Notes under the pieces: model-generated
The model's database searches: none
The model's input: the letters and a program-made list of their open reading frames with translations, nothing else
What the model was told of the DNA's origin: nothing
Assembly: GCA_040390125.1 (NCBI GenBank)
Contig: JAZJYZ010000001.1
Location: forward strand, 6,428-70,427
DNA length: 64,000 bases
DNA from: Patescibacteria group bacterium
Lineage (GTDB): Bacteria > Patescibacteriota > Minisyncoccia > Phycocordibacterales > Phycocordibacteraceae
Direction: 5' to 3'
Made by a program: the position numbers and the translations under genes
In this document: one piece after another, positions 1 through 64,000 of the stretch
How positions within the stretch are numbered: the stretch's first letter is position 1
How the letters are laid out: each line of letters begins with the position of its first letter

Positions 1-177
1 TTTTATACCAACGTAGGACTGAGTTACAGGACTCGTCGTCGCAATAACTACCCCTAGTGAAAGTGGACCGAGTTTTTGACGCTCGACTCTTACTTCTTCT
101 TTCCGCTCCGCTGCAAGTCTTCGTCCATCTACTATCATGTGTAGAACATATCATACCCACACACCGATTGCCCAATC

Positions 178-219
178 CAAAAAACATCCCAACATTCTTG
201 AGAATGTTGGGATGTTTTA
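178..219. terminator. Rho-independent terminator hairpin (AAAACATCCC-loop-GGGATGTTTT)
   Basis: Perfect GC-containing stem flanked by A-run and T-run, immediately 3' of the minus-strand epimerase gene. The same stem sequence recurs at 10776..10811. Confidence 0.6.
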
Positions 220-229
220 AGAAAGAATT

Positions 230-1141
230 TTATACACCAAAGATTTGTTTGAGTTCAGCAATGCCATCCTCAAGAGACACTTCGGGTTCCCAACCCAAAA
301 GTTCCTTAGCCCGAGTAATATCCGCTCTCGTGTGACGAGGCTCTAATCGAGGCTCAATATGTACAACAGAGCCACCAATTAATTCTGCTAGAGCGTTCAC
401 AGACACTTCCTGTCCTCGCCCTAAATTTATTACTTCTCCCTTCCCTACATGCTCGCTTTTTGCGGCAAGCAATACGCCACGGACAGTGTCACGCACGTGA
501 GTGAAATCACGTGTTTGTGTGCCATCTCCTGTAATTGTGAGTGGGGTTCCTTCTTTTTTTTGTTTCAAAAATTTACCTATCACAAGCGCATATGCACCTT
601 CAGGATCAAGACGAGGCCCGTACACATTGAAAAACCGCAGGGACACAGTCGACAGCCCGTAGACGGAAGTGAATATCCCACAGTAGAGTTCACTTACATA
701 TTTTTGAAGTGCGTACGGGCTCAACGGCTGAGGTGGGGCATCCTCGGAAAGTGGGAGCGTCTCTTGATTGCCATATGCAGAACTTGAAGCGGCATAGATG
801 ACACGCTTCACTCCAGCATCTTTTGAGGCTTTTAAAACTGCAAGCGTGCCACCAACATTCACAGAGTTGGTCTCCTCAGGATAGTCGATGGAATATTGAA
901 CTCGAGGCAGGGCGGCGAGATGAAACACAAATTCACTCCCTGCAATAATAGGGGCGATAGCGGAAGAATCCCGTACATCGACGACATGCAATGTTGCGTC
1001 CGCATGTACGTTTTCTCGCTTTCCCCCTGAAAGGTCATCTATAACAGAAACAGCAAAACCCTCTTTTATGAGAGCGTCCACGACGTGAGAGCCGACAAAC
1101 CCTGCCCCACCGGTCACCACCGCTTTTTTCATATTGCTCAT
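230..1141 (-). CDS. NAD-dependent epimerase/dehydratase (SDR family, UDP-sugar epimerase/decarboxylase-like)
   Basis: N-terminal Rossmann motif VVTGGAGFVGSH, catalytic YxxxK region (YALQK), 303 aa. Adjacent to sugar transferase genes. Confidence 0.8.
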   Translation of the reverse strand: MSNMKKAVVTGGAGFVGSHVVDALIKEGFAVSVIDDLSGGKRENVHADATLHVVDVRDSSAIAPIIAGSEFVFHLAALPRVQYSIDYPEETNSVNVGGTLAVLKASKDAGVKRVIYAASSSAYGNQETLPLSEDAPPQPLSPYALQKYVSELYCGIFTSVYGLSTVSLRFFNVYGPRLDPEGAYALVIGKFLKQKKEGTPLTITGDGTQTRDFTHVRDTVRGVLLAAKSEHVGKGEVINLGRGQEVSVNALAELIGGSVVHIEPRLEPRHTRADITRAKELLGWEPEVSLEDGIAELKQIFGV

Positions 1142-1193
1142 AGTGCTTCAGTGTACTGTACCTATATATCGAAAGAAAGGTTGCCATTCGCCC

Positions 1194-2591
1194 TTAACGA
1201 CTTGCACGTGCAAACAGGATTTTGATGGTACGTAATACTATCTCCATATCAAGCGCAAACGAGCGATGCTTGAAGTAATAGAGGTCATAGGACAGTTTTT
1301 GCTTTGTAGCCTCAATATCAAGCTTGAATTTCGGCGGAGACGCATGCTTTATTTGGGCCCATCCGGAAATGCCCGGCTGGATTAAGTGCCTGGTTTCGTA
1401 GTACGGAATGACTCTGGCATATTCAGTAACAAAGTGAGGTATTTCTGGCCTTGGGCCAATAAGGGCAATGTCTCCTCGAAGCACATTCCAGAATTGTGGG
1501 ATTTCATCAATCTGCGTCTTTCGTAAGAAAGAACCAAAATGCGTAATACGATTATTTTTTTTCTTTTCAGGATCTTCACCGTCGTCAAAAAGCATAGTAC
1601 GGAATTTTATGATCGAAATTTCACGATTATCCTTCCCGAGACGTTTCTGAAAAATAAAAGGGCTTCCCTTTTCTCCCACGATCAAGATAAGTACCACTAT
1701 GAGTATGAATGGCGACAAAATAACAAGTGCAAGTAGTGCAAGTACACTATCAATGAGACGCTTAAACACATCGTAGAGAACGGTTGGGGTGCGAGCACGT
1801 GCATCCAGAAACCAACGCTGATCGAGAAGTGGTAATGCAACACGGTCGAACAAATCTTCATATAAGTCACGTACATCTATGAAGGTAATATCAGAAAGCA
1901 TAAGCGCATCCCACGCACCCGAAAAACGCTGGTCCCTCAAGAAAGTAAACGGCACCACAACAACACTGGCACCTGTACGTTTAATGCACTCCAAAATGTA
2001 CTCTTGTATTTCCTCTGGGGAACGATTCGCTACATCGCAGATTTCGGCAAATCGAATCGCATAGCGGGTATTTCCATTAACTTCACGCATAATCTCATTG
2101 CATTCATCCCCTTCTCCAACTAACAGTGCGGGTGCTGGCGTCACCACAGACATCAGTGGGAACAGGTACAGTCTCCACGCCGAAACAAAGACAGTAGAAA
2201 GAAAGAGATAGATAAAAAGATTTGTTTTTGGTTGGATGCCAAAATACGGCACCAAGAAAAATAAGATAGCTGCGACTGAAATATTTGCAATCTGTGCATA
2301 AAAAACCATTTCAGGAAGTTTTGATTTTACGAGAAGCGTATGCTTTTCATAAAGCCCCGTAATGAGAAAAACGAGAGCTGAAAAGAGGAAAAGAAACAAA
2401 AACGGAACAAAGTGAGTATAGAGAGTGCGAGCATTGGGAAACGCCGAATAGCGAATGAGTAGTGTCGCCCATAGCGAAAAAGCGAGGAAACAAATATCCC
2501 CTATAAGAAGTACGAGCGCCTCGCGACGGAGTTTTAAAAGCATTTGATGAGAGAATAGTACATGAGAAACGGGGAGCCTCAAAACACGCAT
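1194..2591 (-). CDS. Polyprenyl-phosphate sugar phosphotransferase (bacterial sugar transferase, WbaP/EpsL-like)
   Basis: Several N-terminal TM helices. C-terminal conserved sugar-transferase domain (PFIFQKRLGKDNREISIIKFRTM...GPRPEIPHFV). Start chosen at the internal ATG (2591) that has an AAAGGA RBS; the ORF extends to 2660. Confidence 0.8.
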   Translation of the reverse strand: MRVLRLPVSHVLFSHQMLLKLRREALVLLIGDICFLAFSLWATLLIRYSAFPNARTLYTHFVPFLFLFLFSALVFLITGLYEKHTLLVKSKLPEMVFYAQIANISVAAILFFLVPYFGIQPKTNLFIYLFLSTVFVSAWRLYLFPLMSVVTPAPALLVGEGDECNEIMREVNGNTRYAIRFAEICDVANRSPEEIQEYILECIKRTGASVVVVPFTFLRDQRFSGAWDALMLSDITFIDVRDLYEDLFDRVALPLLDQRWFLDARARTPTVLYDVFKRLIDSVLALLALVILSPFILIVVLILIVGEKGSPFIFQKRLGKDNREISIIKFRTMLFDDGEDPEKKKNNRITHFGSFLRKTQIDEIPQFWNVLRGDIALIGPRPEIPHFVTEYARVIPYYETRHLIQPGISGWAQIKHASPPKFKLDIEATKQKLSYDLYYFKHRSFALDMEIVLRTIKILFARASR

Positions 2592-2634
2592 TCCTTTGAT
2601 ACCCTGTACTGAAGCCCTCGGTTTCCAAATACAT

Positions 2635-3648
2635 ATGAAAAAGAAAATCCTATACGTCATTACGAAATCAAATTGGGGCGGAGCTCAGCGGTACGTTTTT
2701 GATTTGGCAACAAACCTTCCGAAAGAAGACTTTGAGGTGAAGGTTTTCTTTGGAGGCACGGGAGAAGCGGACGCTTCTTATGGAATGCTTGCCACTAACT
2801 TAAGTATAAAAGGAATACATGGGGAACAGTTGCCAAGCTTCATGCGTGATATTTCTATTTCACGAGACTATAAAACTTTAATACGACTAATTGATCTGTT
2901 TAAAAAAGAAAAGCCTGATGTCGTCCACCTAAATTCGTCCAAAGCTGGAGGCATCGGGTCAGTAGCTGCTCGATGGGCAGGAGTGAAAAATATTATTTTT
3001 ACTGTGCACGGTTGGCCTTTTTTGGAAGACCGCTCAATCTTTGCAAAGACATTAATTTGGTTTGCCTCATGGCTTACAGTATTACTTTGCCATAAAGTCA
3101 TTTGCATTTCTGAATATGATCTGCAAATCGCAAGACACATGCCGTTTGTTGGTAAAAAAACAGTTCGTATTTATAACGGCATTGCTCCACTTGAATTAGG
3201 GTCCGGAGAAAAAATACGCACCACCTTCCCCTTTGGTGTACAGATCACTGGAACTATTGGCGAATTGAACAAAAATAAAAATCAACAAGCACTCATTGAA
3301 GAGGCGAAGAATACACCAGACATGTATGTTGCAATCGTGGGGATTGGAGAAAATTACACTACACTTCAAGAAAAAATAATACAATATAACCTACAAGAAC
3401 GGGTCAAGCTGTTTGGTTTTATGCCCGCAAGCGAGGCACTTAAAGGCTTTGATATCTTCACCTTACCATCCATAAAAGAAGGTCTGCCTTATGTGCTCTT
3501 AGAGGCGAGAGCGGCAGATCTTCCGATAGTTGCGAATCGCATCGGAGGCGTGGGTGAGATTTTGGATGCTAAGGACTTGAGTGAATTCTCACTTGAACAA
3601 ATGGTACAAAAAACAACAGCTTTGTATGCCCTGAACTCTGAACTCTGA
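2635..3648 (+). CDS. Glycosyltransferase family 4 (GT-B fold)
   Basis: C-terminal EGLPYVLLEARAADLPIVANRIGG motif typical of GT4. Divergent from the sugar transferase. C-terminus (..ALNSEL*) is encoded by the CTGAACT heptamer repeat. Confidence 0.8.
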   Translation: MKKKILYVITKSNWGGAQRYVFDLATNLPKEDFEVKVFFGGTGEADASYGMLATNLSIKGIHGEQLPSFMRDISISRDYKTLIRLIDLFKKEKPDVVHLNSSKAGGIGSVAARWAGVKNIIFTVHGWPFLEDRSIFAKTLIWFASWLTVLLCHKVICISEYDLQIARHMPFVGKKTVRIYNGIAPLELGSGEKIRTTFPFGVQITGTIGELNKNKNQQALIEEAKNTPDMYVAIVGIGENYTTLQEKIIQYNLQERVKLFGFMPASEALKGFDIFTLPSIKEGLPYVLLEARAADLPIVANRIGGVGEILDAKDLSEFSLEQMVQKTTALYALNSEL

Positions 3649-3653
3649 ACTTA

Positions 3654-4772
3654 TTATCCTATTCCAACCACCTCGTAGCGTTCGTCCTCATGTACGGCTC
3701 GGCCGTACTGTCGCATGGCGTTCACAATGCCTATAAGTGCATAGCTCGTAATAATGTGAGAACCCCCATAACTCATAAACGGGAGCGGAACACCAGTGAC
3801 AGGAAGTAGTCCCACATTCATACCGATGTGAATTATGGAATGTATGCCAAAAAGTGTCGCAACACCCAATGTGAAAAAAGCTTCAAAATTCGTTGCACCA
3901 TTTCGTGCATTTGCCACTAACCTATAAAACAGGAGCATAAACAGCCCGAGTAAGATTAATGTGCCAATCAAGCCCCACTCTTCTGCAAATGCGGCGAAGA
4001 TGAAATCTGTTTGATTTTCAGGAAGAAATTGAAGACGCGACTGGGTACCATACCCTATTCCCTTCCCTAAAATACCGCCAGAGCCAACCGCAACAGTTGA
4101 CTGAAATGCGTTGTACCCTGCACCAGAAATGTCGGCGAGAGGGTGAAGAAATGTGACAATGCGAGCTTTTTGATACGGTGCAAATGCAAAAATCCAAAGA
4201 AGCGAAACTACCGCAATAGCTCCCCCGGCTAGAAGAGCCAGGTGTCGCACCGGAATACCTGCAAGCAAGACCATACCCATCCAAAGACCGGCAACAATTA
4301 CCGCTGAGCCGAAGTCGGGCTGTAAAAATAGTAGTGCGAATATAAAAAACGCATACGCACCCGAAACGAGAATATGTCGCATACGAGCAATTTCAATATG
4401 TCGACGTGAAAAATACTTTGCCAAAACGAGAATAAGCGCAAACTTCGCAGGATCAACTGGTTGTACCGCAAACGCTCCAAGATTAAACCAGCTCTGTGCA
4501 CCCTTAAATACAGAACCTACTGCGAAAAGGAGCGTCAGAAAAAAGATTGCAACTGCATATATAAAAACCACAACACCGGTACGACGCAGAAATCTAAAAT
4601 CAATAGCACTCGCCAGAAAAAAAACAACAAGACCTATACCAAGCCAGATAATCTGATGCGACGCATACTGGTTATCTGCACCGAACCCGAACATGCTTGT
4701 AAGCCCCGCAAGCGAGATGAGTACTGCACTCCCGAGCAAAAGCCAATCAATGCGTCGAAGTATGGAGGTCAT
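3654..4772 (-). CDS. FtsW/RodA/SpoVE family peptidoglycan polymerase (SEDS)
   Basis: About 10 TM helices and SEDS family motifs (GAGYNAFQS, LPENQTDFIFA, PLPFMSYGGS). Start set at the internal ATG 4772, which gives an ATGA overlap with the upstream gene. Confidence 0.85.
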   Translation of the reverse strand: MTSILRRIDWLLLGSAVLISLAGLTSMFGFGADNQYASHQIIWLGIGLVVFFLASAIDFRFLRRTGVVVFIYAVAIFFLTLLFAVGSVFKGAQSWFNLGAFAVQPVDPAKFALILVLAKYFSRRHIEIARMRHILVSGAYAFFIFALLFLQPDFGSAVIVAGLWMGMVLLAGIPVRHLALLAGGAIAVVSLLWIFAFAPYQKARIVTFLHPLADISGAGYNAFQSTVAVGSGGILGKGIGYGTQSRLQFLPENQTDFIFAAFAEEWGLIGTLILLGLFMLLFYRLVANARNGATNFEAFFTLGVATLFGIHSIIHIGMNVGLLPVTGVPLPFMSYGGSHIITSYALIGIVNAMRQYGRAVHEDERYEVVGIG

Positions 4773-5506
4773 TGGGTTCGAGCAACGATATCGGTACGAA
4801 CAATTTCTCGAGCAAACGGCTGTTGCCACGTAAACACCGCATCCTGACTCCCTTTTGGAGGAACGGTACCGAGTTTCGTTTGGGACGCAGCAACGACTAT
4901 GTCATCGGCATCATACAGAAGTGCGGTAAGTACCGTCCCATTCACGGCAGTTGCTGTTCTGTTCTCAATATGAGCTGAGAGTGTAAGTGCGGTTGCATCA
5001 AGTTGTCGAGAAGTGATTTGAATAGGTTCCACAGGTCTTTCCATCCGTGTCCACTGCCCGCCCCCAAAGGTAACAAATGTTCTTCCAGGTATGCGTTCCC
5101 CTGTCAGGATATTAGGTTCAAAAAGAGGAACCACTTCTCCTGGGTAGAGAAACATAACGCCACGACGCTCTGCAATGAGAATATTTTTATCATCAAAAAT
5201 CTGAAACGTGTACGGGAGTGCATCCGTTCCTGCAGAGGATTCTGGATTACGCACAAGTGCAACGGCATGATAGACACCGGGGGCAACTAAAACCGCACGT
5301 GCCCAGAGAGCAGATACCCGAGGAGCTTGGCAAAGTGTTGCACATACCCCCCCACAATCAACACCTTCCTCTGTTTGATTCAAAATGCCATCACTGCACG
5401 TAGCCTTGTGATTAAAAAATAACAACCATCCTCCTCCAACCAGTAAAAGAAGCACGAGGATGATACCCCCCGCATACAGTGCCTGCCGCTTTACTGCCCA
5501 ACGCAT
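4769..5506 (-). CDS. Hypothetical membrane-anchored Cys-rich secreted protein
   Basis: N-terminal TM helix (GGIILVLLLLVGGGWLLFF) followed by a CxxxxxxxxxxCGGVCATLC cluster. No recognisable family. Translationally coupled to rodA. Confidence 0.5.
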   Translation of the reverse strand: MRWAVKRQALYAGGIILVLLLLVGGGWLLFFNHKATCSDGILNQTEEGVDCGGVCATLCQAPRVSALWARAVLVAPGVYHAVALVRNPESSAGTDALPYTFQIFDDKNILIAERRGVMFLYPGEVVPLFEPNILTGERIPGRTFVTFGGGQWTRMERPVEPIQITSRQLDATALTLSAHIENRTATAVNGTVLTALLYDADDIVVAASQTKLGTVPPKGSQDAVFTWQQPFAREIVRTDIVARTQ

Positions 5507-5551
5507 AATAGGTAGCTTACATCCTAGCGAGCCGAGGGAAAAGGGAAATCC

Positions 5552-6491
5552 TCATTTCTCTTTTCCGAGCGAGGGACGGATGAAAACGTCTCGTTTACAG
5601 GTTCTAGGTGCTAGTTTTTTAAACACAGAACTCACCTCCGGCGGGTAAGTACTGTTTTGAATATCTTCATGCACTACATTTTTGAGCACCTCCCATAGAG
5701 GAGTATCGTTGCGCATCAATTCAGGATGGTATTTTTTCAATCTTTCATAAATATCTTTTTCTGCTTCGTCAACGACTTTTATTTCAAGAGCAAAGTGACC
5801 TTCGGTACGAAGTGCCTCACCTGGTGCTGTCTGAACCGGAAATTGCTCGGCGTTGATTGTACGATATTGCTCAACAGCTGAACCCGTAAGCCGCTCTTTC
5901 CAGTCGTCAATGCTAATTTCCCATTCGCCAGTTTTTAAGTTCTTAGTGGGATTTACTGTCGTGTGGATATACAGAAGTAGTTTTTTAAGAAAGTATAATC
6001 GCTTTTCTTCCTCGGTCTGAGGTTGTATCCAACCACCACCTGCCTCGTGAGAAAAACGTGTATCGCTTGCTCCTGCCACTTCCACTATCAGCGGATCAAC
6101 ACCTCTCTCTAGAAGAACTTGAGAGCCTTCTTTATCTATCGCCTCACGCTCAGCAGTAGTGATTTCTTCAACCTTATGTCGCTTATACTGCACGCGTCGC
6201 ATTGGCATATTCAGAACTGCAGCACTGGATAAAATACGCTGATCATCTTTTGAGAGATTGAGAAGCTTTCCTAAGTTCACTGCGACAACGCCTTGGACAA
6301 GTGCGCGCATCTTAAGACCTTTCCATCCCTCTCTCTCACCCACCTCATCAAAGCCGTGCTCAAAACGATCGTCAGTGAGGTGTTCGAGTTCATTCGAAAA
6401 AACCTCACGACCAACATGCGCAAGATATGCATCTATCATTTCAGCACTTGGAGTCTGCTCTGTGACTTTCAATCCTTCTCTCTTTTTCATT
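5552..6491 (-). CDS. Hypothetical protein
   Basis: Long ORF (up to 6610) with no recognisable motif. Start uncertain. Lies immediately 3' of the 5S rRNA on the same strand. Confidence 0.4.
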
Positions 6492-6683
6492 TTTTGAGTG
6501 TGAGTCTTAGAAAAAATACATCCAGAAGCTGGTTTTATTAATCTAATTTTTTGTGACAATTTGCACACTCCGTAGCCCAAAACGCATTTGTGAAACCGCA
6601 ACCACCGCATGTTGGACGTCTTTCAAAATCTTCCATAGTGTTGCCGCAAATCTAAACTTTTAAACGTAAAAATCAAATTCTTA

Positions 6684-6792
6684 GTGCTGGCGTCTACTTA
6701 CTCTCCCCTTACGAGTACCATCAGCGCACGTGGGCTTAACTTCCGAGTTCGGAATGGGATCGGGTGTGACCCCACTGCAAAAACACCAGCAC
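6684..6792 (-). rRNA. rrf: 5S ribosomal RNA
   Basis: Reverse complement matches the 5S consensus (..CCGAACUCGGAAGUUAAGC..GGUACUCGUAAGGGGAGAGUAAGUAGACGCCAGCAC) with terminal helix I pairing. Confidence 0.85.
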
Positions 6793-6975
6793 TAAAAATT
6801 CGATTCACTCATCACAAAGAAAACACCGAGCACAATATATACGTTATGGATTTCCACGCTTCCCCGCAGAATCGGCGAATTAGTACTTCTTGGCTCAATG
6901 CATTACTGCATGTACACCTAAAGCCTATCAACGTGATCATCTCTCACGGGCCTTAACGATACCTAATCTTGGAGG

Positions 6976-7014
<39 letters not shown>

Positions 7015-7151
7015 CGACATAGCTACCCTGCAATGCCGCGGGCGCGACAACAGGCAGACCAGAGGTCAGTTCATCCCGGTCCTCTCGTACTAAGGACGAC
7101 TCTCCTCAAGTATCAACGCTCATAGTAGATAGGAGACCAACCTGTCTCACG

Positions 7152-7563
7152 CATGTTTTCACGAATTACCTTCGTGCATTGGACTGTAACTTCATCCGTT
7201 CTGGATGTTCAACATTCAGTCTCTAGAGGCAAAGTAGTTTTGAGTATTGAGTTCTGAGTTCAGAGTTAAAACTCTAGACTCGGAACTGGGAACCCTGAAC
7301 TAACTAATTCCCTCGGTATTACCCTTCGCATAAGCGAATTGGGCTTCACCGATATAAGTTGATTTCTTCTTGCATGTTCCCATGCAAGACCGCCGTGATT
7401 GGTTGATTTCTTTTTCTTTTTGTCTGACGAAAGACCTTTTATATATTTCGAACAACTTTCATTTCTCGATTGGGCTCAGACTGTCTAAGCGGGAAAGTAG
7501 AGAGTGGAATGTGGAGAGTAGTTTAACTACCTTCTACACTCTACCTACTACCTTCTAACCTAA
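7152..7563 (-). other. Intervening sequence in 23S rRNA at the E. coli L2593 (I-CreI homing) site; candidate ORF-less group I intron
   Basis: The conserved sequence GGGUU(C/U)AGAACGU|CGUGAGACAG is split by 412 nt. The 5' exon ends in U and the insert ends in G (omega-G-like). The insert has no ORF and contains heptamer repeats plus a GA-rich hairpin element. Confidence 0.55.
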
Positions 7564-7595
<32 letters not shown>

Positions 7596-9937
7596 TTGGC
7601 GAACAGCCAAACCCTTGGAACCTTCTCCAGCTCCGGGATGTGGTGAGCCGACATCGAGGTGCCGAACTCCGCCGTCGCTATGGACGCTTAGGCGGAACTA
7701 GCCTGTTATCCCCAGAGTAACTTTTATCCGTTGGGCTTCCCCTGCATCTAATGCATAAGGTCGGATCACTATGCTCCACTTTCGTGTCTGCTCGACATGT
7801 ACGTCTCGCAGTTAAGCCAGCTTTTGCCATTACACGACCGGCACGGTTTCCATTCGCGCCTAGCTGACCTTTGTAGGCTCCTCCGTTACTTTTTGGGAGG
7901 AGAGCGCCCCACTCAAACTGCCTGCCACGCACTGTCTCCCAGGTGTTTTGCCTGAGGTTAGAAATTGCAACACATAAGAACGGTATTTCACTGATGAGTC
8001 CACGCCAACCAAAATCAACGCTTCAACCTCTCCCGTCTATGCTACGCATATGCATCGCAATCCCAATACGAAGCTACAGTAAAGCTTCTGGGGTCTTTTC
8101 GTCTAACTATGAGTAACCGGCATCTTCACCGGTATTGTATTTTCACCGAGCAAGTCCTCGAGACAGTTTCCAACTCGTTACACCATTCGTGCACGTCTGA
8201 ACTTACCAGACAAGGAATTACGCTACCTTAGGACGATTATAGTTATCGCCGACATTGACCAGGGCTTATAAAGTCCAGCACACAGTATTGCTACCATGCA
8301 CCAACCTTAGTTGACCTTCTGGCATTGGTCAGGTGTCACCCCCTATACATCCTCTTGCGAGTTCGCAGGGAGCTGTGTTTTTGATAAACAGTCGATTGGA
8401 AATCTTTCGCTGCGGCCTCCTAACTTAATAGGAGGCGGGCCTTATCCCGAAGTTACGGCCGCTGTTTTGCCGAGTTCCTTGAGGACCTCTCACTCGTTCG
8501 CCTTGGTCTACTCGACCTGATCACCTGTGTTGGTTTGCGGTACGGTCTCTCGCCAATTAAGCTTAGAAGATTTTCTTGGAAGCGTGCTCCATGGTATTCC
8601 CCCTGACGAATCAGGAAGTTTATGCTTCGCTTGGGGTAATGTATCCCGGATTTTCCTGAAGATACGCCCTCACGCTACAAACACAAATCCAATTATGTGC
8701 ACCATGTACAACCCTCCGTCTCTCCATCACACTGGCGCGAGGCTAGGGAATATTAACCCTATGTCCATCGCGTTCGGCTTTCGCCATTTGCTTAGGCCCG
8801 GCTAACCCTTGGCTGATTATCAGTGCCAAGGAAACCTCGATCTTTCGGCGTACGGGGTTCTCACCCGTATTGTGGTTACTTGTGCCGGCATTCTCACTTC
8901 CAAACGCTCCAGAATGGGTCACCCCTTATCCTTCATTGCGGTTTGGAACGCTCTCCTACCGCTTGATGCAGACGGATCCGCATTCAAGCCCTCAGTTTCG
9001 GTACCGCGCTTAGCCCCGATTATCTTCGGCGCAGAAATTCTCGATGAGTGAGCTGTTACGCTTTCTTTAAATGGTGGCTGCTTCTAAGCCAACATCCTCA
9101 CTGTCTTAGAACTTCCACTTCCTTGTGATGCACTCAGCGCGGATTTAGGGACCTTAACTTGAGATCTAGGCTCTTCCCTTCTCGACATATGGAGCTTAGC
9201 CCCCATCGTCTAACTGCCTGACTTATACTCGCCGGTATTCGGAGTTTGATAGGATCAACGAGATTGCTCCCTGTTTGATCCTTCCAGTGCTCTACCCCCG
9301 GGAGAAACATCAGACGCCAGCCCAAAAGCTGTTTCGGAGAGAACCAGCTATTACCAGGTTCGATAAGCTTTTCACTCCTTGTCACAAGTCATCCCAAGAC
9401 GTTATACGATCAACGGGTTCGGGCCTCCATCTGTCTTTCGACAAACTTCACCCTGCTCATGACAAGCTCACCTGGCTTCGGGTCTTACGTACGCGACTTT
9501 TCGCGCTATTCACACTCGGTTTCCCTTCGGCTCCGGGCTAACGCCCTTAGCCATGCCGTGTACGTAAACTCGCCGGCTCATTCTTCAATAGGCACGCCGT
9601 CGAGGTGCAAGCACCTCTTCGACTCCTTGTAGATGTGTGGTTTCAGAACTATTTCACTGTCCTCATCGGACTACTTTTCACCTTTCCCTCACGGTACTGG
9701 TTCACTATCGATCTCTATAGATATTTAGCCTTGCCGGTTAGTCCCGGCAGATTCATCCAAGCTATTCATGTCTCGGATTACTCAAGAACGATAACAAGAA
9801 AGTGACTTTTGTTTCGCGTACGGGACCGTTACCCTCTAGGGTTCTGCTTCCCAGCAGATTCCGCTACAAAAATCATTGATGACTTCCCTTCCATAAATGG
9901 AACGCTATCGCCTTACAACCCCGCACACAGCACATTG

Positions 9938-10022
9938 CATGCGATGCACTTTAGAAAGTAGAAGATAGTGGGTAGAAAGTAGTTCAGAAAACTACTCTCG
10001 ACATTCCACTCTCTACTCTCTA
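9938..10022. repeat. About 80-nt hairpin repeat element inserted at a helix tip in 23S domain I
   Basis: About 85% identical to 7478..7556 inside the intervening sequence, in inverted orientation (AGTAGAGAGTGGAATGT[GC]GAGAGTAGTTT..ACTAC..TTCTAC). Flanked by complementary arms GUGCGCAGCACAGUGCAU / AUGCAAUGUGCUGUGUGCGG. Confidence 0.5.
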
Positions 10023-10653
10023 AGCATCCTATGCACTGTGCTGCGCACGGTTTGGGCTTCTCCCGTTTCGCTCGCCGCTACTCGGGGAATTCCAGAATCC
10101 CGGTCCCTTTGCAAAATAAATTTTGCAGAGAGACCGAGATATCCTGTTGGTCTCTTTTCCTCTAGGTACTGAGATGTTTCACTTCCCTAGGTGCGCTCCT
10201 TTGACACACGCCAAAGGTATCTTCCGTAAGAAGATGGGTTTCCCCATTCGGACATTTTCGGATCAATGCTTGCTCGTCAGCTCCCCGAAACTTTTCGCAG
10301 ACAGGCTACGTCCTTCATCGCTCTATAGAGTCTAGGCATCCACCACACACCCTTCAAACTTCCACGAGGAAGCTTGAAAACCACATAACGATTCTGTTCA
10401 ATTACGAACAGTGATTTTTTATTATGCTCGGTGTTCTCTTTGTGATGAGTTGTCAATGAACTGATGAATGAGAGAACAAAAAAGGCCGCTTTTGGCGACC
10501 TAGATACAGGAGCTTAAAAGCTACTGTCTAGCGTCGCATTTCGCCTCTAGTGTTAGTACTCATAAACCTTTGAGTAGAATACGCCCCGAGCTGGGTTATG
10601 TCAAGGAAATGCAGGCTCGTTTGGGAAAATTGACCCCTGAAAAGAGCCCCAAA

Positions 10654-10682
10654 TAAAAAACCCTTTATTTAAAGGGTTTTAC
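10654..10682. terminator. Hairpin terminator (AAAAAACCCTTT-loop-AAAGGGTTTT)
   Basis: Stem-loop with flanking A and T runs in the 23S upstream spacer. Confidence 0.5.
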
Positions 10683-10775
10683 AGGAGAGCCTTTTGGGGC
10701 CAATTACCCTATCCACAGGATTTCCACTCCTAATTAGGCGTCAGGTTTCAGCTGTCAGCTTCCAGCTTTTAGTAC

Positions 10776-10811
10776 AAAAACATCCCGAGGTTTCACCTCG
10801 GGATGTTTTTT
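10776..10811. terminator. Bidirectional hairpin terminator (AAAAACATCCCGAGG-loop-CCTCGGGATGTTTTTT)
   Basis: Perfect 10-bp stem with A-run and T-run, directly 3' of the small minus-strand ORF. The stem is shared with the terminator at 178..219. Confidence 0.65.
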
Positions 10812-10828
10812 ACAGATTCCTCTCTCTT

Positions 10829-11053
10829 TTATTGACACTCCGAAGCTGATAACCAAAATACTCCTCGACCAGCAGTCGGGTGATTATGTCTGAAAAGTAT
10901 TGAAGCCCTGACTGCAGCATAACGATCTTCACGTTTGGTACGTTCTGCAGGGGTCATTTGACCGCTTGCTACTTTATGACCGAGCAAGTCCTCACCACGG
11001 CGAATCCTACCTAAAGCTTCATTGGGCGATACACCATATTCTCTCTTTTCCAT
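10829..11053 (-). CDS. Hypothetical small basic protein (74 aa)
   Basis: ORF bracketed by clean terminators on both sides. Basic and Arg-rich. No family recognised. Confidence 0.35.
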   Translation of the reverse strand: MEKREYGVSPNEALGRIRRGEDLLGHKVASGQMTPAERTKREDRYAAVRASILFRHNHPTAGRGVFWLSASECQ

Positions 11054-11087
11054 AGAAATAGATTACCTAACATAAAAAATTTTGTCA

Positions 11088-11118
11088 AAAAACACCCACT
11101 CTTTCGAGCGGGTGTTTT
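11088..11118. terminator. Hairpin terminator (AAAAAACACCCACTC-loop-GAGCGGGTGTTTT)
   Basis: Located 3' of membrane protein gene 11169..11876 on the minus strand. Confidence 0.6.
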
Positions 11119-11168
11119 AAGCTGAAAGCTAGAAGCTGTAAGCTGACAGCTTTCGCACTTTGTGCGAA

Positions 11169-11876
11169 CTAATTTTTATGCCCAACTTCGGAGCGAACTT
11201 TTTCGATGTAGCGAGCAGCTGCATCCTGACCACCGAGGCCGAATGCGAGACCTACTGCCAAAGAAACCGCAATCACGATGCCGGTGAAAAGAGTTTGCAC
11301 GAATGGAGTTGCAACCTGAAGTTGCGACAACACTGCGAGAATGGTGAATACCCAAATCGCCCACTTAGCGATGTGTCCTGCAAGAGCTGCAGAACGAACG
11401 TTCGCTGCTTTTGCTGAACCGGTAACGACGTCCTTCGCAACCTGTGCAAGCATTGCGCCGACGAGCACCATGAGGGCTGCGACGATTACCTGTGGCAAGT
11501 ATGCCAAGACAACAGTCTGAAGGAATACGCTCACTTGGGTCAATCCCAAGACTTCAAGAGCTGCCATCAAGAACACGATGATGAAGAACCACTTCACAAG
11601 GCCTCCGAAGAATGCACCTGTGTCGAGCGTGAAGCCAGCACGTTCAACGATGTCGTTGAGGCCAGTCTTCTTCAAGGTCGCATCAACTTGCAAGGTCTTC
11701 AAGATTTGCGAAATGATGCTACCCAAGGCAGCACCGACAAGCCATCCGAAAACAAGAATAATAATGGCGACGAGAACGTTCGGAACGAATGCAACGAGAC
11801 CAATCCAGAGACTCTGGAATGAGTGGGTCAATACATCCGCCCATGTTTGAATAAGCATGTAGGTAGAGTTATACAA
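11169..11876 (-). CDS. Membrane protein with two conserved TM-helix repeats (MscS-family N-terminal-like)
   Basis: Two internal repeats of a hydrophobic helix followed by a Q/T/K-rich amphipathic segment (VLVAIIILVFGWLVGAALGSIISQILKTLQV.. / VIVAALMVLVGAMLAQVAKDVV..). No channel C-domain. Confidence 0.45.
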   Translation of the reverse strand: MYNSTYMLIQTWADVLTHSFQSLWIGLVAFVPNVLVAIIILVFGWLVGAALGSIISQILKTLQVDATLKKTGLNDIVERAGFTLDTGAFFGGLVKWFFIIVFLMAALEVLGLTQVSVFLQTVVLAYLPQVIVAALMVLVGAMLAQVAKDVVTGSAKAANVRSAALAGHIAKWAIWVFTILAVLSQLQVATPFVQTLFTGIVIAVSLAVGLAFGLGGQDAAARYIEKVRSEVGHKN

Positions 11877-11956
11877 TAAATAAAATTAATAAAGGGTTAA
11901 ATTCCCTCTCAAAATGGTAGCACTGTTGTGAGGGTTCAGCGGGGGTGATGTGGATA

Positions 11957-12056
11957 GCTACAGGCTAGCTTTCAGCTTTCAGCTTCTAGCTTATAGCTTT
12001 AAAAACAAGGGTTTCTTCCCCAGCTGGAAGCTGAAACCTGACAGCTGGAAGCTAAT
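11957..12056. repeat. AGCT-based degenerate heptamer tandem repeats (AGCTNNN)n
   Basis: GCTAGCTTTCAGCTTTCAGCTTCTAGCTTATAGCTTT...CAGCTGGAAGCTGAAACCTGACAGCTGGAAGCTAATG. 7-nt periodicity anchored on AGCT. Confidence 0.9.
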
Positions 12057-12057
12057 G

Positions 12058-12624
12058 TTAGCGGCGGTCGATGATGGTGCGGTGTTTGAACTCCAAGACA
12101 TCCCGGAGCATCCGGTCACGTGCCTCAAGACGCTCTGCGTAGTCCCCTTTCTCAAGAACGGCGTACCTAAGTGGAAGTGCAGAGAGGCGTTCAACAGCAC
12201 GCACCGCTACGGCGATCTTTTGATCGTTTGGTTTTTTCGTAACTATTAAAATATCAATGAGTCCTCGCTCTTCGCCCGTAAGCACTCCTGCCACAACAAG
12301 AAGCGTGATGCCAGAAACACCACGAAATGAGCTGGTGATGAGTGCATCATTTGGTTGTGTTGTTGCTTCAAGAAACACACTCATCGGAACAGTGAAAGGG
12401 TGTGCACTATTCACACTCCAAAATATTTTTTTACCTTGCTTGCGATAATTGAGAACTCCGTATTTGCCGAGCGCACGTAGCTCACGTGCCGTAACCTCTT
12501 TCGAGACACCTGTAGTGTTTGCAACTACAATAGCCGTGGCCCGTGACTCGGGCTGACAGAGGAAGAACTTCAAAATCTTGAGCCGAGGTATTGAGGAGCA
12601 CAGTTGAACGACATCTTTAAACAT
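12058..12624 (-). CDS. Winged-HTH (ArsR-like) protein fused to a minimal nucleotidyltransferase-like domain
   Basis: N-terminus RLKILKFFL..TAIVVANTTGVSKEVTARELRALGKYGVL is typical of ArsR-like wHTH proteins. The middle region GVSGITLLVVAGVLTGEERGLIDILIV resembles the G[S/G]x(9-13)DhDh motif of Pol-beta-type nucleotidyltransferases. Confidence 0.45.
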   Translation of the reverse strand: MFKDVVQLCSSIPRLKILKFFLCQPESRATAIVVANTTGVSKEVTARELRALGKYGVLNYRKQGKKIFWSVNSAHPFTVPMSVFLEATTQPNDALITSSFRGVSGITLLVVAGVLTGEERGLIDILIVTKKPNDQKIAVAVRAVERLSALPLRYAVLEKGDYAERLEARDRMLRDVLEFKHRTIIDRR

Positions 12625-12696
12625 TCGGCTATTGTACCTGTCTCTTTATAAAAACCCAAAAGTGGCAAAAACAACGAAAAACCCTGTATAGGATAA

Positions 12697-12742
12697 TATG
12701 ACGGTCGTCATATTATCCTATACAGGGTAAAAAGACAGAGAT
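12697..12742. promoter_or_regulatory. Perfect 21-bp-arm palindrome (candidate operator or bidirectional terminator)
   Basis: CCCTGTATAGGATAATATGACG/GTCGTCATATTATCCTATACAGGG, flanked by A-runs. Lies ~75 nt upstream of the wHTH gene start. Confidence 0.4.
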
Positions 12743-12798
12743 GAAAGAACGTACGAGAGTTAGTGATATAGGTCTGCGAAAACCATTCCTGCACTCAA

Positions 12799-12827
12799 GA
12801 AAAAACGCCCTGACGGGCGTTTTTTAT
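12799..12827. terminator. Hairpin terminator (AAAAAACGCCCTGACGGGCGTTTTTT)
   Basis: Clean intrinsic terminator at the distal end of the rplL 3' region. Confidence 0.65.
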
Positions 12828-12831
12828 TTTT

Positions 12832-13123
12832 ACTCTTTTCACCTTTGGTCCGCATGTTCTCATGACGGACACGGCTGGAAAAGTTGAGTACTCGCACTCC
12901 TACCAAACGAAACGAGGAAAATAAGCTTCAAACTTATTTTCGAGCAAGTGCAGGGAGCAAGCGTTTCGCTTACGCGAGTTCAACTCCTTATTCACCTTTG
13001 GTCGATGTGCTCTCACATCGACACAGCCGGAAAGGCGAAGTTTTCCACCTTTGGCCCGCATGTTCTCATGACGGACACGGCTGGAAAAGTTGAGTACTCG
13101 CACTATGCGAGTTCAACTTTTCC
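12832..13123. repeat. Structured repeat region forming the rplL 3' UTR; two 59-nt near-identical direct repeats plus a degenerate third copy
   Basis: 12840..12898 and 13038..13100 differ by 1 nt (CACCTTTGG[T/C]CCGCATGTTCTCATGACGGACACGGCTGGAAAAGTTGAGTACTCGCACT). A partial copy lies at 12988..13036. An 18-bp hairpin (GGAAAAGTTGAGTACTCGCA / TGCGAGTTCAACTTTTCC) spans the rplL stop codon. Confidence 0.55.
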
Positions 13124-13468
13124 ACCTGCCTCCTCAACTTTCTTTTTGAGAGCTTCGGCGTCTTCCTTCTTTACTCCTTCCTTCAAGACTGAAGGAGCGG
13201 CATCAATGAGATCCTTTGCTTCTTTGAGTCCGAGAGCAAGAGCTTCCTTAACTACTTTGATGACGGCAATCTTAGTTGCACCAGCATCTGTAAGTTTAAC
13301 CGTAAAGACTGACTTCTCTTCAGCGGCTTCACCACCGCCTGCCGCAGGGCCTGCTGCTGCAACTGCGGTTGCAGAAACACCCCACTTCTCTTCTATTGCC
13401 TTGACTAGTGTATTCAATTCAAGGACGGTCATTTTTTCTACTGCTTCAATAACTTGTTCTTGTGTCAT
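13103..13468 (-). CDS. rplL: 50S ribosomal protein L7/L12
   Basis: N-terminal dimerisation helix, Ala/Gly/Glu-rich hinge ([15 protein letters not shown]), C-terminal domain [22 protein letters not shown]. Confidence 0.92.
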
Positions 13469-13483
13469 AAATTAATTTATTAG

Positions 13484-13563
13484 GTTTCAGCTGCCAGCTG
13501 TCGGCTTTCAGCTTAAGCTTCTGAATTAAAAGCTAAAAGCTGGCACCTGGAAGCTGGAAGCTT
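13484..13563. repeat. AGCT-based heptamer tandem repeats between rplL start and rplJ end
   Basis: GGTTTCAGCTGCCAGCTGTCGGCTTTCAGCTTAAGCTTCTGAATTAAAAGCTAAAAGCTGGCACCTGGAAGCTGGAAGCTTT. Confidence 0.9.
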
Positions 13564-13565
13564 TA

Positions 13566-14075
13566 CTAGACTTTGGTTTTTCCTACTTCAGCGAGTGCTA
13601 TCGCAAAGCGCTGAATAGGTGAATTAATAACGTTCACAAACATGCCTCGCAATACCGAAACTGGAGGAATGGTAGCAACAGCAACAATTTCTGTTCCTGA
13701 GAGATACTTCCCTTCCAAGGCACCCCCGAGGAATACAAGCTTGCCCTTCAATTTCTTGACGAATGCTTGCAAACTTCTCGCTGGTGCTGTGATGTCGGAC
13801 TCCACACCGTCTACTTCAGAGAGGTAGGCAAAGGCGACTTCACCAGTTAATTCTGGCATCTCGCCAGTAAAGCCTTTTTCTGTGAGTGCCTTCTTCAACA
13901 GCGTTTTCTTCACGACAGTGTATTTCACACCTTCTTGCTTCAACGCATTTCGAAGTTCATTCACTTCATGCACTGTGACTCCCTTGAAAGAAACAAATAC
14001 GATAGACACTGCTTTCACAAGTGCATCGGCAGTCCCCTTCAAAAGTGATTCTTTTTTTGCTCGAGTAATGGCCAC
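13566..14075 (-). CDS. rplJ: 50S ribosomal protein L10
   Basis: 169 aa. Overall similarity to L10/P0 family. Immediately upstream of rplL. Confidence 0.88.
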   Translation of the reverse strand: MAITRAKKESLLKGTADALVKAVSIVFVSFKGVTVHEVNELRNALKQEGVKYTVVKKTLLKKALTEKGFTGEMPELTGEVAFAYLSEVDGVESDITAPARSLQAFVKKLKGKLVFLGGALEGKYLSGTEIVAVATIPPVSVLRGMFVNVINSPIQRFAIALAEVGKTKV

Positions 14076-14300
14076 GTTAGATTTTGTTACGAACGAAGTG
14101 AGTTAAAAAATCTTACGCCCTGTTAAATCCCTGGGACAGGGACACTTCGGAGACGAAGTGTATTTAACAGGGTTAATAAAATCTAATCGCTTCGCTCAAG
14201 ATTTTCTAAACACGCTTTCTATAGGAGTTTCGAGGCGGATCGACCGCACCCTCGACTTCGGTAGGTGGCTTTCGCCATTGACCCTTTCGGGACCCACTGT
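14076..14300 (-). promoter_or_regulatory. Putative L10 (rplJL) leader with long inverted repeat
   Basis: ~225-nt untranslated region upstream of rplJ. It contains the inverted repeat CCCTGTTAAATCCCTGGGACAGGGACACTTCGGAGACGAAGTGTATTTAACAGGG. L10-L12 autoregulatory leaders are common at this position, but no consensus match was checked. Confidence 0.3.
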
Positions 14301-14498
14301 CTCCAGTCGTGCTGTTCAATAGAGTATCACAGGCGTACCTGCACCTGCAACTCTCCTACCCCAAGTCCTCATTAGGTAATGATTACTGGACTACAGCTCC
14401 AAACACAATCAGAAAAATGAAACTCAAAAGAATAATGCCTGAAAAAGCAAGGAGGAATTTGAAAAAACTCGGAGTGAAAAAATTTTTCATACGCTCAC

Positions 14499-15377
14499 TT
14501 ATTGAGGAAGGTGATCTATCTCGTCTTGAATCGTCTTTACACGATTTGTGTCACCTGCGGCCTTCGCAAGATCCCTACCCTTTTCGAGGTAACTTCGTGC
14601 CTTAGCGACATCTTGTTGATCACGATAGTAGAGACCGAGCAACACAAACGGATCCGGATTAGTAGGGAACTTCTTTGATGCAGTAATGAGGATGTCGGCA
14701 GCGGCACTGGTATTGGCTTTATACGGCTCCCGGTAGAGTTCGAAGAGTTCAATGTACGGAGTTATAGAAGTTGAGTCGATTTGTATAGACTTCTTAAAAT
14801 ATTCTTCCGACTTGGCAAAATCCTTTATGTCGAATTTGTAGAGCTTTCCAAGGTTATCGTACACAACGGCGGATTCAGGAGCCGAAATGACTTGAACCAA
14901 AAAGAGCCAAATGTCTCGTGCCCCTTCAAAATCATTCGCACTATGGTAAATGACTCCCATATCGAGCCAATCATCAGCACGACTCAAATCCGTCTTGAGG
15001 CGTCCCGTTACCTCTGCATATTGCCGATTAAGAATAGTCTGCACATCTACGGGTATTGATGCATTGAAATGAATTCCCCTATCGAGAGATGGTGCGATGT
15101 CCTTCAGAGATACAGAAGGTTCAATTTCTATGGTGTACCCAGGCTTTTTGACAGCCGTACTTGGAGTGGTGGATGTTGTTGAGTCTAGAGGTGCGGTGAG
15201 TGATGAGTTGAGGCTTTCCGATGGCGATGTACGCATAGCAAAATATGCAATGCCTCCAAGCACAGCAAGTGTAAGCACGGTGCCAAGAATAAAGAGAGTA
15301 AGGTTTGATTTCATCTTGTTAGAAAGTGTTTTGGATTCTTCAGTCATATGATTAGTGTAGAAGTGTAATGTATCCAT
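14499..15377 (-). CDS. TPR-repeat protein with N-terminal membrane anchor
   Basis: Single N-terminal TM helix, Ser/Thr-rich linker, then several 34-aa TPR-like repeats (W..LG..Y.....A...F.KA). Confidence 0.6.
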   Translation of the reverse strand: MDTLHFYTNHMTEESKTLSNKMKSNLTLFILGTVLTLAVLGGIAYFAMRTSPSESLNSSLTAPLDSTTSTTPSTAVKKPGYTIEIEPSVSLKDIAPSLDRGIHFNASIPVDVQTILNRQYAEVTGRLKTDLSRADDWLDMGVIYHSANDFEGARDIWLFLVQVISAPESAVVYDNLGKLYKFDIKDFAKSEEYFKKSIQIDSTSITPYIELFELYREPYKANTSAAADILITASKKFPTNPDPFVLLGLYYRDQQDVAKARSYLEKGRDLAKAAGDTNRVKTIQDEIDHLPQ

Positions 15378-15416
15378 TCATTCTAAACTAGTAATCTAGA
15401 AAGCCAAAACCAGATA

Positions 15417-15450
15417 CGCAAAAACCCCCGCCGTAAGGCGGGGGTTTTTG
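15417..15450. terminator. Hairpin terminator (AAAAACCCCCGCC-GUAA-GGCGGGGGTTTTT)
   Basis: Perfect GC-rich stem. The identical stem with a different loop occurs at 60678..60708. Confidence 0.65.
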
Positions 15451-15493
15451 TTGCTAACCAGAATTTGTTAGCTAGACCAGGCTCCTGATGAGA

Positions 15494-18400
15494 CTAGTTA
15501 GAGCGGGTGTTTGTAAGCCCGTTCTGTGGAAGGCCTGAAACTCCGTAACCTCCTGTCCAGTCAGCGTCAGCGCGAACTGCGGTTGTTGTGGAATTTGGAG
15601 ACCAGATGAAGTCGTTGCCGAACGTTGCACTCGTAGATGTTGCGAGTGGGTTCGTTGCAGCATTCGACATAGAACCTTGGCCGTTTACGAAGGATGAAGC
15701 GCCCTGCAAGGTCGTCGTGATAGACGAACCTGAGACTACTCCTGAGACCGAGCCACGAACCGCAAAGTATACGGTTTGACCTGCTGGGATCTGGAGCGTT
15801 GTAGATGCTGTTCCGTTGTAAGCAGTGAACTCATAGTTCGATGACGAACTGACCCAGTTTGTACCGACACCATTCGTTGTCGAGAACATACCGCCTGACT
15901 GCAATCCAGATACTCCTGATGAGTAACCAGAATCAGAGTAAGCGTATACGTTTACGTTCGAAAGGGTGACAGAGGTCGTTGCGAAGAGGAAGTTCAACTC
16001 CGTAAGACCAACTGGACCTGCTGCATCAGCAGTTACCTTAAAGCGCATCAATTCACCATCGGCAAGGCCGGTTGAGCTGAGTGATGTGTCCTTAGCAACT
16101 GTTGGGAAGGACTTGAAGACACGGACACCCGAAACGGCTGTTGAGCCAGATGGGTAGACAGTGGTACCTGAAGAGGCACCAGTTGCTTCCGCATTCAAGA
16201 AGTCAACTTTCACGAGGTGACCAGAGAACGTAACTGCTTGGCTGGTGCCAACGTTTGCGAAATCAGCCTTGAGCGTGAGAAGTTTGTCGACATCGCGAGC
16301 GAGAACCAATGGTGTAGTCAATGTCGATGTAGCGACAGTTCCTGAACCAGTGAAGTACGCCTCGCCGACTTTCGTCGCACCATCGAAGATAGAGACTTTC
16401 ACAAAGTCGGAAGCTGTCGTCGAACCAGATGTGTTCGAAGTGAGCTGGAGTCCGAGTCTGATCAAGTTCAAGTCTTCATTGGTTGCACGGAGCTTGAATT
16501 CGCCTACTGTCACGCCAGTTGAACCAGCGGAAGCAAACTTGTATCCAGGGCTTCCAGCACCAATTGCAACCGTAGCAGAACCTGAACCTACAGTCATGGT
16601 GACAGTAGAGTCAGATGCATCTGTTGGGCTGCTGATAGTTGTACCGGATGTAGCGCCCGTGAAGCTGTATGCAGAAGCTGCACCAGCATCCCATGCGAAC
16701 GTACCATTGTTCGTTGCCGAACCTGAGACGTTACAACGGATACCGATAGTCTTAACTGTACCCTTCGTGACCGTAACAGGATTGTCCAGAGTGAACGTTT
16801 GAGTTGCACCCGTAGAACCTGATGGATTTACAACATTCGAACCAGTCGAAAGCTGTGTTGTACCGTCGTACGCTGCACATGATGTGAGGTCAGTGACCGC
16901 ACCTGTTGCAAACGTAAGAGTAGAAGGAATTGAAGAGAAGCGGATGTCTTCACCAGATTGCGTTGCATCGTACTGGAAGTTCACGAAGAGAACTTGTGAG
17001 CCACCAGGAGTGATTGCTTGCGAAGCTGGGGAATTTGCACGTCCGACAGCCACAGTACCTGCCTTCACGGTCATGGTGTTCATAGTGAACGAACCATTTG
17101 ATGAAAGAGAGATTGTGTTGCCAGTTGTTTCACCGCGAACTGTGGTCCATCCAGATGAAGGAACAGTAGTGACGATGTACGTACCTCCGTTTCCAATCGA
17201 GGAAGAAACCTTACCACGGATGGTGTAAACATGGCGACCAGTCTTGTAGGTGATTGAGTCAGTGAATGTAGCAGTCTGCGTTGTAGCAGATGCGTATACA
17301 CCGTCAACAGGACCTGCAACTACTGAACCGTTCTCATCAACAATCGTAAGATTGGTGAGGAGGCCAGTGCCTGAACCTGTGGTTGAAGCGATAGTGAAGA
17401 CAGATGACTGTACCGTTACAGACTCACCCTTCATATCAACTACGTAACCGCCGAGAGGCTGATTAGAGAGGTTGATTGCGATGTTCTGTGCAGGAACTTC
17501 GTTTGCCTTACCGATCGAAGTGACCGATGCGCCCGAAACAGTAATCTGTGCTGCGTAGATGTACGGAGTACCAGTAGTCTCAGTAGTGAGGCCGGTAGTC
17601 GTACGAGCAGCTGGAACTGCAGAACCGCCAGATGTCGTTGGTGAGATACCGTAGCCGTACGTCTCGCCTGTACCGAAGATATCCGTCGTCTTGTCAACGT
17701 CGAAGATTACGGTTCGGCCAGATGAGTTCGAGCCAAGGATATCAGCTTTGAGGTATACCTCAACCTGGTTGCCTTTTCCGACAACGATGCCACTGCCGAG
17801 GTTCGCTGTGTAGTAGCGACCATCAGAAGAAAGCACTGTTGGGTAGTCGGTGCCTGCAACATTGACCATCACGTTTGCGAGGTCAGATGCTGAGACAGAG
17901 CCAGCCTGGTTGAAAGTGATTGAACGAAGGCGAACATCTTCAGCAGATCCTGCCGTAAGGCGGAAGCCAGTGAACTTGTGCGCTGTCGTACCAATTTCCT
18001 TTGTTGAGTTCGAGTTCGAAGCGAATGCGTTCGAAGTATCGAGCGAGATAGTACCGACAGTCAAAGTTGAGTTGTTGGTGTTATGAGCACCGACGATAGG
18101 AAGTGAACCTGAAACAGTTGCTGAGGTGTTAACCGCAACAAGAGCAATTCCAGGAGCTTCACCAACGTACGAAGAAAGCGACGTATTCATGTTTCCTGCG
18201 AGCAAGAAAGTTTTAGTCGTTCCACGAGGAATGGTGAAAGTACCGCCGACAGTTGTCTGATGGTTTGAATTGAAGGTCTTTGCAATGCCGAGCTGTGCGC
18301 CGGTTGATTCGTCAACGAGGACGATACCTGCGAATGCTGCATCCTGTCCAAGACCATCTTTCTGTACCGTTACGCCGTTTACAACTACATCGCCGTCATT

Positions 18401-19066
18401 GCCGGCAGTGAGTGTAAAGCGAGTGAACGGAACGCGCGTCGCACCCTGAGGTGAGAGCGAATTCATAGGCTGTGAACCTGCAACAACCATAAGGCCTGTG
18501 CCAGTGGAAGGAGGTGTCACAACGACTGGACCACCTGAAGCACAAAGCTCATTTGCCTTTGCTCTCGAAGAAGCGCCAAAGAAAGCTGTTCCCTTGGTGA
18601 GTCCGAGCGGAGTGAGGATCTGAGCTGCGTACTTAAGCTGGAACTTCGTGACGGCTGCGCCTGTCGCAGGACCGAAGAACGAAGTTTCGTTTCCAGGAGA
18701 ACCTGAGCCTGTTACTGCGACTTGAGTCGAAGTATCAGAGTTCAAGAACTTCTGGAGTGCCAACACGTCAGCGCCAGTGGCACCAGTCGTGAGGCTTCGA
18801 GTCCAGGTAAACGGACAGACAGCTGCACTTGAAGTGCCGCCGCCAACCGGTGCTGTTCCGTGCAATGAAGCACTTACATTTGCGATCGTTGCTGAATCAG
18901 CACCGAACGACTGCAAGAGCGAGATGATGGACGAGATTTGATCATTCGTAAGCGTTGCAGCCTCTGCCTTAGACGCTGTGAATGTGAATGCAAATCCAGC
19001 CACCAACGAAACTGCAACGACGATCGCTGCGATTTTCGTGAGAGAACTGTTTACAATTGAAGTCAT
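15494..19066 (-). CDS. Giant (1190 aa) Thr/Ser/Gly-rich cell-surface protein with N-terminal signal/anchor and a peptidoglycan-binding-like domain
   Basis: Signal/TM segment IAAIVVAVSLVAGFAFTFTASKAEA. Residues ~90-170 (GADVLALQKFLN..FGPATGAAVTKFQLKYAA) resemble the PG_binding_1 fold. The remainder is low-complexity beta-rich (Ig-like) repeats, which generate many spurious antisense ORFs. Confidence 0.7.
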   Translation of the reverse strand: MTSIVNSSLTKIAAIVVAVSLVAGFAFTFTASKAEAATLTNDQISSIISLLQSFGADSATIANVSASLHGTAPVGGGTSSAAVCPFTWTRSLTTGATGADVLALQKFLNSDTSTQVAVTGSGSPGNETSFFGPATGAAVTKFQLKYAAQILTPLGLTKGTAFFGASSRAKANELCASGGPVVVTPPSTGTGLMVVAGSQPMNSLSPQGATRVPFTRFTLTAGNDGDVVVNGVTVQKDGLGQDAAFAGIVLVDESTGAQLGIAKTFNSNHQTTVGGTFTIPRGTTKTFLLAGNMNTSLSSYVGEAPGIALVAVNTSATVSGSLPIVGAHNTNNSTLTVGTISLDTSNAFASNSNSTKEIGTTAHKFTGFRLTAGSAEDVRLRSITFNQAGSVSASDLANVMVNVAGTDYPTVLSSDGRYYTANLGSGIVVGKGNQVEVYLKADILGSNSSGRTVIFDVDKTTDIFGTGETYGYGISPTTSGGSAVPAARTTTGLTTETTGTPYIYAAQITVSGASVTSIGKANEVPAQNIAINLSNQPLGGYVVDMKGESVTVQSSVFTIASTTGSGTGLLTNLTIVDENGSVVAGPVDGVYASATTQTATFTDSITYKTGRHVYTIRGKVSSSIGNGGTYIVTTVPSSGWTTVRGETTGNTISLSSNGSFTMNTMTVKAGTVAVGRANSPASQAITPGGSQVLFVNFQYDATQSGEDIRFSSIPSTLTFATGAVTDLTSCAAYDGTTQLSTGSNVVNPSGSTGATQTFTLDNPVTVTKGTVKTIGIRCNVSGSATNNGTFAWDAGAASAYSFTGATSGTTISSPTDASDSTVTMTVGSGSATVAIGAGSPGYKFASAGSTGVTVGEFKLRATNEDLNLIRLGLQLTSNTSGSTTASDFVKVSIFDGATKVGEAYFTGSGTVATSTLTTPLVLARDVDKLLTLKADFANVGTSQAVTFSGHLVKVDFLNAEATGASSGTTVYPSGSTAVSGVRVFKSFPTVAKDTSLSSTGLADGELMRFKVTADAAGPVGLTELNFLFATTSVTLSNVNVYAYSDSGYSSGVSGLQSGGMFSTTNGVGTNWVSSSSNYEFTAYNGTASTTLQIPAGQTVYFAVRGSVSGVVSGSSITTTLQGASSFVNGQGSMSNAATNPLATSTSATFGNDFIWSPNSTTTAVRADADWTGGYGVSGLPQNGLTNTRSN

Positions 19067-19802
19067 AGATACAAGAATGATTTTCTAATTTTTGACACCA
19101 CACTGTTTTACGTTTGAATTAAATAAACACGTAAATCAATGGGTGGGTGCGTGGACGATAGATTATTCGTTCGACCGAATAATCCACGACCCGCCGCATA
19201 CCTGTTAATAAGCAGACTCGGGAGTCGTCCTTTCTGTCATCGATTGCTTGTCAAAAGAAATAAAATTTCTTTTGACTTCGCTCGCTCGACAGTAAGCACA
19301 ACTAACTAACTTTCTGTCTTGTGCACCTCTCTAGAAAAATTTTCTAGATTTGGTTCAGAAGACAGCACAACTAACTTCCATCAACCCGTAACATCAATCG
19401 ATGTGTCCGGGAACAATGGCAAAAAAAGAATGGGGTGCAGGAGTACAGACGTGGTGGGAAGGTGCTTCCTTACAGGATGTGCACATGCTTCATCTTAATG
19501 AAGAAGCCAAGGCGCACGCTTGAGCATCTCTGCTTTGCGTTCCGGGATATTAAAGATGTCAAAGTTCTGGTTGGTCTGAAATCGGCTTCGTGCCACAACA
19601 ACACGCAACCGAACACCCAGTGCGGGAGTTCACCTATTATACGTCTCCACTCCGCTCTCTAATTAGAACAGAGGGTTCGTACATGTGGACAACATGAGAT
19701 TAGCAAAAAGCCCGTTTCCGGGTCTTCTACTATCTATGGGGTTACTCCGTCCACACCGGGCAATACTATATGAAATAAGGCTGAGAAGCAAGCGAAACAT
19801 CT

Positions 19803-19914
19803 AAAGCTTCCAGCTGTCAGGTTCCAGCTTTCAGCTTTTGGCGAGAAAGTGCTTCCGAGATGCACCCCCTCCTCCCTGTAAGCTAGAAGCTAGAAGCTAG
19901 AAGCTAGAAGCTTT
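19803..19914. repeat. AGCT-heptamer repeats including perfect (AGCTAGA)x4
   Basis: AGCTTCCAGCTGTCAGGTTCCAGCTTTCAGCTTTT ... GTAAGCTAGAAGCTAGAAGCTAGAAGCTAGAAGCTTTC. Confidence 0.9.
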
Positions 19915-19921
19915 CAAAGCA

Positions 19922-20662
19922 TTAGGCTTTTCGGTATGTGCTCCATCTACGCTCCCCTTCCTTAATAAGGATACCTGACTGGACTAATGCCAAAAGTTCC
20001 CTTTGGACAGTTTTTTCACTACAACCCTCAACTAAAGATGTAATGTCTTTTATTGAAAATTTTCCATTATTTTTAAAAGCAGATAATACTAAGCCTCTTC
20101 TATCGGACTGTCTTTTTTCAGGACTATGCGCGATTGAAATCTTCTTATTAATTTCAATAGGACGTAAAGGACTTTTCATTGAATGTCCTATAGAAGAAAT
20201 GGCCGGTTTCTCAATTTCGGACAGAGACCCTTCTACACCGCTTGCTCTTTCTGAAATTTTTTCCTGATGATCCCTTACAAAAGACGCAAGAGATGCATAC
20301 TCGTCACAGATAAGTTTTGCGTTCATTGAAGACACAAGCCCACCTGCTTTAGCGGCCTCCAGTATGGTTCCAATTTCCATGCAACGTGCGCCAAAAGATT
20401 CGATGCCAGCACCATGAAGTTTATTCTGATCGGTAGAACGATTAAGGAGGTCCAAAGCACACACACGCAAGCGTCCACGTACCGGTTCATCGGCGGGTAT
20501 AAAGCCAGTTATGACGTATAGAGCCGAAGCTAGTCTTTCAGACTTTCTTACAACAAAAGCATGATGTCCGTTGGACAATAAGTGTCCTAAATGAAAAGAA
20601 GCGCTTATAGAAAGAGGATTACCGTTTGCCTGATTGCCAGTGTCTTTTATGCTATCGGACAT
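19922..20662 (-). CDS. Hypothetical protein with C-terminal winged-HTH DNA-binding domain
   Basis: C-terminal ~55 aa (FSIKDITSLVEGCSEKTVQRELLALVQSGILIKEGERRWSTY) is a canonical wHTH. The N-terminal 180 aa has no recognisable family. Confidence 0.45.
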   Translation of the reverse strand: MSDSIKDTGNQANGNPLSISASFHLGHLLSNGHHAFVVRKSERLASALYVITGFIPADEPVRGRLRVCALDLLNRSTDQNKLHGAGIESFGARCMEIGTILEAAKAGGLVSSMNAKLICDEYASLASFVRDHQEKISERASGVEGSLSEIEKPAISSIGHSMKSPLRPIEINKKISIAHSPEKRQSDRRGLVLSAFKNNGKFSIKDITSLVEGCSEKTVQRELLALVQSGILIKEGERRWSTYRKA

Positions 20663-21063
20663 ATTTAGAAACCAATTCTGTCTTTAATTTCAAGGCCATT
20701 TTACCTCTAAGACGTTGTCCTTTGCAAGCTCCCTGTTTGCCCGAGAGCGAAGCGATTGGCTGCAAAAGCGTCCCTGCGGACGTGACGGGGCGTCAGCAGT
20801 CCAGCGAAGCCGCCTCGGGTGAGTCGGGCACGACGAGGCAAAGAACCAAACTCGCAGGCCAAGTACCAAGACCCAAATTCTAAGAACCAAAAATAGAACG
20901 GGGCCTTGAGTGACCAAACTCCGAGTACCAAATCAAGAATTTAATACTAATTGAGAATTATCTGTTTCTTGGTGCTTGCTTCTTGATTCTTTGCATCCAT
21001 TTTTGGTACTTGGCATTTGGAATTTGGCACTTCTCGTTTCGAGTGGCGTGCTAAAATCCACCA

Positions 21064-23238
21064 ATGGCTAAGAAAAAAAGAGGCAAAGAAAATAAGAAAA
21101 AAACTGGCCTCGCTGTCCCCCCTCTCTCTCTTCATCTCAAACCGGAAACCACGAAGAGTATCTACGCAATTCTCTCAATGATTGCGGCAGCACTCTTTCT
21201 TCTTGGCCCCTTGGGACAAGGCGGACCTGCAGGAAGCTTCCTTTATGAGTCGCTCACGGCACTTTTTGGTTTTGGGTATTTCCTCATTCCAATTTCACTA
21301 GTGTTTTTGGGTATTGGGCTTTTCCGACAACGCGAACAATCAGGTTTGGGAGGGACCCGAGTCTTTGGTGCATCAATCCTGTTTATGTCTGGTATCGCCA
21401 TACTTTCACTCATCGACAACCACGGGGGGCTCGTAGGTCAGTGGATTGCGATGCCATTCACCTCTCTTTTTGATATTGCCCTTGCTTCGATCGTACTTGG
21501 TGGTATCGCTATCGTCGGAACACTGCTGGCTCTTGATACACCGCTTGGCATCCCTGCGTTTGCACTATCAGCATTTCGGCTACCCTGGACAGGAAAGAAA
21601 GCAGAAAATATCGCCGGAGAAGTGTTAGAAGAAAAAGAGATAGAACACATAGCAGAAGCAACGAATGTAGAGACACATCAAGAAGAAAAACCTACTCGAA
21701 AAGAAAAAGTACCTGAGAAGAAAATAGAAGCTGAACCCGAAGCAAATTTCGCATTTGCTCCTATTGGACAGGCATACAACCCCCCTCCTCTTTCACTGTT
21801 GGACCGTGATAAAGGAAAGCCAGATAACGGCGACATAAAAGCGAACGCTAACCTCATTAAGCGGACGCTCCAGAACTTCGGTATCACTGTAGAAATGGAC
21901 GAAGTGTCTATTGGTCCTACCGTTACACGGTACGCACTGAAGCCTGCGGAAGGGGTTCGTTTGCAAAAGATACTCTCACTCCAAAACAACCTCGAGTTAG
22001 CACTTGCGGCACATCCGGTACGCATCGAAGCACCCATCCCAGGAAAGTCACTGGTGGGCATCGAAGTGCCGAACACGAAAAAATCAACAGTGGGCTTGGG
22101 GTCACTTTTGAGTGACACAAAATTCGAAGGTGATAAACGTCCGCTCATGGTCGCTCTTGGTCGTGACATTGCGGGTGCATCACATTTTGCAAACATTGGT
22201 AAGATGCCACACCTCCTCATTGCAGGTGCAACGGGGGCTGGTAAGTCAGTATCGATTCATGCGCTCATCACTTCCCTACTCTACAGAAATGGTCCGGCAG
22301 CACTTCGCTTTATCATGATTGATCCTAAGCGTGTTGAACTTACGCTCTATAACCCAATCCCTCATCTTCTCACCCCAGTCATCACCGATCCTAAGAAAGC
22401 AATTCTCTCTTTGAAGTGGGCAGCGAAAGAAATGGAACGCCGTTACACGATACTCGAGACGCATGCAGTTCGAGATGTGCAGTCCTACCATGAGAACATC
22501 GCAGCAACGTGGGATGGCACCGGCGACCAGCCAGACCAGATGCCCTACATCCTCATTATTCTGGATGAACTTGCCGACATCATGCAAACGTACCCACGAG
22601 AACTTGAAGCTGCCATCGTACGTTTAGCCCAAATGAGTCGTGCTGTGGGCATTCACTTAATACTTTCGACCCAACGACCCTCAGTGAACGTCATTACCGG
22701 TCTCATCAAAGCAAACGTACCTGCACGCATTGCGCTCCAAGTTGCCTCTCAAATTGACTCACGCACTATTCTCGACGCCGCAGGCGCTGAAAAACTCCTC
22801 GGAGCCGGAGACATGCTCTTCCAATCTGCAGACATGTCCAAACCGCACCGCATCCAGACTGCATTCATTTCTGAGAACGAGGTGAAAACAGTCGTTGAGT
22901 ACATCAGAAAGCACAACGAGCCGTCGCTGGATTCCATTACCCTTTCGAGCAACATGCCGGAATCACCAAACGCCATCTTTTCAGCCTCTCTTGAGGATGA
23001 TGACGTTGACGATGATCTCTTTACGGAAGCAAAGCAAATAGTCGAAGAGGCAGGCAAAGCCTCGACGTCATACTTGCAAAGAAAGCTTCGCATCGGCTAT
23101 GCACGTGCCGCTAGGCTCATGGATATACTCGAAGAGAAAGGTATCATTGGTGCCGCAGATGGTGCCAGACCCCGCGATGTTTTAACGACGTCTGAAGGGG
23201 AAACAACCATGACAGAAGAAAATAATGGAACCACGTAA
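21064..23238 (+). CDS. ftsK: DNA translocase FtsK/SpoIIIE
   Basis: N-terminal 4-5 TM helices, Walker A GATGAGKS, Walker B ILIILDELAD, C-terminal gamma domain (winged helix: YLQRKLRIGYARAARLMDILEEKGIIG). Confidence 0.92.
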   Translation: MAKKKRGKENKKKTGLAVPPLSLHLKPETTKSIYAILSMIAAALFLLGPLGQGGPAGSFLYESLTALFGFGYFLIPISLVFLGIGLFRQREQSGLGGTRVFGASILFMSGIAILSLIDNHGGLVGQWIAMPFTSLFDIALASIVLGGIAIVGTLLALDTPLGIPAFALSAFRLPWTGKKAENIAGEVLEEKEIEHIAEATNVETHQEEKPTRKEKVPEKKIEAEPEANFAFAPIGQAYNPPPLSLLDRDKGKPDNGDIKANANLIKRTLQNFGITVEMDEVSIGPTVTRYALKPAEGVRLQKILSLQNNLELALAAHPVRIEAPIPGKSLVGIEVPNTKKSTVGLGSLLSDTKFEGDKRPLMVALGRDIAGASHFANIGKMPHLLIAGATGAGKSVSIHALITSLLYRNGPAALRFIMIDPKRVELTLYNPIPHLLTPVITDPKKAILSLKWAAKEMERRYTILETHAVRDVQSYHENIAATWDGTGDQPDQMPYILIILDELADIMQTYPRELEAAIVRLAQMSRAVGIHLILSTQRPSVNVITGLIKANVPARIALQVASQIDSRTILDAAGAEKLLGAGDMLFQSADMSKPHRIQTAFISENEVKTVVEYIRKHNEPSLDSITLSSNMPESPNAIFSASLEDDDVDDDLFTEAKQIVEEAGKASTSYLQRKLRIGYARAARLMDILEEKGIIGAADGARPRDVLTTSEGETTMTEENNGTT

Positions 23239-23578
23239 CGTAATTTCATTCACTCCCGGGAGAACCGCCGTTTTCTTTGGGGCGCTCGCATTACTATTTA
23301 TCTTGGGCTACAGCATCTATGCGGCACTTCCCCTATTAGCAGGGCCTTCGCTTTCCGTAATCGCTACCCCACAAAATCGCATAACTGCGATCAGTGGAAT
23401 GACGAAGAGGGTGGCATTTTTGGAAATGAACGGCGCCCCAGTCTCGATACAAGAGGATGGAAGTTTTTTAATAGAACGTGCATTTCCTCCAGGGTATACT
23501 GCCATCACCGTCCGTGCCCGAGACCGTTTCGGAAAACGCATTACAAAAAATATATCTCTAGTGACCACCGCTCAGTAA
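23225..23578 (+). CDS. Small hypothetical membrane protein
   Basis: 117 aa, one N-terminal TM helix. Overlaps the ftsK stop. No family recognised. Confidence 0.35.
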   Translation: MEPRNVISFTPGRTAVFFGALALLFILGYSIYAALPLLAGPSLSVIATPQNRITAISGMTKRVAFLEMNGAPVSIQEDGSFLIERAFPPGYTAITVRARDRFGKRITKNISLVTTAQ

Positions 23579-23606
23579 TAGATAATTAAAAATTTAATTC
23601 GTTTAT

Positions 23607-24665
23607 ATGGCAATAAAAAAGAAAGCAGAAAAAATACCTAAAGCCCCGGTAACCTCAGCACAAACTGGGGGACAACCAGTGTCCGAAAGAAAAGCCGCAA
23701 TAAATGAAGCGATCGCAAGCATCAAGACAAAATTTGGCGATGAGTCTATTACTACACTCGGAGCAAGACCAAAAGTGGGCATTGACGCTATTCCAACCGG
23801 CTCCATAGGTCTTGATTGGGCACTCGGTATTGGCGGAGTCCCCCGAGGACGCATCATAGAAATTTTTGGACCTGAGTCGTCAGGCAAAACAACTCTCTCG
23901 TTGCATATTATTGCGGAAGCTCAAAAGAAAGGAGGTATCTGTGCATTTATTGATGCTGAACATGCCCTTGACCCTGATTACGCAAAAGTACTTGGTGTAA
24001 AAACAGATGACTTACTCGTATCGCAACCTGACACTGGAGAGCAATCACTTGAAATTACCGAGAGCTTGGTACGCTCAGGAAAAATTGATGTTGTAGTTGT
24101 CGATTCCGTCGCCGCATTAACTCCTAAAGACGAAATCGAAGGAGAAATGGGTCAACAACACATGGGCAAGCAGGCCAGACTCATGTCGCAGGCACTCCGC
24201 AAATTGACTGCAATCGTCGCAAAATCAAAAACGACCGTTATCTTTATAAACCAGATACGCATGCAAATTGGTGTTATGTTCGGTAACCCTGAAACCACAC
24301 CAGGAGGAAAAGCATTAAAATTTTATACGTCAGTACGTCTTGATATACGCCGTATTGCACAGATTAAAAAAGGAGAAGAGATTGTAGGGGGTCGTGTGCG
24401 TGTGAAAGTGGTGAAAAACAAAATTGCCGCACCATTCAAAGTCACAGAGTTTGACCTCATGTACAACGAAGGCATCTCCCGTGAAGGAGAACTTATCGCT
24501 TTGGGTGAGAAGTTTGGTTTGGTTACAAAATCAGGTGCATCGTACAAGTACGGCGAGGAGTCCTTGGGGCGTGGCTACGACGCAACACGCACGTTCCTAA
24601 AAGAAAACCCTAAAATAGCAGGAGAAATTCTCAAGGGTATTCGAGCGAAATTTCTAGAGGCGTAA
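23607..24665 (+). CDS. recA: Recombinase RecA
   Basis: Walker [20 protein letters not shown]2 loop region and overall RecA collinearity. 352 aa. Confidence 0.95.
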
Positions 24666-24903
24666 CATTACGCCTCTGGCTTACTTGCTTGAGAGACTAT
24701 CAAACCAGTTCCAATCCCAAGGTTCTTTTTTGAAAAGTTTGTGTTTGAGAGACCAGGCAAGCCCCCAATGAACCATGCACAAGTTTCTTCCTTCAATTAG
24801 CATAGTTGGGAAAGACCCACAATAAAAACAACCCTCCATCCCCTTTTCGTCCTCCGGGCTTAAGAAACAAAAAAACATCCATGGCACTCTGCCATGGAAT
24901 GCT

Positions 24904-25224
24904 CTACATTGAAAGCTGAGCGTGAGGACGTCCAAGGAGATCACGCACAGTCCAAAGTGCAAGCGCAAAGGCGATAATTACAAAAATCTGCACGGCAAGA
25001 GTGGTATTTGCTACAGCAACTACCCAAAAATTTAAAAAGCCCGGAACACTACTAATATTGAGTGCGTTTTCTACAACGTGAGGCAATGACACCGAGGAGG
25101 CAATTGCAAAAAATGCGGTTGCAAGTGCTACAAAGCGCACCATTGGACTCGTGAGCTGGCGCATAACGTAGACGCCATACACACGGCGCATAATTCTCTT
25201 TCTCAATTCTTGATCTCTATCCAT
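24904..25224 (-). CDS. Putative membrane anti-sigma factor (small, 2 TM)
   Basis: 106 aa with a basic N-terminus and two TM helices. Encoded immediately downstream of an ECF sigma factor on the same strand; function inferred from context only. Confidence 0.35.
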   Translation of the reverse strand: MDRDQELRKRIMRRVYGVYVMRQLTSPMVRFVALATAFFAIASSVSLPHVVENALNISSVPGFLNFWVVAVANTTLAVQIFVIIAFALALWTVRDLLGRPHAQLSM

Positions 25225-25241
25225 ATAAAAATAGTTATTAA

Positions 25242-25904
25242 TTATTCGGCCGAACCTATAATATCTCGTAATACTGCCTTTGCACGATGCACTCGGGTCT
25301 TTACCGCAGGAACGCTCGTGCCCAGCTTCTCCGCTATCTCTGCATACGGTAAACCATCAATAAAGGCGAGCTGGAGAATCTCAGCAACAGGCCCTGGAGC
25401 CTGCGCGAGTCCCTTTTCTATAACTTCACGTGCATAGGCTTGGTGACCTTCTTTGCTTTCAATTGATAGATCGGCGAGGGATTCATAATGCTCGGCCGTG
25501 AGCTCCGCAAAGCTCTCCCTACCACGCACACCCTTCCGGTAGTGGGTGCGTGCAACATTCATGAGGATGGTCAAAGACCATGCACGGAAACTTCCTGACT
25601 CTCCTTTGAAGCGAGGTGCGAAGCGGTACACTCGGATAAATGCCTCCTGAACCACATCCTCCGCAGCGTCCCGACTTCCAACAATTCCCTGAACCCGACT
25701 CAAAAATTGGGACTGGTACCTTGCAACGAGGACCTCAAAGGCACTTGGGTTAGACAAAGAGCGTGCCAGAAGCATCTCGTCGGACATACTCATGAGCTCA
25801 TCCATACTGCCTATACTAAACCCTACGAGAGCAGTTTGAGCAATAGCCGTGGCTTTTGGTATAGTACTCATGTGAGACGCTTCGGCGCCTTTATTAATAC
25901 CCAT
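25242..25904 (-). CDS. RNA polymerase sigma factor, ECF (sigma-70 family group 4)
   Basis: Region 2 (DVVQEAFIRVYRF) and region 4 HTH (LPYAEIAEKLGTSVPAVKTRVHRAKAVLR). Confidence 0.8.
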   Translation of the reverse strand: MGINKGAEASHMSTIPKATAIAQTALVGFSIGSMDELMSMSDEMLLARSLSNPSAFEVLVARYQSQFLSRVQGIVGSRDAAEDVVQEAFIRVYRFAPRFKGESGSFRAWSLTILMNVARTHYRKGVRGRESFAELTAEHYESLADLSIESKEGHQAYAREVIEKGLAQAPGPVAEILQLAFIDGLPYAEIAEKLGTSVPAVKTRVHRAKAVLRDIIGSAE

Positions 25905-25993
25905 TTAGCAGGTTTTAGGTAACAGGTGATAGGTTATAGAAACTTCAGCCTTTCCACTATCCCCTACAACCTATCCGCTATAACCTAACTCCA

Positions 25994-26569
25994 ATGTCCG
26001 TACTTTCATACAACGAAATAATTCCTAAGAAAATAATTGTCCATGAGGGACAGCCGTTCGAAGTGCTCTCTTCGCATGTATTTCGTAAACAACAAAGAAA
26101 GCCGGTGAATCAAACGAAGCTCCGGAACCTCAAGACTGGGAAGGTGCTCGAAATATCATTTCATCAGGCAGAAACCGTGCTGGAAGCGGACATGGAAAAA
26201 CGTTCGGCAAAATTCATCTATAAGAATCGGGGCGAAGCCTGGTTTACCGACCCAGAAAATCCAAAAGATCGCTTCGTGGTGAGTGAAGACATCCTCGGAG
26301 AAAACGGGCAGTATTTGAAGCCCGACCTCATTGTGGAACTCCTGGTATGGAATGAGGAAATAATTGGCGCACGACTGCCAATAAAAATGGAATTTAAGGT
26401 GACTGACGCTCCCCCATCAGTTAAAGGAAATACTGCACAAGGTGGTACAAAACTTGTCACACTCGAAGGCGGTGCAACAGTAAACGTACCGATGTTCATC
26501 AACGAAGGCGACATCGTGAGAATAAATACTGAGACTGGAGAATACAACGAAAGAGTGGAGAAGGCGTGA
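25994..26569 (+). CDS. efp: Elongation factor P
   Basis: 191 aa. Three-domain EF-P collinearity (N-terminal KOW-like region with the conserved K/R loop; OB domains). Confidence 0.85.
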   Translation: MSVLSYNEIIPKKIIVHEGQPFEVLSSHVFRKQQRKPVNQTKLRNLKTGKVLEISFHQAETVLEADMEKRSAKFIYKNRGEAWFTDPENPKDRFVVSEDILGENGQYLKPDLIVELLVWNEEIIGARLPIKMEFKVTDAPPSVKGNTAQGGTKLVTLEGGATVNVPMFINEGDIVRINTETGEYNERVEKA

Positions 26570-26611
26570 AGCTAGCTTTCAGGTGCCAGCTTCCAGCTTT
26601 TAAGATTGAAA

Positions 26612-26773
26612 TCAAAGATTTTCTGCTGCGGTGCGAGTTTGTACGAGCAGTTCAAGAAATTGAGAAGGAATAACCTTCACACCTTCTCTAATGCGTTCGG
26701 AAACAAATGTCCTCATCTGGGCATGAAGTTTTTGCTCTTTGGTTGGTTTAAAATTTTCAATAACTCTGGTCAT
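26612..26773 (-). CDS. Possible small ORF (53 aa) downstream of rpsR
   Basis: ATG at 26773 is preceded by AGGTG 7 nt upstream. Product is MTRVIENFKPTKEQKLHAQMRTFVSERIREGVKVIPSQFLELLVQTRTAAENL. Below the ORF-track length cut-off; unverified. Confidence 0.25.
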   Translation of the reverse strand: MTRVIENFKPTKEQKLHAQMRTFVSERIREGVKVIPSQFLELLVQTRTAAENL

Positions 26774-26956
26774 GAGGAACACCTAAAATTCTATTTAATA
26801 CATTTAATCTAAACCCGAGATCGGGAACATGCTGATCGCTCCCTGAATCGCCATTGGCTGTCTGTTGCACAAGAGCCTTCTCAGCAAGAAACATGTCACG
26901 AGCTACTTTTTCTGGTGTCTGACCATGAAATGCTTCAGCTACCATTTCGTGTTGGT

Positions 26957-27139
26957 TTATCTTGCGATATACGGCAAAAGCCCCATGAAGCGAGCGTGCT
27001 TGATAGCTTTTTGAATTTTGCGCTGATGACTTGCAGGCATGCTGGTTCGGCGAGCACCTTGAATGCGGGCATGCGGTGTCATAAACCCTTTAAGATACTG
27101 GGTATTTTTGTAATCAACGTATATTGGAAGTGAACTCAT
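26957..27139 (-). CDS. rpsR: 30S ribosomal protein S18
   Basis: S18 signature YKNTQYLKGFMT..RIQGARRTSM..QRKIQKAIKHARFMGLLPY. Confidence 0.88.
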   Translation of the reverse strand: MSSLPIYVDYKNTQYLKGFMTPHARIQGARRTSMPASHQRKIQKAIKHARFMGLLPYIAR

Positions 27140-27161
27140 ATTTTTTATTATTTTTTGTTTA

Positions 27162-27196
27162 AAGCTGGAAGCTGACAGCTGGCACCTGAAAGCTAG
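27162..27196. repeat. AGCT-heptamer repeats inside the ssb-rpsR intercistronic spacer
   Basis: AGCTGGAAGCTGACAGCTGGCACCTGAAAGCTAG. The core AGCTTTCAGGTGCCAGCT also occurs at 26571..26601 and 28330..28364 in either orientation. Confidence 0.9.
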
Positions 27197-27199
27197 TAA

Positions 27200-27652
27200 T
27201 TAAAAAGGTATATCATCCGGGCTTATTTCTTCGGCAGGATACTCGATATCAGAGCCTTTGTCACCTGTATCCTTCCCTGGGCGCATTGGAGCTCCATCTC
27301 CTTTAGCCTCGCTCGTACTACCCCCTCCAGTCTTTGAGCCGAACTGCACACGCTCTGCAACAATTTCAGTACGGTACTGCTTTGCACCATCCTTCTCCCA
27401 CGAACGGGTCTGAAGCCTGCCTTCAACTAAAACTTGCTGACCTTTTTTCAAGTACTGTGCGCAGGTTTCTGCCTGACGACCAAAAACGACAATGTTATGA
27501 AACTCTGTGGCTTCTTTCTTCTCACCATTCTGGTCCTTCCATGTGCGGTTTGTTGCAACACCAAAAGAAGAAACATTAGCTCCTGATGGAAGGGCTTTAA
27601 GTTCCGGATCACGAGTCAAATTTCCTGCGATGAATACTTTGTTTAGATACAT
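27200..27652 (-). CDS. ssb: Single-stranded DNA-binding protein
   Basis: OB-fold N-terminus (NKVFIAGNLTRDPEL..), Gly-rich linker, acidic C-terminal tail ending DDIPF. Confidence 0.92.
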   Translation of the reverse strand: MYLNKVFIAGNLTRDPELKALPSGANVSSFGVATNRTWKDQNGEKKEATEFHNIVVFGRQAETCAQYLKKGQQVLVEGRLQTRSWEKDGAKQYRTEIVAERVQFGSKTGGGSTSEAKGDGAPMRPGKDTGDKGSDIEYPAEEISPDDIPF

Positions 27653-27654
27653 GT

Positions 27655-27752
27655 GATTAGAAGGTTGAAGGTTGAGAGTGGAGGGTAGTAAACAACTGAA
27701 TGATTGATTGATTTTCCATTATCTACATTCTACCCTCTACTTTCTACTCACT
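27655..27752. repeat. GA-rich/CT-rich arm hairpin element (GAGAGTGGAGGGTAG family) in rpsF-ssb spacer
   Basis: GAAGGTTGAAGGTTGAGAGTGGAGGGTAGTAAAC...CCATTATCTACATTCTACCCTCTACTTTCTACTC. Family members at 7478..7556, 9938..10022, 35499..35600, 49292..49378 and 50895..50925. Confidence 0.7.
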
Positions 27753-28283
27753 AACTTTAGCGTCTTCAGTTGCAATGGTTTTTAGTGCTTCATCGAGGGC
27801 TACTTCGGACATTTCTCCACCTACCTCAACTTCTCGCTTCGGCTTATCAATTGAGCCAGTTGGGCCAACGACTGCGCCACTGAGTGCCGCCGCTACTGCA
27901 TCCCTTTCGGTGACTACAATGAGTGAACGAAGGACTGAGACGTTAGCATCAAGAGCAGTTTTCAAGCGAGCAATTGCATCCCGGGGAGCCTCAAACGCCA
28001 CCCATCCAAAATATGCACCATCAAAATTCGTTAATTTACCATTTACTCGCTTTGCGATGGTGTAAGCGAGGGCAATCTTTGAGGGAAACCTGTCCCCAAC
28101 AAAAGTGACATTTTCAGCCTTCAGAGTGTCCATTATTCCCTGTACTGCCACGGTGACTTCCTCTTCAGAGAGCGTCGGGAGTAAGTGATAGCCTATTTCG
28201 TAGACATTCGTACGAACGTCACTAGCGTCATCGACAAGAGTCGAGACACCTTCCAAATCCTCTTCCAATATCTTTGTTTCCAT
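27744..28283 (-). CDS. rpsF: 30S ribosomal protein S6 (with extended C-terminal tail)
   Basis: YEIGYHLLPTLSEEE..LAYTIAK..VLRSLIVV matches the S6 fold pattern. Gene order rpsF-ssb-rpsR is canonical. Confidence 0.78.
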   Translation of the reverse strand: METKILEEDLEGVSTLVDDASDVRTNVYEIGYHLLPTLSEEEVTVAVQGIMDTLKAENVTFVGDRFPSKIALAYTIAKRVNGKLTNFDGAYFGWVAFEAPRDAIARLKTALDANVSVLRSLIVVTERDAVAAALSGAVVGPTGSIDKPKREVEVGGEMSEVALDEALKTIATEDAKVSE

Positions 28284-28356
28284 TGTCCGAAGAGCGTACC
28301 ATGGCTCGCCCGTTGAGGCAACGGGCGACTAGCTTTCAGCTTTCAGGTGCCAGCTT

Positions 28357-29166
28357 TCAGCTTTTGAGACCAAACATCCGGAGGGCGTTTTGGACGGTAG
28401 CTTCTCGAGCGACCTCATCTGAAACGCTGCGAATTGAAGCGATAGCCCCGACTATGTACTTCACGTATGAGGGTTCGTTCCTCCTCCCCCTAAAAGGGTT
28501 TGGAGTAGCGTACGGAGCATCAGTTTCAGTCATTAACATCTCAAGTGGTGCAAATTTCACTACATCATCGTATTCACGGGCAAAAGTGAGCACGCCAGTG
28601 AATGATGTTGTGAAGCCAATGGTGTAAAACCGCCTTGCGATATCAACGGTTCCAACAAAAAAATGGATATTGCCTCGAAGCTTTTCACCCACTTCTCTTT
28701 TCTTTGATTCCAGCATTACAAGCATATCGAGGTATGTGTCGACAGTACCTCGAGAAGGCCTACCGTGAATCATTAATGGTTTGTCGTATTTAATTGCAAA
28801 ATCGACGTGTTTCTCAAACTCCCGCATCTGGCGTTTTTTCCCAGCCTCTCCGTCTTTGAGATGGAAATAATCTAGTCCGCACTCCCCTATTCCCACGACT
28901 TTCGGATTCAGAGTAAGTGATTTGTATTCGCTCTCTGAAAAAGTCTCGTTCTCTGTATCATTGGGATGCAAACCAACTGTCGCAAAAAAACCCTCCTTCC
29001 CTTCTCCAAAATTCACTGCCTCTTCTGAGGTTGCTTTATTTACCCCGACCGTGATAGTCCAAACACTGTCATCACGCATCCGTTGCAAAACTTCCTCAAG
29101 GTCTTGATCGTATTCCTTGAACGTAACGTGAGAATGAATATCGAAATAGCGTGGCACACCATGCAT
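28357..29166 (-). CDS. tatD: TatD family metal-dependent hydrolase (DNase)
   Basis: N-terminal FDIHSH motif, and GECGLDYF, IHGR, TDAPY motifs of the TatD/TIM-barrel family. Start taken at the internal ATG 29166. Confidence 0.85.
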   Translation of the reverse strand: MHGVPRYFDIHSHVTFKEYDQDLEEVLQRMRDDSVWTITVGVNKATSEEAVNFGEGKEGFFATVGLHPNDTENETFSESEYKSLTLNPKVVGIGECGLDYFHLKDGEAGKKRQMREFEKHVDFAIKYDKPLMIHGRPSRGTVDTYLDMLVMLESKKREVGEKLRGNIHFFVGTVDIARRFYTIGFTTSFTGVLTFAREYDDVVKFAPLEMLMTETDAPYATPNPFRGRRNEPSYVKYIVGAIASIRSVSDEVAREATVQNALRMFGLKS

Positions 29167-29204
29167 TATAGACACTCTCGAGATTTTTGATATAACAAAC
29201 CGAC

Positions 29205-29654
29205 ATGGCAGGAGAAAAAGCACCCATTACATGCGATAACTGCACGAGCGCTTGTTGCCGAGCCGGTACAAGGCTCGCTCTTACGGACAGTGACGCACGT
29301 TTCTTGAAAGCCGGCGGAACAGCTCTTGGTATTAAAATGCACCCTAAGCAGATCGGAAAAATGGTCGCACAAGGAGAACCTAGAAAACCCGCATCGGAGT
29401 TTACAAGAAAAGACGCAAAGAAAACACGTCGTTATCGTTTAGCACAATGGCTGAAGGATAGGGATCCGAGCTGGAGTACTGGTCAATTCACTCTTAAGAG
29501 CGATTGTGGTTATTTACAAACAGGAAAGGACGGGGTGACATTTTGCGGGGTATATGAAGACCCCCGGAGACCGGCTACCTGTAGAAAATTTAAAGCCGGA
29601 AGCCATCACTGCCGACAAATCAGGGTTGATGCAGGAGTGGATGAGGAGTACTAA
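29205..29654 (+). CDS. YkgJ-family (CxxCxxCC) zinc/iron-chelating domain protein
   Basis: N-terminal CDNCTSACC matches the UPF0153 CxxCxxCC signature, with additional Cys downstream. Confidence 0.6.
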   Translation: MAGEKAPITCDNCTSACCRAGTRLALTDSDARFLKAGGTALGIKMHPKQIGKMVAQGEPRKPASEFTRKDAKKTRRYRLAQWLKDRDPSWSTGQFTLKSDCGYLQTGKDGVTFCGVYEDPRRPATCRKFKAGSHHCRQIRVDAGVDEEY

Positions 29655-31114
29655 CTAAGACGTGGAAATAAATTTTCTGGTTTTTTGTTTTCCTTAATTG
29701 CGTCGAGAATTTTTTTACTTGTCTCGGGCATGAAGGGGGCGAGAAGATAGCCAATGTTCCATACTTCAGCAGCGAGACCAGCGAGCATAACTCTGCCGTG
29801 CACAGGGTCGGATTTGACTACTTTGAAAGGCTCATCGTGAGTAATGCGTTCATCAGCAGTAGCTATAAGAGAGAAAACTAACTCCAGTGCTTGGTTGAAA
29901 GAAAAATCTCCGAGCGCTTTCTTTATTTCTTCTTTTCCTTGTGGCGCTTCGGGTTCAGGAATAGGTGCGCTCAAATTATCCTCACAGAGTTTCATCACAC
30001 GTGCTACAAGATTTCCGATGCCGTTAGTAAGTCCTGCTGTGTACCACTCATCCAATTTCTCCCATGTAACATCAGAGTCCTCGGTTGAATGAACGTGGCG
30101 CAAAAGAAGATATCGAGTGGCATCAGGTCCGTATTTTTTAACCAAATCATACGGATTAATAACGTTGCCCAAAGACTTGGACATTTTTTGCCCACCTGAA
30201 TTAATGAAACCATGATAGAACACCTGATCGGTATTTTTTATTCCCATCGACATCAGCATTGCCTGCCACATCAAAGATTGAAAACGCACCTGATCTTTCC
30301 CTGCCATCTGGAGCGTGTGACCTTCTTCCCAGAATTTTTTGAAATTTCCTTCAGAATCTGGCCAGCCCAAGGTCGAAATATAGTTCAGCAACGCTTCGAA
30401 CCACACGTACATCACCTGAGTGTCATCACCAGGTACTGGAATACCCCATGTGAGTCTCTTTTTTTCACGAGAAATACTGAAATCCTCCAAGCCTTCCTTT
30501 ATGAAATTAATGGCTTCATCCCTACGCCATTTTGGAACAACGACATTGGGACGCTCTAAATATTCAAGTAACCGCTTCTCGTATTTAGAAAATCTGAAAA
30601 AATAGTTTCTCTCTTTTAAAAGTTCCGGTTTTGTTTTGTGGATGTGGCATACGTCTTCAATTATTTCTTTCTGGGTGAGAAATTTTTCACAACCTACGCA
30701 ATACAAACCTTCATATTCCTTGTCATAGATATCGCCTGCTACCGTACATCGTTTCCACATTTCGAGTGCAGCCATCTCGTGCTTTGTATCAGTGGTCCGA
30801 ATAAATTGTAGTTCATCCCACAAATTCAGACTTTCTTTAAGTTTCTTAAATTCATTGGCGTAATAGTCTACGTATTCTTGAACAGGTTTTCCTGCTTTTT
30901 CTGCTGCTTCAAATATTTTCTGCCCGTGCTCATCGGTGCCGGTATTAAAAAATACTTCGTGCCCTTGTGAGCGCCAAAAACGCACCAGTGCGTCAGCTTG
31001 TACAAGCTCTAACGCAAACCCAATGTGAGGATCTGCGTTCACATACGGTAGTGTCGTGGTGAGATAAAAACGACGTGCACCCTCTTCGCTCTCTTGATGG
31101 GAAACCTTTGTCAT
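29651..31114 (-). CDS. metG: Methionyl-tRNA synthetase
   Basis: Class I HIGH-like region (NADPHIGFALE), zinc-knuckle cysteines (CVGCEKF..C.IH), KMSKS motif (KMSKSLGN). Confidence 0.92.
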   Translation of the reverse strand: MTKVSHQESEEGARRFYLTTTLPYVNADPHIGFALELVQADALVRFWRSQGHEVFFNTGTDEHGQKIFEAAEKAGKPVQEYVDYYANEFKKLKESLNLWDELQFIRTTDTKHEMAALEMWKRCTVAGDIYDKEYEGLYCVGCEKFLTQKEIIEDVCHIHKTKPELLKERNYFFRFSKYEKRLLEYLERPNVVVPKWRRDEAINFIKEGLEDFSISREKKRLTWGIPVPGDDTQVMYVWFEALLNYISTLGWPDSEGNFKKFWEEGHTLQMAGKDQVRFQSLMWQAMLMSMGIKNTDQVFYHGFINSGGQKMSKSLGNVINPYDLVKKYGPDATRYLLLRHVHSTEDSDVTWEKLDEWYTAGLTNGIGNLVARVMKLCEDNLSAPIPEPEAPQGKEEIKKALGDFSFNQALELVFSLIATADERITHDEPFKVVKSDPVHGRVMLAGLAAEVWNIGYLLAPFMPETSKKILDAIKENKKPENLFPRLS

Positions 31115-31116
31115 CG

Positions 31117-32193
31117 CTACTCTGATTTCTTTTTTAATTCCGTAAGTTCACGAGCTTTTGATTTTTGCACATCATTCACAAATTCCTGAAGCGTGGCCGC
31201 AAAAGGCACGGCAAGCAAGATACCAAGAAATCCTGCGAGCTGACTGCCAGCGACCATCGCAAGAATAACCACAAGAGGCGCCACGCCAATAACTTTTTTT
31301 ACAACTAATGGGTAAATAAGATTAGACTGCAAAAGGTTAATGACCACAAAGCCACCTCCAACAAGTAATGCCATTTCAGGACCTCCCGCCGTAAATGCAA
31401 TTCCAACCGCAAGCGTTCCAGAAATGAGCGAACCAAACACAGGTATGATTTCAATACATGCAGCAAATATCGCTATCAGGAATGCATACGGCACCTGAAG
31501 AATCGCAAGCCACAAATAGCCCAAGATTCCTATAATGAGAGAGAGCATGAGTTGCCCCTGCATCCATAAACCAATCTTATGGCGAGATCTCTTCCAGAGA
31601 TTAAGTGCATACTCTTGGCGTTTGACCGGCAAAACCACTTTCAAGAAATCGTCTACGTCCGTCTCCTGCACCGCAAAATAGAAAGACAACACAAGAATAA
31701 GAAAGAAAGAGAGGACGCCTCCGAAAATCCCAGAAATTGCACGGAAGGCTCCTTCACCTGTCGCAGTAAAGACATTTTGAAGTTCAAATAACGCCTCAGC
31801 GAGTGATGGGGGCGGAACAGCAGGGTTGGAAGCGAGTCCAGCAAAACCTTGAGACAAGAGTTCATTGATATTGAACGAGTGCAGGTATTGTGGAAGTAGG
31901 GTCACAAATCCACGCATTTCTTGAAGAAGTGGAGGGAAAAAGAAGTACACAATGCTGAAGAGTCCTCCAATTGCAATTGCGTACACAGACGCAACCGCAA
32001 AGATACGCCGGAAGCCATATTTCATGAACCACGCAACACCTGGCTCAACTGCAGAAGCTAACACAATAGCGGTAAGAATAATGAGAACGAGTTCCTTAAG
32101 AAAGAATAGGAGCCATACTAAAAGCCCAATGCCGACAACGGAGAATACTGTGGCGGGAGTTATGTTGATGGTGATGGGGCCACGGTCTGTCAT
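31117..32193 (-). CDS. AI-2E family transporter (UPF0118/PerM-like)
   Basis: 358 aa, ~8 TM helices, with the typical AI-2E architecture and C-terminal charged tail. Confidence 0.72.
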   Translation of the reverse strand: MTDRGPITINITPATVFSVVGIGLLVWLLFFLKELVLIILTAIVLASAVEPGVAWFMKYGFRRIFAVASVYAIAIGGLFSIVYFFFPPLLQEMRGFVTLLPQYLHSFNINELLSQGFAGLASNPAVPPPSLAEALFELQNVFTATGEGAFRAISGIFGGVLSFFLILVLSFYFAVQETDVDDFLKVVLPVKRQEYALNLWKRSRHKIGLWMQGQLMLSLIIGILGYLWLAILQVPYAFLIAIFAACIEIIPVFGSLISGTLAVGIAFTAGGPEMALLVGGGFVVINLLQSNLIYPLVVKKVIGVAPLVVILAMVAGSQLAGFLGILLAVPFAATLQEFVNDVQKSKARELTELKKKSE

Positions 32194-32260
32194 GCGGGCA
32201 TCATAACACCCTAAGCTTTTAGCTTGTAGCTGAGAGCGTAGAGGGTAGGGGGAGGAGAAA

Positions 32261-33571
32261 TCAAACCTGAATGGAGGTGCGGACTTTTGAGACTGCGTCG
32301 GCTATCGACATGCGTGTCTGTGCCCCGGTGTCCCTGTCCCTGACGGTCACGGTTCCGATCAGTTCCTTGTTCTCGCCCAACGTATCGAAATCAATCGTAA
32401 TGCACCACGGGGTACCTATCTCATCTTGTCTGCGATAGCGTTTGCCAATATTCCCATTGTCGTCCCACATGATTTGAGGCACTTCTTTCTTAAGTGTCAT
32501 GTAAACCTCTCGTGCTTTTGCCACAAGCTCTGGTTTGTTTTTAAGGAGCGGAGACACCACCGCTTTAATAGGAGCCAGGTATGGCGGAAACTTCATCACG
32601 ATACGTGACTCGCCACCCATTTCGTCCTCAGTGAATGCCTTAGCCATTACCGCAAGCACATGCCTTCCTAAACCAAAAGTGGGTTCCAATACGTGCGGAA
32701 CAAATCGTTCACTCGAAACTGGATCGAGATACTGTAAGTCTTCACCAGATTTATCAATGTGATTCTTTAAGTCAAAGTCGGTACGGTATGCCAAGCCTCC
32801 TATCTCATCGAACTTATGCGGATATTTAAAATGAAAGTCGATGGTTCGTTTTGAGTAGTGTGCCCTGTCCCCCTCTTCTATCTCAACTTCTCGGATATCG
32901 TCTGTACCAAACCCAAGTGCCGTAAACCATTGAAGCATTTGCACTCGCCAATATTCAAACTGCTCTTGCCATGTCTTTTCTTCAATAAAATACTCAAGCT
33001 CCATAATCTCGAGTTCACGGACACGGAAAATGAAGTCGCGTGGTGCGATTTCGTTTCGAAAGTTGCGTCCAATCTGGGCGATACCAAAGGGAAGTTTTGG
33101 GTGGAATGAGTCAATGATATTTTTAAAATTCACAAACATACCCTGTGCTGTCTCGGGGCGTAGATACACCGTCGTATCAGAACCATCAACCGAGCCAACG
33201 CTAGTTTTAAACATCATATTAAATTGCCGTGACTCACCGAGTTTTCCACCGCAATCAGGACATTTTTTGGTGTCAGCCAGATGGTCAATACGGAAGCGGT
33301 GTTTACACTTCTCACATTCAACTAACGGGTCTGAAAATCCGCCCACGTGCCCTGACGCTTCCCACACCTTCGGGTTCATAAGAATCGCAGAGTCGATGCC
33401 ATACATATCGTCACGACCATCGACAAACATACGCCACCAAAGGGCTTCAATATTCTTTTTGAGAGCAAGACCTAAAGGTCCGTAGTCGTAAGTACCTGAA
33501 AGACCGCCATATATTTCGGAACCCGGGAAAATAAAACCCCGTCGCTTTGCGAGCGACGTAATCTTTTCCAT
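32261..33571 (-). CDS. glyQS: Glycyl-tRNA synthetase (class II, dimeric GlyQS type)
   Basis: N-terminus KRRGFIFPGSEIYGGLSGTYDYGPLG is the hallmark of alpha2 GlyRS. Class II motifs 2/3 and C-terminal anticodon-binding domain present. Confidence 0.92.
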   Translation of the reverse strand: MEKITSLAKRRGFIFPGSEIYGGLSGTYDYGPLGLALKKNIEALWWRMFVDGRDDMYGIDSAILMNPKVWEASGHVGGFSDPLVECEKCKHRFRIDHLADTKKCPDCGGKLGESRQFNMMFKTSVGSVDGSDTTVYLRPETAQGMFVNFKNIIDSFHPKLPFGIAQIGRNFRNEIAPRDFIFRVRELEIMELEYFIEEKTWQEQFEYWRVQMLQWFTALGFGTDDIREVEIEEGDRAHYSKRTIDFHFKYPHKFDEIGGLAYRTDFDLKNHIDKSGEDLQYLDPVSSERFVPHVLEPTFGLGRHVLAVMAKAFTEDEMGGESRIVMKFPPYLAPIKAVVSPLLKNKPELVAKAREVYMTLKKEVPQIMWDDNGNIGKRYRRQDEIGTPWCITIDFDTLGENKELIGTVTVRDRDTGAQTRMSIADAVSKVRTSIQV

Positions 33572-33642
33572 TATTCCTTCCTCTTTTTGCATTTGATGAT
33601 TGTATCCTCCCTAAAAGCCAAAAGCTATACGCTCATGCGAAC

Positions 33643-35496
33643 CTACGGTACTACGAGCCCGCCATTTGGTGCCCCCGCAACTGAATCAGTTGTCAAAGGC
33701 GGGGCTGTACTTTCTATTTGACCCCGTACGAAACGGTCATACGCAGATACCCGCTGACTACCAACAACGTTGGGTCTATTCCCTACTTGAGAAAGAGAAG
33801 GAGTTAGAGCCACTTGGAAAGAACCATTCTTCGACTGCCCTCCCGCAATGTCGCCGATAGTCCAGGTCACCACACGCCCCGAAGCACTGAAAGAAATGTT
33901 CGAGCCAGCAGTGCCTGCAATAAAACGAACATAGCTTGGCAACACAGCACTTACTGACGCATTCGCAAGTGCATTGGCGGAGCTCGAGACCACCCACACC
34001 ACGCTATACGTAGTTTCAGTATCAGCCTTCGGAGCAGAGGGTCCACCTGCATGCGCCATAGTTGCAGAAAGAGCAACGTCGGTTGCAACAACCGCATCAG
34101 TGACCGCAGATGACTTCACTATGACGGGCACATTAGATTCACTTTGGCGCTCGGCTTGTACATTCACCACCAGATGCACAGATGGATTTTTAAATGTACC
34201 GTTGCTCATCGGGAGAGTATTAAACGAAAAAGAGAGCGTCTCTGAATCGCCAGGTGCAACATCTGCAAGATTTGAGTCGGTTGCCTTACTCCAGAGAATC
34301 TGGGAATTGTTTGAACTGTAAAATCCGTTTTGTGCTTTGACTTCTGTGCGATCCAAAATAGACCCATCAAGACTCAGTGTAATGGCAACATTTTGTACCT
34401 TCACCGGGAGATTGTTTGTCCAACGCACTTCTCCTCTGACTTCTTTGCCTCGAGTAATCGTATGCGTATCGGCAGTTGAGCCTTCGAGTGAAAGCGCTAC
34501 TGATACGAAAGGCTTGGTGACGGTGATAGAAAGCTCTGATGCTGCGAGTGGAACCAGAATGGCATCGTTCTGATTTTCTTTTTTGGTGCCAGTGTTAAAG
34601 CGAAGTACCCTGCTCTCCCCATCTTCACCTGTGAAGGTGCCTTTGATTTCAATAACACGTCTACCTCCCGACTCGATGTCCCCCAGTACCCACGATGCAG
34701 TACCTACCGCAGGATCTGGTTTTGATGATTTAAAAGAAAACCCAGGAGGATAATTTGCCACCAAAAGCATGTCACTCAAAATACCTGGTGCGTTAGAAAC
34801 AACAGAGACGGTGAGTGTGACTTCTTGACCTGACACTGCCTCCTTCAAAGCGTCTACCGTAATTGATACGGGAGACTGATTAATTTTAGCGACATACGTT
34901 GTTCCACTTACAAAAATTGCGTTTGAAGAAGGGACACGATATTCCGCCGATGCCTTAATGCTCACATCTTGGCCAGACTCACCAAACACGACCGCACGAA
35001 TGGTGCGATTCACACTCTCTCCGGGCTTGATGGTCCCTAAGGATTCACGAACACGTGGGAGATCTCGAGAAATATCCGTGTCTGAGCGTGTTCCTGTAGG
35101 AAACTCAACAATCAAATCCGTAAGCTCCATAGGCACTGCATTTCTGTTGGTGATGACAACCTGGAGAGAAAGCGTACTGCCTGCACCGATTTCTGTAGGG
35201 CCCGTGACTTGCACGTCAACGTTTTTCGTCGAAATCGTATTATTTCCTGCAAACAAAATTATGCCTGCAACTGCAATCGCAACAAAAAAGAAAGCAACTG
35301 CCCCAGCGAAGAGCATCTCGGGCATTCTGCGTCGGCTACGCCGACGCACGGGAGTCGCACCACCTGTGCCTTCACTCTGCCAACCTTTTGGAGCACGAGG
35401 ACTTCGTGAGAAAAGAGCAGAGCGATGTATCTCGCCGTCTACTGTTCCGCTGTCTAGTTTTTTTGCAAGATTCTCGAGAGAGCTGTTGTCGGACAT
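33643..35496 (-). CDS. Large membrane-anchored surface protein (617 aa) with repeated beta-sandwich-like domains
   Basis: Basic cytoplasmic N-terminus (RRRSRRRMPE), single TM helix, then ~540 aa of Thr/Ser/Val-rich repeats (ITVDALKEAVSGQEVTLTVSV.. pattern) resembling CARDB/Ig-like folds. Confidence 0.55.
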   Translation of the reverse strand: MSDNSSLENLAKKLDSGTVDGEIHRSALFSRSPRAPKGWQSEGTGGATPVRRRSRRRMPEMLFAGAVAFFFVAIAVAGIILFAGNNTISTKNVDVQVTGPTEIGAGSTLSLQVVITNRNAVPMELTDLIVEFPTGTRSDTDISRDLPRVRESLGTIKPGESVNRTIRAVVFGESGQDVSIKASAEYRVPSSNAIFVSGTTYVAKINQSPVSITVDALKEAVSGQEVTLTVSVVSNAPGILSDMLLVANYPPGFSFKSSKPDPAVGTASWVLGDIESGGRRVIEIKGTFTGEDGESRVLRFNTGTKKENQNDAILVPLAASELSITVTKPFVSVALSLEGSTADTHTITRGKEVRGEVRWTNNLPVKVQNVAITLSLDGSILDRTEVKAQNGFYSSNNSQILWSKATDSNLADVAPGDSETLSFSFNTLPMSNGTFKNPSVHLVVNVQAERQSESNVPVIVKSSAVTDAVVATDVALSATMAHAGGPSAPKADTETTYSVVWVVSSSANALANASVSAVLPSYVRFIAGTAGSNISFSASGRVVTWTIGDIAGGQSKNGSFQVALTPSLSQVGNRPNVVGSQRVSAYDRFVRGQIESTAPPLTTDSVAGAPNGGLVVP

Positions 35497-35625
35497 TCAA
35501 TCAGTGTACAGCGTTCAGTGGACAGTGGACAGCGTGTGATTGGTAAAAACCCGTTCTTAAACTTTGCTCCCTGTACACTGTTCCCTATCCACTGACGTAA
35601 AGGCTTACTCTTCCCTAAACACTAG

Positions 35626-36210
35626 CTACAGTCCACTCTCCGAAATAGCTTCGTTGATGCGGCGTACCAAAGTCGGGCGAGATTCACGTACAGCTTTTAG
35701 AGTTCCTATATCATACGCAATATCCAAAAACGCCTGTGTGGCTAGCTCTTCTCGAACATACCCCAATGCTGAAAGCACCCGAAACACCGTCACACATTCT
35801 GCCTCCAAAACATATTCCTGATCCATCGGAGGTAGTGCGGTAAAAAAACCAAAAAGTGCACTAAAAAGATACGGGTCACTCCCCTCACCACGAATAAATT
35901 GCCGTACGACTGCGATTATTCTGGCGGAAGCTTCTTGGGCGTCACTCTTTCCTGAAAGGGAAAAGTAAGAATTTTCAGTATTGGTGGCACCAATGATGCG
36001 CCACACATCACGCCCTTTTACTAACGTAAAAACTCCAGTTGTCCCTACTTGGAGATGCGGGCGGAGTTTAGAGCGTTCTTCTCTAGCGCTCTTCGCAAGA
36101 GCGGAAACAAGACCTAAGGAGTCTGTATATAAAGAAATGCGAACACTTCCCTCACCGGCGGAGCGTCTCGCAACCACAATGCCACGAGCTGTAACCTCAC
36201 GAACGGACAT
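35626..36210 (-). CDS. recO: DNA repair protein RecO (probable)
   Basis: N-terminal OB-fold pattern (ARGIVVARRSAGEGSVRISLYTDSLGLV) and size are consistent with short RecO proteins. No zinc motif. Overlaps the ileS 3' end. Confidence 0.5.
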   Translation of the reverse strand: MSVREVTARGIVVARRSAGEGSVRISLYTDSLGLVSALAKSAREERSKLRPHLQVGTTGVFTLVKGRDVWRIIGATNTENSYFSLSGKSDAQEASARIIAVVRQFIRGEGSDPYLFSALFGFFTALPPMDQEYVLEAECVTVFRVLSALGYVREELATQAFLDIAYDIGTLKAVRESRPTLVRRINEAISESGL

Positions 36211-39200
36211 CGAGAGATTCTCCTGTTTCCTTACCACTAAGGTTTGTCATTTTCATAAGATCATTCCAGTTAGCCTCAACTAAATCTGACTTCTCTGAAG
36301 GGAAAATAAGAGTCGCTGACTCTTTTGGTTGAAGGTTTGCTTTCTTTCTCAAGTCCTGAATCTCACGAACGAGCTCTCGAAACTCCCCTTCTCTCTTTAG
36401 TGTCTCGGTAATGTTTGTATCAAGAACGACTTCGCCTTTGGGAACAACTTCATCAATAACTACATTTTTAACATTCAACTCATCCTTAACAAGCTCCAAT
36501 AGTTCCGTCCTCCCTCTAAGCTCTGGACTCTGAACTCTGAACTCATTCAGCGGTTGCCTCACCTTTACCCCCGCCTTCTGTCTCGCTTCAAGCCCTAAAG
36601 AAACTACTTTGCGTACTTCTTCCATCTCTCGAAGCAACACTTCATCTACCCTTAGAGCACGAGGCCATTCTGAGAGATGTACACTCTCTGGCGCACCATC
36701 TGCTTTCACTTTTTGGTAGGCATATTCAGCAGTGAACGGAACGAAGGGAGCAGAAACTTTTGCAAAAGTTTCTATAACATGACGCAATGTCGAAAGTGCG
36801 TGAGCCCCATCTTCTCCGGTTTCTTTAAAACGGTCACGAGAACGTCGAAGAAACCACGTTGAAAAATCGTCAACAAATAATGCGAGCGGGCGTGTTGCAC
36901 GATCAAGCTCGTACGCATCCATACCCTTTTCGACTTCACTAATTACTTCACTCATGCGAGAAAGAATCCATCTATCTAAGGGGTGCGTACTTGGAGCTGT
37001 AGCCAGAGTACTCTCATTTTTATACAATTCATAAAAAGAAATCACATTGAGAAATCTTCCGATAAGTTTTGAAGCAATTTCTCCCACTCCTTTTTCTGAA
37101 AAATTTAAATCTTCTGCACGCATCAATGGTGACGCCAACAAATAATAACGAATAGCATCTGCGCCGTATTTTTCCAACACTTCAACGGGATCAGGATAAT
37201 TTTTCAGACGTTTGGACATTTTTTGCCCATCTTCAGCGAGAACAATTCCGTTCACAATCACATTTTTATACGTCGCCTTGCCGAAAAGCCCAACCCCTAA
37301 AACTAAGAGCGAATAAAACCAGCCTCTTGTCTGGTCGAGACCTTCTGCAATAAAGTCTGCTGGGTAGCCAACGCCTCCAGTTTTCAATTTCCAGTTTTCA
37401 ATTTTCAATCCGGACTTTGGATCAAAAACATCTTTGTTTTCAAACGGGTAATGATTCTGCGCATACGACATTGAGCCAGACTCAAACCAGCAATCAAAGA
37501 CGTCGTGTACCCTCTCAAGCCTCGTGCCGTCAGAGGCAACAAGAACAACCTCGTCGATATAAGGACGATGATAATCAAGTTCAAAGTTTTCGTTGTGTGG
37601 AAGTGGAGTAAAAGGAAACTCTATTATTTCAGCATTTTTTAGAATCGGAAGTGGTCCATTTTTTTCAAGACTCCGAAATGTAAAACCTCCCGCAACAAAA
37701 CTAAGTCCACGTGCTGCCCCCGCATGAGTTATAAATACTATGTTTTTGTTAGCGTATTTTTTTTCAATTTCATACAGAAAATTCCCAGTTCTCTCTACTA
37801 ACTGTGCAAAATTTTCTCCACTGGAAAACTGTTTGTGCGGACTGTATATATAATCATGTTCATAATATTGCAACATGGTTGTAAGAGGTTTGCCTTCATA
37901 TTCAGTACTTTCCCGCCATTCAACAATACGCTCATCGTAAATTACTCTATCAATCGGGAAACCGCTTTGTTTACAAAATATTTCGACCGTTTCTTTAGTT
38001 CTGAGCAAAGGCGAAACAAAAATAAAATCAATCTTTTCTTTAAAAGCGGAGGCTGACTTTAACACCTGCTCTTTCCCTAGTTCCGTTAATGAAGCATTGA
38101 GTTCACCGGACTGTGTCCAAACTTGCATCGTGTTATTTTCAGCCTGACCATGTCGCATCACAAAATACTTGTTGCCTGATTTTTTTGTGTGCGACTTCAA
38201 CTCGTCGAGTGAACCTATGAAAGTATTTTCTTTTGTCTTTGGATTCCGCCATACGGGAATTGGCGCACCCCAATACCGAGCTCGTGAAATAGCCCAATCC
38301 CTAGCATTCTCAAGCCAATTGCCGAAGCGCTTCTCGCCGACCTCTTTCGGCACCCAGTGTATCTTTTTATTTTCGGAGACGAGCTTGTCTCTAAACTTCG
38401 TCACTTCTACAAACCACGATGACGATGCGTAATTCAAAAGAGGGGTATCGCAACGCCAACAATGCGGATAGGAATGTATTATTTTTTCCTTTGCAAAGAG
38501 TAACCCCTTCCCTGCAAGATATTTAATAACCGCAACATCGGTCGACTGTGAGTCATCTTTCGGCTTTGCTTGGAGTCCCTTGAAATCAGAAACAACATCG
38601 ACAAAAAAACCATCCTTGTCGACATGGTGCACTATCGGGATTCCTTCTTTTTGTGCGAGCTCCAAGTCCTCAGCACCGAATGCAGGAGCTAAGTGCACCA
38701 ATCCTGTTCCGCTATCATTAGTCACATAGGGAGCGTGATATACCTTCCACGCTCTCTCCTTCCCTTTGATGTTATGGTCTGCAAAATAAGAAAATGGCGG
38801 CTTGTATGATTTCCCAACAAGTGCGCTTCCAAGAAATTCTTTTTCTATTTTGTAACCAACTTTAATTACTTCCAACCTGTCTTTCGCAAGGATATATTTT
38901 TCATCCCCCACTGAAATCTTCACATAGGTAAAATCTTTATGTACCGCAGCCGCCATATTTCCAGGCAGAGTCCACGGAGTTGTTGTCCAAGCTAAAAGAA
39001 AAGTCCCCGGTTCATCAATCAGTTCCAACTTTACCGTGACAGAAATATCCGTGATGTCTTTGTATCCTTGTGCAACTTCAAAGTTAGAAAGCGTAGTGCC
39101 ACAGCGAGGGCACAGATGCATTGCTTTAAATCCTTCATACACCAAACCCTTCTTATGGAGATCATTAAATGCCCACCACACGCTCTCCGTGTATGTCGCA

Positions 39201-39670
39201 TCCATCGTCCGATAGTCATTCTCCATGTCTACCCACCTGCCGAACCTTGGAATAATTGCCTTCCAATCGTCTGAATACCGAAGTACTGCTTTACGAGCCG
39301 CTTCATTGAATGTCGCAACACCTAACGTTTCAATATCTCGCTTGGTGGCAAGACCAAGTTCTTTCTCTATTTGGTTTTCAAGTGGCAAGCCGTGGCAATC
39401 CCAACCCCAACGTCGAGGAACTCGGTAGCCCTGCATCGTCTTATAGCGGGGAATAGCATCCTTTATGGTGCCTGCAAGTATGTGCCCGTAGTGCGGGAGC
39501 CCTGTAGCAAACGGGGGGCCATCATAAAAAACAAACTCACCTTTTGGAGCCTCTTTTGAAAGAGTTTTTTCAAAAATCTCTTGTTCGTTCCAGAATTTTA
39601 AAATCTCCTCCTCCCGCTTGGCAGGCTCGCTTTTTTCTCTTTGCTCCCCTTCAGACATATAGTAAGACAA
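36197..39670 (-). CDS. ileS: Isoleucyl-tRNA synthetase (type 2) carrying an inserted histidine-phosphatase (PGAM-like) domain
   Basis: HIGH motif (PHYGHIL), CP1 editing motif TTPWTLPGN, RYWGAPIPVW, type-2 element DYHRPYIDEV, KMSKS (KMSKRLKN). About 185 extra residues lie between IPVW..SHTKKSGN and PLPHNENFELDYHRPYIDE. Confidence 0.9.
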   Translation of the reverse strand: MSYYMSEGEQREKSEPAKREEEILKFWNEQEIFEKTLSKEAPKGEFVFYDGPPFATGLPHYGHILAGTIKDAIPRYKTMQGYRVPRRWGWDCHGLPLENQIEKELGLATKRDIETLGVATFNEAARKAVLRYSDDWKAIIPRFGRWVDMENDYRTMDATYTESVWWAFNDLHKKGLVYEGFKAMHLCPRCGTTLSNFEVAQGYKDITDISVTVKLELIDEPGTFLLAWTTTPWTLPGNMAAAVHKDFTYVKISVGDEKYILAKDRLEVIKVGYKIEKEFLGSALVGKSYKPPFSYFADHNIKGKERAWKVYHAPYVTNDSGTGLVHLAPAFGAEDLELAQKEGIPIVHHVDKDGFFVDVVSDFKGLQAKPKDDSQSTDVAVIKYLAGKGLLFAKEKIIHSYPHCWRCDTPLLNYASSSWFVEVTKFRDKLVSENKKIHWVPKEVGEKRFGNWLENARDWAISRARYWGAPIPVWRNPKTKENTFIGSLDELKSHTKKSGNKYFVMRHGQAENNTMQVWTQSGELNASLTELGKEQVLKSASAFKEKIDFIFVSPLLRTKETVEIFCKQSGFPIDRVIYDERIVEWRESTEYEGKPLTTMLQYYEHDYIYSPHKQFSSGENFAQLVERTGNFLYEIEKKYANKNIVFITHAGAARGLSFVAGGFTFRSLEKNGPLPILKNAEIIEFPFTPLPHNENFELDYHRPYIDEVVLVASDGTRLERVHDVFDCWFESGSMSYAQNHYPFENKDVFDPKSGLKIENWKLKTGGVGYPADFIAEGLDQTRGWFYSLLVLGVGLFGKATYKNVIVNGIVLAEDGQKMSKRLKNYPDPVEVLEKYGADAIRYYLLASPLMRAEDLNFSEKGVGEIASKLIGRFLNVISFYELYKNESTLATAPSTHPLDRWILSRMSEVISEVEKGMDAYELDRATRPLALFVDDFSTWFLRRSRDRFKETGEDGAHALSTLRHVIETFAKVSAPFVPFTAEYAYQKVKADGAPESVHLSEWPRALRVDEVLLREMEEVRKVVSLGLEARQKAGVKVRQPLNEFRVQSPELRGRTELLELVKDELNVKNVVIDEVVPKGEVVLDTNITETLKREGEFRELVREIQDLRKKANLQPKESATLIFPSEKSDLVEANWNDLMKMTNLSGKETGESLDVRS
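37610..38170 (-). other. Histidine phosphatase / phosphoglycerate-mutase-family domain inserted in IleRS
   Basis: Contains the RHG catalytic motif (FVMRHGQAENN), LTELGKEQ, SPLLRTKET and the second His motif FITHAG, in the canonical order of branch-1 histidine phosphatases. Confidence 0.75.
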
Positions 39671-39903
39671 ATAGTACCATCTTCACAAAGAGGCGTATTT
39701 TAGTATGCTAACGAGGTTTGCGACCAAAGAAAAATTCAGTCCCACCACGGTCGTTTTCTACTACTTCCACTGGTATGCCCGGAATTACTGCTTCTGCTTG
39801 TTTTACATCACTCTCACTAGGTCTCTCACTAGGTCTCAAAGGACCTCTTGGCCACCATCTGTCTGGTCTTCCGTTTTTTTCTCCCATAAATTTTTAGTTA
39901 AAA

Positions 39904-39930
39904 GAAAACCCCTTCTTTCGAAGGGGTTTT
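39904..39930. terminator. Bidirectional hairpin terminator (AAAACCCCTTC-loop-GAAGGGGTTTTG)
   Basis: Perfect stem with A and T runs between the ileS start region and the convergent idi gene. Confidence 0.6.
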
Positions 39931-40057
39931 GTATGTTTTTGTAATGTTACTTATGCGTTTACTACAAAACCCCTTCGCTTGGAAAAGCGCTTTGTAATCT
40001 TAATGATTGTCGTAACTCGTACCATCACTTTCTATAGTATTGGAAAGTGTCTTTTTG

Positions 40058-40591
40058 TCAAGAAAGTCGAGGGGTCCCCGAGAGTTTTGACTTCAGGACA
40101 TCTTCGAGAGCAATTTTAAACCAGTACGTATATTGTTCTGGATGTTCTGCAATCTGTCTCCGTAACTCTTCTATATCCATCCACTGCCATTCATCTACTT
40201 CCTCACTATTAATGAGGGGCGTACCATCCCATACTCCGACAAACATGTGATCATACTCGTGCTCAATAAGCCCATTGGAAAATTCGGCCCGGTATGTAAG
40301 CGAATGAACTTCAGTAAGTGGGCAATCAAAACCCATTTCACTTTTAAGACGTCTATGTGCGGCGTCCACAACTAACTCTCCGGCACGAGGATGGCTACAA
40401 CACGTGTTCGTCCATAATCCACCAGAATGATATTTATTAGATGCTCTTTTTTGGAGCATGAGCCGACCACTAGAATCAAAAACAAATACCGAAAAAGCAC
40501 GGTGGAGTACGCCTCGTTGGTGGGCTTCCAATTTACCCATCGTGCCGATTTCTGTATCGTTCTCGTCAACTAAAATAACTCGTTCTTCCAT
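40058..40591 (-). CDS. idi: Isopentenyl-diphosphate delta-isomerase, type 1 (Nudix family)
   Basis: LHRAFSVFVFDSSGRLMLQKRASNKYHSGGLWTNTCCSHP..GE..AA.RRLKSEMG matches the IDI-1 active-site region (Cys and Glu in WTNxxCxHP). Confidence 0.8.
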   Translation of the reverse strand: MEERVILVDENDTEIGTMGKLEAHQRGVLHRAFSVFVFDSSGRLMLQKRASNKYHSGGLWTNTCCSHPRAGELVVDAAHRRLKSEMGFDCPLTEVHSLTYRAEFSNGLIEHEYDHMFVGVWDGTPLINSEEVDEWQWMDIEELRRQIAEHPEQYTYWFKIALEDVLKSKLSGTPRLS

Positions 40592-40644
40592 AAGGTATTC
40601 ACGGAATAATACAGTATGAGAGAAAAATTAGTTTCAAAGAGGCA

Positions 40645-41271
40645 TTAATCCTCCCAAACTTTCATTTCCGCCCTTAAAAGGCCCAAAACGGAAAGTGACA
40701 TTAAAGGTTTTGAGTGCCCTGGCTTGAGAATTGAAGGAGCATGTGAAGCTAATATAGTTTTTGTCGCATTCCGTAAAGGAAACCTTTGGTGCAATTCTTC
40801 CGGATTAAACCAACCTTCAATTTCAACTTCATTATCTACCGGATGAGTCATCAGATCAGCGGCGGTTCCCACAAAGTGAACTTCGAAAACACGGGAATAC
40901 CAATTTGAAATCATACCTTCACCACGATAACAAGTCTTAGGATCGATACGAAAAAGCTTTCCTACACGTTCGACTGGAATTCCCAACTCTTCAGAAAGTC
41001 CTCGCAACACTGCTTCTTCGAACATCTCGCCATTCTCTTCGTACTGAACCGTCTCGCAGGGAACACCGTATTCGTTTGGTTTTCTTTCGGTTATATCTTT
41101 CGTTTTATTTTCTTTAACTATAAGAATTTTCCCTTCTTTATTTAAAATAAAAACACCAACACCCAACCCCTTATGCCCCTTTTCAAAAGCAACCCCGGGG
41201 GGCGTAAGCAATTTACGAAATAGAGGAGCTTGTTCAATTCGGCGAGCTTCAGGTTGAAACAACATATACAT
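40645..41271 (-). CDS. NUDIX hydrolase
   Basis: Nudix box GVPCETVQYEENGEMFEEAVLRGLSEELGI (Gx5Ex7REUxEExGU). Confidence 0.75.
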   Translation of the reverse strand: MYMLFQPEARRIEQAPLFRKLLTPPGVAFEKGHKGLGVGVFILNKEGKILIVKENKTKDITERKPNEYGVPCETVQYEENGEMFEEAVLRGLSEELGIPVERVGKLFRIDPKTCYRGEGMISNWYSRVFEVHFVGTAADLMTHPVDNEVEIEGWFNPEELHQRFPLRNATKTILASHAPSILKPGHSKPLMSLSVLGLLRAEMKVWED

Positions 41272-41873
41272 TAATTAGTACGCAAAAGAAAATTAGAAAG
41301 TTCCACTGGAGTTTTCACAACCTTATTAGGTTTTCCTTTTTTAAGACGTGTACGGGAATGAAAACCGGAGGCAAAAGCAATAGTTTTAATACCCGTGCTA
41401 CTAACCTCCTCAAGATCACCACGTGTGTCTGTAACGAACCAGGAATTTTCTGCAGTTACCCCGGTCTCTTCTAACAACCCTTGTATTTTTTCAACCTTAC
41501 TTGCACTTTTTTGCACACCCCACACCTGGTTGAACAATGGCTTAATGCCATTACTTAAGAGGTACCCATTTATTCCATCCTCATCGCTTGAGGAAATGAT
41601 CGCCATTGAAAATACCTTATGTAAAGCGGGCAAAGTACTCTTCCATCCAGATGCCAATCTCACATTTTTCAATGCTTCTGCATATTTTGCATAAAACTTA
41701 GGCATACTGAGCTCTATCTTTTTTCTTTTCAGATAGGTATGAAGGTTTTCATCGAACCACCTTCGATACTCAGTTTTCGTCAGCGTAGGAACCTGTTCTT
41801 TAAAAATTCTATAACTCAACTCAAATGTGTCCGCTAAAACACCGTCAAAATCAAATATAAGAAGCCTTTCCAT
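41271..41873 (-). CDS. HAD-superfamily hydrolase (phosphatase)
   Basis: Motif I LIFDFDGVLADT at the N-terminus. HAD motif II/III-like residues downstream. 200 aa. Confidence 0.75.
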   Translation of the reverse strand: MERLLIFDFDGVLADTFELSYRIFKEQVPTLTKTEYRRWFDENLHTYLKRKKIELSMPKFYAKYAEALKNVRLASGWKSTLPALHKVFSMAIISSSDEDGINGYLLSNGIKPLFNQVWGVQKSASKVEKIQGLLEETGVTAENSWFVTDTRGDLEEVSSTGIKTIAFASGFHSRTRLKKGKPNKVVKTPVELSNFLLRTN

Positions 41874-41918
41874 GATATTTTATATAGTATATCATGATAT
41901 ATAGATAATGTCAATTAT

Positions 41919-43586
41919 TCACATCGCCTCAGGAGCCCGTATTCCAAGAACGTAGAGGCCGTTTTTCATTGTTAGTGCAAAAGCACTTGTAAGAGCGAGT
42001 TTGTAGGATTCGTACTCATCTCCGATGATGCGTCCTTGTGCGTACCAACCATTAAATGCACTCGCAAGCTCCGTAAGGTACGTGGTGACGTGGTGTGGCT
42101 CGTATTCCTTCCCTGCTCTTTCCACGACTTCAGGAAAGCGATACAGAAGTCGCTCGAGCGAGGAAACCGTTTCGGGAAGGCTTCCAGCTTTCAGCTTCCA
42201 GCTTCCAGCTTTCTTCAAGACCGATTGGGAGCGAGCATAAGAATATTGCAAATACGGGCCGGAGTCGCCTTCAAATGAAAGTGAGGCTTCTGGATCAAAG
42301 ATAATATTTTTTCCCGTTGACTGTTTCAACACCGAATACTTAATTGCAGAAACAGCCACTGCATCTGCGACATCACGTTTTATTTCTTCAGACTCAAACA
42401 CACGCCCCTCCATTTTTGCCAATGCTTTTGCTCGCATCTCTTCTATCAAGGATTCTCCGGTAATTATGTTTCCTTTTCTCGATGACATCTTGCCTGTTGT
42501 TAGTTGCATCATGCCAAATACCACGTGCGTGTAGCGCCCATGAAGAGCCGGCATTAATTCTGCAAGCGATGATTCAACAACCTTAAAATAAGCGTCCTGC
42601 TCCACAGCGACAGTGGTTATGTTCAAATCAAAAGGCGATGTGTGCAACTTTGCCTCTACCAACCCAAGCTCTTTTGCTTCATAGGTTGGTGTTCCTTTGG
42701 ATGTTAAAAACACTCGAGTGTGCAAACCTACTTTCTCGCCTTTGTATACAACGGCTCCGTCACTTTTCTCAAAAATCCCCTTCTCCAAACCTTCTCTCAC
42801 AAGTTCGACACCTCGCCTCCATACTTCACTCTCAAAGAAATAGCGATCAAACCGTGAACCTAGAATAGTGTAGAGATCATCAAAGTGTGCGATTGAAGTT
42901 TTACGGCCTTCTGTGTAGAGGTCATGAAGTGTAGGATCATTTTCATATAAACGAACATTGAGAGAGTCGATTTCTTTTTTCGCTTCCGGGTCGTCCTCAT
43001 ACGCACTGTTACCTGCAACGTACGCCGCACCAAGTGCTGAAATATCTTTCGGATCAAGATGCTCCTTCATGATGCCCCATATGCACTTAGCAACATGGGG
43101 GCCGATATCGCCCTGATAATTTGCTCGGAATATTTTAGCCCCTGAGGCTTCTACTAAACGGGACACCGTTTCACCTACAGCCGTCGACATCAAGTGCCCA
43201 ATATGGAATGGCTTGAAAGGATTTGGCTGTGAATACTCAACAATGATCTTCTTTCCTTTAAGAGTTGCATTACTGCCCCACAACTCTCCCCTCTCAAGAA
43301 TTCCCAAAACACTGTCAGAAAAGAAAGCACGTGTGAGATGGAAGTTAATGAATCCAGCACCTGCAACGTCTATTTTCTCTACGCCCTCTATTGTTCCTAG
43401 GGTTGCGACAATCTCTTCCGCAAGTGTACGAGGATTCTTGCCTGCTTTTTTTGCAACAGCGAGTGCAATGTTTGTGGAATAATCCCCGTGTGAGAGCTCA
43501 CTTGGGTGCTCAAGCACTACCTCGCCCTCAAGCCCGAGAGTCTTTAGCGAATGCTGTATTGCTTCAATAATTGCCTCAGAAATCAT
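41919..43586 (-). CDS. argS: Arginyl-tRNA synthetase
   Basis: Class I HIGH (PFHIGHLMST), catalytic core and C-terminal DALR anticodon-binding region. The ORF extends to 43751, but the conserved N-terminus begins at MISEAIIEAI (ATG 43586). Contains an in-frame heptamer-repeat insertion at 42181..42215. Confidence 0.9.
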   Translation of the reverse strand: MISEAIIEAIQHSLKTLGLEGEVVLEHPSELSHGDYSTNIALAVAKKAGKNPRTLAEEIVATLGTIEGVEKIDVAGAGFINFHLTRAFFSDSVLGILERGELWGSNATLKGKKIIVEYSQPNPFKPFHIGHLMSTAVGETVSRLVEASGAKIFRANYQGDIGPHVAKCIWGIMKEHLDPKDISALGAAYVAGNSAYEDDPEAKKEIDSLNVRLYENDPTLHDLYTEGRKTSIAHFDDLYTILGSRFDRYFFESEVWRRGVELVREGLEKGIFEKSDGAVVYKGEKVGLHTRVFLTSKGTPTYEAKELGLVEAKLHTSPFDLNITTVAVEQDAYFKVVESSLAELMPALHGRYTHVVFGMMQLTTGKMSSRKGNIITGESLIEEMRAKALAKMEGRVFESEEIKRDVADAVAVSAIKYSVLKQSTGKNIIFDPEASLSFEGDSGPYLQYSYARSQSVLKKAGSWKLKAGSLPETVSSLERLLYRFPEVVERAGKEYEPHHVTTYLTELASAFNGWYAQGRIIGDEYESYKLALTSAFALTMKNGLYVLGIRAPEAM

Positions 43587-43651
43587 ACTTTCGCCATCAT
43601 ACCTCGCTAGAGCATGTCTTAAAACGGGGGTGTCCAAGCCGAGACACCGAC

Positions 43652-43897
43652 TCACCTCTGGAACCAACCATGAACACATGAAGGCTTGTCGTGACTTACG
43701 ACTCCCGCTATGTTTATTGTTGGTTCGCCATGCCCTATTGATTCTCCACATCCCCTACATACGGGATAGTGCTCTTTAGGGGCAATCGTTGATTTTTCTT
43801 TTGTCGAGCCAATCATGCTTAGGAGCGTATTGAGGTTCGACTTAGTAAGTGGCCACCCTATAACGACTGGAAGTTGCCCATGATTTTTTTCTTTCAT
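43652..43897 (-). CDS. Possible small Cys-containing ORF (81 aa) upstream of argS
   Basis: ORF has a CRGCGESIGHGEP segment. Its stop is followed immediately by a GGTGTC/GACACC hairpin plus U-run. Could be spurious. Confidence 0.2.
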   Translation of the reverse strand: MKEKNHGQLPVVIGWPLTKSNLNTLLSMIGSTKEKSTIAPKEHYPVCRGCGESIGHGEPTINIAGVVSHDKPSCVHGWFQR

Positions 43898-44135
43898 ATT
43901 TTTTTTATTATTGTAGGTAATACGCTTGGAGCGTGTTTTATTTCATCTCGAAACTGTTCACGGTCTCCTCGACCATCTTCTGCAATTTTTTAATCACTCC
44001 TTCTTTGCCTATTTCCCTAATAAGCTTGGCTATTTCAACGGCGTAGAAGGTGATTCTAACTGGTGGTTCAGGTAGAGGATTTTCTTTGTTTGATGTTTCC
44101 ATGGTTTTAGATTGTTAGATTGAGTATCTGGATAA

Positions 44136-44164
44136 GAAAAAACAGCCTCGCTTGAGGCTGTTTG
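44136..44164. terminator. Hairpin terminator (AAAAAACAGCCTCGCTTGAGGCTGTTT)
   Basis: Located 3' of the GNAT gene on the minus strand. Confidence 0.6.
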
Positions 44165-44318
44165 GGAAATTTCGTCAGATACAAAAACTCGCAGACAGCC
44201 TCAAACAGAGTGTCTACGACGAGCCTGAATTGATACGACATGCCTATTCATAGGATTAATATTAACAACCAATGCAGTTAAGTCAATAGGCGGAGGTATA
44301 TGTGCGTGCGTGAAAAAA

Positions 44319-44708
44319 TTAAAGGATTTTCAGGAGAGCAAACTTTTCTTTATTGAACGTTCCAAAACCATGCTTATCAAACAGTGCCGGCACACCAGTA
44401 ACGCTCAAGAGTTCGTAAATATCTTTTTTCTTTGCGAATGCTATGCAAGTATCGATCAATGCTGTTGCAATACCTCTGCGTTGAAAATCTTTAGAAACCG
44501 CAAGGCTTCTAATTTCACCGAGGCGTTTTGAATAAATCACTAGTGCACAGCATCCTATGATTTTCCCATCCTCTATGGCTACAAAAAACTCGCTCGGTTT
44601 CGGTAAATGCTTTTGCAAAAGCGTATCAGGATATTCTTTGATGAGTTTCTTGATGCCAAGAAAATCCCTCAGTGATGCCCTTCTTATTTTCACGGCAGCA
44701 GTAGGCAC
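44319..44708 (-). CDS. GNAT family N-acetyltransferase
   Basis: Acetyl-CoA binding motif A (..QRRGIATALI..) and the motif V..A.NL.. 129 aa. Confidence 0.8.
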   Translation of the reverse strand: MPTAAVKIRRASLRDFLGIKKLIKEYPDTLLQKHLPKPSEFFVAIEDGKIIGCCALVIYSKRLGEIRSLAVSKDFQRRGIATALIDTCIAFAKKKDIYELLSVTGVPALFDKHGFGTFNKEKFALLKIL

Positions 44709-45968
44709 TTACACAAACGACTCAGGAATAGGAAACTGCTGAGCAAGCTCTTTTACTTCTTCATGCACCGCTCGCTTTGTATCCGCATTATCTTTATTTT
44801 TCAGCGTTTGAATCATAAGCTCTGCAACACGTGCACATTCCACTTCTTTAAATCCACGAGTGGTTATTGCGGGAGAGCCAAAGCGTATACCAGAAGGGTC
44901 GAGAGGTTTCCTCGTGTCTCCTGCAATTGAGTTCATGTTGAGTGTAATGCCAACCTCATCGAGCACCGTCTGTGATTCTTTGCCCGTCACCCCTAGGGAG
45001 CCAAATACATCCGCAAGAATCAAATGATTATCTGTACCTCCCCCAATCATGCGCACCCCCTCACGTCGAAGCACATGCTCCATCGCTTTGGCATTTTTCA
45101 AAATTTGCTGTGCATACTCTTGAAACGCTGGCGTTCCCGCCTCACCAAACGCAACGGCCTTCGCAGCGATAGTGTGCATGTGTGGCCCTCCTTGGATACC
45201 GGGGAAAATTGCTTTATCTATCTTGGTTGCGATTTCCTCGCTTTCACGGGTGAGGATAATGCCCCCACGAGGCCCCCTGAGTGTTTTGTGTGTCGTTGAA
45301 GTAATGATATCGAAACCATCGTCAAATGGGTTCCGGAGTGCCTTGCCCGCAATAAGGCCAGCAATGTGTGCCATGTCTGCCATCGTTATGGCTCCTACTT
45401 CATGCGCAATATCAACAAATTTTTTATAGTCGAGCGTGCGTGAATATGCACTGAAGCCTGCAAGAATAATTTTAGGTTTCGTTTCAATTGCAACACGGCG
45501 GAGCTCGTCATAATCTATCTCCCCTGTTTCAGGGTCTTTCATTTTGTAGGTAACAAACTTGTAGACCTTTGCGGGGAGTGTCATAGGATGCCCGTGCGTA
45601 AGGTGTCCGCCGTGTGACAAATCCATACCAAGAACGGTGTCGCCAGGATTCAAAAGTGCTGCGTAGACCGCTAAGTTTGCGGGAGCTCCTGAGTGAGGCT
45701 GTACATTCGCAAATTTACAATTAAAAAGTGCTTTCACCCGTTCAATCGCAAGACGCTCAACAATGTCAGTGAACTCCTGTCCGCCGTAGTAACGTTTTCC
45801 TGGGTATCCTTCAGAATATTTGTTTGTAAATACGGAACCATTGGCCTCTAGAACCGCTTTGGACACATAATTTTCAGACGGGATAAGCTCTAACCCTTCT
45901 TCCTCTCGTTTTTTCTCACCCGCTATTGCGTTAGCTACTTCTGTATCCTGTTTTTCGATGTATGCCAT
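44709..45968 (-). CDS. glyA: Serine hydroxymethyltransferase
   Basis: PLP-binding region TTTTHKTLRGPRGG and strong collinearity with SHMT. 419 aa. Confidence 0.95.
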   Translation of the reverse strand: MAYIEKQDTEVANAIAGEKKREEEGLELIPSENYVSKAVLEANGSVFTNKYSEGYPGKRYYGGQEFTDIVERLAIERVKALFNCKFANVQPHSGAPANLAVYAALLNPGDTVLGMDLSHGGHLTHGHPMTLPAKVYKFVTYKMKDPETGEIDYDELRRVAIETKPKIILAGFSAYSRTLDYKKFVDIAHEVGAITMADMAHIAGLIAGKALRNPFDDGFDIITSTTHKTLRGPRGGIILTRESEEIATKIDKAIFPGIQGGPHMHTIAAKAVAFGEAGTPAFQEYAQQILKNAKAMEHVLRREGVRMIGGGTDNHLILADVFGSLGVTGKESQTVLDEVGITLNMNSIAGDTRKPLDPSGIRFGSPAITTRGFKEVECARVAELMIQTLKNKDNADTKRAVHEEVKELAQQFPIPESFV

Positions 45969-45972
45969 TGTG

Positions 45973-46674
45973 TTATTTCTTACCCTTAATAACTTTTAAA
46001 ACAGTGCCATAAATTTGCTCATGTATTTCTTCTCTCGGAAGAATACCATTTCTGTTTCCGCACTCAATCTTCTTCCAATTTCCCTTTTGGCTGATGAGCT
46101 TCAAGGCACTTTTCTGTGCCGCCTCAAGATATTCTGCATCACCCTCTACAATATCCTTCCCTCGGTGGGCATAGCGTTTCTTATCGTCCCGATCCTTATT
46201 CTTTAGAAGCTTCAACACTTCCTTCATAGGAAGATGTAGGTAGACAATCAAATCAGGTCGTGGCAATCCAAAAACACCATGCTCCATGGTGTCGAGCCAC
46301 TTCAAAAACGCACGGCGCTTCGCAGCATTTTGTATCTTTCCTCCTTGGTGGAGTTGATTTGCAGACACATATCGATCAAGAACGACTGTTTTCCCCTCTT
46401 TTAGCCACTTCTCCAATCTTTCTTTGGACTCAAAGCGGTCAGCTGCATACATAACTGAGGCAATGTACGGGTCAATATGCAAAAAATCGCCATACTCACC
46501 CGTGAGCATTGCGCCTATAAAGTGGCCAAAGAAATTCTTGTAGTACTGAGGAAAATCCAACGTTTCAACCCTCACCCCCTCTCGCTTGAGGCGGGCGACC
46601 AGAAGCTTTGTTTGTGTGGCTTTACCTACCCCGTCGGTACCGTCTATTACTATGAGTTTTCCACGTTTTGCCAT
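45973..46674 (-). CDS. tmk: Thymidylate kinase
   Basis: P-loop GKLIVIDGTDGVGKAT, DRY-like motif (VVLDRYV) and lid region. Start set at ATG 46674 with an AGGT RBS; the ORF extends to 46794. Confidence 0.85.
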   Translation of the reverse strand: MAKRGKLIVIDGTDGVGKATQTKLLVARLKREGVRVETLDFPQYYKNFFGHFIGAMLTGEYGDFLHIDPYIASVMYAADRFESKERLEKWLKEGKTVVLDRYVSANQLHQGGKIQNAAKRRAFLKWLDTMEHGVFGLPRPDLIVYLHLPMKEVLKLLKNKDRDDKKRYAHRGKDIVEGDAEYLEAAQKSALKLISQKGNWKKIECGNRNGILPREEIHEQIYGTVLKVIKGKK

Positions 46675-46867
46675 TGAAGAAAGTATACCTTCTAAAAGCT
46701 TTGGTGCCATTTTTGAAGAATATGACATTTTAACTTCCAAGTTCTTCTGTGCATGATAATAGCAACCGCCCCGCCAACGGCGGGGCACATGCAAAACAGA
46801 AGGGCAAAATCAAAGTTCCAAAAGGCAATCAACAGCACAAAACAAAGCAAGAGGTCAAAAACAAAAC

Positions 46868-47206
46868 TCAATATTTCTCGACAACGCAGTCGTACCCATC
46901 CCATTTGCCGCCACGACGAAAGGAGTCACGCCAGAACTTGCCACCAAGCCAGCGCGTAAACGAAACCGGATCGTCATCACCTGCGTTGGGGAAAAAGTTC
47001 CAGGTTGACTTCCACCTACGTGCCATATCTGAAGTGCAATTCTTGTTGAGCCATGCAAGCATTTCCTGAAGCTCATCTTCTCCTGCGCCATTCTTGCGTG
47101 TTTTATCAACCGCTTCCCCTATGGTCTGTGCTGTGACACGTCTGAGCCTTAGTTTAGGAGGGAGCTCGAGCGTTCCTCCCATCCGTTCGAGTTTTGACGC
47201 ACTCAT
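46868..47206 (-). CDS. Hypothetical Trp-rich protein (112 aa)
   Basis: No recognisable family. Its conserved-looking aromatic spacing suggests a real gene. Confidence 0.4.
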   Translation of the reverse strand: MSASKLERMGGTLELPPKLRLRRVTAQTIGEAVDKTRKNGAGEDELQEMLAWLNKNCTSDMARRWKSTWNFFPNAGDDDPVSFTRWLGGKFWRDSFRRGGKWDGYDCVVEKY

Positions 47207-47231
47207 AAATATGCAGTTAGAGTATATTAAA

Positions 47232-47384
47232 AAGCTGAATAAAGCTGAATAAAGCTGAAATTAATATAACCTTGTATGAGAGAATTGTCAAGGTTTCGTA
47301 AAGTAAGTTCAAGAGTGAATCCTATTTGGATTTTAAAGCTATAAGCTATAAGCTATAAGCTATACGCTATAAGCTATAAGCTCT
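47232..47384. repeat. Tandem repeats (AAGCTGAATA)x3 and (AGCTATA)x7 abutting the thyA start codon
   Basis: AAGCTGAATAAAGCTGAATAAAGCTGAAATT ... AAGCTATAAGCTATAAGCTATAAGCTATACGCTATAAGCTATAAGCTCTTTCTATG(thyA). Confidence 0.95.
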
Positions 47385-47388
47385 TTCT

Positions 47389-48237
47389 ATGCGCCAATAC
47401 AACAATCTCCTCAAGAAAGTTTTAGAAGAAGGGGCAGACCGTGAGACCCGTAATGGGAAAACCCGTGCGCTCTTTGGTCTCCAAATGCGTTTCAACATGG
47501 CAGATGGATTTCCTGCGGTCACCACAAAAAAACTGGCATTCAAAGCAGTGCAGAGCGAACTTCTATGGTTCATCGAAGGCTCGAATGATGATAACCGTTT
47601 GAAAGAATTAAATAGCAGTGAGCGCACTATCTGGACTGACAATGCTGAAGCTCCCTACTGGGCACCAAAAGCAAAATTTCCTGGCGACTTAGGGCGCGTG
47701 TACGGAGTGCAGTGGAGAAAATGGCAGGGACCAAACGGTAAGGTTGTCGACCAACTTGCAGAAGTCATTGAGAAAATAAAAACAGATCCGACTAACCGCA
47801 GGCTCATCGTCTCTGCATGGAATCCGGGCGAGCTCGACCAAATGGCATTACCTCCATGCCATATGTTCTTCCAGTTTTTTGTAGCCCCTTCGAATACCTC
47901 AGGGCAAGCAGGAAAGCTATCACTTCTCATGCATCAACGCTCATGCGATATGTTTCTTGGCGTGCCATTCAACATCGCTTCCTATTCCCTTCTGCTTGCA
48001 ATGATTGCACAGGTTACAAATCTCGTGCCTCACGAATTTGTACACTCGCTCGGTGACGCACACATCTACCATGACCATTTGGATGCAGTGAAAGAACAAC
48101 TCTCCCGTGAACCCCTCGCTCTCCCCTCTCTAAAATTGAATCCAAATATAAAAAACATTAATGATTTCAAAATGGAAGATATAGAATTAGAAAATTACCA
48201 ATCTCACCCACCCATTAAAGCTAAAATGGCCGTTTAG
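47389..48237 (+). CDS. thyA: Thymidylate synthase (ThyA type)
   Basis: ThyA motifs RTGTG-like (RNGKTR), active-site region LPPCHMFFQF with catalytic Cys, and DAHIY. 282 aa. Confidence 0.95.
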   Translation: MRQYNNLLKKVLEEGADRETRNGKTRALFGLQMRFNMADGFPAVTTKKLAFKAVQSELLWFIEGSNDDNRLKELNSSERTIWTDNAEAPYWAPKAKFPGDLGRVYGVQWRKWQGPNGKVVDQLAEVIEKIKTDPTNRRLIVSAWNPGELDQMALPPCHMFFQFFVAPSNTSGQAGKLSLLMHQRSCDMFLGVPFNIASYSLLLAMIAQVTNLVPHEFVHSLGDAHIYHDHLDAVKEQLSREPLALPSLKLNPNIKNINDFKMEDIELENYQSHPPIKAKMAV

Positions 48238-48295
48238 AAAAATAACGAGCAGGGCGAGTATATTTTTGTTAACCCCGTTAAATCCTTGCAAGCGT

Positions 48296-48565
48296 ATGTT
48301 TCAGTACATATATGTACTCCTATCAGGAAAAGATGGAAAATTCTACACCGGATATACAGAAAACTTGCAAGGACGACTTGAGGCGCATAAGAAAGGCGAG
48401 GTGACTTCGACAAAGCTCCGCCGACCATTCAAACTTATATACTCAGAAGCGTGTTTAGACCGCAAAGATGCTATTCGATGCGAAAAGTATTTAAAAACAC
48501 ATCATGGTAAAATGTTTCTACATGCACGCCTCAAGTCGTATTTAACAGGGTGTAAGATTTTTTAA
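48296..48565 (+). CDS. GIY-YIG nuclease-domain protein (free-standing, UPF0213/YhbQ-like)
   Basis: YIYVLLSGKDGKFYTGYTENLQGRLEAHKKG contains the GIY-(10)-YIG, Arg and Glu elements of the GIY-YIG catalytic fold. No DNA-binding extension. Confidence 0.75.
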   Translation: MFQYIYVLLSGKDGKFYTGYTENLQGRLEAHKKGEVTSTKLRRPFKLIYSEACLDRKDAIRCEKYLKTHHGKMFLHARLKSYLTGCKIF

Positions 48566-48592
48566 CTCATCTGATTCGTAACAAAATCTAAC

Positions 48593-49291
48593 ATGGCACT
48601 CTCCGACAAAAAAATACTTGAACACATGAAAGTGGGTACGGTCGTCATCGAGCCGTTTGACCGTGCAAATCTTGCAACGTCGAGTTACGACGTAACTCTC
48701 GGCGAGTGGTATTTCCGTGAACAGCCACCGCAAGGGCACAAGAAGGTCTACAACGTGTACAGCAAATCCGACACTGAAATTGTCTGGGACACCAAACCTC
48801 GCCGCGCAAAAACTGCCAAGGAAGCTCTGAAAAACTTTAACTTCTCGTTCGATGGCATCAGACCAGACGATAAAGTTATTTTGATGGAGCCAGGTGAAAC
48901 AATCCTTGCGCACACACAAGAGTTCATTGGTGGCAGAGAGACGGTAACAACCATGATGAAAGCACGCTCTTCAATGGGACGGAATTTCATCAACGTCTGT
49001 AAATGTGCGGGCTGGGGAGACGTTGGCTATACCAACCGATGGGTAATGGAAATTTCGAATGCATCGCAACACTACATGATTCCAATTGTTGTAGGGCGCA
49101 GGATTGCACAGTTAGTATTCTTTGAAACAGGTCCTATTCTTGCTGGTGACTATACAAAAACAGGCAAGTACCAAACAACAAACAACATCAAAGAACTAAA
49201 GAGGTCGTGGAAACCGGAAACAATGCTCCCAAAACTCTGGGCTGACAGGGACATCAAGAAGCACCATCCATGGCACCAGAAAGGAAAGTAG
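48593..49291 (+). CDS. dcd: dCTP deaminase family protein (dUTPase superfamily)
   Basis: N-terminus ILSDKKILEH..G.V.IEPFD....SSYDVTLG and central beta-jelly-roll motifs typical of Dcd/Dut. A 232-aa length suggests a Dcd-type enzyme with C-terminal extension. Confidence 0.75.
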   Translation: MALSDKKILEHMKVGTVVIEPFDRANLATSSYDVTLGEWYFREQPPQGHKKVYNVYSKSDTEIVWDTKPRRAKTAKEALKNFNFSFDGIRPDDKVILMEPGETILAHTQEFIGGRETVTTMMKARSSMGRNFINVCKCAGWGDVGYTNRWVMEISNASQHYMIPIVVGRRIAQLVFFETGPILAGDYTKTGKYQTTNNIKELKRSWKPETMLPKLWADRDIKKHHPWHQKGK

Positions 49292-49375
49292 TAGGTAGAA
49301 TGTAGTGTGTAGTATGAAGAAAAGAAACCATGCAAAGTTGTTTGACGACCCTCTACGTTCCACTTTCTACTTACT

Positions 49376-49855
49376 ATGACGAAGATCATTGCTATTGCTG
49401 CCATCGGGAAAAACCGAGGCCTTGGTAAGGACAACAGCCTTATCTATAAGATTCCCGAAGACATGAAGCATTTCCGTGATGCGACACTCGGGCACCCAAT
49501 CATCAGTGGGCGGAAAAACTTCGAATCAATGGGCAGAGCACTCCCTGGTCGACCTACCATTGTAGTAACAAGAGACACGGACTACACGCATGAAGGTGTC
49601 ATCGTAGTCCACACAATTGAAGACGCCGTAGCAAAAGCCAGAGAGCTCGACCAAGAGAAAATTTTTATTATTGGGGGAGGAGAAATATATAAAGCGGCAC
49701 TCCCCTATACTGACCAACTCGACCTTACGCTCATAGACGACGACAAACCAGCCGATGTTTTTTTCCCAGACTATTCAGAATTCACAAAAGTTATTTCCGA
49801 AGAAAAAAAAGAGTACGAAGGAACTTCGTACTCGTTTGTCATTCTTGAGAAGTAA
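49376..49855 (+). CDS. folA: Dihydrofolate reductase
   Basis: IIAIAAIGKNRGLG..D..L.....PED...F...T.G, GRKTFES-like (GRKNFESMG) and IIGGGEIYK motifs. Confidence 0.9.
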   Translation: MTKIIAIAAIGKNRGLGKDNSLIYKIPEDMKHFRDATLGHPIISGRKNFESMGRALPGRPTIVVTRDTDYTHEGVIVVHTIEDAVAKARELDQEKIFIIGGGEIYKAALPYTDQLDLTLIDDDKPADVFFPDYSEFTKVISEEKKEYEGTSYSFVILEK

Positions 49856-50136
49856 TCCCAATAAGGTTTAATAGAAAAAATCTACTCCACTGCCGGCTTA
49901 CCATTATCCCGAAATTCCCGATATCGTGGAGTCAAATGTGAAACAGGTTGAGGTAGAGGCGGGAGAGGATCCATTCTAAAATAAAGTGGATGATTTGCGT
50001 GTGGAGACCCCCACGAATTTCTTCCCGAATGATCCACTGGAACTAAATCACCTCCACCTTCTATAGCCAGAGAATAATTATCGTCCTATAAAAATAATCC
50101 GTCAAGAAATAACACTGAATGGGTTTGGTGAAATTT

Positions 50137-50874
50137 TTATAAAACACGCCCACCTTTCTGCCACTTCACGTTTTTCAAAAACGGCTCAAAAAGGTCTTCC
50201 TCTATTTTGGACGCAAAAAAATCCGTGCTTATGTGTTCCTGATCGCCAATGAAAGGGGCGTTCCGAATACGCACAATAGGTGTCTGCTCGTTCGCCTCCC
50301 CCATCACAAATGAGGCTGCTGCCGCAAGAGAGTCGGGAATGTTGGTCTGGCTTCCGCCGGAAGGAGTGCCAAGAATATCAATGCGGTTTTTATTGCTAAA
50401 CAAAGGTTCAAACCCAGCCCATGCAAGAGCAATGCCAACGACCCCTTTGCGGAGAAACACGCTCCGAGAGTCCGTCATAATGAGATACAAGTTTTTGATG
50501 TTGTACGTCTCTTTGAACCATTGTAAAAGTTCCTCGGCAGACTTCTGCGGATTTTCTGGCCAGAGAACATAGTACTGACCCAACGGATCAATACCCGCTG
50601 ACGGAATCAGAATACCGTTGGTTATGGTGTGCACTACAGCGCCGTCTCGCATGTCTTCACGGGGGAGAAACCATTCAGCTTCCTGTTTTACTAATTCGTC
50701 TTTCTTATTGAAATCCCGCTCGACACATCTTCCCTCATGGATTGAAACAACCTTTGAGGAAATTGCTACGACATCGCCTTCCTCGAGAGTAAGTGAAGAT
50801 GCTTTTATTTTTGAAAACAAATCGTCTTTCGGCGGATGAAGAATATCAATAGAAAATGCGGTGATTTCCATCAC
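50137..50874 (-). CDS. F420-0:gamma-glutamyl ligase (CofE)-family protein
   Basis: EGDVVAISSKVVSIHEGR near the N-terminus, and overall length and pattern of the CofE/FbiB N-domain family (PF01996). Confidence 0.65.
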   Translation of the reverse strand: MMEITAFSIDILHPPKDDLFSKIKASSLTLEEGDVVAISSKVVSIHEGRCVERDFNKKDELVKQEAEWFLPREDMRDGAVVHTITNGILIPSAGIDPLGQYYVLWPENPQKSAEELLQWFKETYNIKNLYLIMTDSRSVFLRKGVVGIALAWAGFEPLFSNKNRIDILGTPSGGSQTNIPDSLAAAASFVMGEANEQTPIVRIRNAPFIGDQEHISTDFFASKIEEDLFEPFLKNVKWQKGGRVL

Positions 50875-50976
50875 CGCATTGTGCCCTAAAAGCTGAAAGT
50901 TGGAAGGTAGGGGGTAGAGAGTGGAAGCTGGAAGCTAAACCCTAAACGCTAACCCCTAGCCACTAACCACTAACCC

Positions 50977-51396
50977 CTATTTCACATCTATACCCATCGA
51001 GCGGGCAGTGCCTGCGATGATTTTCATTGCTTGCTCAGTATCTTTGGTATTCAAGTCAGGGATTTTCTTCTCAGCAATTTCCTTGAGTTGTGCTTTTGTT
51101 ATTGAACCTGCTTTTACCGTAGGAACCTTACCCGAACCTTTCTCGAGTCCTGCCCATTTCAAAAGAAGACGTGACGCTGGAGAAACTTTGACAATGAACG
51201 TGAACGAACGGTCGTCCATGACGGAAATCTCAACAGGAAGTATGTCCCCCATCTGGTCTTGGGTTGCAGCATTGAACTGCTGAACAAACTGACCAATGTT
51301 AACGCCAGCTGGACCCAATGCTGTTCCTACTGGAGGCGCAGGCGTTGCCTTACCACCCGGAACCTGAAGCTTAATTTTCTTTACTACTTTTGCCAT
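50977..51396 (-). CDS. rplK: 50S ribosomal protein L11
   Basis: [29 protein letters not shown] is the L11 N-terminal signature. Confidence 0.92.
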
Positions 51397-51411
51397 ATGC
51401 GTTGATGATAC

Positions 51412-51954
51412 TTATATTTTCTTAACTTGCAAAAAATCCAACTCGACCGGTGTTTCCCGTCCGAACATGGATACCAAGACCTTCACCTTACCCTTCTCCT
51501 CGTCAATCTCACCAATCCTGCCCTCCAAGTCTTTAAAGGGGCCATCTGCGACTACCACTGGCTCGCCAACCGCAAAGTCAATTTTGTGCTTGGCAACGTC
51601 CGTCGACATGCGCTTGAAGAGAATGTTCATTTCATCCTCTGTCAAAGGCACTGGCGTAACCCCAGAGCCCACGAAGCCGGTGACCCGAGGAGTATTGCGA
51701 ACGATGTACCAACTTTCATCATCGACGATCATGTCGACCAAAATGTAGCCTGGGTAAATTTTTTCTTCAATGGTTGTTCTCTTGCCTCCTACTACTTTTA
51801 TTTTTTTCTCAGTTGGAATAACCACGTTAAAAATCTTCTCCTGCATTCCCAAGGAATCAATGCGTTGTTTGAGGTTTCGGAGTACCGCATTTTCGTATCC
51901 TGAATATGTATGGACTGCATACCAGCCTCGTGTGCCTTCTGTTTGTTTTGCCAT
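51412..51954 (-). CDS. nusG: Transcription termination/antitermination factor NusG
   Basis: NGN domain ([14 protein letters not shown]) and C-terminal KOW ([22 protein letters not shown]). Confidence 0.9.
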
Positions 51955-51958
51955 ACGT

Positions 51959-52150
51959 TTATTTCTTAAGAAGAATCAACTTTTCGAGTCCCAATGTGAA
52001 AATAAAATCAAATGCCCCCAAGAGAACCGCTACACCAATCGAAATCGCAATGACGAGCAAGGTGTAAAGGATGGCTTGGTTGCGAGTTGGCCACGACACA
52101 TGCGTGAGCTCGCTTCTAACTGCTTTGATGTATTCAACAAGTCTTTTCAT
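51959..52150 (-). CDS. secE: Preprotein translocase subunit SecE
   Basis: 63 aa with a single TM helix. [12 protein letters not shown] motif; position upstream of nusG. Confidence 0.8.
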
Positions 52151-52207
52151 AAAAAAAGCCCTGCTGGGGCTTCTTTTAGACTATCATCAGTGACTTTTTG
52201 TGTCAAT

Positions 52208-52627
52208 TTATTCTATTCCTTCTATGGTTTTCGCAATAGGAAGACAGACGGCTACCGATCCTGCAACCCCCTTGCTACGTTCTTGGTCTACACATGCATC
52301 AAGCAACCTTTGGTATGCTTGTCGGGATCCATCACTTCTCCGTCTTGCAACCTCAATTGCCGCCTGTCTGCGTTCTTCGTCCGCTCGGATTTGTGCTCGC
52401 CTTGCATCTTCTGCCGCTTCACGCCGAGCTCTTGCCTCATTTTCTCGATCTTCTTGCTTGTTTCTTACGTATTCCTCAACTGCATTTCCTAAGACACCCC
52501 CCCAATCCGGCTCTGCATGTGCAGCTGGTGCACCCCCAAGAGAAAGTACTGAAGCAACAATAGCAAATCCCTTCCGGAAACCTTTACCTCGGGATATGAA
52601 AGTTGGAACAGGTGCAAATTCATTCAT
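52208..52627 (-). CDS. Hypothetical secreted protein with charged coiled-coil region
   Basis: Signal peptide KGFAIVASVLSLGGAPAAHA|E, then a highly charged Arg/Glu/Ala-rich helix (EDRENEARARREAAEDARRAQIRADEERRQAAIEVARRR). Start uncertain (ATG 52714 or 52627). Confidence 0.45.
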   Translation of the reverse strand: MNEFAPVPTFISRGKGFRKGFAIVASVLSLGGAPAAHAEPDWGGVLGNAVEEYVRNKQEDRENEARARREAAEDARRAQIRADEERRQAAIEVARRRSDGSRQAYQRLLDACVDQERSKGVAGSVAVCLPIAKTIEGIE

Positions 52628-52700
52628 GTCGAGTACGGTAACACTCCTTACCCATGATGTCAATAGCATCAAAACTATACGATGAATCGTATAGTTTTGA

Positions 52701-52729
52701 AAAAATTCCGGCATACGCCGGAATTTTCC
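52701..52729. terminator. Hairpin terminator (AAAAATTCCGGCATACGCCGGAATTTT)
   Basis: Perfect stem with A and T runs, 3' of the SIMPL gene, immediately followed by a (CTCTGAA)n tract. Confidence 0.55.
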
Positions 52730-52796
52730 TCTGAACTCTGAACTCTGAACTCTGAACTCTGAACTCTGAACTCTGAACTCTGAACTCTGAACTCTC
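52729..52796. repeat. Heptanucleotide tandem repeat (CTCTGAA) x ~9.5
   Basis: Read directly: CTCTGAACTCTGAACTCTGAA... perfect copies between the SIMPL gene and the promoter region of the secreted coiled-coil protein gene. Confidence 0.95.
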
Positions 52797-52797
52797 C

Positions 52798-53622
52798 TTA
52801 CCGTATCTCGTACGTCACCGAGACATTTACTACAATTTCGTTCTCTCCAGTTGGAACTGATATTTCAGGGCGTGGCGCAGTGGCACTGGCGCTCACTGCC
52901 ATGTCTTTTGCGTAGTAAATTGGAGATCCGCCGTTTTCAGAATAATTAACTACCCGCACCAAGCGGACACCAAGATCCCCTGCAAGACCTTTTGCTTGTG
53001 CCCGAGCTTTGTCTATTGCCTCTTTACGAGCCTCTGCTTTCAATGCATCTGGATCGTCAACGGAGAAGTTAGGGCCGTAGAGGTTTGTGACTCCAGCATC
53101 ACCCAACACTGAGAGGACTTTGCCGGTATCATCAATTTTTCGCACCGTTACTTCAACCGTCTCTGAAGCGGTGAAGCCAATTATCTTACTTTCTTGATTG
53201 TACGGACAAGGAACCCCTGTGTAGCAAGGCGCTGGTTGCGAGTAACGAGGTGAAATGTTGTATGAACTTGTCTGAATGTCTTTATCAGCAACCTTCAGAT
53301 CCTTTAAGAGAGCGAGCGCAACATTCACTTTTTTCGCCACACCATCTTGTGCATGTGAAGAGGTGTCTGCATCTTCAGAAATAGTAAAAGATATAGTGGC
53401 AATGTCTGGCACTGCCGACACCTTACCTTCTCCCATGACAGTGATGACGTTAGAAGGTGGCTCTGAAAGTGTATCGAAGTTGATAATTGCATTAACTGCC
53501 TTTGCACCAACAAAAATCGTTGCAACGATAAGAAACGCTGCAAATAATTTCATAACGAGTCGACTCTTGAGAAGGCCGTGATGATGCGGATGATCATGCA
53601 TGTCTTTATGTTCGTCCATCAT
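52798..53622 (-). CDS. SIMPL/DUF541 domain protein (BP26/OMP28-like)
   Basis: His-rich N-terminus, TM anchor, then the SIMPL pattern (VSAVPDIATISFTISEDADTS..AQDGVAKKVNVALALLKDLKV..DIQTS). Confidence 0.7.
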   Translation of the reverse strand: MMDEHKDMHDHPHHHGLLKSRLVMKLFAAFLIVATIFVGAKAVNAIINFDTLSEPPSNVITVMGEGKVSAVPDIATISFTISEDADTSSHAQDGVAKKVNVALALLKDLKVADKDIQTSSYNISPRYSQPAPCYTGVPCPYNQESKIIGFTASETVEVTVRKIDDTGKVLSVLGDAGVTNLYGPNFSVDDPDALKAEARKEAIDKARAQAKGLAGDLGVRLVRVVNYSENGGSPIYYAKDMAVSASATAPRPEISVPTGENEIVVNVSVTYEIR

Positions 53623-53848
53623 AGAAAATATATTAGTAGTATGAAATTAGTATAACACTGAGGTGTTTTGATAAAAAAGAGCGAATTTTAGTGAAAAACC
53701 GCCCCCTCCAATTAAGAAGACGTATGTCCACCTTCATTCTTACGGGCGCAAACGAGAAGGAAAGTGTCTGCGAAGTAGTGTTTTTGGGGCGGAGAGACGG
53801 AGGAAAGTTTTACTTTCATTCTGGCTCGACGAAGCAAAAACAAGAGTG

Positions 53849-54973
53849 CTAGCGAACTTTCTTCGAGTGACCCGCCCGAAAGGTTTCCTTACGCACCCTG
53901 GTAACGAGTACATAGGTTGCAATAGCTGTGGTTATAGGCACCGCAAGCACAATGCCAATACCGCCAATCATTGCCCGAACTATTTCGGTTGCAAAAATCT
54001 CTCTATTTAAAGTAGTTAAAAAAGATACATCGGGCGACAGCCTATAAAACAACAACAGAAGCGGGAGAGAGACACCAACATACGCAATAGCAAGCATATT
54101 AACGAGAGCTCCAATATGCTCACGGCCAATACGCAAAGCTCGTCTGTAAATTTCAAGTGGCGACGCATGAGGTGCCGCACGACTAAGCTCATCCACTGCG
54201 ACTGCCTGCCCTATAGATGCATCATAGAGAACACCGAGAAGACCAATTAAGACCGCACCTAACAAGAGTCCCGCAAAATCAATTGTGCCCGCAGTATCAA
54301 AATTCAAATACACTGCTTCGTCCGAGGCAAAGCCTGAAAGTCGGGTAAGACTAATGGCAAAAAACGCAAGCACCCCCGTGATCAGAATAGTTCCAACCAT
54401 ACCTACCACCGCACTCGTCGTTACTCTATTGAAGCCATGCGTGATATACGACCCAAGAATAATTATTAGAGACGAAACGCCCATGCTTACGAGAATTGGT
54501 GAGTAATTATGCAAAATTCCAGGAAGTAATAGATACGCAATAAAAAAGAAACTGAGTGCAAGTGCGAGGAGCCCCCGTATACCTTGTATGCCACCAAAAA
54601 TAATTACTACGAGAACAAAAAGACCTACAAGTAGAAGAAGCTGAGGAATACGATAGGGCTCGAACACAGCGTACGAATCAATACCTTCAGGTATATCGAC
54701 CGTGTGCAGTGCATAAAATTTCTCACCAACATTGAGGGCAAGATAGTCGTTTTGAACCGTTACCACTTCGCCCTTCCTGCTTCCCTCAAGTACCTCAGCA
54801 CGAAGAGTTTGGAACGTTCCCGCAACATCAGTACCAGGAACCGGACGCTCTTCTTGAAGTGTGATTGCAATCACTTTCGCAAGCTCAGTGGTTACATGAC
54901 TCTGCAACTCTTCTGCATATACGGGAATCGCACACGCTAGAAATAAAACGCTGACGAGAAACACCTTTCGCAT
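53849..54973 (-). CDS. YibE/F-family membrane protein
   Basis: Signal peptide, ~100-aa extracytoplasmic domain, then 7-8 TM helices with Gly-rich YibE/F-like helices. Confidence 0.55.
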   Translation of the reverse strand: MRKVFLVSVLFLACAIPVYAEELQSHVTTELAKVIAITLQEERPVPGTDVAGTFQTLRAEVLEGSRKGEVVTVQNDYLALNVGEKFYALHTVDIPEGIDSYAVFEPYRIPQLLLLVGLFVLVVIIFGGIQGIRGLLALALSFFFIAYLLLPGILHNYSPILVSMGVSSLIIILGSYITHGFNRVTTSAVVGMVGTILITGVLAFFAISLTRLSGFASDEAVYLNFDTAGTIDFAGLLLGAVLIGLLGVLYDASIGQAVAVDELSRAAPHASPLEIYRRALRIGREHIGALVNMLAIAYVGVSLPLLLLFYRLSPDVSFLTTLNREIFATEIVRAMIGGIGIVLAVPITTAIATYVLVTRVRKETFRAGHSKKVR

Positions 54974-54996
54974 ACATACAGTGTATCTCGAGAGAC

Positions 54997-55728
54997 TTAC
55001 ACACCGGCAAATTTAATTGCGACGTAGAGTACCCCCATTCCAAGAAGCGTCATTGCAGTCGTCAAAAACTTAGGATGGCCGTGATGACTTTCAGGAATGA
55101 GATCGCTCGCACCGATATACAAAAAGAAACCACAGAAAACCGAGAGAATAACGGCAAGTGCACTTTCAGGGAGTGTAAAAAATAATGTTGAAGTAGCCCC
55201 TAAGACTGGCGCAAGTGCGTCAACAATAAGCCATCGAAAAGCAAGCTTTTTTTCGCCTTTATTCTTAAGAATCATATTGACCGTATTGATGCCATCTGAA
55301 AAATCGTGGGCAAGCACTGCAATCGTCACTACGGCTCCTATCGCAACCGAAACCTGAAATGCGAGACCGATAGCAACACCATCAAGAAAACTATGCACAG
55401 CCAAACTCCCCGCACCGAGCAGGCCTCGACTTGACGAGCCATGCGAGTGCCCCGTGTGATCGTCGTCGCAGGAAAAAAATATCGAAATGGTACGATCGAG
55501 AACGAGGTACAGAACAAAACCTAATGCAACCCATGTGGCTATTGTTCCAGCATCGAAAAACTGAGAGCCAAGTTCCAAAGCTTCAGGAAGAAGATCAAAA
55601 AAAGCGACCCCAATAACAGCACCTGCACTAAATCCAAGAACGAGATGAAGTTTATCCTTAAAGCGGAGAGCAAAGAGTCCTCCTACCATTGTTGAAACAA
55701 ACGTAGCGAAAGCGATGAGTAAGATCAT
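54997..55728 (-). CDS. ZIP-family metal (zinc) transporter
   Basis: Eight predicted TM helices. A His-rich cytoplasmic loop (DDDHTGHSHGSSSRG) lies between TM3 and TM4. Conserved HDFSDG-type helix; ZupT-like topology. Confidence 0.7.
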   Translation of the reverse strand: MILLIAFATFVSTMVGGLFALRFKDKLHLVLGFSAGAVIGVAFFDLLPEALELGSQFFDAGTIATWVALGFVLYLVLDRTISIFFSCDDDHTGHSHGSSSRGLLGAGSLAVHSFLDGVAIGLAFQVSVAIGAVVTIAVLAHDFSDGINTVNMILKNKGEKKLAFRWLIVDALAPVLGATSTLFFTLPESALAVILSVFCGFFLYIGASDLIPESHHGHPKFLTTAMTLLGMGVLYVAIKFAGV

Positions 55729-55752
55729 GAAAAAATAAAATTAGTAGACCGC

Positions 55753-56181
55753 TTATACAGTTTGACATCTCCGACACATACCGAAGAACTCCATCGAATG
55801 AGAAATAATAGATCTGAAACTCTTTGATTTTTTAAGGACACCTTTTTCAAGACTGGTGGGTACACATGTTGTTATATCTTCAACCGTACCGCATCCTTGG
55901 CAAACGAGATGATGATGATGCTTTTTCCCTACAACAAGCTCGTAGTGAGCGTGACCGTGTTGCAAATCAACTTTCCGTACAATGCCGGATTTCACAAATA
56001 GTTCGAGACTTCTATACAGGGTCACCGTATCAGATACTCCTTGCAATTTGTTTTGTATTTCAGACACAGTTAAGGGCATCGAAGCCCCCCAGAGCACCTT
56101 GAGAAGGCTCATACGTGCAGGAGTTATGCGAGATCCTATCGTGTGTAACGTCACCCTGAAATCCGGCATGTTCATACTCAT
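55753..56181 (-). CDS. Fur-family transcriptional regulator (probable Zur)
   Basis: DNA-binding helix (RMSLLKVLW..TVSEIQNKL), HHHH metal site and C-terminal CxxC..CxxC (CQGCG..CRRC). Adjacent to the ZIP transporter. Confidence 0.8.
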   Translation of the reverse strand: MSMNMPDFRVTLHTIGSRITPARMSLLKVLWGASMPLTVSEIQNKLQGVSDTVTLYRSLELFVKSGIVRKVDLQHGHAHYELVVGKKHHHHLVCQGCGTVEDITTCVPTSLEKGVLKKSKSFRSIISHSMEFFGMCRRCQTV

Positions 56182-56276
56182 AGATGTCTATCGTAATGCA
56201 AACGCAAAAGTTTTGCAAGTAGTTGACGTGTAGTAAACAGATCGCATGGTAAGGCCGTGACTTCCATCAGTAAGAA

Positions 56277-56870
56277 TTAAGCGTGCACATACTGGAGGTC
56301 CGACAGAGAACCATTGACGTGGAAACTCTCGTCTGAAAAAGCAAGCGGGATTTGCGAATGGATTTCCCACGAGCGACCTTCTTTTTTTAGAATTGCAATC
56401 GTGTCGAATGTGGACTCGAAGCGAGGACTGAGTGTGCGGAGTTCACGCCAAATTCTCCTAAATTGCCTTCGGTCCAAAAATCGTGCGACAGATGCATGAA
56501 GCTTGTTCCCTTCAAGTGGATACGCTGGCATCCACGAGATATTTGTGTTTAGTGTATGAATGAGACGACGCACCAAGGACACTACCTCTCCACTCTTGTA
56601 GACGTCCAGATAAATAGTGCGAAAACCGAAACGCCCAAACCCATCAATAACAAGAGGTAGTGCAGGCTCACTTCGCACGAACGAGCGAAGTACCCGTTCG
56701 ACTTCCTTAATGCCTAACTCATCCGTTTCAAAGGGCGGTTTGATGGTGACGTGCGGGGGAATGCGCTCATGGAGAGGAGTAACTCGATACTTCAATGCGA
56801 GCCTGCGAGTCAAACCCGCATGATACTGCTTTGCGTCTCCTGAAAGGAGGTGGGCAATGAAGTACTTCAC
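56277..56870 (-). CDS. 2H phosphoesterase superfamily protein (LigT/ThpR-like 2'-5' RNA ligase)
   Basis: Two H-x-T/S-x motifs (PPHVTIKPPF and KLHASVARF) spaced ~80 aa apart. Confidence 0.65.
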   Translation of the reverse strand: MKYFIAHLLSGDAKQYHAGLTRRLALKYRVTPLHERIPPHVTIKPPFETDELGIKEVERVLRSFVRSEPALPLVIDGFGRFGFRTIYLDVYKSGEVVSLVRRLIHTLNTNISWMPAYPLEGNKLHASVARFLDRRQFRRIWRELRTLSPRFESTFDTIAILKKEGRSWEIHSQIPLAFSDESFHVNGSLSDLQYVHA

Positions 56871-56923
56871 TAACTACCAGTGTACCAATACCTAGTCACG
56901 CCAGCGAAACTCTGTGTGTATAT

Positions 56924-57925
56924 TTAAGTTTTTACTTTTTTATTCAAACGAAGAGACGAATAGTAAGCAGCGAGAACAAAGATTATTCCGATAGTACCCG
57001 TTACGATTTCCGGTACCTCTGTAAGTAGATTCACAAACATACTCATCGCAAGGCCAAAAATTGCCCAGTGTGCCCCATGTTCCAAAAACACGAGAGTGTC
57101 CAGAGTTCTTTGACGAACCATATAGATAGTAAGAGAACGTACAAAATACGCACCGATACCCAAGCCCACAGCAATCACCGGGAGTGCACTCGTCAACGCA
57201 AACGCACCAACCACGCCGTCCAGAGAAAAAGCCGAGTCCAACACCTCAAGATAAATGAATAGAGCGACACTTTGAGAAACCCCCGCAGAGGCCTCCATGG
57301 AAAATGCACTCGTTATTGCCTGCATGATAACGAAAAGAATGACACCAAAAACCCCGGAAACTAAAACAGTCGCCTGTGCCTCAGGAGGAACAAGAAATGA
57401 GAGTCCTGCAATAGCCGAGAGCGCAAGGATAATCTCAATCGCTTCAACACGTCCCCAGAGCGTTAAGTGTTTTTCAATGGCCTGTATCCAATGAGTTTTC
57501 TTAGTGCTGTCGAGAAAATATTTAAGTGCAACTAGAAGCAGAAACGCCGCACCAAATGAATGAATGGCATATGCGGATCCCTCCAAAAGCTCGCCATAAT
57601 GAGCTGGATTGAAGAGGGCCATTTCGGCAATGAAAAGAGGCGATGCCCACACGGCCAGAGAGACAATGATTATTGGAAGAAGGATGCGAGTGCCAAACAC
57701 CGCAATAAAAATACCCCACGTGAGAAAGCGCTTCTGCCACTTTTCATCCATTTTTGCGAGCACCCGTGCATTCACCACAGCGTTATCAAAAGATAACGTC
57801 ACTTCAAGAATAGTAAGCAATATCGCAGTGAAAAACGCTGCAAGACCGAGGTAGTACCACACGAACCCGAGAGCAACTACCGAGAAAAGTGCTGGGATTC
57901 CAAAAAATCGAGCTAACTGAAGCAT
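56924..57925 (-). CDS. TerC/DUF475-family integral membrane protein
   Basis: LEVTLSFDNAVVNA motif characteristic of the TerC family. ~8 TM helices. Confidence 0.55.
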   Translation of the reverse strand: MLQLARFFGIPALFSVVALGFVWYYLGLAAFFTAILLTILEVTLSFDNAVVNARVLAKMDEKWQKRFLTWGIFIAVFGTRILLPIIIVSLAVWASPLFIAEMALFNPAHYGELLEGSAYAIHSFGAAFLLLVALKYFLDSTKKTHWIQAIEKHLTLWGRVEAIEIILALSAIAGLSFLVPPEAQATVLVSGVFGVILFVIMQAITSAFSMEASAGVSQSVALFIYLEVLDSAFSLDGVVGAFALTSALPVIAVGLGIGAYFVRSLTIYMVRQRTLDTLVFLEHGAHWAIFGLAMSMFVNLLTEVPEIVTGTIGIIFVLAAYYSSLRLNKKVKT

Positions 57926-57957
57926 ATAATTTTCAAATAGTTTCTCTGCGTACGTTA

Positions 57958-58974
57958 TTAAATTGCTTCTCTATTTTCAGAAAAATAAATCTGCCGTGCA
58001 GGAATCCCAAACGCTTTCAGGCGTGTGACAAGAAAACGCTTCATTTCTTTTTCTCCTTTAAATTTCACAACTTTGCCCGCCATTAATACCGCCCAGTGCC
58101 CCACGTCACGCATTACATCAGTTTTATTGAAAACTAAATGCGTAACACCGTTCATGCGCACAGCTTGCTCTATTAAATCAACGTTCATCCAATTGCACTG
58201 ACGAGGTCTGCCGGTGGTAGAGCCATACTCTTCCCCTACTCGTCGTAGCTCTTCAAAGACAGGATTTTTTGGTTCAAATTTCTTCGTACCAACATACGTC
58301 TCGTACATTTTTGCAACACCCCATACATGACGAACAGACTGCGGTGGCAAACCATTTAACAGAGCGCCTGCAACGGTGCAGTGGCTTGAGGTGACGAATG
58401 GATAATCTCCCCAATCAATATCAAGACCAAAACCTTGCGCCCCCTCTCCTAAAATCACCACATTTTTCTTGCCATAAAATTCATCGTACAAATCTATGAG
58501 GTAGGGCTTCAATGCCTTTACATGTTCCGCACGCACGCCAGTGCGTGCGTACTTATCACGGTACGCTGGGCCATTCCCTCTTTTCGTTGTACCAATAGCA
58601 ACATCAACTGAATCTTCGTTCCTATGTGCTGAGGTAATAACGTGTGTGTTTTTCGCAACAAAGAGCTTTCCTTTAGTCTTGATGCCTCCCGCTTCAAGCA
58701 TTTTTATTTCTTTCAGAAACTGAATCGGATCAATGACACATCCCGGACCTATGATGGACTTAACGCCCCAGAAAACGCCCGCAGGAACATGATGGGTGAC
58801 AAACTTCTTACCTTTATGAAAAATGGTGTGTCCCGCATTACAACCTCCGTTGTAACGAAGTACATGCGTATATTTTTTCGTCTTACACAAAAAATGAGCT
58901 ACTTTGCCCTTTCCCGAATCTCCATATTGCAAGTCAACGATAATGTCAGTGTCCACGTTGCAAAATGATATCAC
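57958..58974 (-). CDS. purA: Adenylosuccinate synthetase (short, archaeal-like 338-aa form)
   Basis: GTP-binding P-loop QYGDSGKGK, GCNAGHT and GTTKRGNGPAY motifs. GTG start. About 90 aa shorter than the bacterial long form. Confidence 0.88.
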   Translation of the reverse strand: MISFCNVDTDIIVDLQYGDSGKGKVAHFLCKTKKYTHVLRYNGGCNAGHTIFHKGKKFVTHHVPAGVFWGVKSIIGPGCVIDPIQFLKEIKMLEAGGIKTKGKLFVAKNTHVITSAHRNEDSVDVAIGTTKRGNGPAYRDKYARTGVRAEHVKALKPYLIDLYDEFYGKKNVVILGEGAQGFGLDIDWGDYPFVTSSHCTVAGALLNGLPPQSVRHVWGVAKMYETYVGTKKFEPKNPVFEELRRVGEEYGSTTGRPRQCNWMNVDLIEQAVRMNGVTHLVFNKTDVMRDVGHWAVLMAGKVVKFKGEKEMKRFLVTRLKAFGIPARQIYFSENREAI

Positions 58975-59004
58975 CGTTTTATTGATAGTGCGAATTAAAG
59001 AGCC

Positions 59005-59161
59005 TGTCTAAAAACCGGGGTGTCCAAGCCGAGATGCATGTTTCCGCAGGCGAGACATCGAGTCGGAATCCGAAATGTACTGCAAGTACATAGAGGATGA
59101 GACGAGTGTGTCGTAGCCCGGAGGCATGCGTCGGAGGCAGGACGGGGTTTTTAGATAGGCT
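59005..59161 (-). ncRNA. Structured leader/intergenic element upstream of purA (unknown class)
   Basis: About 150 nt with several hairpins (GTACTTGCAGTAC, ACGACACACTCGT). Ends in TCTCGGCTTGGACACCCCGGTTTTT, an 18-nt block identical to one upstream of argS. No family assignment possible by eye. Confidence 0.3.
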
Positions 59162-60253
59162 CTACTCCAGTGTTTTTTGAATTACATCCACGGGAGTGGC
59201 AACCCGGACCACGAGCAATTCCACTCGTCCAATAACACCACCCTGAGGAGTTTCTACCGAAACACGCCAATGACCAGGCACCGGGTTCTCCATGAACGAG
59301 TAGCCTCGATATCCGTTAGGTCGTCCGCCAAGAATTGGGAAACGCACCGTGTTCTTCGAGATCCATTCCCCGCTGTCCTCGTCGAACATTTCCCACCTAT
59401 GCACAATGTTGGCACCGAAGCGTGCCGGAGCAAAAACAGACGTATACACATAAGCGGACTCACCTTCACCGAGATGAAGTGGCACGCCCCCAATATCGAG
59501 GAATCGCTCGTACCAGGTGCGCACTTCATCCAGAACAACATACGTGTCTCCTACCTTTTCAACTGAATGGTAGACATCGATATTTTTGGCCGAAAGCGGA
59601 ATGGGTGGTATGAGGTGAGTCATATACAGCGCCACAACCAGCACACACATGCCAAGCGCTCCGCCGATAATAGAGCGTCCATTATCTTTAAACGCAGTGG
59701 GTGCAAAAAATTTCCCAGCGAGAAAAAATAAAATAAAAACTAGAATTGAGACCCCGATGCTCGAAAGAAACGTGAGAAGCCCTAGAGAGCCAAAGGCAAT
59801 CGGGACTGCAAGTGCGAAGAAGAGCACGAGGTTGAAGAAAAAAAGTGTCGTCTGAAAAGAGGTACGGTACTTTTCAAAAAAGGATGTCTCGTTGCTGAGG
59901 GCTGCGAGCGCCACAATGATGAGGAACGGCCAACTTTGAGAAAAAGAACCGCTTGAGAAATACAATACAAGAAACGCTGACAGTAAATTTCCTGTCACGT
60001 ACTGATGAACAATTGGAAGCCACGTGCGCACGTGCTTAGTAATCCCCTTTGCATCAGTGCGTACTGGTCCAGAAAGAATGAGTATTGAACCTGCAACAAT
60101 GAGAAGATAGCCCGTGAGGATTATTTGACTGATAGTCAGGTTAATAGTTCGAAACGTGATGATGTCAACAAAAAATCCTGCAAAAAATGCCACCGTTGCA
60201 ACGTGACGACGATGTCGAAATAGAAAGTCCGTAACAGGCTTTATGGTTTGCAT
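59162..60253 (-). CDS. Hypothetical polytopic membrane protein with C-terminal soluble domain
   Basis: About 6 TM helices followed by ~150-aa hydrophilic domain rich in Gly/Arg/Trp. No family recognised. Confidence 0.5.
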   Translation of the reverse strand: MQTIKPVTDFLFRHRRHVATVAFFAGFFVDIITFRTINLTISQIILTGYLLIVAGSILILSGPVRTDAKGITKHVRTWLPIVHQYVTGNLLSAFLVLYFSSGSFSQSWPFLIIVALAALSNETSFFEKYRTSFQTTLFFFNLVLFFALAVPIAFGSLGLLTFLSSIGVSILVFILFFLAGKFFAPTAFKDNGRSIIGGALGMCVLVVALYMTHLIPPIPLSAKNIDVYHSVEKVGDTYVVLDEVRTWYERFLDIGGVPLHLGEGESAYVYTSVFAPARFGANIVHRWEMFDEDSGEWISKNTVRFPILGGRPNGYRGYSFMENPVPGHWRVSVETPQGGVIGRVELLVVRVATPVDVIQKTLE

Positions 60254-60460
60254 GCTCTTAAATGCAGGATATCAGATTACACAAATCAACACATGCAAGC
60301 ATTCCGTACTCGCTTCACACAAATCACATCACTGTAGAGCTACCCTGGAGAAGGATCGTAAGAATTCATCAGATTGTACGGCTTATATGAGTGGGCTCGA
60401 TGTCGCCTCGTCATCCCTACACGTACAAATCAATCTCTCTTAATTCTAAATACAAACACT

Positions 60461-60607
60461 ATGGCAAAAATATTAAATACACTTCAGCGCAATATAATTG
60501 TGGTTGCAACAGTATTCACACTTTCACTTATCGGCTTACTATTTGCACTTCCGCTTTCCGTTCACGCTACGTCTCTTACTGCACACATGAGTCCTGAAGT
60601 GCGTTAG
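60461..60607 (+). CDS. Possible small membrane/secreted peptide (48 aa)
   Basis: ATG 60461. One hydrophobic helix (IIVVATVFTLSLIGLLFALPLSVHA). Followed by a strong terminator at 60678..60708. Confidence 0.3.
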   Translation: MAKILNTLQRNIIVVATVFTLSLIGLLFALPLSVHATSLTAHMSPEVR

Positions 60608-60677
60608 TGTGGCCTGGCCTAACACATTCACTACAAAGCAATAAGTAACGTGAATTACTAAGTGGTGTAGTGAATAG

Positions 60678-60708
60678 AAAACCCCCGCCAACTTGGCGGG
60701 GGTTTTTA
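60678..60708. terminator. Hairpin terminator (AAAACCCCCGCC-AACTT-GGCGGGGGTTTTT)
   Basis: Perfect stem. Same stem sequence as the terminator at 15417..15450. Confidence 0.65.
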
Positions 60709-60798
60709 TTTGGGTGACTTAGTGGATGCTGTTGGAACTGCGGTTAGAGGTCAAAAGAAAATTTCTGAGTGGACACTACAAACTCGAAAGTAAAATAC

Positions 60799-61239
60799 TT
60801 ACGGTACCCAAAAACGCTTAGGTGGCTCTGGGGACGGTTTTGTGAATGAAATCTCGAGCATTCCCTTGAGCTTATATTTGTGCTCGCGATGGATATCCCC
60901 TCGTGAAACAAACCCGTTCCAAACGTGAAAACCTAAAGAACTAAAGTATGCATACACGGCTGACAACCTCTCTGCTCGTTGGGCCGCAGAGTACCAGTGT
61001 GTCTCCGCATCGCTAAACGGAAAGTCAGGGGCTAACGCAAATCGCACACTCTCTTCCCCGGCTTCAGCTGCTTTTTGTAATGCAGCTTCAATGTTTTGAA
61101 TTAAAGGTACACTAGCATCAATAGCTTTAATGAGTGGCTCAATCTTAATTTCTGAATTTCTTCTTTCGCTCTCCGTCGCATTTTCTAAATTCCTTTTATT
61201 AACCTCCGATGAAATTCTTCTTAAATCTTCTGGACCCAT
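60799..61239 (-). CDS. Hypothetical protein (146 aa)
   Basis: No recognisable family. Charged N-terminal half and aromatic-rich C-terminal half. Confidence 0.4.
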   Translation of the reverse strand: MGPEDLRRISSEVNKRNLENATESERRNSEIKIEPLIKAIDASVPLIQNIEAALQKAAEAGEESVRFALAPDFPFSDAETHWYSAAQRAERLSAVYAYFSSLGFHVWNGFVSRGDIHREHKYKLKGMLEISFTKPSPEPPKRFWVP

Positions 61240-61496
61240 ACAACAAGCACAATATGTCCAGGATACTCTTTATGTCAATGGGGCTTCAATTTTGAATTGG
61301 CTACAGGGAATCGGTCACGAGTCACTAAGCATTTTACTTCTTTTCTCGCTTACACTCGACAGTGCGACGAGGCGTCGAATACTAAGTGCTCTCGAATCCT
61401 CTCGACACGATTTGCTAATCGCCCGCCTCAGCGCTTTCTCCTGCCCCGCAGGCACGCTTCCGGCTTTCGATTCCCTGTAGAACACAATGTGTTAAA

Positions 61497-61527
61497 AATT
61501 ATCCCGTCTTTGAGACGGGATAATTTT
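61497..61527. terminator. Hairpin terminator (ATCCCGTCTTTGAGACGGGAT + T-run)
   Basis: Stem-loop followed by AATTTT, directly 3' of tRNA-His on the minus strand. Confidence 0.55.
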
Positions 61528-61533
61528 CACCAA

Positions 61534-61607
61534 GGGTGACTACAGGGAATCGAACCCTGATCGAGAGCTCCACAAGCTCCAGTGTTAACCGTTACACCAT
61601 AGCCACC
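61534..61607 (-). tRNA. tRNA-His (anticodon GUG)
   Basis: Reverse complement GGTGGCTATGGTGTAACGGTTAACACTGGAGCTTGTGGAGCTCTCGATCAGGGTTCGATTCCCTGTAGTCACCC folds as a cloverleaf. 7-bp acceptor, anticodon loop UUGUGGA, T-loop GGTTCGATTCC, discriminator C. CCA not encoded. Confidence 0.8.
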
Positions 61608-61664
61608 ATATACTCCACTTCCTTCGCCTTGTGTTTACAGTGAGCGAGTAAAACGAGTCGAAGT

Positions 61665-61748
61665 GTGCCCAGGAGAGGACTCGAACCTCCACGCCCTTGC
61701 GGGCTTCACCACCTCAAGGTGAAATGTCTACCAGTTTCAACACCTGGG
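61665..61748 (-). tRNA. tRNA-Leu (anticodon GAG), long variable arm
   Basis: Reverse complement GCCCAGGTGTTGAAACTGGTAGACATTTCACCTTGAGGTGGTGAAGCCCGCAAGGGCGTGGAGGTTCGAGTCCTCTCCTGGGCA. Anticodon loop UUGAGGU. Class II variable stem-loop GCCCGCAAGGGC. Confidence 0.8.
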
Positions 61749-61799
61749 CAGGTTTTTATATTCTAAGTACTTTTAAGTCTTTTGCAAAGGACGCAAGAC

Positions 61800-62396
61800 T
61801 TACGCCGCCTCTTTTGCAGCTTCTTTTTCTTCTGCTGTCACTGGCTCTCCGACTTCAATTGGTGCGTTGTCATTTGCTGCTTCTGTTTCGGCAACTGCTT
61901 GCTCTGCTTTAATTGCTTCTTCTGCGGCTGCATTTTCAGCGGCTTTCGCTTCGGCGAGAGAAGCTACTTCGGCTGCTTCTCGATCGCTTCCTGTAGTTAG
62001 TGAAACAATACTCATCTTGCGAAGCTGGCGACGCATTTCTCGAGAAACCTTGTCACGGATGTAGTAGAGTTTCGCACGACGCACTTTCGAACGACGTACA
62101 ATATCTATCTTATCGATCATTGGGGAATAGAGGGGGAAAATCTTCTCAACGCCCACGCCAGAGAGCGTGGCACGAACCGTAAACGTAGCACCAGCCTCAG
62201 TACCGTGCTTTCGTGCAAGTACGAGCCCTTCGTACATCTGAATGCGAGTTTTGCCTTTTTCCTGGATCTTCTGATGCACACGCACCACGTCGCCAGAGCG
62301 AATATCAAGCTTTTTACGCTCTTCCACGTTCACCGAAGAAATAGTTTTGAGGTCAATTGCTACTACCATAGTGACGAAAAATAACACGGTTTGCAT
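61800..62396 (-). CDS. rplS: 50S ribosomal protein L19 with Ala/Glu-rich C-terminal extension
   Basis: Core SGDVVRVHQKIQEKGKTRIQMYEGLVLARKHG..FTVR..SGVGVEKIFPLYSPMIDKIDIVRRSKVRRAKLYY matches L19. An ~80-aa low-complexity acidic tail follows. Confidence 0.85.
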   Translation of the reverse strand: MQTVLFFVTMVVAIDLKTISSVNVEERKKLDIRSGDVVRVHQKIQEKGKTRIQMYEGLVLARKHGTEAGATFTVRATLSGVGVEKIFPLYSPMIDKIDIVRRSKVRRAKLYYIRDKVSREMRRQLRKMSIVSLTTGSDREAAEVASLAEAKAAENAAAEEAIKAEQAVAETEAANDNAPIEVGEPVTAEEKEAAKEAA

Positions 62397-62457
62397 CCCT
62401 ACGCAAACCGAGCTGAGAGCTTTGAGCGTAGAGGGAGGAAATTAAAAGCTCTGCCCT

Positions 62458-63189
62458 CTACGCTCTGCCCTCTACGCTATTTAAAATCTTTTCCGCTCTA
62501 AGAAAATCTTCCGGCAGGGGTGCCTCAAATATGGACTTCTTCCCATTCGGTAATGCAAGAGAAAGCGAGAGGGCGTGGAGTGCAAGCCGTTCAAACCCAA
62601 GGGCACTCTCACGCCGTGGGGCATAGAGGGTGTCATTCACGATTGGATGTTGGAGTGCCTTGAAGTGCACACGAATCTGGTGCATGCGTCCGGTTTTCGG
62701 TTTCGCTTCCACGTATGAAAAACCTCCTGCTACCATGAGACGTGTCCATGCGGTAACTGCATCTCGAAGAGGCTCTTTAGCACCCGGCTCAGCAGAACGA
62801 CGTCTGAAGTCTGTTTTTGAACGCCCAATAGGCAGTGAGATAGTCCCTCCGCCTTCTTTCAGCTCTCCCCACAAAAATGCACGGTATGTTTTTTCAGCAT
62901 GACGCCCCTTGAACTGCTCTTTCAAGAAAAGAAACGCCTCTTGATTCTTTGCAAGAATAATCACTCCTGATGTTTGCTTATCAAGCCTGTGCACTATGCC
63001 CGGCCTATCAACAACAACACCGCTCGTAAGCACCAACGGCTCCCCTACTCCTACCGCCTCCGGCACACGGGAAACAAACCAATCAGCGAGCGTCTCTTCT
63101 TCTCGTTTACCATCTTTATGCACGGACATACCTGCAGGTTTGTTGACCACCAGCACATCGTCATCTTCAAAAATTATTTCGGGCATCAT
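62458..63189 (-). CDS. RluA-family pseudouridine synthase
   Basis: Catalytic motif HRLDKQTSGVIILAKN (the Asp in HRLD), and VVNKPAGM near the N-terminus. Confidence 0.85.
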   Translation of the reverse strand: MMPEIIFEDDDVLVVNKPAGMSVHKDGKREEETLADWFVSRVPEAVGVGEPLVLTSGVVVDRPGIVHRLDKQTSGVIILAKNQEAFLFLKEQFKGRHAEKTYRAFLWGELKEGGGTISLPIGRSKTDFRRRSAEPGAKEPLRDAVTAWTRLMVAGGFSYVEAKPKTGRMHQIRVHFKALQHPIVNDTLYAPRRESALGFERLALHALSLSLALPNGKKSIFEAPLPEDFLRAEKILNSVEGRA

Positions 63190-63195
63190 GAGTCC

Positions 63196-63879
63196 TCAAA
63201 CGCCACGTCGTTGTTCTCGGAGAGAATATTCTGCGAGGATTGAATCAAATTCAGCCTTCTCAAAAGCAGGCCATTTAGTGTCCGTAAAGAAAAGTTCGCT
63301 GTAGACAGATTGCCAGGTGAGGAAATTAGAAAGGCGTTTATCGCCTCCTGTTCGAATAATCAAATCTGGATCGCTAAATTCACCTCCCCAAAGTGCTTGC
63401 CGAAATGAGGCTTCATCTACCTGTTCAACTTTTTGAGCTAAAAGTGTATTCACTCCTCTAAGAATCTCTGCACGTCCTCCATAAGATAATGCAATGATGA
63501 GCGTACCTTTTGTGCCCTCTTTGGTTCGCACCTCAACTTCATCCATTTTTTTCTGCAAACTCACAGGTAAACGTTCACGTTGTCCTATGAATTTTACCCG
63601 GGCACCTTTCTTTACAATGTCATCTACATCTTTACCGAACGTCATCTCAAAAAGGTTCATCAGGTAATTAACCTCTTCTGGACTACGATTCCAATTTTCT
63701 GTAGAGAATGCGTATAAAATTAATTCTTTAATTCCTGCCTCCTGCACCCAAGAAACTAAATCTTTCACTTTATCTAAGCCCCGTCGATGCCCCTCAAGAC
63801 TTGGCAGTCCTTGCTCTTTCGCCCACCTGCGATTGCCATCCATGATGATGCCAATTGATTTAATAGAAATGGAATTCAT
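63196..63879 (-). CDS. uppS: Undecaprenyl pyrophosphate synthase (cis-prenyltransferase)
   Basis: N-terminal IMDGNRRWA motif. LILYAFSTENWNR and the C-terminal RTGGDKRLSNFLTWQ motifs. Confidence 0.9.
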   Translation of the reverse strand: MNSISIKSIGIIMDGNRRWAKEQGLPSLEGHRRGLDKVKDLVSWVQEAGIKELILYAFSTENWNRSPEEVNYLMNLFEMTFGKDVDDIVKKGARVKFIGQRERLPVSLQKKMDEVEVRTKEGTKGTLIIALSYGGRAEILRGVNTLLAQKVEQVDEASFRQALWGGEFSDPDLIIRTGGDKRLSNFLTWQSVYSELFFTDTKWPAFEKAEFDSILAEYSLREQRRGV

Positions 63880-64000
63880 GATTCAAGATTCAAGAGTACC
63901 AGAGATATCACCCAGAGAAACCTTCTCTGGGTGATATTGGTTTCCTACCCCTTAAGGATACGATACATCGATACTAATAGAAGCGTTGCAGAACCCCAAA

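Follow-up and report, generated by a model that had tools for sequence, protein, structure and literature searches.

What are the short tandem heptanucleotides that recur throughout this 64-kb stretch of a small-genome Patescibacteria (Parcubacteria-type) MAG (the window, meaning all of the DNA analysed), and what might generate and maintain them? The repeats form a genuine family, and their 7-nt period is non-random. Tandem Repeats Finder reports about 35 period-7 or period-14 rows from 3631 to 63895, and a sliding test (21-nt window, at least 14 of 21 bases identical to the base 7 nt further on) identifies 33 period-7 arrays, compared with one to nine for each other period of 4–13 and with 2.0±1.5 (maximum 7) in local-composition shuffles; the 7-nt tandem periodicity claimed in a preliminary description of this DNA is thus borne out. 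AGCT–AGCT spacings of 7, 14, 21 and 28 nt occur 37, 25, 23 and 11 times in the window, and all other spacings up to 59 nt occur zero to six times each. The arrays constitute 2.4% of the window and contain 70 of its 262 AGCT sites; of 51 spacers 30 nt or longer, 19 have an array, and approximately 12% of spacer bases are array sequence. Seven relatives are similarly enriched for period 7, and because these are independent assemblies the arrays are not an assembly artefact.

AGCT had been proposed as the defining anchor of the units, but AGGT/ACCT, GTAG/CTAC, CTCTGAA and CAGTG also serve in the window, and among the called period-7 arrays of the window and relatives AGCT is the anchor in 15, AGGT in 12 and many others in fewer. 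The trinucleotides CTA/TAG, AGC/GCT and CAG/CTG are kept within arrays (5.4x, 4.7x and 3.3x, respectively). Three runs had been listed as perfect, and those of the AGCTAGA and CTCTGAA types are so, with 100% matches ((AAGCTAG)4.7 at 19880–19912 and (CTCTGAA)9.6 at 52729–52795), whereas the AGCTATA-type run, (AAGCTAT)6.7 at 47336–47382, has 95% matches and is imperfect because one unit is ACGCTAT. Arrays with 70–85% matches adjoin perfect runs of 4.7–9.6 units, which argues for recent expansion followed by decay. The locus list given previously holds for 27161–27194 and others but needs correction in three places: 47232 is a period-10 repeat and not a heptamer array, 62447 is a 14-mer (x2.2) of the GTAG/CTAC type rather than AGCT-anchored, and 50889 is a composite hairpin with AGCT among several units rather than a simple AGCT run.

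Approximately two-thirds of the arrays are inverted pairs that fold as long imperfect hairpins, and many others have one arm only. The seven relatives, which are syntenic, have arrays in matching spacers and at the corresponding rRNA helix and ileS segment, and these differ in unit sequence, unit number, and presence or absence. At amino-acid identities of 73–92%, the same spacer has a heptamer hairpin built from different units. One example is the inverted pair at 19805–19920, which includes (AAGCTAG)4.7 and encloses a GC-rich hairpin, and is replaced in relatives by AACCTGA, TAGGT or TAGGG hairpins. Similarly, the TTCTTGA and TTTGGCA arrays upstream of ftsK (20966–21040) correspond to ATTCAGG-type hairpins, and the CAGTG/CACTG heptamer hairpin between recO and a 617-aa gene (35500–35594) corresponds to TAGCG, AGGT or AGCT hairpins, or to no array. 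The GTAG/CTAC heptamer hairpin that fills the rpsF–ssb spacer (27655–27756) is nearly the same in relative L124, is a TAGGG/CCCTA hairpin in L125, and is replaced by a 5-nt spacer in L126. An AGCT/AGGT array upstream of the 23S gene and downstream of a canonical terminator (10732–10775) has an orthologous NNCTGAN array in L129.

Array gain and loss are frequent, arm lengths vary between close relatives, and clean presence/absence differences of 45–80 nt are seen; spacers of 60–97 nt here are 4–25 nt in relatives. The inverted AGCT pair filling the rplJ–rplL spacer (13478–13568) is one example, the spacer being 97 nt here and 14–25 nt in three relatives, and another is the AGCT and GTAG composite array filling the spacer between glyS and an AI-2E-transporter gene (32209–32260), 67 nt here and 4–20 nt in four relatives. 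A five-unit AGCTNNN array between the stop codon of a mechanosensitive-channel-like gene and a terminator (11114–11155) is missing from L127, L128 and L129, and the AGCT hairpin at 11956–12055 has four units in its 5′ arm compared with about one in L127. Judging from these genome comparisons, arrays appear, vanish and change sequence quickly among close relatives.

A (CTGAACT)x3 array (3622–3659) abuts the stop codon of an FtsW/RodA-family gene (3654–4829, minus strand), the (AAGCTAT)6.7 array (47324–47389) abuts the thyA start codon, and the perfect (CTCTGAA)9.6 array (52721–52803) is between the stop codon of a SIMPL-family gene and a bidirectional terminator. An AGGTNNN/NNNACCT hairpin is in the divergent spacer between efp and a sigma factor gene (25909–25987), a GTAG/CTAC heptamer hairpin fills the dcd–folA spacer (49283–49379), a composite hairpin of AGCT, GTAG/CTAC and CTAACCN units adjoins rplK (50886–50989), and a GTAGAGG/CCTCTAC hairpin fills the spacer between a pseudouridine synthase gene and rplS (62408–62481).

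The preliminary description also noted a core recurring in both orientations, and the 18-mer AGCTTTCAGGTGCCAGCT does have three exact copies in the window (26574+, 28338+ and 27177−), with 15 matches at three or fewer mismatches compared with 0.01 expected. The copies of this sub-family (element A) are at 26572–26607 (plus strand), 2 nt past the efp stop codon; at 27161–27194 (minus strand), in the intra-operon ssb–rpsR junction where an array had been reported; and at 28317–28365 (plus strand), overlapping the tatD stop codon. The ssb–rpsR copy is present in L122 but not in L123, L124, L125 or L126, the spacer being 60 nt here and 15 nt in relatives, and 36 nt of the tatD copy are identical to metagenome contigs L506 and L507. 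An irregular array, TAGCT..TTCAGGTGCCAGCTTYCAGCTTTTAA, is exact at three window sites and is found at other sites in four relatives; four metagenome contigs also have it, of which one belongs to a GC-53% Kaiserbacteria-like genome; the exact 25-mer is present in 4 contigs among 241 million metagenome records. This recurrence hints either at a constraint or at transfer of copies from locus to locus.

Intergenic spacers, the setting given in the preliminary description, do not hold all of the arrays: four are in the 23S rRNA gene, within two insertions, and three are in coding sequence. One 23S insertion, of 412 nt at E. coli position 2593/2594, contains an AGTTCNG.../...CNGAACT heptamer hairpin (7232–7300, minus strand) and, at its 5′ end, a GGTAGNN/NNCTACN hairpin (7492–7562, minus strand) located between the exon-guide pairing in a position like that of an extended L1 loop. 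The other, after E. coli position ~277, is a helix extension with a GAGAGTA/CTACTTT hairpin at its tip (9950–10030, minus strand); the basal stem is kept in relatives, and the tip units are unrelated across four genomes, although the arms remain complementary. The coding arrays are in ileS and argS, all on the minus strand. A heptamer-periodic segment of GAGTTCA units in ileS (36511–36551) has constant length but different units in each relative, and units resemble each other slightly more within one genome than across orthologous positions. A second ileS array (37373–37416) is 21 nt longer (7 aa, three units) than in L122–L125, and L126 differs in the matching segment. The argS array of AGCTGGA/AGCTGAA units (42175–42220) encodes KKAGSWKLKAGS in a variable loop. 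We note that the hairpin organisation and the rRNA and coding-gene arrays are absent from the earlier account.

That account stated that no described repeat class was known, overlooking the literature on heptanucleotide STRRs and LSSRs (PMC4679880, PMC4692102, PMC2700814); no description of a heptamer repeat class for Patescibacteria was found in the literature. STRRs are cited as the short tandemly repeated repetitive heptanucleotides of cyanobacteria (Mazel et al. 1990, via PMC4692102), and heptanucleotide repeats are cited as the most abundant class of long SSRs in most prokaryotic genomes, with polymerase slippage the proposed cause (Mrazek 2007, via PMC4679880 and PMC4692102). As in STRR/LSSR, the arrays here have 7-nt tandem units at many mostly intergenic loci, vary between related genomes, and over-represent period 7 relative to other periods. 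Vioque in 1997 reportedly found STRRs inside cyanobacterial RNase P RNA, and arrays are also inside a structural RNA gene here. The arrays differ from STRR/LSSR in being short (3–10 units) and for the most part degenerate around a conserved 3–4-nt anchor, in having many unit families together, in the prevalence of inverted hairpin pairs, and in extending to the 23S rRNA gene and essential coding genes, in a patescibacterial lineage. The TAACTGA direct repeats of marine Beggiatoaceae, Cyanobacteria and Bacteroidetes, with 2–6 units per set and often directly before the start codons of genes (some encoding ribosomal proteins), share the heptamer period, intergenic location, scattered phylogenetic distribution and, with some units here, CTGA (PMC4679880). 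However, they have one fixed unit rather than many degenerate ones, only 1 of 170 sets is inverted whereas the majority of arrays here are inverted pairs, and turnover against close relatives is compared here but not in that study (PMC4679880). Xanthomonas GGGNATC and Nostoc GGGGAYT arrays also lie between the same genes with varying length and sequence, extensively so at the same gene pairs of related Xanthomonas species (PMC4692102), and the four- or five-unit heptanucleotide elements of Geobacter metallireducens are likewise inside as well as between genes (PMC2700814); these repeats are G-rich and proposed to be quadruplexes or regulatory, whereas AG/CT anchors and hairpin folding characterise the present arrays. 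The best reading is that the arrays are a lineage-typical, degenerate, mostly hairpin-forming variety of the STRR/LSSR class and not a new regulatory system.

We lean towards the explanation that the arrays are heptanucleotide short tandem repeats arising by 7-nt slippage and inverted copying and tolerated where harmless; of the three roles suggested earlier, the closest match is a selfish or neutral expansion of simple repeats. Strand slippage in replication or repair would duplicate or delete the 7-nt unit, giving perfect runs that would later decay through point mutation. Arrays would also be copied in inverted orientation, with intrastrand template switching (quasi-palindrome correction) keeping the arms complementary and yielding long hairpins that are imperfect and keep a 7-nt rhythm. 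We infer both processes from the patterns in the sequences. AGCT would be the preferred anchor owing to its palindromic sequence: any direct array of it doubles as an inverted repeat, and AGCT-NNN-AGCT is predicted to form a 4-bp stem and a 3-nt loop at exactly one period. Selection would act only as a filter, with arrays persisting where a hairpin or flexible peptide is harmless, such as spacers up to start and stop codons, rRNA helix tips, variable protein loops and loops of the intron-like 23S insertion; within genes only frame-keeping changes (multiples of 21 nt) would persist. Any function, for example REP-like protection of mRNA ends, would be secondary, structural and non-sequence-specific. 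Simple slippage leaves the conserved 3–4 unit positions, amid the variable rest, and the exact recurrence of TAGCT..TTCAGGTGCCAGCTTYCAGCTTTTAA unaccounted for, and the explanation as a whole gives no reason for the period being 7.

The arrays are not simply terminators, as previously stated; canonical terminators with a GC-rich hairpin and T-run sit next to arrays as distinct features, a scan of the window predicted none within any array, and this role is not supported. We consider it very unlikely that a DNA- or RNA-binding protein recognises the arrays sequence-specifically or that they are linked to an AGCT methylation/restriction system, both suggested earlier. A tetranucleotide is kept at fixed 7-nt spacing while three positions vary, but the anchor changes by locus and ortholog (AGCT, AGGT, GTAG, CAGTG, TAGGG, CTCTGAA), and the different units in orthologous arrays of close relatives argue against sequence-specific binding. 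AGCT-anchored heptamer arrays are found across many other phyla. In viral contigs AGCT yields at least 120 matches, more than any other palindromic anchor, but four other palindromes also reach 24–99, far above chance. AGCT outside arrays shows no avoidance, with an O/E of 0.90 (compared with 0.20 for CGCG), and a scan of 40 window ORFs revealed no methyltransferase, nuclease or restriction domain. Phase-variation (contingency) repeats that toggle adjoining genes via unit number have a precedent in the heptanucleotide promoter repeats controlling hmw expression in Haemophilus influenzae (PMC8262952), and perfect 5–10-unit runs do lie directly upstream of or beside genes; however, the neighbours are housekeeping genes (thyA, folA, rplK, rplJ/L, ssb and aminoacyl-tRNA synthetases), many arrays are 3′ of genes, and most would be poor slippage switches because they are degenerate, and we regard this role as extremely improbable. 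A further possibility, which we consider unlikely, is that the arrays are tiny mobile elements akin to REP/REPINs, cyanobacterial small dispersed repeats or Rickettsia palindromic elements, copied by an enzyme encoded elsewhere in the genome that recognises hairpins as its substrate. The identical or near-identical irregular array at unrelated window loci, at other loci in relatives and in metagenome contigs (one of another Parcubacteria lineage) points this way, as do the clean presence/absence differences. Rickettsia palindromic elements insert in frame in genes and also in RNA genes, resembling the insertions here, and GTAG, one of the array anchors, is the conserved head of E. coli REPs. 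Both REP/REPIN elements, which depend on RAYT transposases (PMC3116915), and Rickettsia elements are short hairpin-forming intergenic repeats like the arrays, with GTAG shared by some, but they have no internal 7-nt periodicity and occur as near-identical copies in a genome, whereas most arrays here are not copies of each other and their units vary by locus and genome. REPs also depend on a RAYT gene of their own with REPs on its flanks, and no such gene is linked to heptamers here; one relative does have an IS200-like Y1 transposase gene, which would favour mobility, but it is flanked by a different hairpin (CAAAGGTCSGACCTTTG) and not by heptamers, and no transposase domain was found among the scanned ORFs. 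Neither target-site duplications nor defined ends are seen, and the exact 25-mer is rare and fits chance recurrence in a restricted unit repertoire, or close kinship, no less well than mobility.

It is also unlikely that the hairpin arrays are functional RNA elements that stabilise or process transcripts, with selection on structure rather than sequence. They could protect 3′ ends, act as RNase III sites, set adjacent cistrons apart or provide a translation-initiation context, with the rRNA arrays being expansion segments or excised intervening sequences, and the Beggiatoaceae heptamer arrays upstream of starts have been proposed as post-transcriptional signals (PMC4679880). Position and orientation are kept at several spacers (e.g. 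tatD–rpsF and upstream of rplJ), and arms stay complementary through complete sequence change, a covariation that such selection would explain. Nonetheless, arrays are often missing in close relatives, whose genes almost touch at those places, and are therefore dispensable; many are single-armed, both orientations relative to transcription are found, some lie past terminators or in divergent promoter regions, and the coding-sequence arrays are left unexplained. Folding energy is well below shuffled controls in 12 of 22 spacer regions and in the rRNA insertions (z about −9), but while the sense strand folds better for six of eight rRNA hairpins it does so for only five of ten mRNA hairpins, and the lack of a consistently better-folding strand speaks against RNA-level constraint as a general rule. 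For the recO-spacer hairpin, the sense strand is the better-folding one in each of the five genomes with that hairpin, and RNA-level selection may thus act on some individual hairpins.

The Patescibacteria window contains a non-random family of repeats with a 7-nt period, as the preliminary description had proposed. In Tandem Repeats Finder, about 35 rows across it have period 7 or 14. When 14 or more of 21 bases must be identical to the base 7 nt downstream, a sliding test identifies 33 arrays at period 7 versus one to nine at each of the other periods from 4 to 13, with period 14 a harmonic; shuffling that preserves composition in 100-nt blocks leaves 2.0±1.5 arrays. AGCT has the highest count of 7-nt self-spacings in the window of all 256 tetramers. 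AGCT-to-AGCT spacings of 7, 14, 21 and 28 nt occur 37, 25, 23 and 11 times, any other spacing of up to 59 nt occurs zero to six times, and 27% of the AGCT sites in the window sit in arrays that make up 2.4% of it. AGCT is the commonest anchor, although the family is not simply AGCT-anchored as first described, and there are also arrays built on AGGT/ACCT, GTAG/CTAC, CTCTGAA, CAGTG/CACTG, TTTGGCA and others. Similarly, the view of the arrays as spacer fillers holds for 26 of the 33, which are intergenic (of the 51 spacers that reach 30 nt, 19 are occupied), but not for the other seven: the 23S rRNA gene contains four, and ileS and argS together three. Two runs described as perfect are so, (AAGCTAG)4.7 at 19880–19912 and (CTCTGAA)9.6 at 52729–52795, both with 100% matches by Tandem Repeats Finder, whereas (AAGCTAT)6.7 at 47336–47382 reaches only 95%. 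Apart from these three, matches within arrays are mostly 70–85%, with the anchor kept and the other positions variable.

About two thirds of the arrays form inverted pairs with a short loop (e.g. 11956/12019, 13478/13523, 19805/19867, 27655/27711, 49283/49345 and 62408/62446), giving long imperfect hairpins with folding energies far below those of shuffled controls. Of the trinucleotides conserved within the arrays, CTA/TAG, AGC/GCT and CAG/CTG are enriched three- to five-fold. The sense strand provides the better fold in six of eight rRNA hairpins but in only five of ten mRNA hairpins, and we therefore reject general selection at the RNA level. Individual hairpins may be selected in this way, because the hairpin in the spacer following recO folds better on the sense strand in all five genomes that have it. 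Single-arm arrays, scored by eye, show no bias in orientation relative to the replication strand (5 versus 6). We note that the thyA upstream spacer containing the (AAGCTAT) array also has a perfect period-10 repeat, (AAAGCTGAAT)x2.9 at 47231–47259, built on the same AGCTGA core.

The window has a 23S–5S pair with the 16S gene not adjacent, encodes several aminoacyl-tRNA synthetases, and is 45% GC. Syntenic loci from seven relatives, in independent assemblies, were recovered through either MetRS (L122–L126; 73–85% identity) or a channel-like protein (L127–L129; 80–92% identity), with L124 and L128 lying on one contig. All of them have the period-7 excess, although it is weak in L126, the most distant. 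The enrichment therefore extends beyond the window to the level of the clade, and its repetition in independent assemblies excludes an assembly artefact.

Gain and loss of arrays between relatives is frequent. In some spacers the relatives have arrays whose units differ. One example is the spacer between recO and the gene for a 617-aa protein, which has a heptamer hairpin in five genomes, with CAGTG/CACTG units in the window, TAGCG/CGCTA in L123, AGGT/ACCT in L122 and L124, and AGCT in L125; in L126 it is 25 nt long and has no array. Another precedes the gene for the channel-like protein, where the window and L127 share arrays that differ in both the sequence and the number of units. In other spacers the array comes and goes. 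Between rpsF and ssb, the window and L124 both have a GTAG/CTAC hairpin and L125 has one of TAGGG/CCCTA; L122 and L123 have a 47-nt remnant there, and in L126 the spacer is just 5 nt. The rplJ–rplL spacer is 97 nt in the window, all of it array, and 14–25 nt in three relatives; ssb–rpsR is 60 nt in the window and 59 nt in L122 versus 15 nt in L123 and L125; and glyS–AI2E is 67 nt versus 4–20 nt in four relatives. The arrays usually extend fully to the adjacent stop and start codons, so that the spacers look as if they were created by the arrays.

Upstream of a gene for a 188-aa protein is a perfect palindrome with 20-bp arms (12681–12728), and L127, L128 and L129 each have another perfect palindrome at this place, so that it looks like an operator-like or hairpin site whose sequence covaries. 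Downstream of rplL (12650–13100), a ~55-nt element (GTACTCAACTTTTCCAGCCGTGTCCGTCATGAGAACATGCGG.CCAAAGGTG) is present in two direct copies, and L127 and L129 have related copies in the matching spacer. Upstream of rplJ (14076–14498, minus strand) is a structured block (GCACGACTGGAGACAGTGGGTC...GTCGAGGGTGCGGTCGATCCGCCTCGAA) that is conserved in L127, L128 and L129; it has no Rfam match at gathering thresholds and is probably an L10-leader-type element.

The arrays within coding genes show a related pattern. In ileS, the array at 37373–37416 is longer by exactly 21 nt (three units, 7 aa) than in the close relatives L122–L125. A second ileS segment, at 36511–36551, is of equal length in six genomes and heptamer-periodic, but is composed of unlike units: the window has GAGTTCA, L122 has CTTTCAG and L123–L125 have AACAGTG. 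Units from one genome resemble each other somewhat more than do units at orthologous positions. The argS array (42175–42220) encodes KKAGSWKLKAGS, which lies in a loop whose length and sequence vary among the relatives. Gain and loss of units at the DNA level, with selection holding protein length and frame, would produce such a pattern. The ileS product (36197–39670, minus strand) also has a histidine-phosphatase domain (His_Phos_1) inserted mid-enzyme at residues ~493–660, an architecture common to all five of the relatives L122–L126. A separate synthetase fusion is encoded at 832–4230 of L508, where leucyl-tRNA synthetase is joined to NUDIX and alpha/beta-hydrolase domains, as it is in more than 100 Parcubacteria and Kaiserbacteria homologs.

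The 23S rRNA gene is 3504 nt long and has insertions relative to E. coli after ~227, after ~277, and between 2593 and 2594. That at 227 is an ordinary conserved hairpin. The insertion at 277 lengthens a helix tip. The window, L127, L128 and L129 have a conserved basal stem here, and beyond it comes a heptamer hairpin whose units are unrelated among the four genomes (GAGAGTA/CTACTTT; GTGG-GTAG/CTAC; ACAGTNN/NNACTGT; CAGAGTN/ACTCNGA), the arms nonetheless remaining complementary. The 2593/2594 insertion (412 nt at 7152–7563, minus strand, and 495 nt at 14250–14744 in L129) contains two heptamer hairpins and splits the 5′ strand of a helix beside the peptidyl-transferase centre. It is preceded by a U, ends with a G, and its 5′ part could form a 10-bp pairing with the upstream exon (GGGUUCAGAC / GUCUGAGCCC); the position is that of the classical L2593 group I intron. 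From these boundaries, the exon-guide pairing and the site, we infer that the insertion is probably a degenerate group I intron with the arrays in its peripheral loops, although a permissive Rfam scan of the 412 nt finds neither a group I intron nor another credible family. At gathering thresholds, Rfam identifies only the 23S, 5S and two tRNAs in the whole window.

Several functional roles can be considered for the arrays. The preliminary description held that they are not simply terminators, and a terminator scan agrees, giving no site within any array; canonical terminators with a GC stem and T-run adjoin them instead (10780–10810, 11085–11115 and 52705–52730). Its suggestion of a methylation or restriction signal fares less well. 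AGCT is close to its expected frequency outside the arrays (observed/expected 0.90, versus 0.20 for CGCG), and no methyltransferase, nuclease or transposase domain is found among the 40 window ORFs scanned, which argues against an AGCT restriction-modification motif. Across the whole window CGCG is strongly depleted, and GATC, GGCC and CTAG moderately so (about 0.6), a pattern suggesting that restriction systems directed at these sites exist somewhere within the lineage. A protein-binding array in the sense of a conserved sequence-specific site, also proposed earlier, is rejected because the units change between orthologous arrays. Phase variation is rejected as well: contingency loci have a perfect repeat in the promoter or ORF of surface, restriction-modification or virulence genes, whereas the perfect arrays adjoin thyA, folA, dcd, rplK, a SIMPL-family gene and ftsW. 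Nor is CTGGCACCTGAAAGCT read as a sigma-54 promoter, since by eye its GG-to-GC spacing is one base under consensus. Three heptamers put every trinucleotide into all three frames, but a rationale of stop codons in all frames is not tenable as many units have no stop codon.

The arrays are best filed as members of the heptanucleotide tandem-repeat class described in cyanobacteria (as STRR), Xanthomonas, Geobacter and Beggiatoaceae (PMC4679880, PMC4692102, PMC2700814). As in STRRs and other long simple repeats, 7-nt units stand head-to-tail in runs of three or more, they are more frequent than expected by chance with period 7 preferred to others, they are dispersed over many, chiefly intergenic, loci, and unit number and sequence vary among the seven relatives, both in spacers at orthologous positions and in the rRNA helix and ileS segment. 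That heptamers predominate among the long simple repeats of prokaryotes has been known since 2007, and surveys give them as the most abundant (PMC4679880, PMC4692102), yet they have hardly been studied, as one report states explicitly (PMC4692102). The variant here is best regarded as degenerate, anchor-conserving, hairpin-forming heptamers in Patescibacteria that are also present in 23S rRNA and essential coding genes. It differs from the TAACTGA repeat network of Beggiatoaceae, where heptamers related to that unit are rarely repeated, in that no TAACTGA arrays were detected and there are many other units instead.

What we observe is that the enrichment is specific to one period, that arrays are gained and lost rapidly, that units and arms change in concert, and that arrays in genes preserve the frame. 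A mechanism to which we give somewhat better than an even chance is that slippage in 7-nt steps would make the arrays, inverted copying followed by template-switch correction would generate and maintain the arms, and selection for harmlessness would filter the products. The palindromic AGCT would make a direct array self-complementary, with a 4-bp stem and 3-nt loop equal to one period, and this plausibly accounts for its prevalence. Slippage of this kind leaves unexplained which unit positions are conserved and which vary, as well as the recurrence of element A, an irregular array, TAGCT(TTCAGCT)TTCAGGTGCCAGCTTYCAGCTTTTAA. Its 18-nt core AGCTTTCAGGTGCCAGCT, noted earlier as recurring in both orientations, is present exactly three times in the window (in the copies at 26572, 27161 and 28317), with a one-mismatch copy in the rplJ–rplL hairpin. 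In four relatives the 12-mer core is also found at other spacers, while all of 120 unrelated array-rich loci lack it. A 25-mer is in four metagenome contigs, two of which match 28330–28365 of the window across 36 nt and one of which belongs to a Kaiserbacteria-like genome of 53% GC.

This recurrence keeps alive a reading of element A as mobile or under constraint, but we consider a dedicated or mobile mechanism behind the arrays unlikely. The exact 25-mer is rare (four contigs among 241 million records), such that mobility and chance recurrence are not separable from the metagenome count, and no defined ends, target duplications or enzyme were found. Nor do the arrays resemble REP/REPIN sequences, which are near-identical palindromic copies; here the units vary by locus, exact copies are confined to the AGCTTTCAGGTGCCAGCT sub-family, which is itself not a palindrome, and no RAYT gene (Y1 transposase) flanked by repeats is among the 40 window ORFs scanned. 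L129 does have an IS200-like Y1 transposase gene (5600–6420; PF01797, E 1e-7) inserted between two conserved genes, but the CAAAGGTCSGACCTTTG hairpins that flank it and lie within it constitute a REP/RAYT-like pair unrelated to the heptamers, and we reject it as their source. The more specific proposal, that heptad hairpins are products of dedicated copying in 7-nt steps from a YAG/CTR anchor rather than of generic slippage, seems to us a little more doubtful still. If true, candidates would be primase-coupled or nuclease/recombinase-coupled templated copying or an ultra-small mobile module, arrays could be written into spacers, rRNA helices, intron loops and ORFs, and AGCT/CTGA-type arrays in Acidobacteriota, Bacteroidota, Cyanobacteria, Beggiatoaceae and Patescibacteria would have a shared basis.

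Whichever mechanism operates, the lineage is an unusually clean natural experiment, with tiny syntenic genomes in which arrays at matching sites (a spacer, an rRNA helix tip, a set of codons in an essential synthetase) are rewritten in each relative. Comparison would allow measurement of how fast arrays are gained, lost and homogenised, what part palindromic anchors play, and how well ribosomes and enzymes tolerate inserts. Patescibacteria rRNA genes and intergenic regions are both enlarged and reshaped by the arrays, and annotation, rRNA-based placement and assembly can therefore be misled.

A scan for (AGCTNNN)4AGCT with one genome per species gives at least 120 matches, compared to about 0.5 expected by chance on our own estimate. 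Acidobacteriota contribute about 40% of the matches listed, with others in Chitinophagaceae, Hymenobacter, Cyanobacteria, Chloroflexota, Planctomycetota, Omnitrophota, Gemmatimonadota and two other CPR genomes, and many of those listed are degenerate arrays, as in the window. In viral contigs, anchored arrays number at least 120 for AGCT, 99 for CTAG, 75 for GATC, 70 for TGCA and 24 for ACGT. From these scans, AGCT heptamers are a widespread and preferred but not unique form, and no peculiarity of this genome. Six loci from unrelated genomes of Acidobacteriota, Aequorivita and Chitinophagaceae (L053, L092, L114, L117, L005 and L112) have 8–14 period-7 arrays per 8 kb in the surroundings of an AGCT heptamer array, and the dense-heptamer condition may therefore span several phyla.

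Follow-up and report, generated by a model that had tools for sequence, protein, structure and literature searches.

The stretch of DNA analysed here (the window, 64,000 nt) carries a 23S rRNA gene on its minus strand at 6863-10366, which was placed by Rfam RF02541 with 2361.9 bits and with model positions 1-2925 complete. The gene forms a minus-strand 23S-5S pair with a 5S rRNA (6685-6790; Rfam) that lies downstream of it. It measures 3504 nt as compared to the 2925 positions of the model, and the excess consists of a 412-nt insert and two short insertions near the 5' end. An earlier note on this DNA had reported a 412-nt interruption of the 23S gene at 7152-7563; the Rfam placement and a reading of the strand prove this position exact. 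The forward-strand presentation in that note is corrected here, as both the rRNA and the insert belong to the minus strand, and the insert is read from 7563 to 7152.

On this strand the gene reads GCUGGGUUCAGACCGU, then the insert from UUAGGUU to AAAACAUG, and then exon 2, CGUGAGACAGGUUGG. At the junctions of the RNA strand, GCUGGGUUCAGACCGU is followed by UUAGGUUAGAAGG at the beginning of the insert, and GUGAAAACAUG at its end is followed by CGUGAGACAGGUUGGUCUCC of exon 2. Numbering by E. coli K-12 rrlB, in which GGGTTTAGAACGT occupies gene positions 2581-2593, makes the last 13 nt of exon 1, GGGUUCAGACCGU (7564-7576, minus), G2581-U2593, and the first five of exon 2, CGUGA (7147-7151, minus), C2594-A2598. 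Since the rrlB segment ends at 2593, the insert splits 23S at U2593/C2594, the L2593 site to which it had been assigned, and which we take to be the I-CreI site of the Chlamydomonas Cr.LSU chloroplast intron. The upstream exon does end in U and the insert in G, as had been pointed out, and the insert has no ORF of its own; the longest ORF overlapping it comprises 62 aa on the opposite strand. If spliced, the ligated exon junction would read GGGUUCAGACCGU-CGUGAGACAGG (GACCGU-CGUGAG).

The ORF adjoining the 5S gene (5552-6610, minus) is 100% identical to a Patescibacteria MAG protein, the next match being from Kaiserbacteria at 52%. The exon flanks are of the CPR type, GACCGU/CGUGAGACAGGUUGGUCUCC, common to most CPR loci among the matches listed; the non-CPR hosts among the matches listed have GAACGU/...CAGUUCGG and are mainly Acidimicrobiaceae/Actinomycetota, with Omnitrophica, Gammaproteobacteria, Armatimonadota, and Eremiobacteraeota as well. 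Co-conversion of CPR-like flanks from a CPR donor was considered and is moot, the host itself being CPR. Rfam found no 16S rRNA gene in the 64-kb window, including the 54 kb upstream of the 23S-5S pair, so that the rRNA genes are unlinked, and no tRNA-Ile or tRNA-Ala spacer genes accompany the pair, the only tRNAs of the window being at 61535-61749. The missing 16S gene, the CPR-type flanks, and the presence of an intron are all explained by a CPR host.

Group I architecture of the insert

Relatives of the insert were collected by scanning genomes, one per species, for G followed by CGTGAGACAGKTYGGTC and any insert ending in G before C2594. The scan yielded at least 120 loci, nearly all of them in Patescibacteria among the matches listed, and 103 L2593 inserts of 213-1034 nt were excised from the listed loci for comparison. 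By blastn, the insert has many matches among these 103 other L2593 introns (best E values 4e-16, 1.5e-15, and 6e-14), which cover intron nt 141-256, from the guide to P6, and nt 333-412, from P7 to the end.

We aligned the cores of 31 relatives, with the window's copy excluded (alignment A1), and drew their structure by hand. Paired bases fill 91.4% of the cells of A1, as compared to 30-44% after a shift of the 3' partners by 1-3 columns; both sides have changed in 34 of the 51 pairs, and the observed values were not attained in any of 500 shuffles. The covariance model built from A1, R1 (31 relatives without the window, 194 positions), gave a single match on the 64-kb window, at 7146-7405 on the minus strand, with 157.8 bits, an E value of 1.9e-45, and model positions 1-194 complete. 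When the window and 99 comparison loci were searched together, this score ranked 14th among 179 matches, which is within the range of the seed members and in the upper half of the family, and the window's copy keeps every family-invariant position.

The intron begins at its first nucleotide with hairpin X (nt 1-79, 7485-7563), whose arms are the heptamer repeats GGUAGNN / UCYACNN according to its fold and TRF, and which folds with -30.7 kcal/mol (z -4.6). Relatives have a hairpin of varying length in the same place, with covarying base pairs +1 to +4. The next element, ACA plus GUCUGAGCCC (nt 80-92, 7472-7484), is assigned as an auxiliary 5'-exon-binding element by family pairing and covariation. 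An A-rich linker (nt 93-165, 7399-7471), recognised by family comparison, carries the family motif GUCUUUCGUC and is reduced to 15-16 nt in the smallest relatives. Then comes the internal guide UCACG/GCGG (nt 166-174, 7390-7398), in which UCACG pairs with CGUGA of exon 2 as P10, and GCGG pairs with CCGU of exon 1 (-4 to -1) as P1, with G171·U(-1) at the splice site. The guide as a whole, UCACGGCGG, is thus complementary to the ligated junction CCGU/CGUGA with a G·U at the splice site. In 62 family members from the matches listed, the P1 positions pair in 98-100% of cases and the G·U never varies, and the 4 bp of P10 pair in 97-100%; the guide positions are invariant in A1.

The covariance model assigns the remaining helices. 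The P2 hairpin, UCUUGCAUG-GGAA-CAUGCAAGA (7368-7389), has double changes in the family at all seven of its seven pairs. The 5' strand of P3, UCAAC (7358-7362), pairs with GUUGA (7209-7213), P4 is formed by UCGGU (7348-7352) and ACCGA (7313-7317), and the P5-P5a hairpin (7321-7344) has GCCC / GGGU as P5 with a small extension; for the whole block from P3 to P4 (7313-7362), the Rfam alignment of one relative, L098, makes identical assignments. P6, GGG (7310-7312) with CCU (7227-7229), closes the L6 loop in the block 7227-7312, and it is here that the R1 alignment puts the extra sequence of the window's copy: an 80-nt expansion of heptamer repeats (7230-7309) that folds with -27.5 kcal/mol (z -3.8). 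In relatives, L6 is a loop of 4-40 nt or holds a LAGLIDADG gene, such as the LAGLIDADG_1 ORF in the L6 of L102.

The catalytic core, P7-P3'-P8-J8/7-P7' (7177-7223), is supported by the model and by covariation, and has 80-84% blastn identity to relatives. Its P7 5' strand (7217-7223) consists of G341, a bulged A (A342), and GACUG, and pairs with CAGUCC (7181-7186); P7 is 100% paired in the family, with a double change from A-U to G-C in a ratio of 23:8. The bulged A beside a G-C pair is the predicted guanosine-binding site. P8 is the hairpin CAUCC / GGAUG (7193-7207), followed by AAGUUA as J8/7. The segment from P9 to the end (7152-7176) comprises the P9 hairpin CACGAA-GGUAA-UUCGUG (7160-7176) and the 3' tail AAAACAU with the terminal omega G at 7152. 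By eye, CUAGAGACUGAAUGUUGA can be recognised as an R-like and AAGUUACAGUCC as an S-like element. A direct repeat, GAAATCAAC, that flanks the guide and P2 proved coincidental, its upstream copy being the family motif AAYCAAYC and its downstream copy the intron's own P3 strand.

The earlier note had read the insert as a group I intron, and homology, the family covariance model, and covariation bear this out. Its proposal of a manual P1-P9 folding succeeds, every group I element being identifiable by eye in the insert, while the Rfam search that it also proposed gives a false negative: RF00028 (Intron_gpI) has no match on the insert at its gathering score (50 bits) or at E<=10, be it in the 64 kb, in 4 kb, or in a 521-nt slice. 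We explain the miss by the 80 nt inserted in L6 and by a 5' leader that is atypical. Of 17 relatives searched with the same model, 6 have an L2593 intron that scores above its gathering threshold (50.6-63.6 bits), and the Rfam alignment of L098, one of the six, gives the same P3-P9. The RF00028 score is a property of that model and not a defining feature of the group I class. What places the insert in the class is an exon U paired with a guide, P3-P9 with the P3/P7 pseudoknot and covariation, a P7 with a bulged A, and a terminal G. What places it in the R1-defined CPR L2593 family is a full-length model match at the same site in a CPR host, and the 5' module of the family is present as well, namely the hairpin at nt 1 and then ACR plus GUYURAAYCC, complementary to exon 1 -13 to -4. 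The L2593 family of CPR is therefore bona fide group I, only marginally modelled by Rfam, and the window's insert is a full member. We are highly confident that a CPR bacterium has here, in its single 23S gene, an ORF-less group I intron that belongs to a CPR-wide L2593 family.

A different explanation would have the insert fragment the 23S rRNA as an RNase III-type intervening sequence (IVS), cut out without ligation. The ends of such sequences form a long stem as the substrate of RNase III, they lie at helix 9, 25, or 45, and no ligation follows. The insert resembles them as an extra sequence in a 23S gene that needs removal, and two short IVS-like hairpin insertions do occur near the 5' end of the same 23S. 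Fragmenting IVSs are described in bacterial 23S and probably exist in CPR too (PMC11270868). However, the two ends of the insert form no terminal stem of more than 3 bp in the MFE fold, its site is in the stem of helix 93, which is no known IVS helix, and it has a complete, covarying group I core with a guide that matches both exons, which makes fragmentation very improbable. The earlier note had also suggested an intron that is derived or minimal, or else an unusual IVS, which was not confirmed: the P1-P10 core is complete, and the intron is larger than its sisters of 235-250 nt by way of loop expansions.

The P9 loop is GGUAA here, as compared to a GNRA tetraloop, GUAA, in the family and the three closest sisters. 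This extra G enlarges by one base a loop that usually engages in a tertiary contact, and it might weaken that contact. It could be taken, together with the RF00028 miss, the greater length (about 170 nt more than in the sisters, with an 80-nt L6 and a 79-nt hairpin X that could slow folding), and the lack of a maturase or endonuclease ORF, as a sign of a decaying intron, whose core is still recognisable but which self-splices inefficiently and needs host proteins or leaves some 23S unspliced. Against decay, all family-invariant positions are kept and the R1 score lies in the upper half of the family. Moreover, 23S is usually single-copy in CPR, as established knowledge and the CPR rRNA survey (PMC11270868) agree, and presumably so in this genome; retention of the insert in helix 93 would be lethal where there is no other 23S, so strong selection for splicing is expected. 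We regard decay as unlikely.

Proposed recognition of the 5' exon and predicted course of splicing

The guide of this family is far from the 5' splice site. The guanosine of the G·U pair lies at intron nt 61-303 (median 126), and at nt 171 in the window's copy, whose guide is thus about 170 nt from the splice site, far beyond the usual distance. P1 proper has only 4 bp because the nucleotide after GCGG covaries within P2. The exon nucleotides upstream of it, -13 to -4 or -5, have their partner in the intron at 7472-7481; in the window, exon GGGUUCAGAC and intron GUCUGAGCCC are complementary at 10 of 10 positions. In 62 of 73 listed members, the 10-mer pairs with exon 1 -13 to -4 at 9-10 of 10 positions (40 members at 10/10 and 22 at 9/10); among shuffled controls, 0.5% pair at 10/10 and 8% at 9/10. 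Covariation points the same way, as exon -6 has G with C or U and A with U only, and exon -8 has C with G and U with A; the frequent G·U at exon -11 argues for pairing at the RNA level. Since the exon strand runs straight from the auxiliary helix into P1, both can stack, and the two may form a quasi-continuous exon-binding helix of 13-14 bp, with an intron strand split between two distant segments.

Two related pairings were considered and rejected. The helix between the exon and ACRGUCUGAAYCC cannot be the real P1, given that U(-1) faces A in 49 of 62 members, while GCGG has the invariant G·U and lies directly next to the P10 strand. The linker was also examined for an "exon mimic" that would pair with the exon-binding element once splicing is over; no enrichment was seen, with a mean of 6.29 of 8 positions paired as compared to 6.18 in shuffles. 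Besides the family described here, a second CPR subfamily was noticed (for example at five of the loci), with introns that start with CAAA..., a guide at about nt 28, and only GAACCC to pair with exon GGGUUC.

The steps of canonical group I splicing are established, and the elements of this intron can be fitted to them. CCGU of exon 1 and GCGG of the guide would pair as a short P1, in which the canonical U·G occupies the cleavage site, while G2581-C2590, a part of the peptidyl-transferase loop together with the 5' strand of helix 93, would be held by GUCUGAGCCC just after the hairpin at nt 1. Exogenous guanosine, bound in P7 at the bulged A followed by the G-C pair, would attack the 5' splice site, and the 5' exon would be kept between the two steps by P1 and presumably also by the auxiliary helix. 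UCACG of the guide would then align CGUGA of exon 2 as P10, and the terminal G (7152) would replace the cofactor in the G site, so that exon ligation could restore helix 93. For the window's copy, splicing itself, the order of these steps, and a role of the second exon-binding helix are predictions from sequence. Insertions in CPR rRNA genes are removed from transcripts, as PMC11270868 states in citing Brown et al.

The guide sequence GCGG fits CCGU, with C2590, and does not fit the usual exon, ACGU. As it needs C2590, a base of the CPR type, the family is adapted to CPR ribosomes.

Expanded loops and heptamer repeats

Three metagenomic sister introns are almost identical to the window's copy in the 3' half, yet they have only 235-250 nt and no heptamer material. 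Four parts of the window's copy are longer than in the sisters: hairpin X (79 nt vs 25-45 nt in the sisters), the linker (73 vs about 16 nt), L6 (80 vs about 15-20 nt), and P5a. TRF finds heptamer arrays at 7236-7267 and 7526-7562 and an array of period 14 at 7492-7519. The earlier note had observed that the insert shares repeats with the spacers of this genome, which is the case; segment-wise blastn finds paralogues in the rest of the window only for hairpin X and L6, whereas the core segments are at chance level. Its further statement that the insert is "largely built from" such repeats is right as to the presence of heptamers and overstated as to their share, which ranges from about 24% of the intron (TRF arrays, 97 of 412 nt) to 39% (hairpin X and L6, about 159 of 412 nt), and the remainder is conserved ribozyme core and conserved 5' module. 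The repeat hairpins are passengers in two content-tolerant loops, hairpin X and L6, outside the ribozyme.

Nucleotides 43-61 of L6 match CTCTGAA arrays at 36527 and 52734-52794 at 18 of 19 positions. The 5' domain of the same 23S gene has a 114-nt expansion (9928-10042, minus), a hairpin of -58.9 kcal/mol (z -8.5) with heptamer arms, in which 9989-10017 matches hairpin X nt 40-68 (7496-7524) at 28 of 29 positions in inverted orientation. An rRNA expansion and an intron 2.4 kb apart thus contain one type of element in opposite orientations, which suggests recent copying or recombination. The second insertion in the 5' region of the 23S (about 10094-10147, minus, 53 nt) also forms a hairpin; it could be an expansion segment or an IVS of the RNase III type.

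These matches bear on another possibility, namely that the intron of a foreign organism was joined into the contig in assembly or binning, as the window comes from a metagenome-assembled genome. Its loop elements, however, match repeats of the window, including the 28 of 29 within the same 23S gene, its exon flanks are continuous with a full-length 23S, and they carry the CPR-type pair C2590/G2604 required by the GCGG guide. An artefact is extremely improbable.

About 31 tandem arrays of period 7 occur in the 64 kb. A crude ORF map puts 23 of them between genes, even though ORFs make up about 75% of the window. Examples are 3631-3651, 11119-11151, 11967-12053, 13485-13562, 19805-19912, 27161-27194, 27660-27748, 28331-28364, 47336-47382, 50922-50979, and 52729-52795. 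Many are in complementary pairs that give long hairpins, such as 11967-11991 with 12022-12046, and their motifs fall into the families AGCTNNN, TCTACNN/GAAGGTT, and CTGAACT/CTCTGAA. Similar arrays were seen in eight other CPR L2593 introns. Known analogues are the cyanobacterial STRR and the TAACTGA repeats of Beggiatoaceae, and a literature search found no description of heptamer repeats in CPR. We considered whether the heptamers are STRR of a cyanobacterial host and rejected this, as the neighbouring ORF is 100% Patescibacteria and the exon flanks match CPR 23S.

Relation to known introns and significance

The intron is routine for CPR bacteria and represents another case of their documented ORF-less 2593 group I introns. 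In a survey of CPR rRNA genes, insertions were found in 82% of 23S genes, 45% of the insertions were group I by Rfam, and 222 ORF-less group I introns were counted in 23S (PMC11270868). The same survey describes 2593 as a frequent and recurrent group I site in CPR 23S with LAGLIDADG_1 genes, corresponding to "23IS12" of Tsurumaki et al. 2024, and cites Brown et al. 2015 as the first to note CPR introns there (PMC11270868). The window's copy agrees with these introns in host clade and site and, with the 70-odd introns recovered here, in core sequence and structure, and ORF-less and LAGLIDADG-bearing versions coexist; it differs by the heptamer hairpins in hairpin X and L6. Missed by the Rfam model on which the survey relied, it would be counted there as an uncharacterised insertion. 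The window's copy encodes no homing endonuclease (LAGLIDADG, GIY-YIG, etc.) and has no ORF above 62 aa, so it is probably immobile and vertically inherited.

At ten named loci and others, R1 finds several weaker full-length matches per locus elsewhere in the same 23S gene, which means that many CPR 23S genes have more than one group I intron; in the 23S of the window there is a single one. A 153-bit R1 match also occurs in L074 (CAYXOT010000120.1, a 2.8-kb contig labelled "uncultured archaeon"), which is probably a mis-binned CPR rRNA fragment.

The introns at the same site in cyanobacteria (Synechococcus C1/C9, Thermosynechococcus) are group I, often with a single-motif LAGLIDADG gene, and cyanobacterial and chloroplast L2593 introns have a P7.1/P7.2 extension of about 65 nt (PMC1995217). 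The CPR family shares their insertion site, whereas it has a single nucleotide between P3' (GUUGA) and P8 (CAUCC) and no IA-type P7.1/P7.2. By this absence, and with the cyanobacterial introns taken as described in PMC1995217, the CPR family represents a separate structural lineage at this site. Soil MAGs of Acidimicrobiaceae/Actinomycetota have structurally different L2593 introns (nine loci) of 378-740 nt, with exon GAACGU and a guide no more than about 15 nt away from the 5' splice site; rRNA introns at L2593 are thus not confined to CPR. The core of about 190 nt, with its P2, short P5/P6, P8, P9, and GNRA-type L2/L9, presumably recalls the IC3 tRNA-type introns of Azoarcus and Anabaena. 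The CPR family differs from these by its location in rRNA and by a 5' leader of 57-300 nt that separates the splice site from the guide and contains a hairpin and a second exon-binding element.

In practical terms, real rRNA introns of CPR escape the standard Rfam group I model when they have expanded loops, and surveys based on Rfam undercount introns and overcount "uncharacterised insertions". The rRNA genes of such genomes need intron-aware handling in phylogeny and ribosome modelling.

The two-part exon-binding arrangement was not found described in a literature search, and we do not claim novelty for it. That split exon recognition is functional, that the heptamer hairpins are a dispersed element, and that both are undescribed is a tentative proposal, which we think may well not hold in full. 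If it does, the auxiliary helix might serve as an exon anchor that offsets the short P1, or as a checkpoint that couples splicing to late 50S assembly. Exon recognition by group I introns would then have a new structural variant, in which a part of the peptidyl-transferase loop, together with the 5' strand of helix 93, is sequestered until splicing. A split exon recognition that holds nucleotides of the peptidyl-transferase centre may be a modest lead for RNA structure, and heptamer hairpins common to spacers, rRNA expansions, and intron loops may be a modest lead for the evolution of CPR genomes.

What the first reader, a model, noticed from the sequence alone, without database searches (positions are those of the whole stretch)
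36197..39670. IleRS with an in-frame inserted histidine-phosphatase (phosphoglycerate-mutase-type) domain
The type-2 isoleucyl-tRNA synthetase is collinear with canonical enzymes except for ~185 residues (nt ~37610..38170). The insert sits between IPVW..IGSLDELKSHTKK and the conserved PLP..DYHRPYIDEV element. In Thermus-type IleRS this loop is ~40 aa with a small Zn knuckle. The inserted segment carries all hallmark motifs of branch-1 histidine phosphatases in the correct order: RHG (FVMRHGQAENN), the substrate-binding LxxxGxxQ, SPLLRTKET, and the second catalytic His in ITHAG. A phosphatase domain embedded in an essential aaRS is not a described architecture and could act on a 2'/3'-phosphorylated tRNA end or a nucleotide. 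The frame is continuous, so it is not a frameshifted neighbouring gene. The same gene also holds a separate in-frame heptamer-repeat insertion near its C-terminus (36519..36546).
Basis: partly seen in the sequence, partly recalled or inferred. Interest (0 to 1): 0.82.

Follow-up and report, generated by a model that had tools for sequence, protein, structure and literature searches.

The report
Phosphatase domain nested inside isoleucyl-tRNA synthetase
An essential protein-synthesis enzyme (isoleucyl-tRNA synthetase) of an ultra-small CPR bacterium carries a complete, apparently active phosphatase folded into one of its surface loops; the same phosphatase is a separate gene just upstream of this enzyme's gene in related bacteria, which points to an undescribed working partnership.

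Summary
ORF 36197..39670(-) is a bona fide type-2 IleRS. It is interrupted in frame by a 194-residue branch-1 histidine phosphatase (aa 496-689, nt 37604..38185) nested in the CP3 subdomain. It is not a chimera: 119 of the 120 closest full-length relatives share the architecture, and the catalytic R506/H507/R557/H649 are invariant.

New findings:
- The module also occurs in tandem, at two further IleRS loops, together with a GNAT domain, and in the homologous CP3 loop of many ValRS of Gracilibacteria/Peregrinibacteria.
- A free-standing orthologue with the same subfamily motifs is encoded between argS and an insert-less ileS. Of 68 informative loci, 54 have ileS within 350 nt downstream. This is a Rosetta-stone relationship.
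- One close relative lost the module cleanly, so aminoacylation does not need it.

Best reading: an active accessory phosphomonoesterase partnered with IleRS (nested here, operon-linked elsewhere). Its substrate is unknown.

I found no paper and no curated family describing it, although hundreds of generically named sequences are public. Interest 0.68. Novelty: a new variant of a known kind.

The parts
36197..39670 (-). ileS: type-2 isoleucyl-tRNA synthetase with a nested phosphatase (1157 codons from TTG; probable true start is the ATG at 39658)
38186..39670 (-). IleRS N-terminal part, aa 1-495: first half of the Rossmann fold (HYGH at aa 60-63, nt 39482..39493), CP core, CP1 editing domain, CP2, first strands and helix of CP3
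   Evidence: Collinear with P0147, human, yeast and Thermus IleRS; domain names from PMC7191050
37604..38185 (-). Nested branch-1 histidine phosphatase module, aa 496-689
   Evidence: Pfam His_Phos_1 E 1e-26; boundaries from P0147; AF2 pLDDT 94, pTM 0.90; Foldseek top hits PspA, GpgP, HFP, PhoE, CobC
38147..38155 (-). Codons for R506-H507-G508 (catalytic Arg and the nucleophilic His)
   Evidence: R and H are invariant in all 120 insert-bearing sequences (119 homologues plus the query) and in every copy of the multi-copy forms
38000..38002 (-). Codon for R557 (second phosphate-binding Arg, in SPLLRTKET)
   Evidence: Invariant
37919..37921 (-). Codon for E584 (candidate proton donor)
   Evidence: 117 of 121 aligned sequences
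37724..37726 (-). Codon for H649 (second catalytic His, in ITHAG)
   Evidence: Invariant
36200..37603 (-). IleRS C-terminal part, aa 690-1157: rest of CP3 (PLPHN..DYHRPYIDE), second half of the Rossmann fold (WFESG, DQTRGWF, KMSKR at aa 817-821 = nt 37208..37222), anticodon-binding domain, C-terminal domain (DUF5915)
37376..37409 (-). Period-7/14 tandem repeat encoding KIENWKLKTGG in the loop between WFESG and DQTRGWF. The same loop ('site B') hosts a phosphatase module in other lineages
   Evidence: TRF; 7 aa longer than P0147 here; pLDDT below 50 at aa 756-764; site B in P0250, P0324 and P0253
36521..36544 (-).
   Evidence: the same unit recurs at 3631 and 52729
41919..43751 (-). argS (ArgRS), the conserved upstream neighbour. 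In relatives the free-standing phosphatase gene lies between argS and ileS
   Evidence: Pfam; synteny
40058..41873 (-). Three small hydrolase genes filling the argS-ileS slot in this genome: HAD_2 (41271..41873), NUDIX (40645..41271), NUDIX (40058..40591)
35626..36237 (-). recO, the conserved downstream neighbour

Best explanation
The gene encodes a functional type-2 IleRS. Its CP3 subdomain carries, as a rigidly set and independently folded nested domain, a catalytically competent branch-1 histidine phosphatase. By homology, that enzyme would hydrolyse a phosphomonoester through a phospho-His507 intermediate. R506, R557 and H649 would hold the phosphate and E584 would act as the acid. The module is an accessory enzyme partnered with IleRS and is not part of the aminoacylation chemistry. 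In related CPR bacteria the same phosphatase subfamily is a separate gene squeezed between argS and an insert-less ileS. In this lineage it has been moved into a permissive loop of ileS, so the two activities are made as one polypeptide. SHOWN: domain identity, fold, conservation of the catalytic residues, nesting site, breadth of distribution, multiple insertion sites and copies, the alternation between adjacent gene and nested domain, and dispensability (one clean loss). INFERRED: that it is enzymatically active, and that the association is functional and not neutral. MY COMMITTED GUESS ON SUBSTRATE (about 35-40%): a diffusible small phosphomonoester, most plausibly a nucleotide-type compound tied to synthetase turnover or nucleotide housekeeping, and not the tRNA 3' end. 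The confidence of 0.6 given below is for 'an active accessory phosphatase functionally partnered with IleRS'. That the module is a real, intact, nested histidine phosphatase domain I hold at above 0.95.
For: Identity: Pfam and NCBIfam; AF2 pLDDT 94, pTM 0.90 for the module and pLDDT 90, pTM 0.85 for the whole protein with both junctions above 90; Foldseek top hits are compact small-molecule phosphatases (PspA, GpgP Rv2419c, riboflavin-pathway HFP, PhoE, CobC). Not an artefact: 119 of the 120 closest full-length relatives (55-76% identity; Kaiser-, Taylor-, Nomurabacteria and other Paceibacteria) have the same architecture, and 24 species-representative genomes include Yanofsky-, Spechtbacterales and Peregrinibacteria/Peribacteria. 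Selection on catalysis: R506, H507, R557 and H649 are invariant and N513, E584, E619 and R627 are conserved in at least 94%, although the module is only 33-52% identical where the core is 55-76%. Every copy in the 2-copy and 4-copy forms keeps the full set. Partnership with IleRS: free-standing 189-198 aa proteins share the subfamily signature NxY[FY]xxRHG, (I/L)EKKYxxKNILIVSH and GE(L/V)RE(L/I). They lie between argS and an insert-less ileS with 1-10 nt gaps. Over 79 metagenome loci, 54 of 68 have ileS within 350 nt downstream (62 of 68 within 5 kb) and 51 of 61 have argS within 350 nt upstream; those IleRS carry no CP3 insert (median +1 aa). Repeated nesting: site A (CP3, single or tandem), site B (between WFxSG and DQxRGW) and site C (after KMSKS) in IleRS, and the homologous CP3 loop of about 70 of the 120 closest ValRS. 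Accessory, not essential: the insert-less P0147 is nested deep inside the insert-bearing clade and has a syntenic locus. Small-molecule leaning: the modules are acidic (mean pI 5.9, net charge -4.9), and the insertion sites are scattered, including one beside the anticodon-binding domain. In this window the argS-ileS slot holds HAD and NUDIX hydrolases.
Against: No activity or substrate has been measured, and substrate specificity in this superfamily cannot be read from sequence. All named NCBIfam equivalogs score far below their cut-offs. The module is lost without replacement at the locus in P0147, and two insert-less ValRS loci have no adjacent phosphatase, so the coupling is not obligatory. 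Some ValRS modules lack the acid Glu (27 of 85) or the second His (10 of 85), so catalysis is not maintained everywhere. The 80 metagenome loci are the best matches to one query family and are not an unbiased sample. The IleRS tree is NJ without support values and its deep branches are very short, so the direction and number of transitions between adjacent gene and nested domain are unresolved. I could not obtain model coordinates, so the position of the phosphatase active site relative to the synthetic site, the editing site and the KMSKS loop is unknown.
Confidence: 0.6

Rival explanations
1. tRNA-end healing: the nested phosphatase removes a 2'/3'-phosphate (or the product of opening a 2',3'-cyclic phosphate) from the CCA end of a tRNA bound to IleRS, so that damaged tRNA can be charged.
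For: The module is tethered to or co-transcribed with enzymes that handle the tRNA 3' end. It also sits in ValRS, which handles tRNA the same way. The catalytic residues are conserved.
Against: The modules are acidic and lack a basic RNA-binding surface. The nearest structures are all small-molecule phosphatases. Site C lies next to the anticodon-binding domain in sequence, far from the acceptor-end path. Damage to the tRNA end is not specific to Ile/Val tRNAs, yet among the module-bearing proteins I examined every synthetase host was IleRS or ValRS. A free-standing form exists. I know of no histidine-phosphatase-superfamily enzyme that acts on RNA ends (own knowledge; nothing found).
Confidence: 0.12
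2. Phosphoprotein phosphatase guarding the synthetase: the module removes an inhibitory phosphate from IleRS itself, for example from Ser819 of the KMS819KR loop. This would counter or reset Hip-type Ser/Thr kinase toxins or another regulatory kinase.
For: HipA phosphorylates GltX at Ser239 of KLSKR, and HipT phosphorylates TrpS at Ser197 of KMSKS; both inactivate class I synthetases at this loop (PMC6581861; PMC7029023). Sites B and C flank the KMSKS segment in sequence. Tethering alone would suffice, which fits the several insertion sites and copies. Members of the superfamily (SixA, PGAM5, Sts-1) are protein phosphatases (own knowledge).
Against: No kinase partner was seen in the loci examined. 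Phosphorylation of IleRS or ValRS by Hip-type kinases is not documented in what I read. The module has a cap region and its nearest structures are small-molecule enzymes, not SixA (SixA scores 28.5 bits against a cut-off of 74.5).
Confidence: 0.12
3. Neutral passenger: a housekeeping phosphatase whose gene happened to lie next to ileS was captured into permissive surface loops of class Ia synthetases in drift-prone, reduced CPR genomes. It keeps its own unrelated metabolic job, and the fusion gives nothing beyond co-expression.
For: The module evolves faster than the host. It was lost cleanly once without visible consequence. It tolerates many positions. The same loops accept other passengers: GNAT, a RAYT-like domain, DUF559, and heptamer-repeat peptides. 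Some ValRS copies are decaying.
Against: The adjacency to ileS is very tight and widely conserved. Nesting recurred at three or more IleRS loops and in the paralogous ValRS. I saw no ArgRS-phosphatase fusion among the module-bearing proteins examined, although an end-to-end fusion with the equally adjacent argS would need only the loss of a stop codon. Old tandem copies are both retained with intact catalytic sets.
Confidence: 0.2
4. Assembly or gene-calling artefact that joins a phosphatase gene to a broken ileS.
For: Some public relatives are fragmented into 3-4 ORFs.
Against: Those fragments lie on contigs where other genes are also frameshifted, so they reflect indel-prone assemblies. The nested architecture itself is seen in more than 150 independent assemblies at 55-76% identity with both junctions conserved. 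Both IleRS halves flank the module in one frame. The whole protein models confidently.
Confidence: 0.01

Closest known systems
Canonical type-2 (eukaryote/Thermus-like) IleRS, e.g. T. thermophilus 1ILE, C. albicans 6LDK, yeast 7D5C/8WND, P. megaterium IleRS2 8C8U
   Same: Collinear over the whole length outside the insert. Best PDB matches have E about 1e-215 to 1e-219. HYGH and KMSKR motifs, CP1 editing domain, anticodon-binding and C-terminal domains are present. Passes the ileS equivalog cut-off.
   Different: CP3 is a small subdomain of about 60 residues (Ca IleRS 473-534), with a zinc motif in Thermus (PMC7191050). Here the zinc cysteines are gone and a 194-residue enzyme domain is nested in it.
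Compact 'phosphatase-type' branch-1 histidine phosphatases: PspA (4IJ5), GpgP Rv2419c (4PZ9), riboflavin-pathway HFP (9MMH), PhoE (1H2E), CobC
   Same: Same fold (Foldseek E 1e-13 to 1e-10, TM about 0.65-0.75 on the target), same size, same catalytic R-H-G / R / E / H set.
   Different: Only 18-26% identical. Scores far below every equivalog cut-off (PspA 56 against 350, CobC 56 against 163, dPGM_arch 50 against 225). Has its own subfamily signature (NxY[FY]xxRHG and others). It is nested in, or encoded next to, a synthetase.
NCBIfam NF040702 'isoleucine--tRNA ligase, N-acetyltransferase domain-containing' (ileS_w_GNAT)
   Same: A curated precedent for an IleRS carrying an extra enzymatic domain. 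One relative (P0284) carries His_Phos_1 followed by a GNAT domain in the CP3 loop.
   Different: The window protein scores 316 bits and P0284 scores 218 bits against a cut-off of 1999. That is a different IleRS lineage and a different passenger domain. No curated model exists for the phosphatase-bearing form.
Rv2228c-type bifunctional RNase H / acid phosphatase (NCBIfam NF005567)
   Same: A CobC-like histidine phosphatase fused to a nucleic-acid enzyme. It is the best-scoring NCBIfam phosphatase model for the module (58.5 bits).
   Different: That is an end-to-end fusion and not a nested one. The score is far below the cut-off (326). The partner is unrelated.
Rosetta-stone gene fusions (neighbouring or interacting proteins fused in other genomes)
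   Same: Separate adjacent genes (argS-HP-ileS) in some genomes, one polypeptide in others.
   Different: The fusion is a domain-in-domain insertion about 1.5 kb inside the downstream gene, not an end-to-end fusion. It recurs at several loops and in a paralogous enzyme.
Histidine-phosphatase domain of yeast TFIIIC subunit tau55 (own knowledge, not checked here)
   Same: A histidine phosphatase domain built into core tRNA-related machinery with no established physiological substrate.
   Different: Eukaryotic transcription factor, N-terminal domain, no relation to synthetases.

Membership tests
Isoleucine--tRNA ligase (NCBIfam TIGR00392 equivalog) | Whole-protein score above the curated cut-off | tested here: met
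   881.7 bits against 621.4, in two stretches on either side of the insert
Isoleucine--tRNA ligase (NCBIfam TIGR00392 equivalog) | Class I signature motifs HIGH and KMSKS, and a CP1 editing domain | tested here: met
   HYGH at aa 60-63 and KMSKR at aa 817-821. TTTPWTLPGN and GTGLVHLAPAFG of CP1 are invariant or nearly so in the family alignment.
Isoleucine--tRNA ligase (NCBIfam TIGR00392 equivalog) | Charges tRNA-Ile with isoleucine; sole IleRS of the genome | not testable with these tools
   Needs an enzyme assay. Only 64 kb of the genome is visible; no second ileS lies in the window.
Type-2 IleRS (eukaryote-like) | Closest to eukaryotic/Thermus/IleRS2 enzymes and not to type-1 (S. aureus/E. 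coli-like) | tested here: met
   Type-2 structures score 698-734 bits over both halves. Type-1 structures (1FFY, 8C9E) score about 300 bits over the N-terminal half only.
Mupirocin-resistance IleRS MupA/MupB (NF000257/NF000258) | Score above the exception cut-off | tested here: not met
   700 and 697 bits against 1900
Histidine phosphatase superfamily, branch 1 (Pfam PF00300) | Score above the gathering threshold | tested here: met
   89.9 bits in context and 94.2 bits alone, against 21.7
Histidine phosphatase superfamily, branch 1 (Pfam PF00300) | Catalytic core: RHG (Arg plus nucleophilic His), second Arg, second His, acidic proton donor | tested here: met
   R506, H507, G508, R557, H649 and E584 are present. 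R, H, R and H are invariant in all 120 insert-bearing sequences (119 homologues plus the query).
Histidine phosphatase superfamily, branch 1 (Pfam PF00300) | Alpha/beta fold of the superfamily | tested here: met
   AF2 pLDDT 94; 312 PDB matches at E<=1e-3, and the 50 best listed are all superfamily members
Histidine phosphatase superfamily, branch 1 (Pfam PF00300) | Phosphomonoesterase or mutase activity through a phospho-histidine intermediate | not testable with these tools
   Needs biochemistry (wild type versus H507A)
Cofactor-dependent phosphoglycerate mutase (dPGM; TIGR01258, NF038349 and related) | Score above the curated cut-offs; dPGM-specific length and C-terminal tail | tested here: not met
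   25-50 bits against cut-offs of 82-366. The module is about 190 aa, and its structural neighbours are the short phosphatases, aligned at rmsd about 3 A, against 7-9 A for the dPGMs.
Phosphoserine phosphatase PspA (NF045917), alpha-ribazole phosphatase CobC (TIGR03162), SixA (TIGR00249) | Score above the equivalog cut-off | tested here: not met
   56.4 against 350, 56.0 against 162.9, and 28.5 against 74.5
IleRS with GNAT domain (NF040702) | Score above the exception cut-off; GNAT domain present | tested here: not met
   315.7 bits against 1999; no acetyltransferase domain in the window protein

The most novel reading that the evidence does not exclude
The phosphatase is a dedicated, previously unrecognised cofactor enzyme of the IleRS/ValRS pair in CPR bacteria. 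It would remove a blocking phosphate from a component of the charging reaction itself: the synthetase's KMSKS-loop serine, the tRNA acceptor end, or a phosphorylated substrate analogue. That would add a repair or anti-toxin step to aminoacylation, and this would explain why the enzyme has been repeatedly built into these two synthetases or kept translationally coupled to ileS.
Probability: 0.22. Interest if true: 0.88.

Novelty: new variant of a known kind. Interest (0 to 1): 0.68.

Why it matters
Aminoacyl-tRNA synthetases are among the most conserved enzymes known, and extra domains in them have repeatedly revealed new biology (editing, signalling, complex formation). Here a complete second enzyme, with its catalytic residues under strong purifying selection, is nested inside IleRS across a very large part of the CPR/Patescibacteria radiation. 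It also occurs in ValRS of other CPR lineages. An independent genomic signal, the argS-phosphatase-ileS operon, indicates that the two proteins belong together. That is a concrete, testable pointer to an unknown phosphorylated substrate linked to Ile/Val charging in organisms whose biology is otherwise hard to reach. It also shows that CP3 and neighbouring loops of class Ia synthetases tolerate whole-domain insertions, which is useful for protein engineering. On the practical side, it explains why NCBI's pipeline names these essential genes only 'class I tRNA ligase family protein' or 'histidine phosphatase family protein, partial'.

Tried and rejected
1. Natural split genes. Short PF00133+PF00300 proteins on long contigs (P0031, P0024) looked like IleRS split at the module. 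Their loci show IleRS cut into 3-4 ORFs next to other frameshifted genes, so these are assembly indels (also L001).

2. Alignment A1 (insert alone against full-length proteins) scattered the last ~30 residues onto IleRS columns. It was replaced by A2 with conserved anchors.

3. One search gave nonsense catalytic columns because hmmalign --trim shifted the offsets. This was corrected.

4. Basic-surface test for RNA binding: negative. Modules have mean pI 5.9; free-standing relatives have 7.2.

5. A free-standing phosphatase elsewhere in the window: none among 198 six-frame segments.

6. A phosphatase gene next to insert-less valS: not found in two loci, so the Rosetta-stone pattern is shown for ileS only.

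7. Origin of the modules from an NJ tree. The tree is star-like. Only the site-specific clades (A1 versus A2 of tandem forms; B; C) are clear, and many '170-235 aa free' representatives turned out to be IleRS fragments.

8. Direction of the transition between adjacent gene and nested domain from an IleRS core tree: the states are interleaved and the deep branches are too short to decide.

9. Literature. Eight full-text searches on synthetase/phosphatase/CPR combinations, plus a look inside the AARS Online paper, found no description.

10. Geometry of the phosphatase pocket relative to the IleRS active sites could not be measured, because the tools return no model coordinates.

11. Membership in dPGM, PspA, CobC, SixA, MupA/B and ileS_w_GNAT: all rejected on curated cut-offs.

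Full report
**1. Is it there?**

Yes. The minus-strand ORF 36197..39670 is continuous for 1157 codons. Pfam finds the class I synthetase catalytic domain in two pieces, the anticodon-binding domain, DUF5915, and His_Phos_1 at residues 503-663 (E 2e-25, four times the gathering score). The excised insert alone scores 94 bits. NCBIfam's ileS equivalog is passed (882 bits against 621), again in two stretches.

The exact edges come from an insert-less relative, P0147 (962 aa, 81% identical in the N-terminal half). Query residues 1-495 and 690-1157 align collinearly with it, and 194 residues are replaced by four. Human, yeast and Thermus IleRS structures show the same gap. The module is therefore aa 496-689 = nt 37604..38185.

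The likely true start is the ATG at codon 5. The identical NCBI protein is 1153 aa, and that Met column is conserved.

G+C dips to 0.37 inside the module, against 0.41-0.47 in the flanking parts of the gene.

**2. Where exactly, and is it a real domain?**

Query residue 493 aligns to about residue 497 of Candida albicans IleRS. That lies inside the CP3 subdomain (residues 473-534), the subdomain that carries a zinc-binding motif in Thermus IleRS (PMC7191050).

AlphaFold2 on the module plus anchors gives pLDDT 94 and pTM 0.90. The whole protein gives pLDDT 90 and pTM 0.85, with both junctions above 90. This indicates a rigidly set nested domain and not a floppy linker.

Foldseek against the PDB puts it among the compact phosphatase-type members: PspA, GpgP Rv2419c, the riboflavin-pathway HFP, PhoE and CobC, aligned at rmsd about 3 A. 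The larger dPGM mutases align at rmsd 7-9 A. By sequence the best solved relative is PspA (E 2e-12). Every named NCBIfam phosphatase model is far below its cut-off.

**3. Not an artefact, not rare**

- 119 of the 120 closest full-length relatives (55-76% identical; Kaiserbacteria, Taylorbacteria, Nomurabacteria, 'Pacebacteria', Parcubacteria) have the same Pfam architecture.
- About 33 distinct fragments span both junctions.
- 24 species-representative genomes include Yanofskybacteria, Spechtbacterales, Minisyncoccia and Peregrinibacteria/Peribacteria.
- Short 'split' proteins on long contigs are frameshifted assemblies.

**4. Selection**

The module is only 33-52% identical among relatives whose cores are 55-76% identical. 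Even so, R506, H507, R557 and H649 are invariant, and N513, E584, E619 and R627 are conserved in at least 94%. The sequence evolves fast around a frozen catalytic centre, which is what an active enzyme looks like.

**5. The phenomenon is broader than one loop**

An exhaustive search with the module, Pfam/NCBIfam scans and landmark mapping show the following.
- Tandem pairs in CP3 (Peribacteria-type; P0293, P0333, P0393, L025, L028).
- A module between WFxSG and DQxRGW ('site B') together with one after KMSKS just before the anticodon-binding domain ('site C'). This form (the P0250 cluster) was assembled six times, on contigs up to 1.06 Mb. P0324 is similar.
- Sites A plus B together (P0253).
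- His_Phos followed by GNAT in CP3 (P0284).

Every copy keeps the full catalytic set. First and second tandem copies form separate clades, so that duplication is old and both copies have been kept.

P0270, with four modules, is a ValRS. About 70 of its 120 closest relatives, from Gracilibacteria/Peregrinibacteria and on contigs up to 1.37 Mb, carry one to three modules, mostly in the homologous CP3 loop. A minority of those copies have lost the acid Glu or the second His.

**6. The Rosetta stone**

Among free-standing relatives, one subfamily of 189-198 aa begins MKLNNKY[FY]xxRHG. This matches the near-invariant N500 and Y502 of the module. It also shares (I/L)EKKYxxKNILIVSH and the C-terminal GE(L/V)RE(L/I) strand.

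Its genes lie between argS and an insert-less ileS (931-962 aa), with gaps of 1-10 nt, followed by recO and a DUF11/CLIPPER gene. That is the window's own neighbourhood (compare).

In 79 metagenome loci:
- 54 of 68 with enough downstream sequence have ileS within 350 nt on the same strand (62 of 68 within 5 kb).
- 51 of 61 with enough upstream sequence have argS within 350 nt upstream (59 of 61 within 5 kb).
- The IleRS there have no CP3 insert (median +1 residue).

A rough IleRS core tree places P0147 deep inside the insert-bearing clade, so it is a secondary loss. The tree interleaves 'adjacent-gene' and 'nested' lineages, but the deep branches are too short to polarise the change.

Two insert-less valS loci have no adjacent phosphatase.

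**7. What it most likely does**

What is shown: an intact phosphatase that is either translationally coupled to ileS or built into it, repeatedly; and it is dispensable for charging.

What is inferred: it is active, and the partnership is functional.

On the substrate, several points argue against a geometrically precise action on the tRNA acceptor end and mildly favour a diffusible small phosphomonoester:
- the acidic surface (pI 5.9);
- the small-molecule structural neighbours;
- the existence of a free-standing form;
- the scatter of insertion sites, including one beside the anticodon-binding domain.

In this window the argS-ileS slot is filled by one HAD and two NUDIX hydrolases, which is weakly suggestive of nucleotide housekeeping.

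Rivals kept open are tRNA-end healing, dephosphorylation of the KMSKS-loop serine (the site hit by Hip-type kinases in GltX and TrpS; PMC6581861), and a neutral passenger.

**8. Known or new?**

NCBIfam curates an IleRS with a GNAT domain (NF040702). The window protein is not a member (316 bits against 1999), and no model exists for the phosphatase-bearing form. Eight literature searches and a look inside the AARS Online paper found nothing. The library lacks most subscription journals, so this is absence of evidence only.

The sequences are public but named generically ('class I tRNA ligase family protein').

I rate it a new variant of a known kind: synthetases with accessory domains, and Rosetta-stone fusions. 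Interest is 0.68. The window's gene is one ordinary member of a large, apparently undescribed class.

Noticed in passing
window 3631, 11967, 19805, 19880, 28331, 36521, 37381, 42180, 47336, 50938, 52729 (and period-14 arrays at 7492, 10740, 19808, 21002, 25957, 27161, 35568, 37376, 62448): Dispersed families of period-7/14 tandem repeats across the whole 64 kb. The same units recur at distant sites: CTCTGAA or its rotation at 3631, 36521 and 52729 (9.6 perfect copies), and AGCTTTC at 11967, 19805 and 28331. Most look intergenic when compared with the ORF list. They are reminiscent of cyanobacterial STRR heptamer repeats (own knowledge).
   Followed up: partly
window 37376..37409, 36521..36544 (ileS) and 42180..42211 (argS): Three heptamer arrays lie inside synthetase genes and stay in frame; the site-B patch is 7 residues (21 nt) longer than in P0147. 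They encode KIENWKLKTGG, NEFRVQSPEL and, in ArgRS, SWKLKAGS. The ileS patch at aa 756-764 is predicted to be disordered (pLDDT below 50). It lies in the same loop that hosts a phosphatase module in other lineages.
   Followed up: partly
window 40058..41873 (-): The argS-ileS interval, where relatives keep the free phosphatase gene, here holds three small hydrolase genes: HAD_2, NUDIX and NUDIX. It was not tested whether this is a functional replacement or a coincidence.
   Followed up: no
P0284 (JGI metagenome protein, 1066 aa, partial): This IleRS carries, besides His_Phos_1 plus a GNAT acetyltransferase in CP3, a REP-associated tyrosine transposase (IS200/Y1-like) domain at aa 326-472, inside the editing-domain region (NF047646 81.3 bits against cut-off 80; Pfam Y1_Tnp E 7e-12). 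It could be an in-frame mobile-element insertion or a mis-assembly.
   Followed up: no
P0427, P0462 (ValRS relatives): Some CPR ValRS list PF04480 (DUF559, endonuclease-like) among their Pfam domains, in one case together with His_Phos_1. This is a further sign that class Ia synthetases of CPR bacteria accumulate nested foreign domains.
   Followed up: no
window 39653..39676 and 39811..39837: Two 12-nt tandem duplications at and just upstream of the ileS start. The annotated NCBI protein starts at the ATG 12 nt inside the TTG-initiated ORF, so the first repeat overlaps the start region.
   Followed up: no
P0147 versus window ileS: The insert-less relative is 81% identical over the N-terminal 491 residues but only 64% over the C-terminal 469. 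That is compatible with recombination at or near the deletion point, or with different constraint on the two halves.
   Followed up: no
L001, L003, L004 (related loci): Several public CPR contigs show many genes broken into 2-4 ORFs (SHMT, ProRS, thymidylate synthase, IleRS). This is typical of indel-rich long-read assemblies, and it inflates counts of 'partial' or 'split' synthetases in protein databases.
   Followed up: partly
L032 (locus of free-standing phosphatase P0311): Here argS and the phosphatase gene are separated by an apparent defence island (AbiEii, NERD, MazG-like, SLFN-like helicase, DUF3800), and ileS is not adjacent.
   Followed up: no
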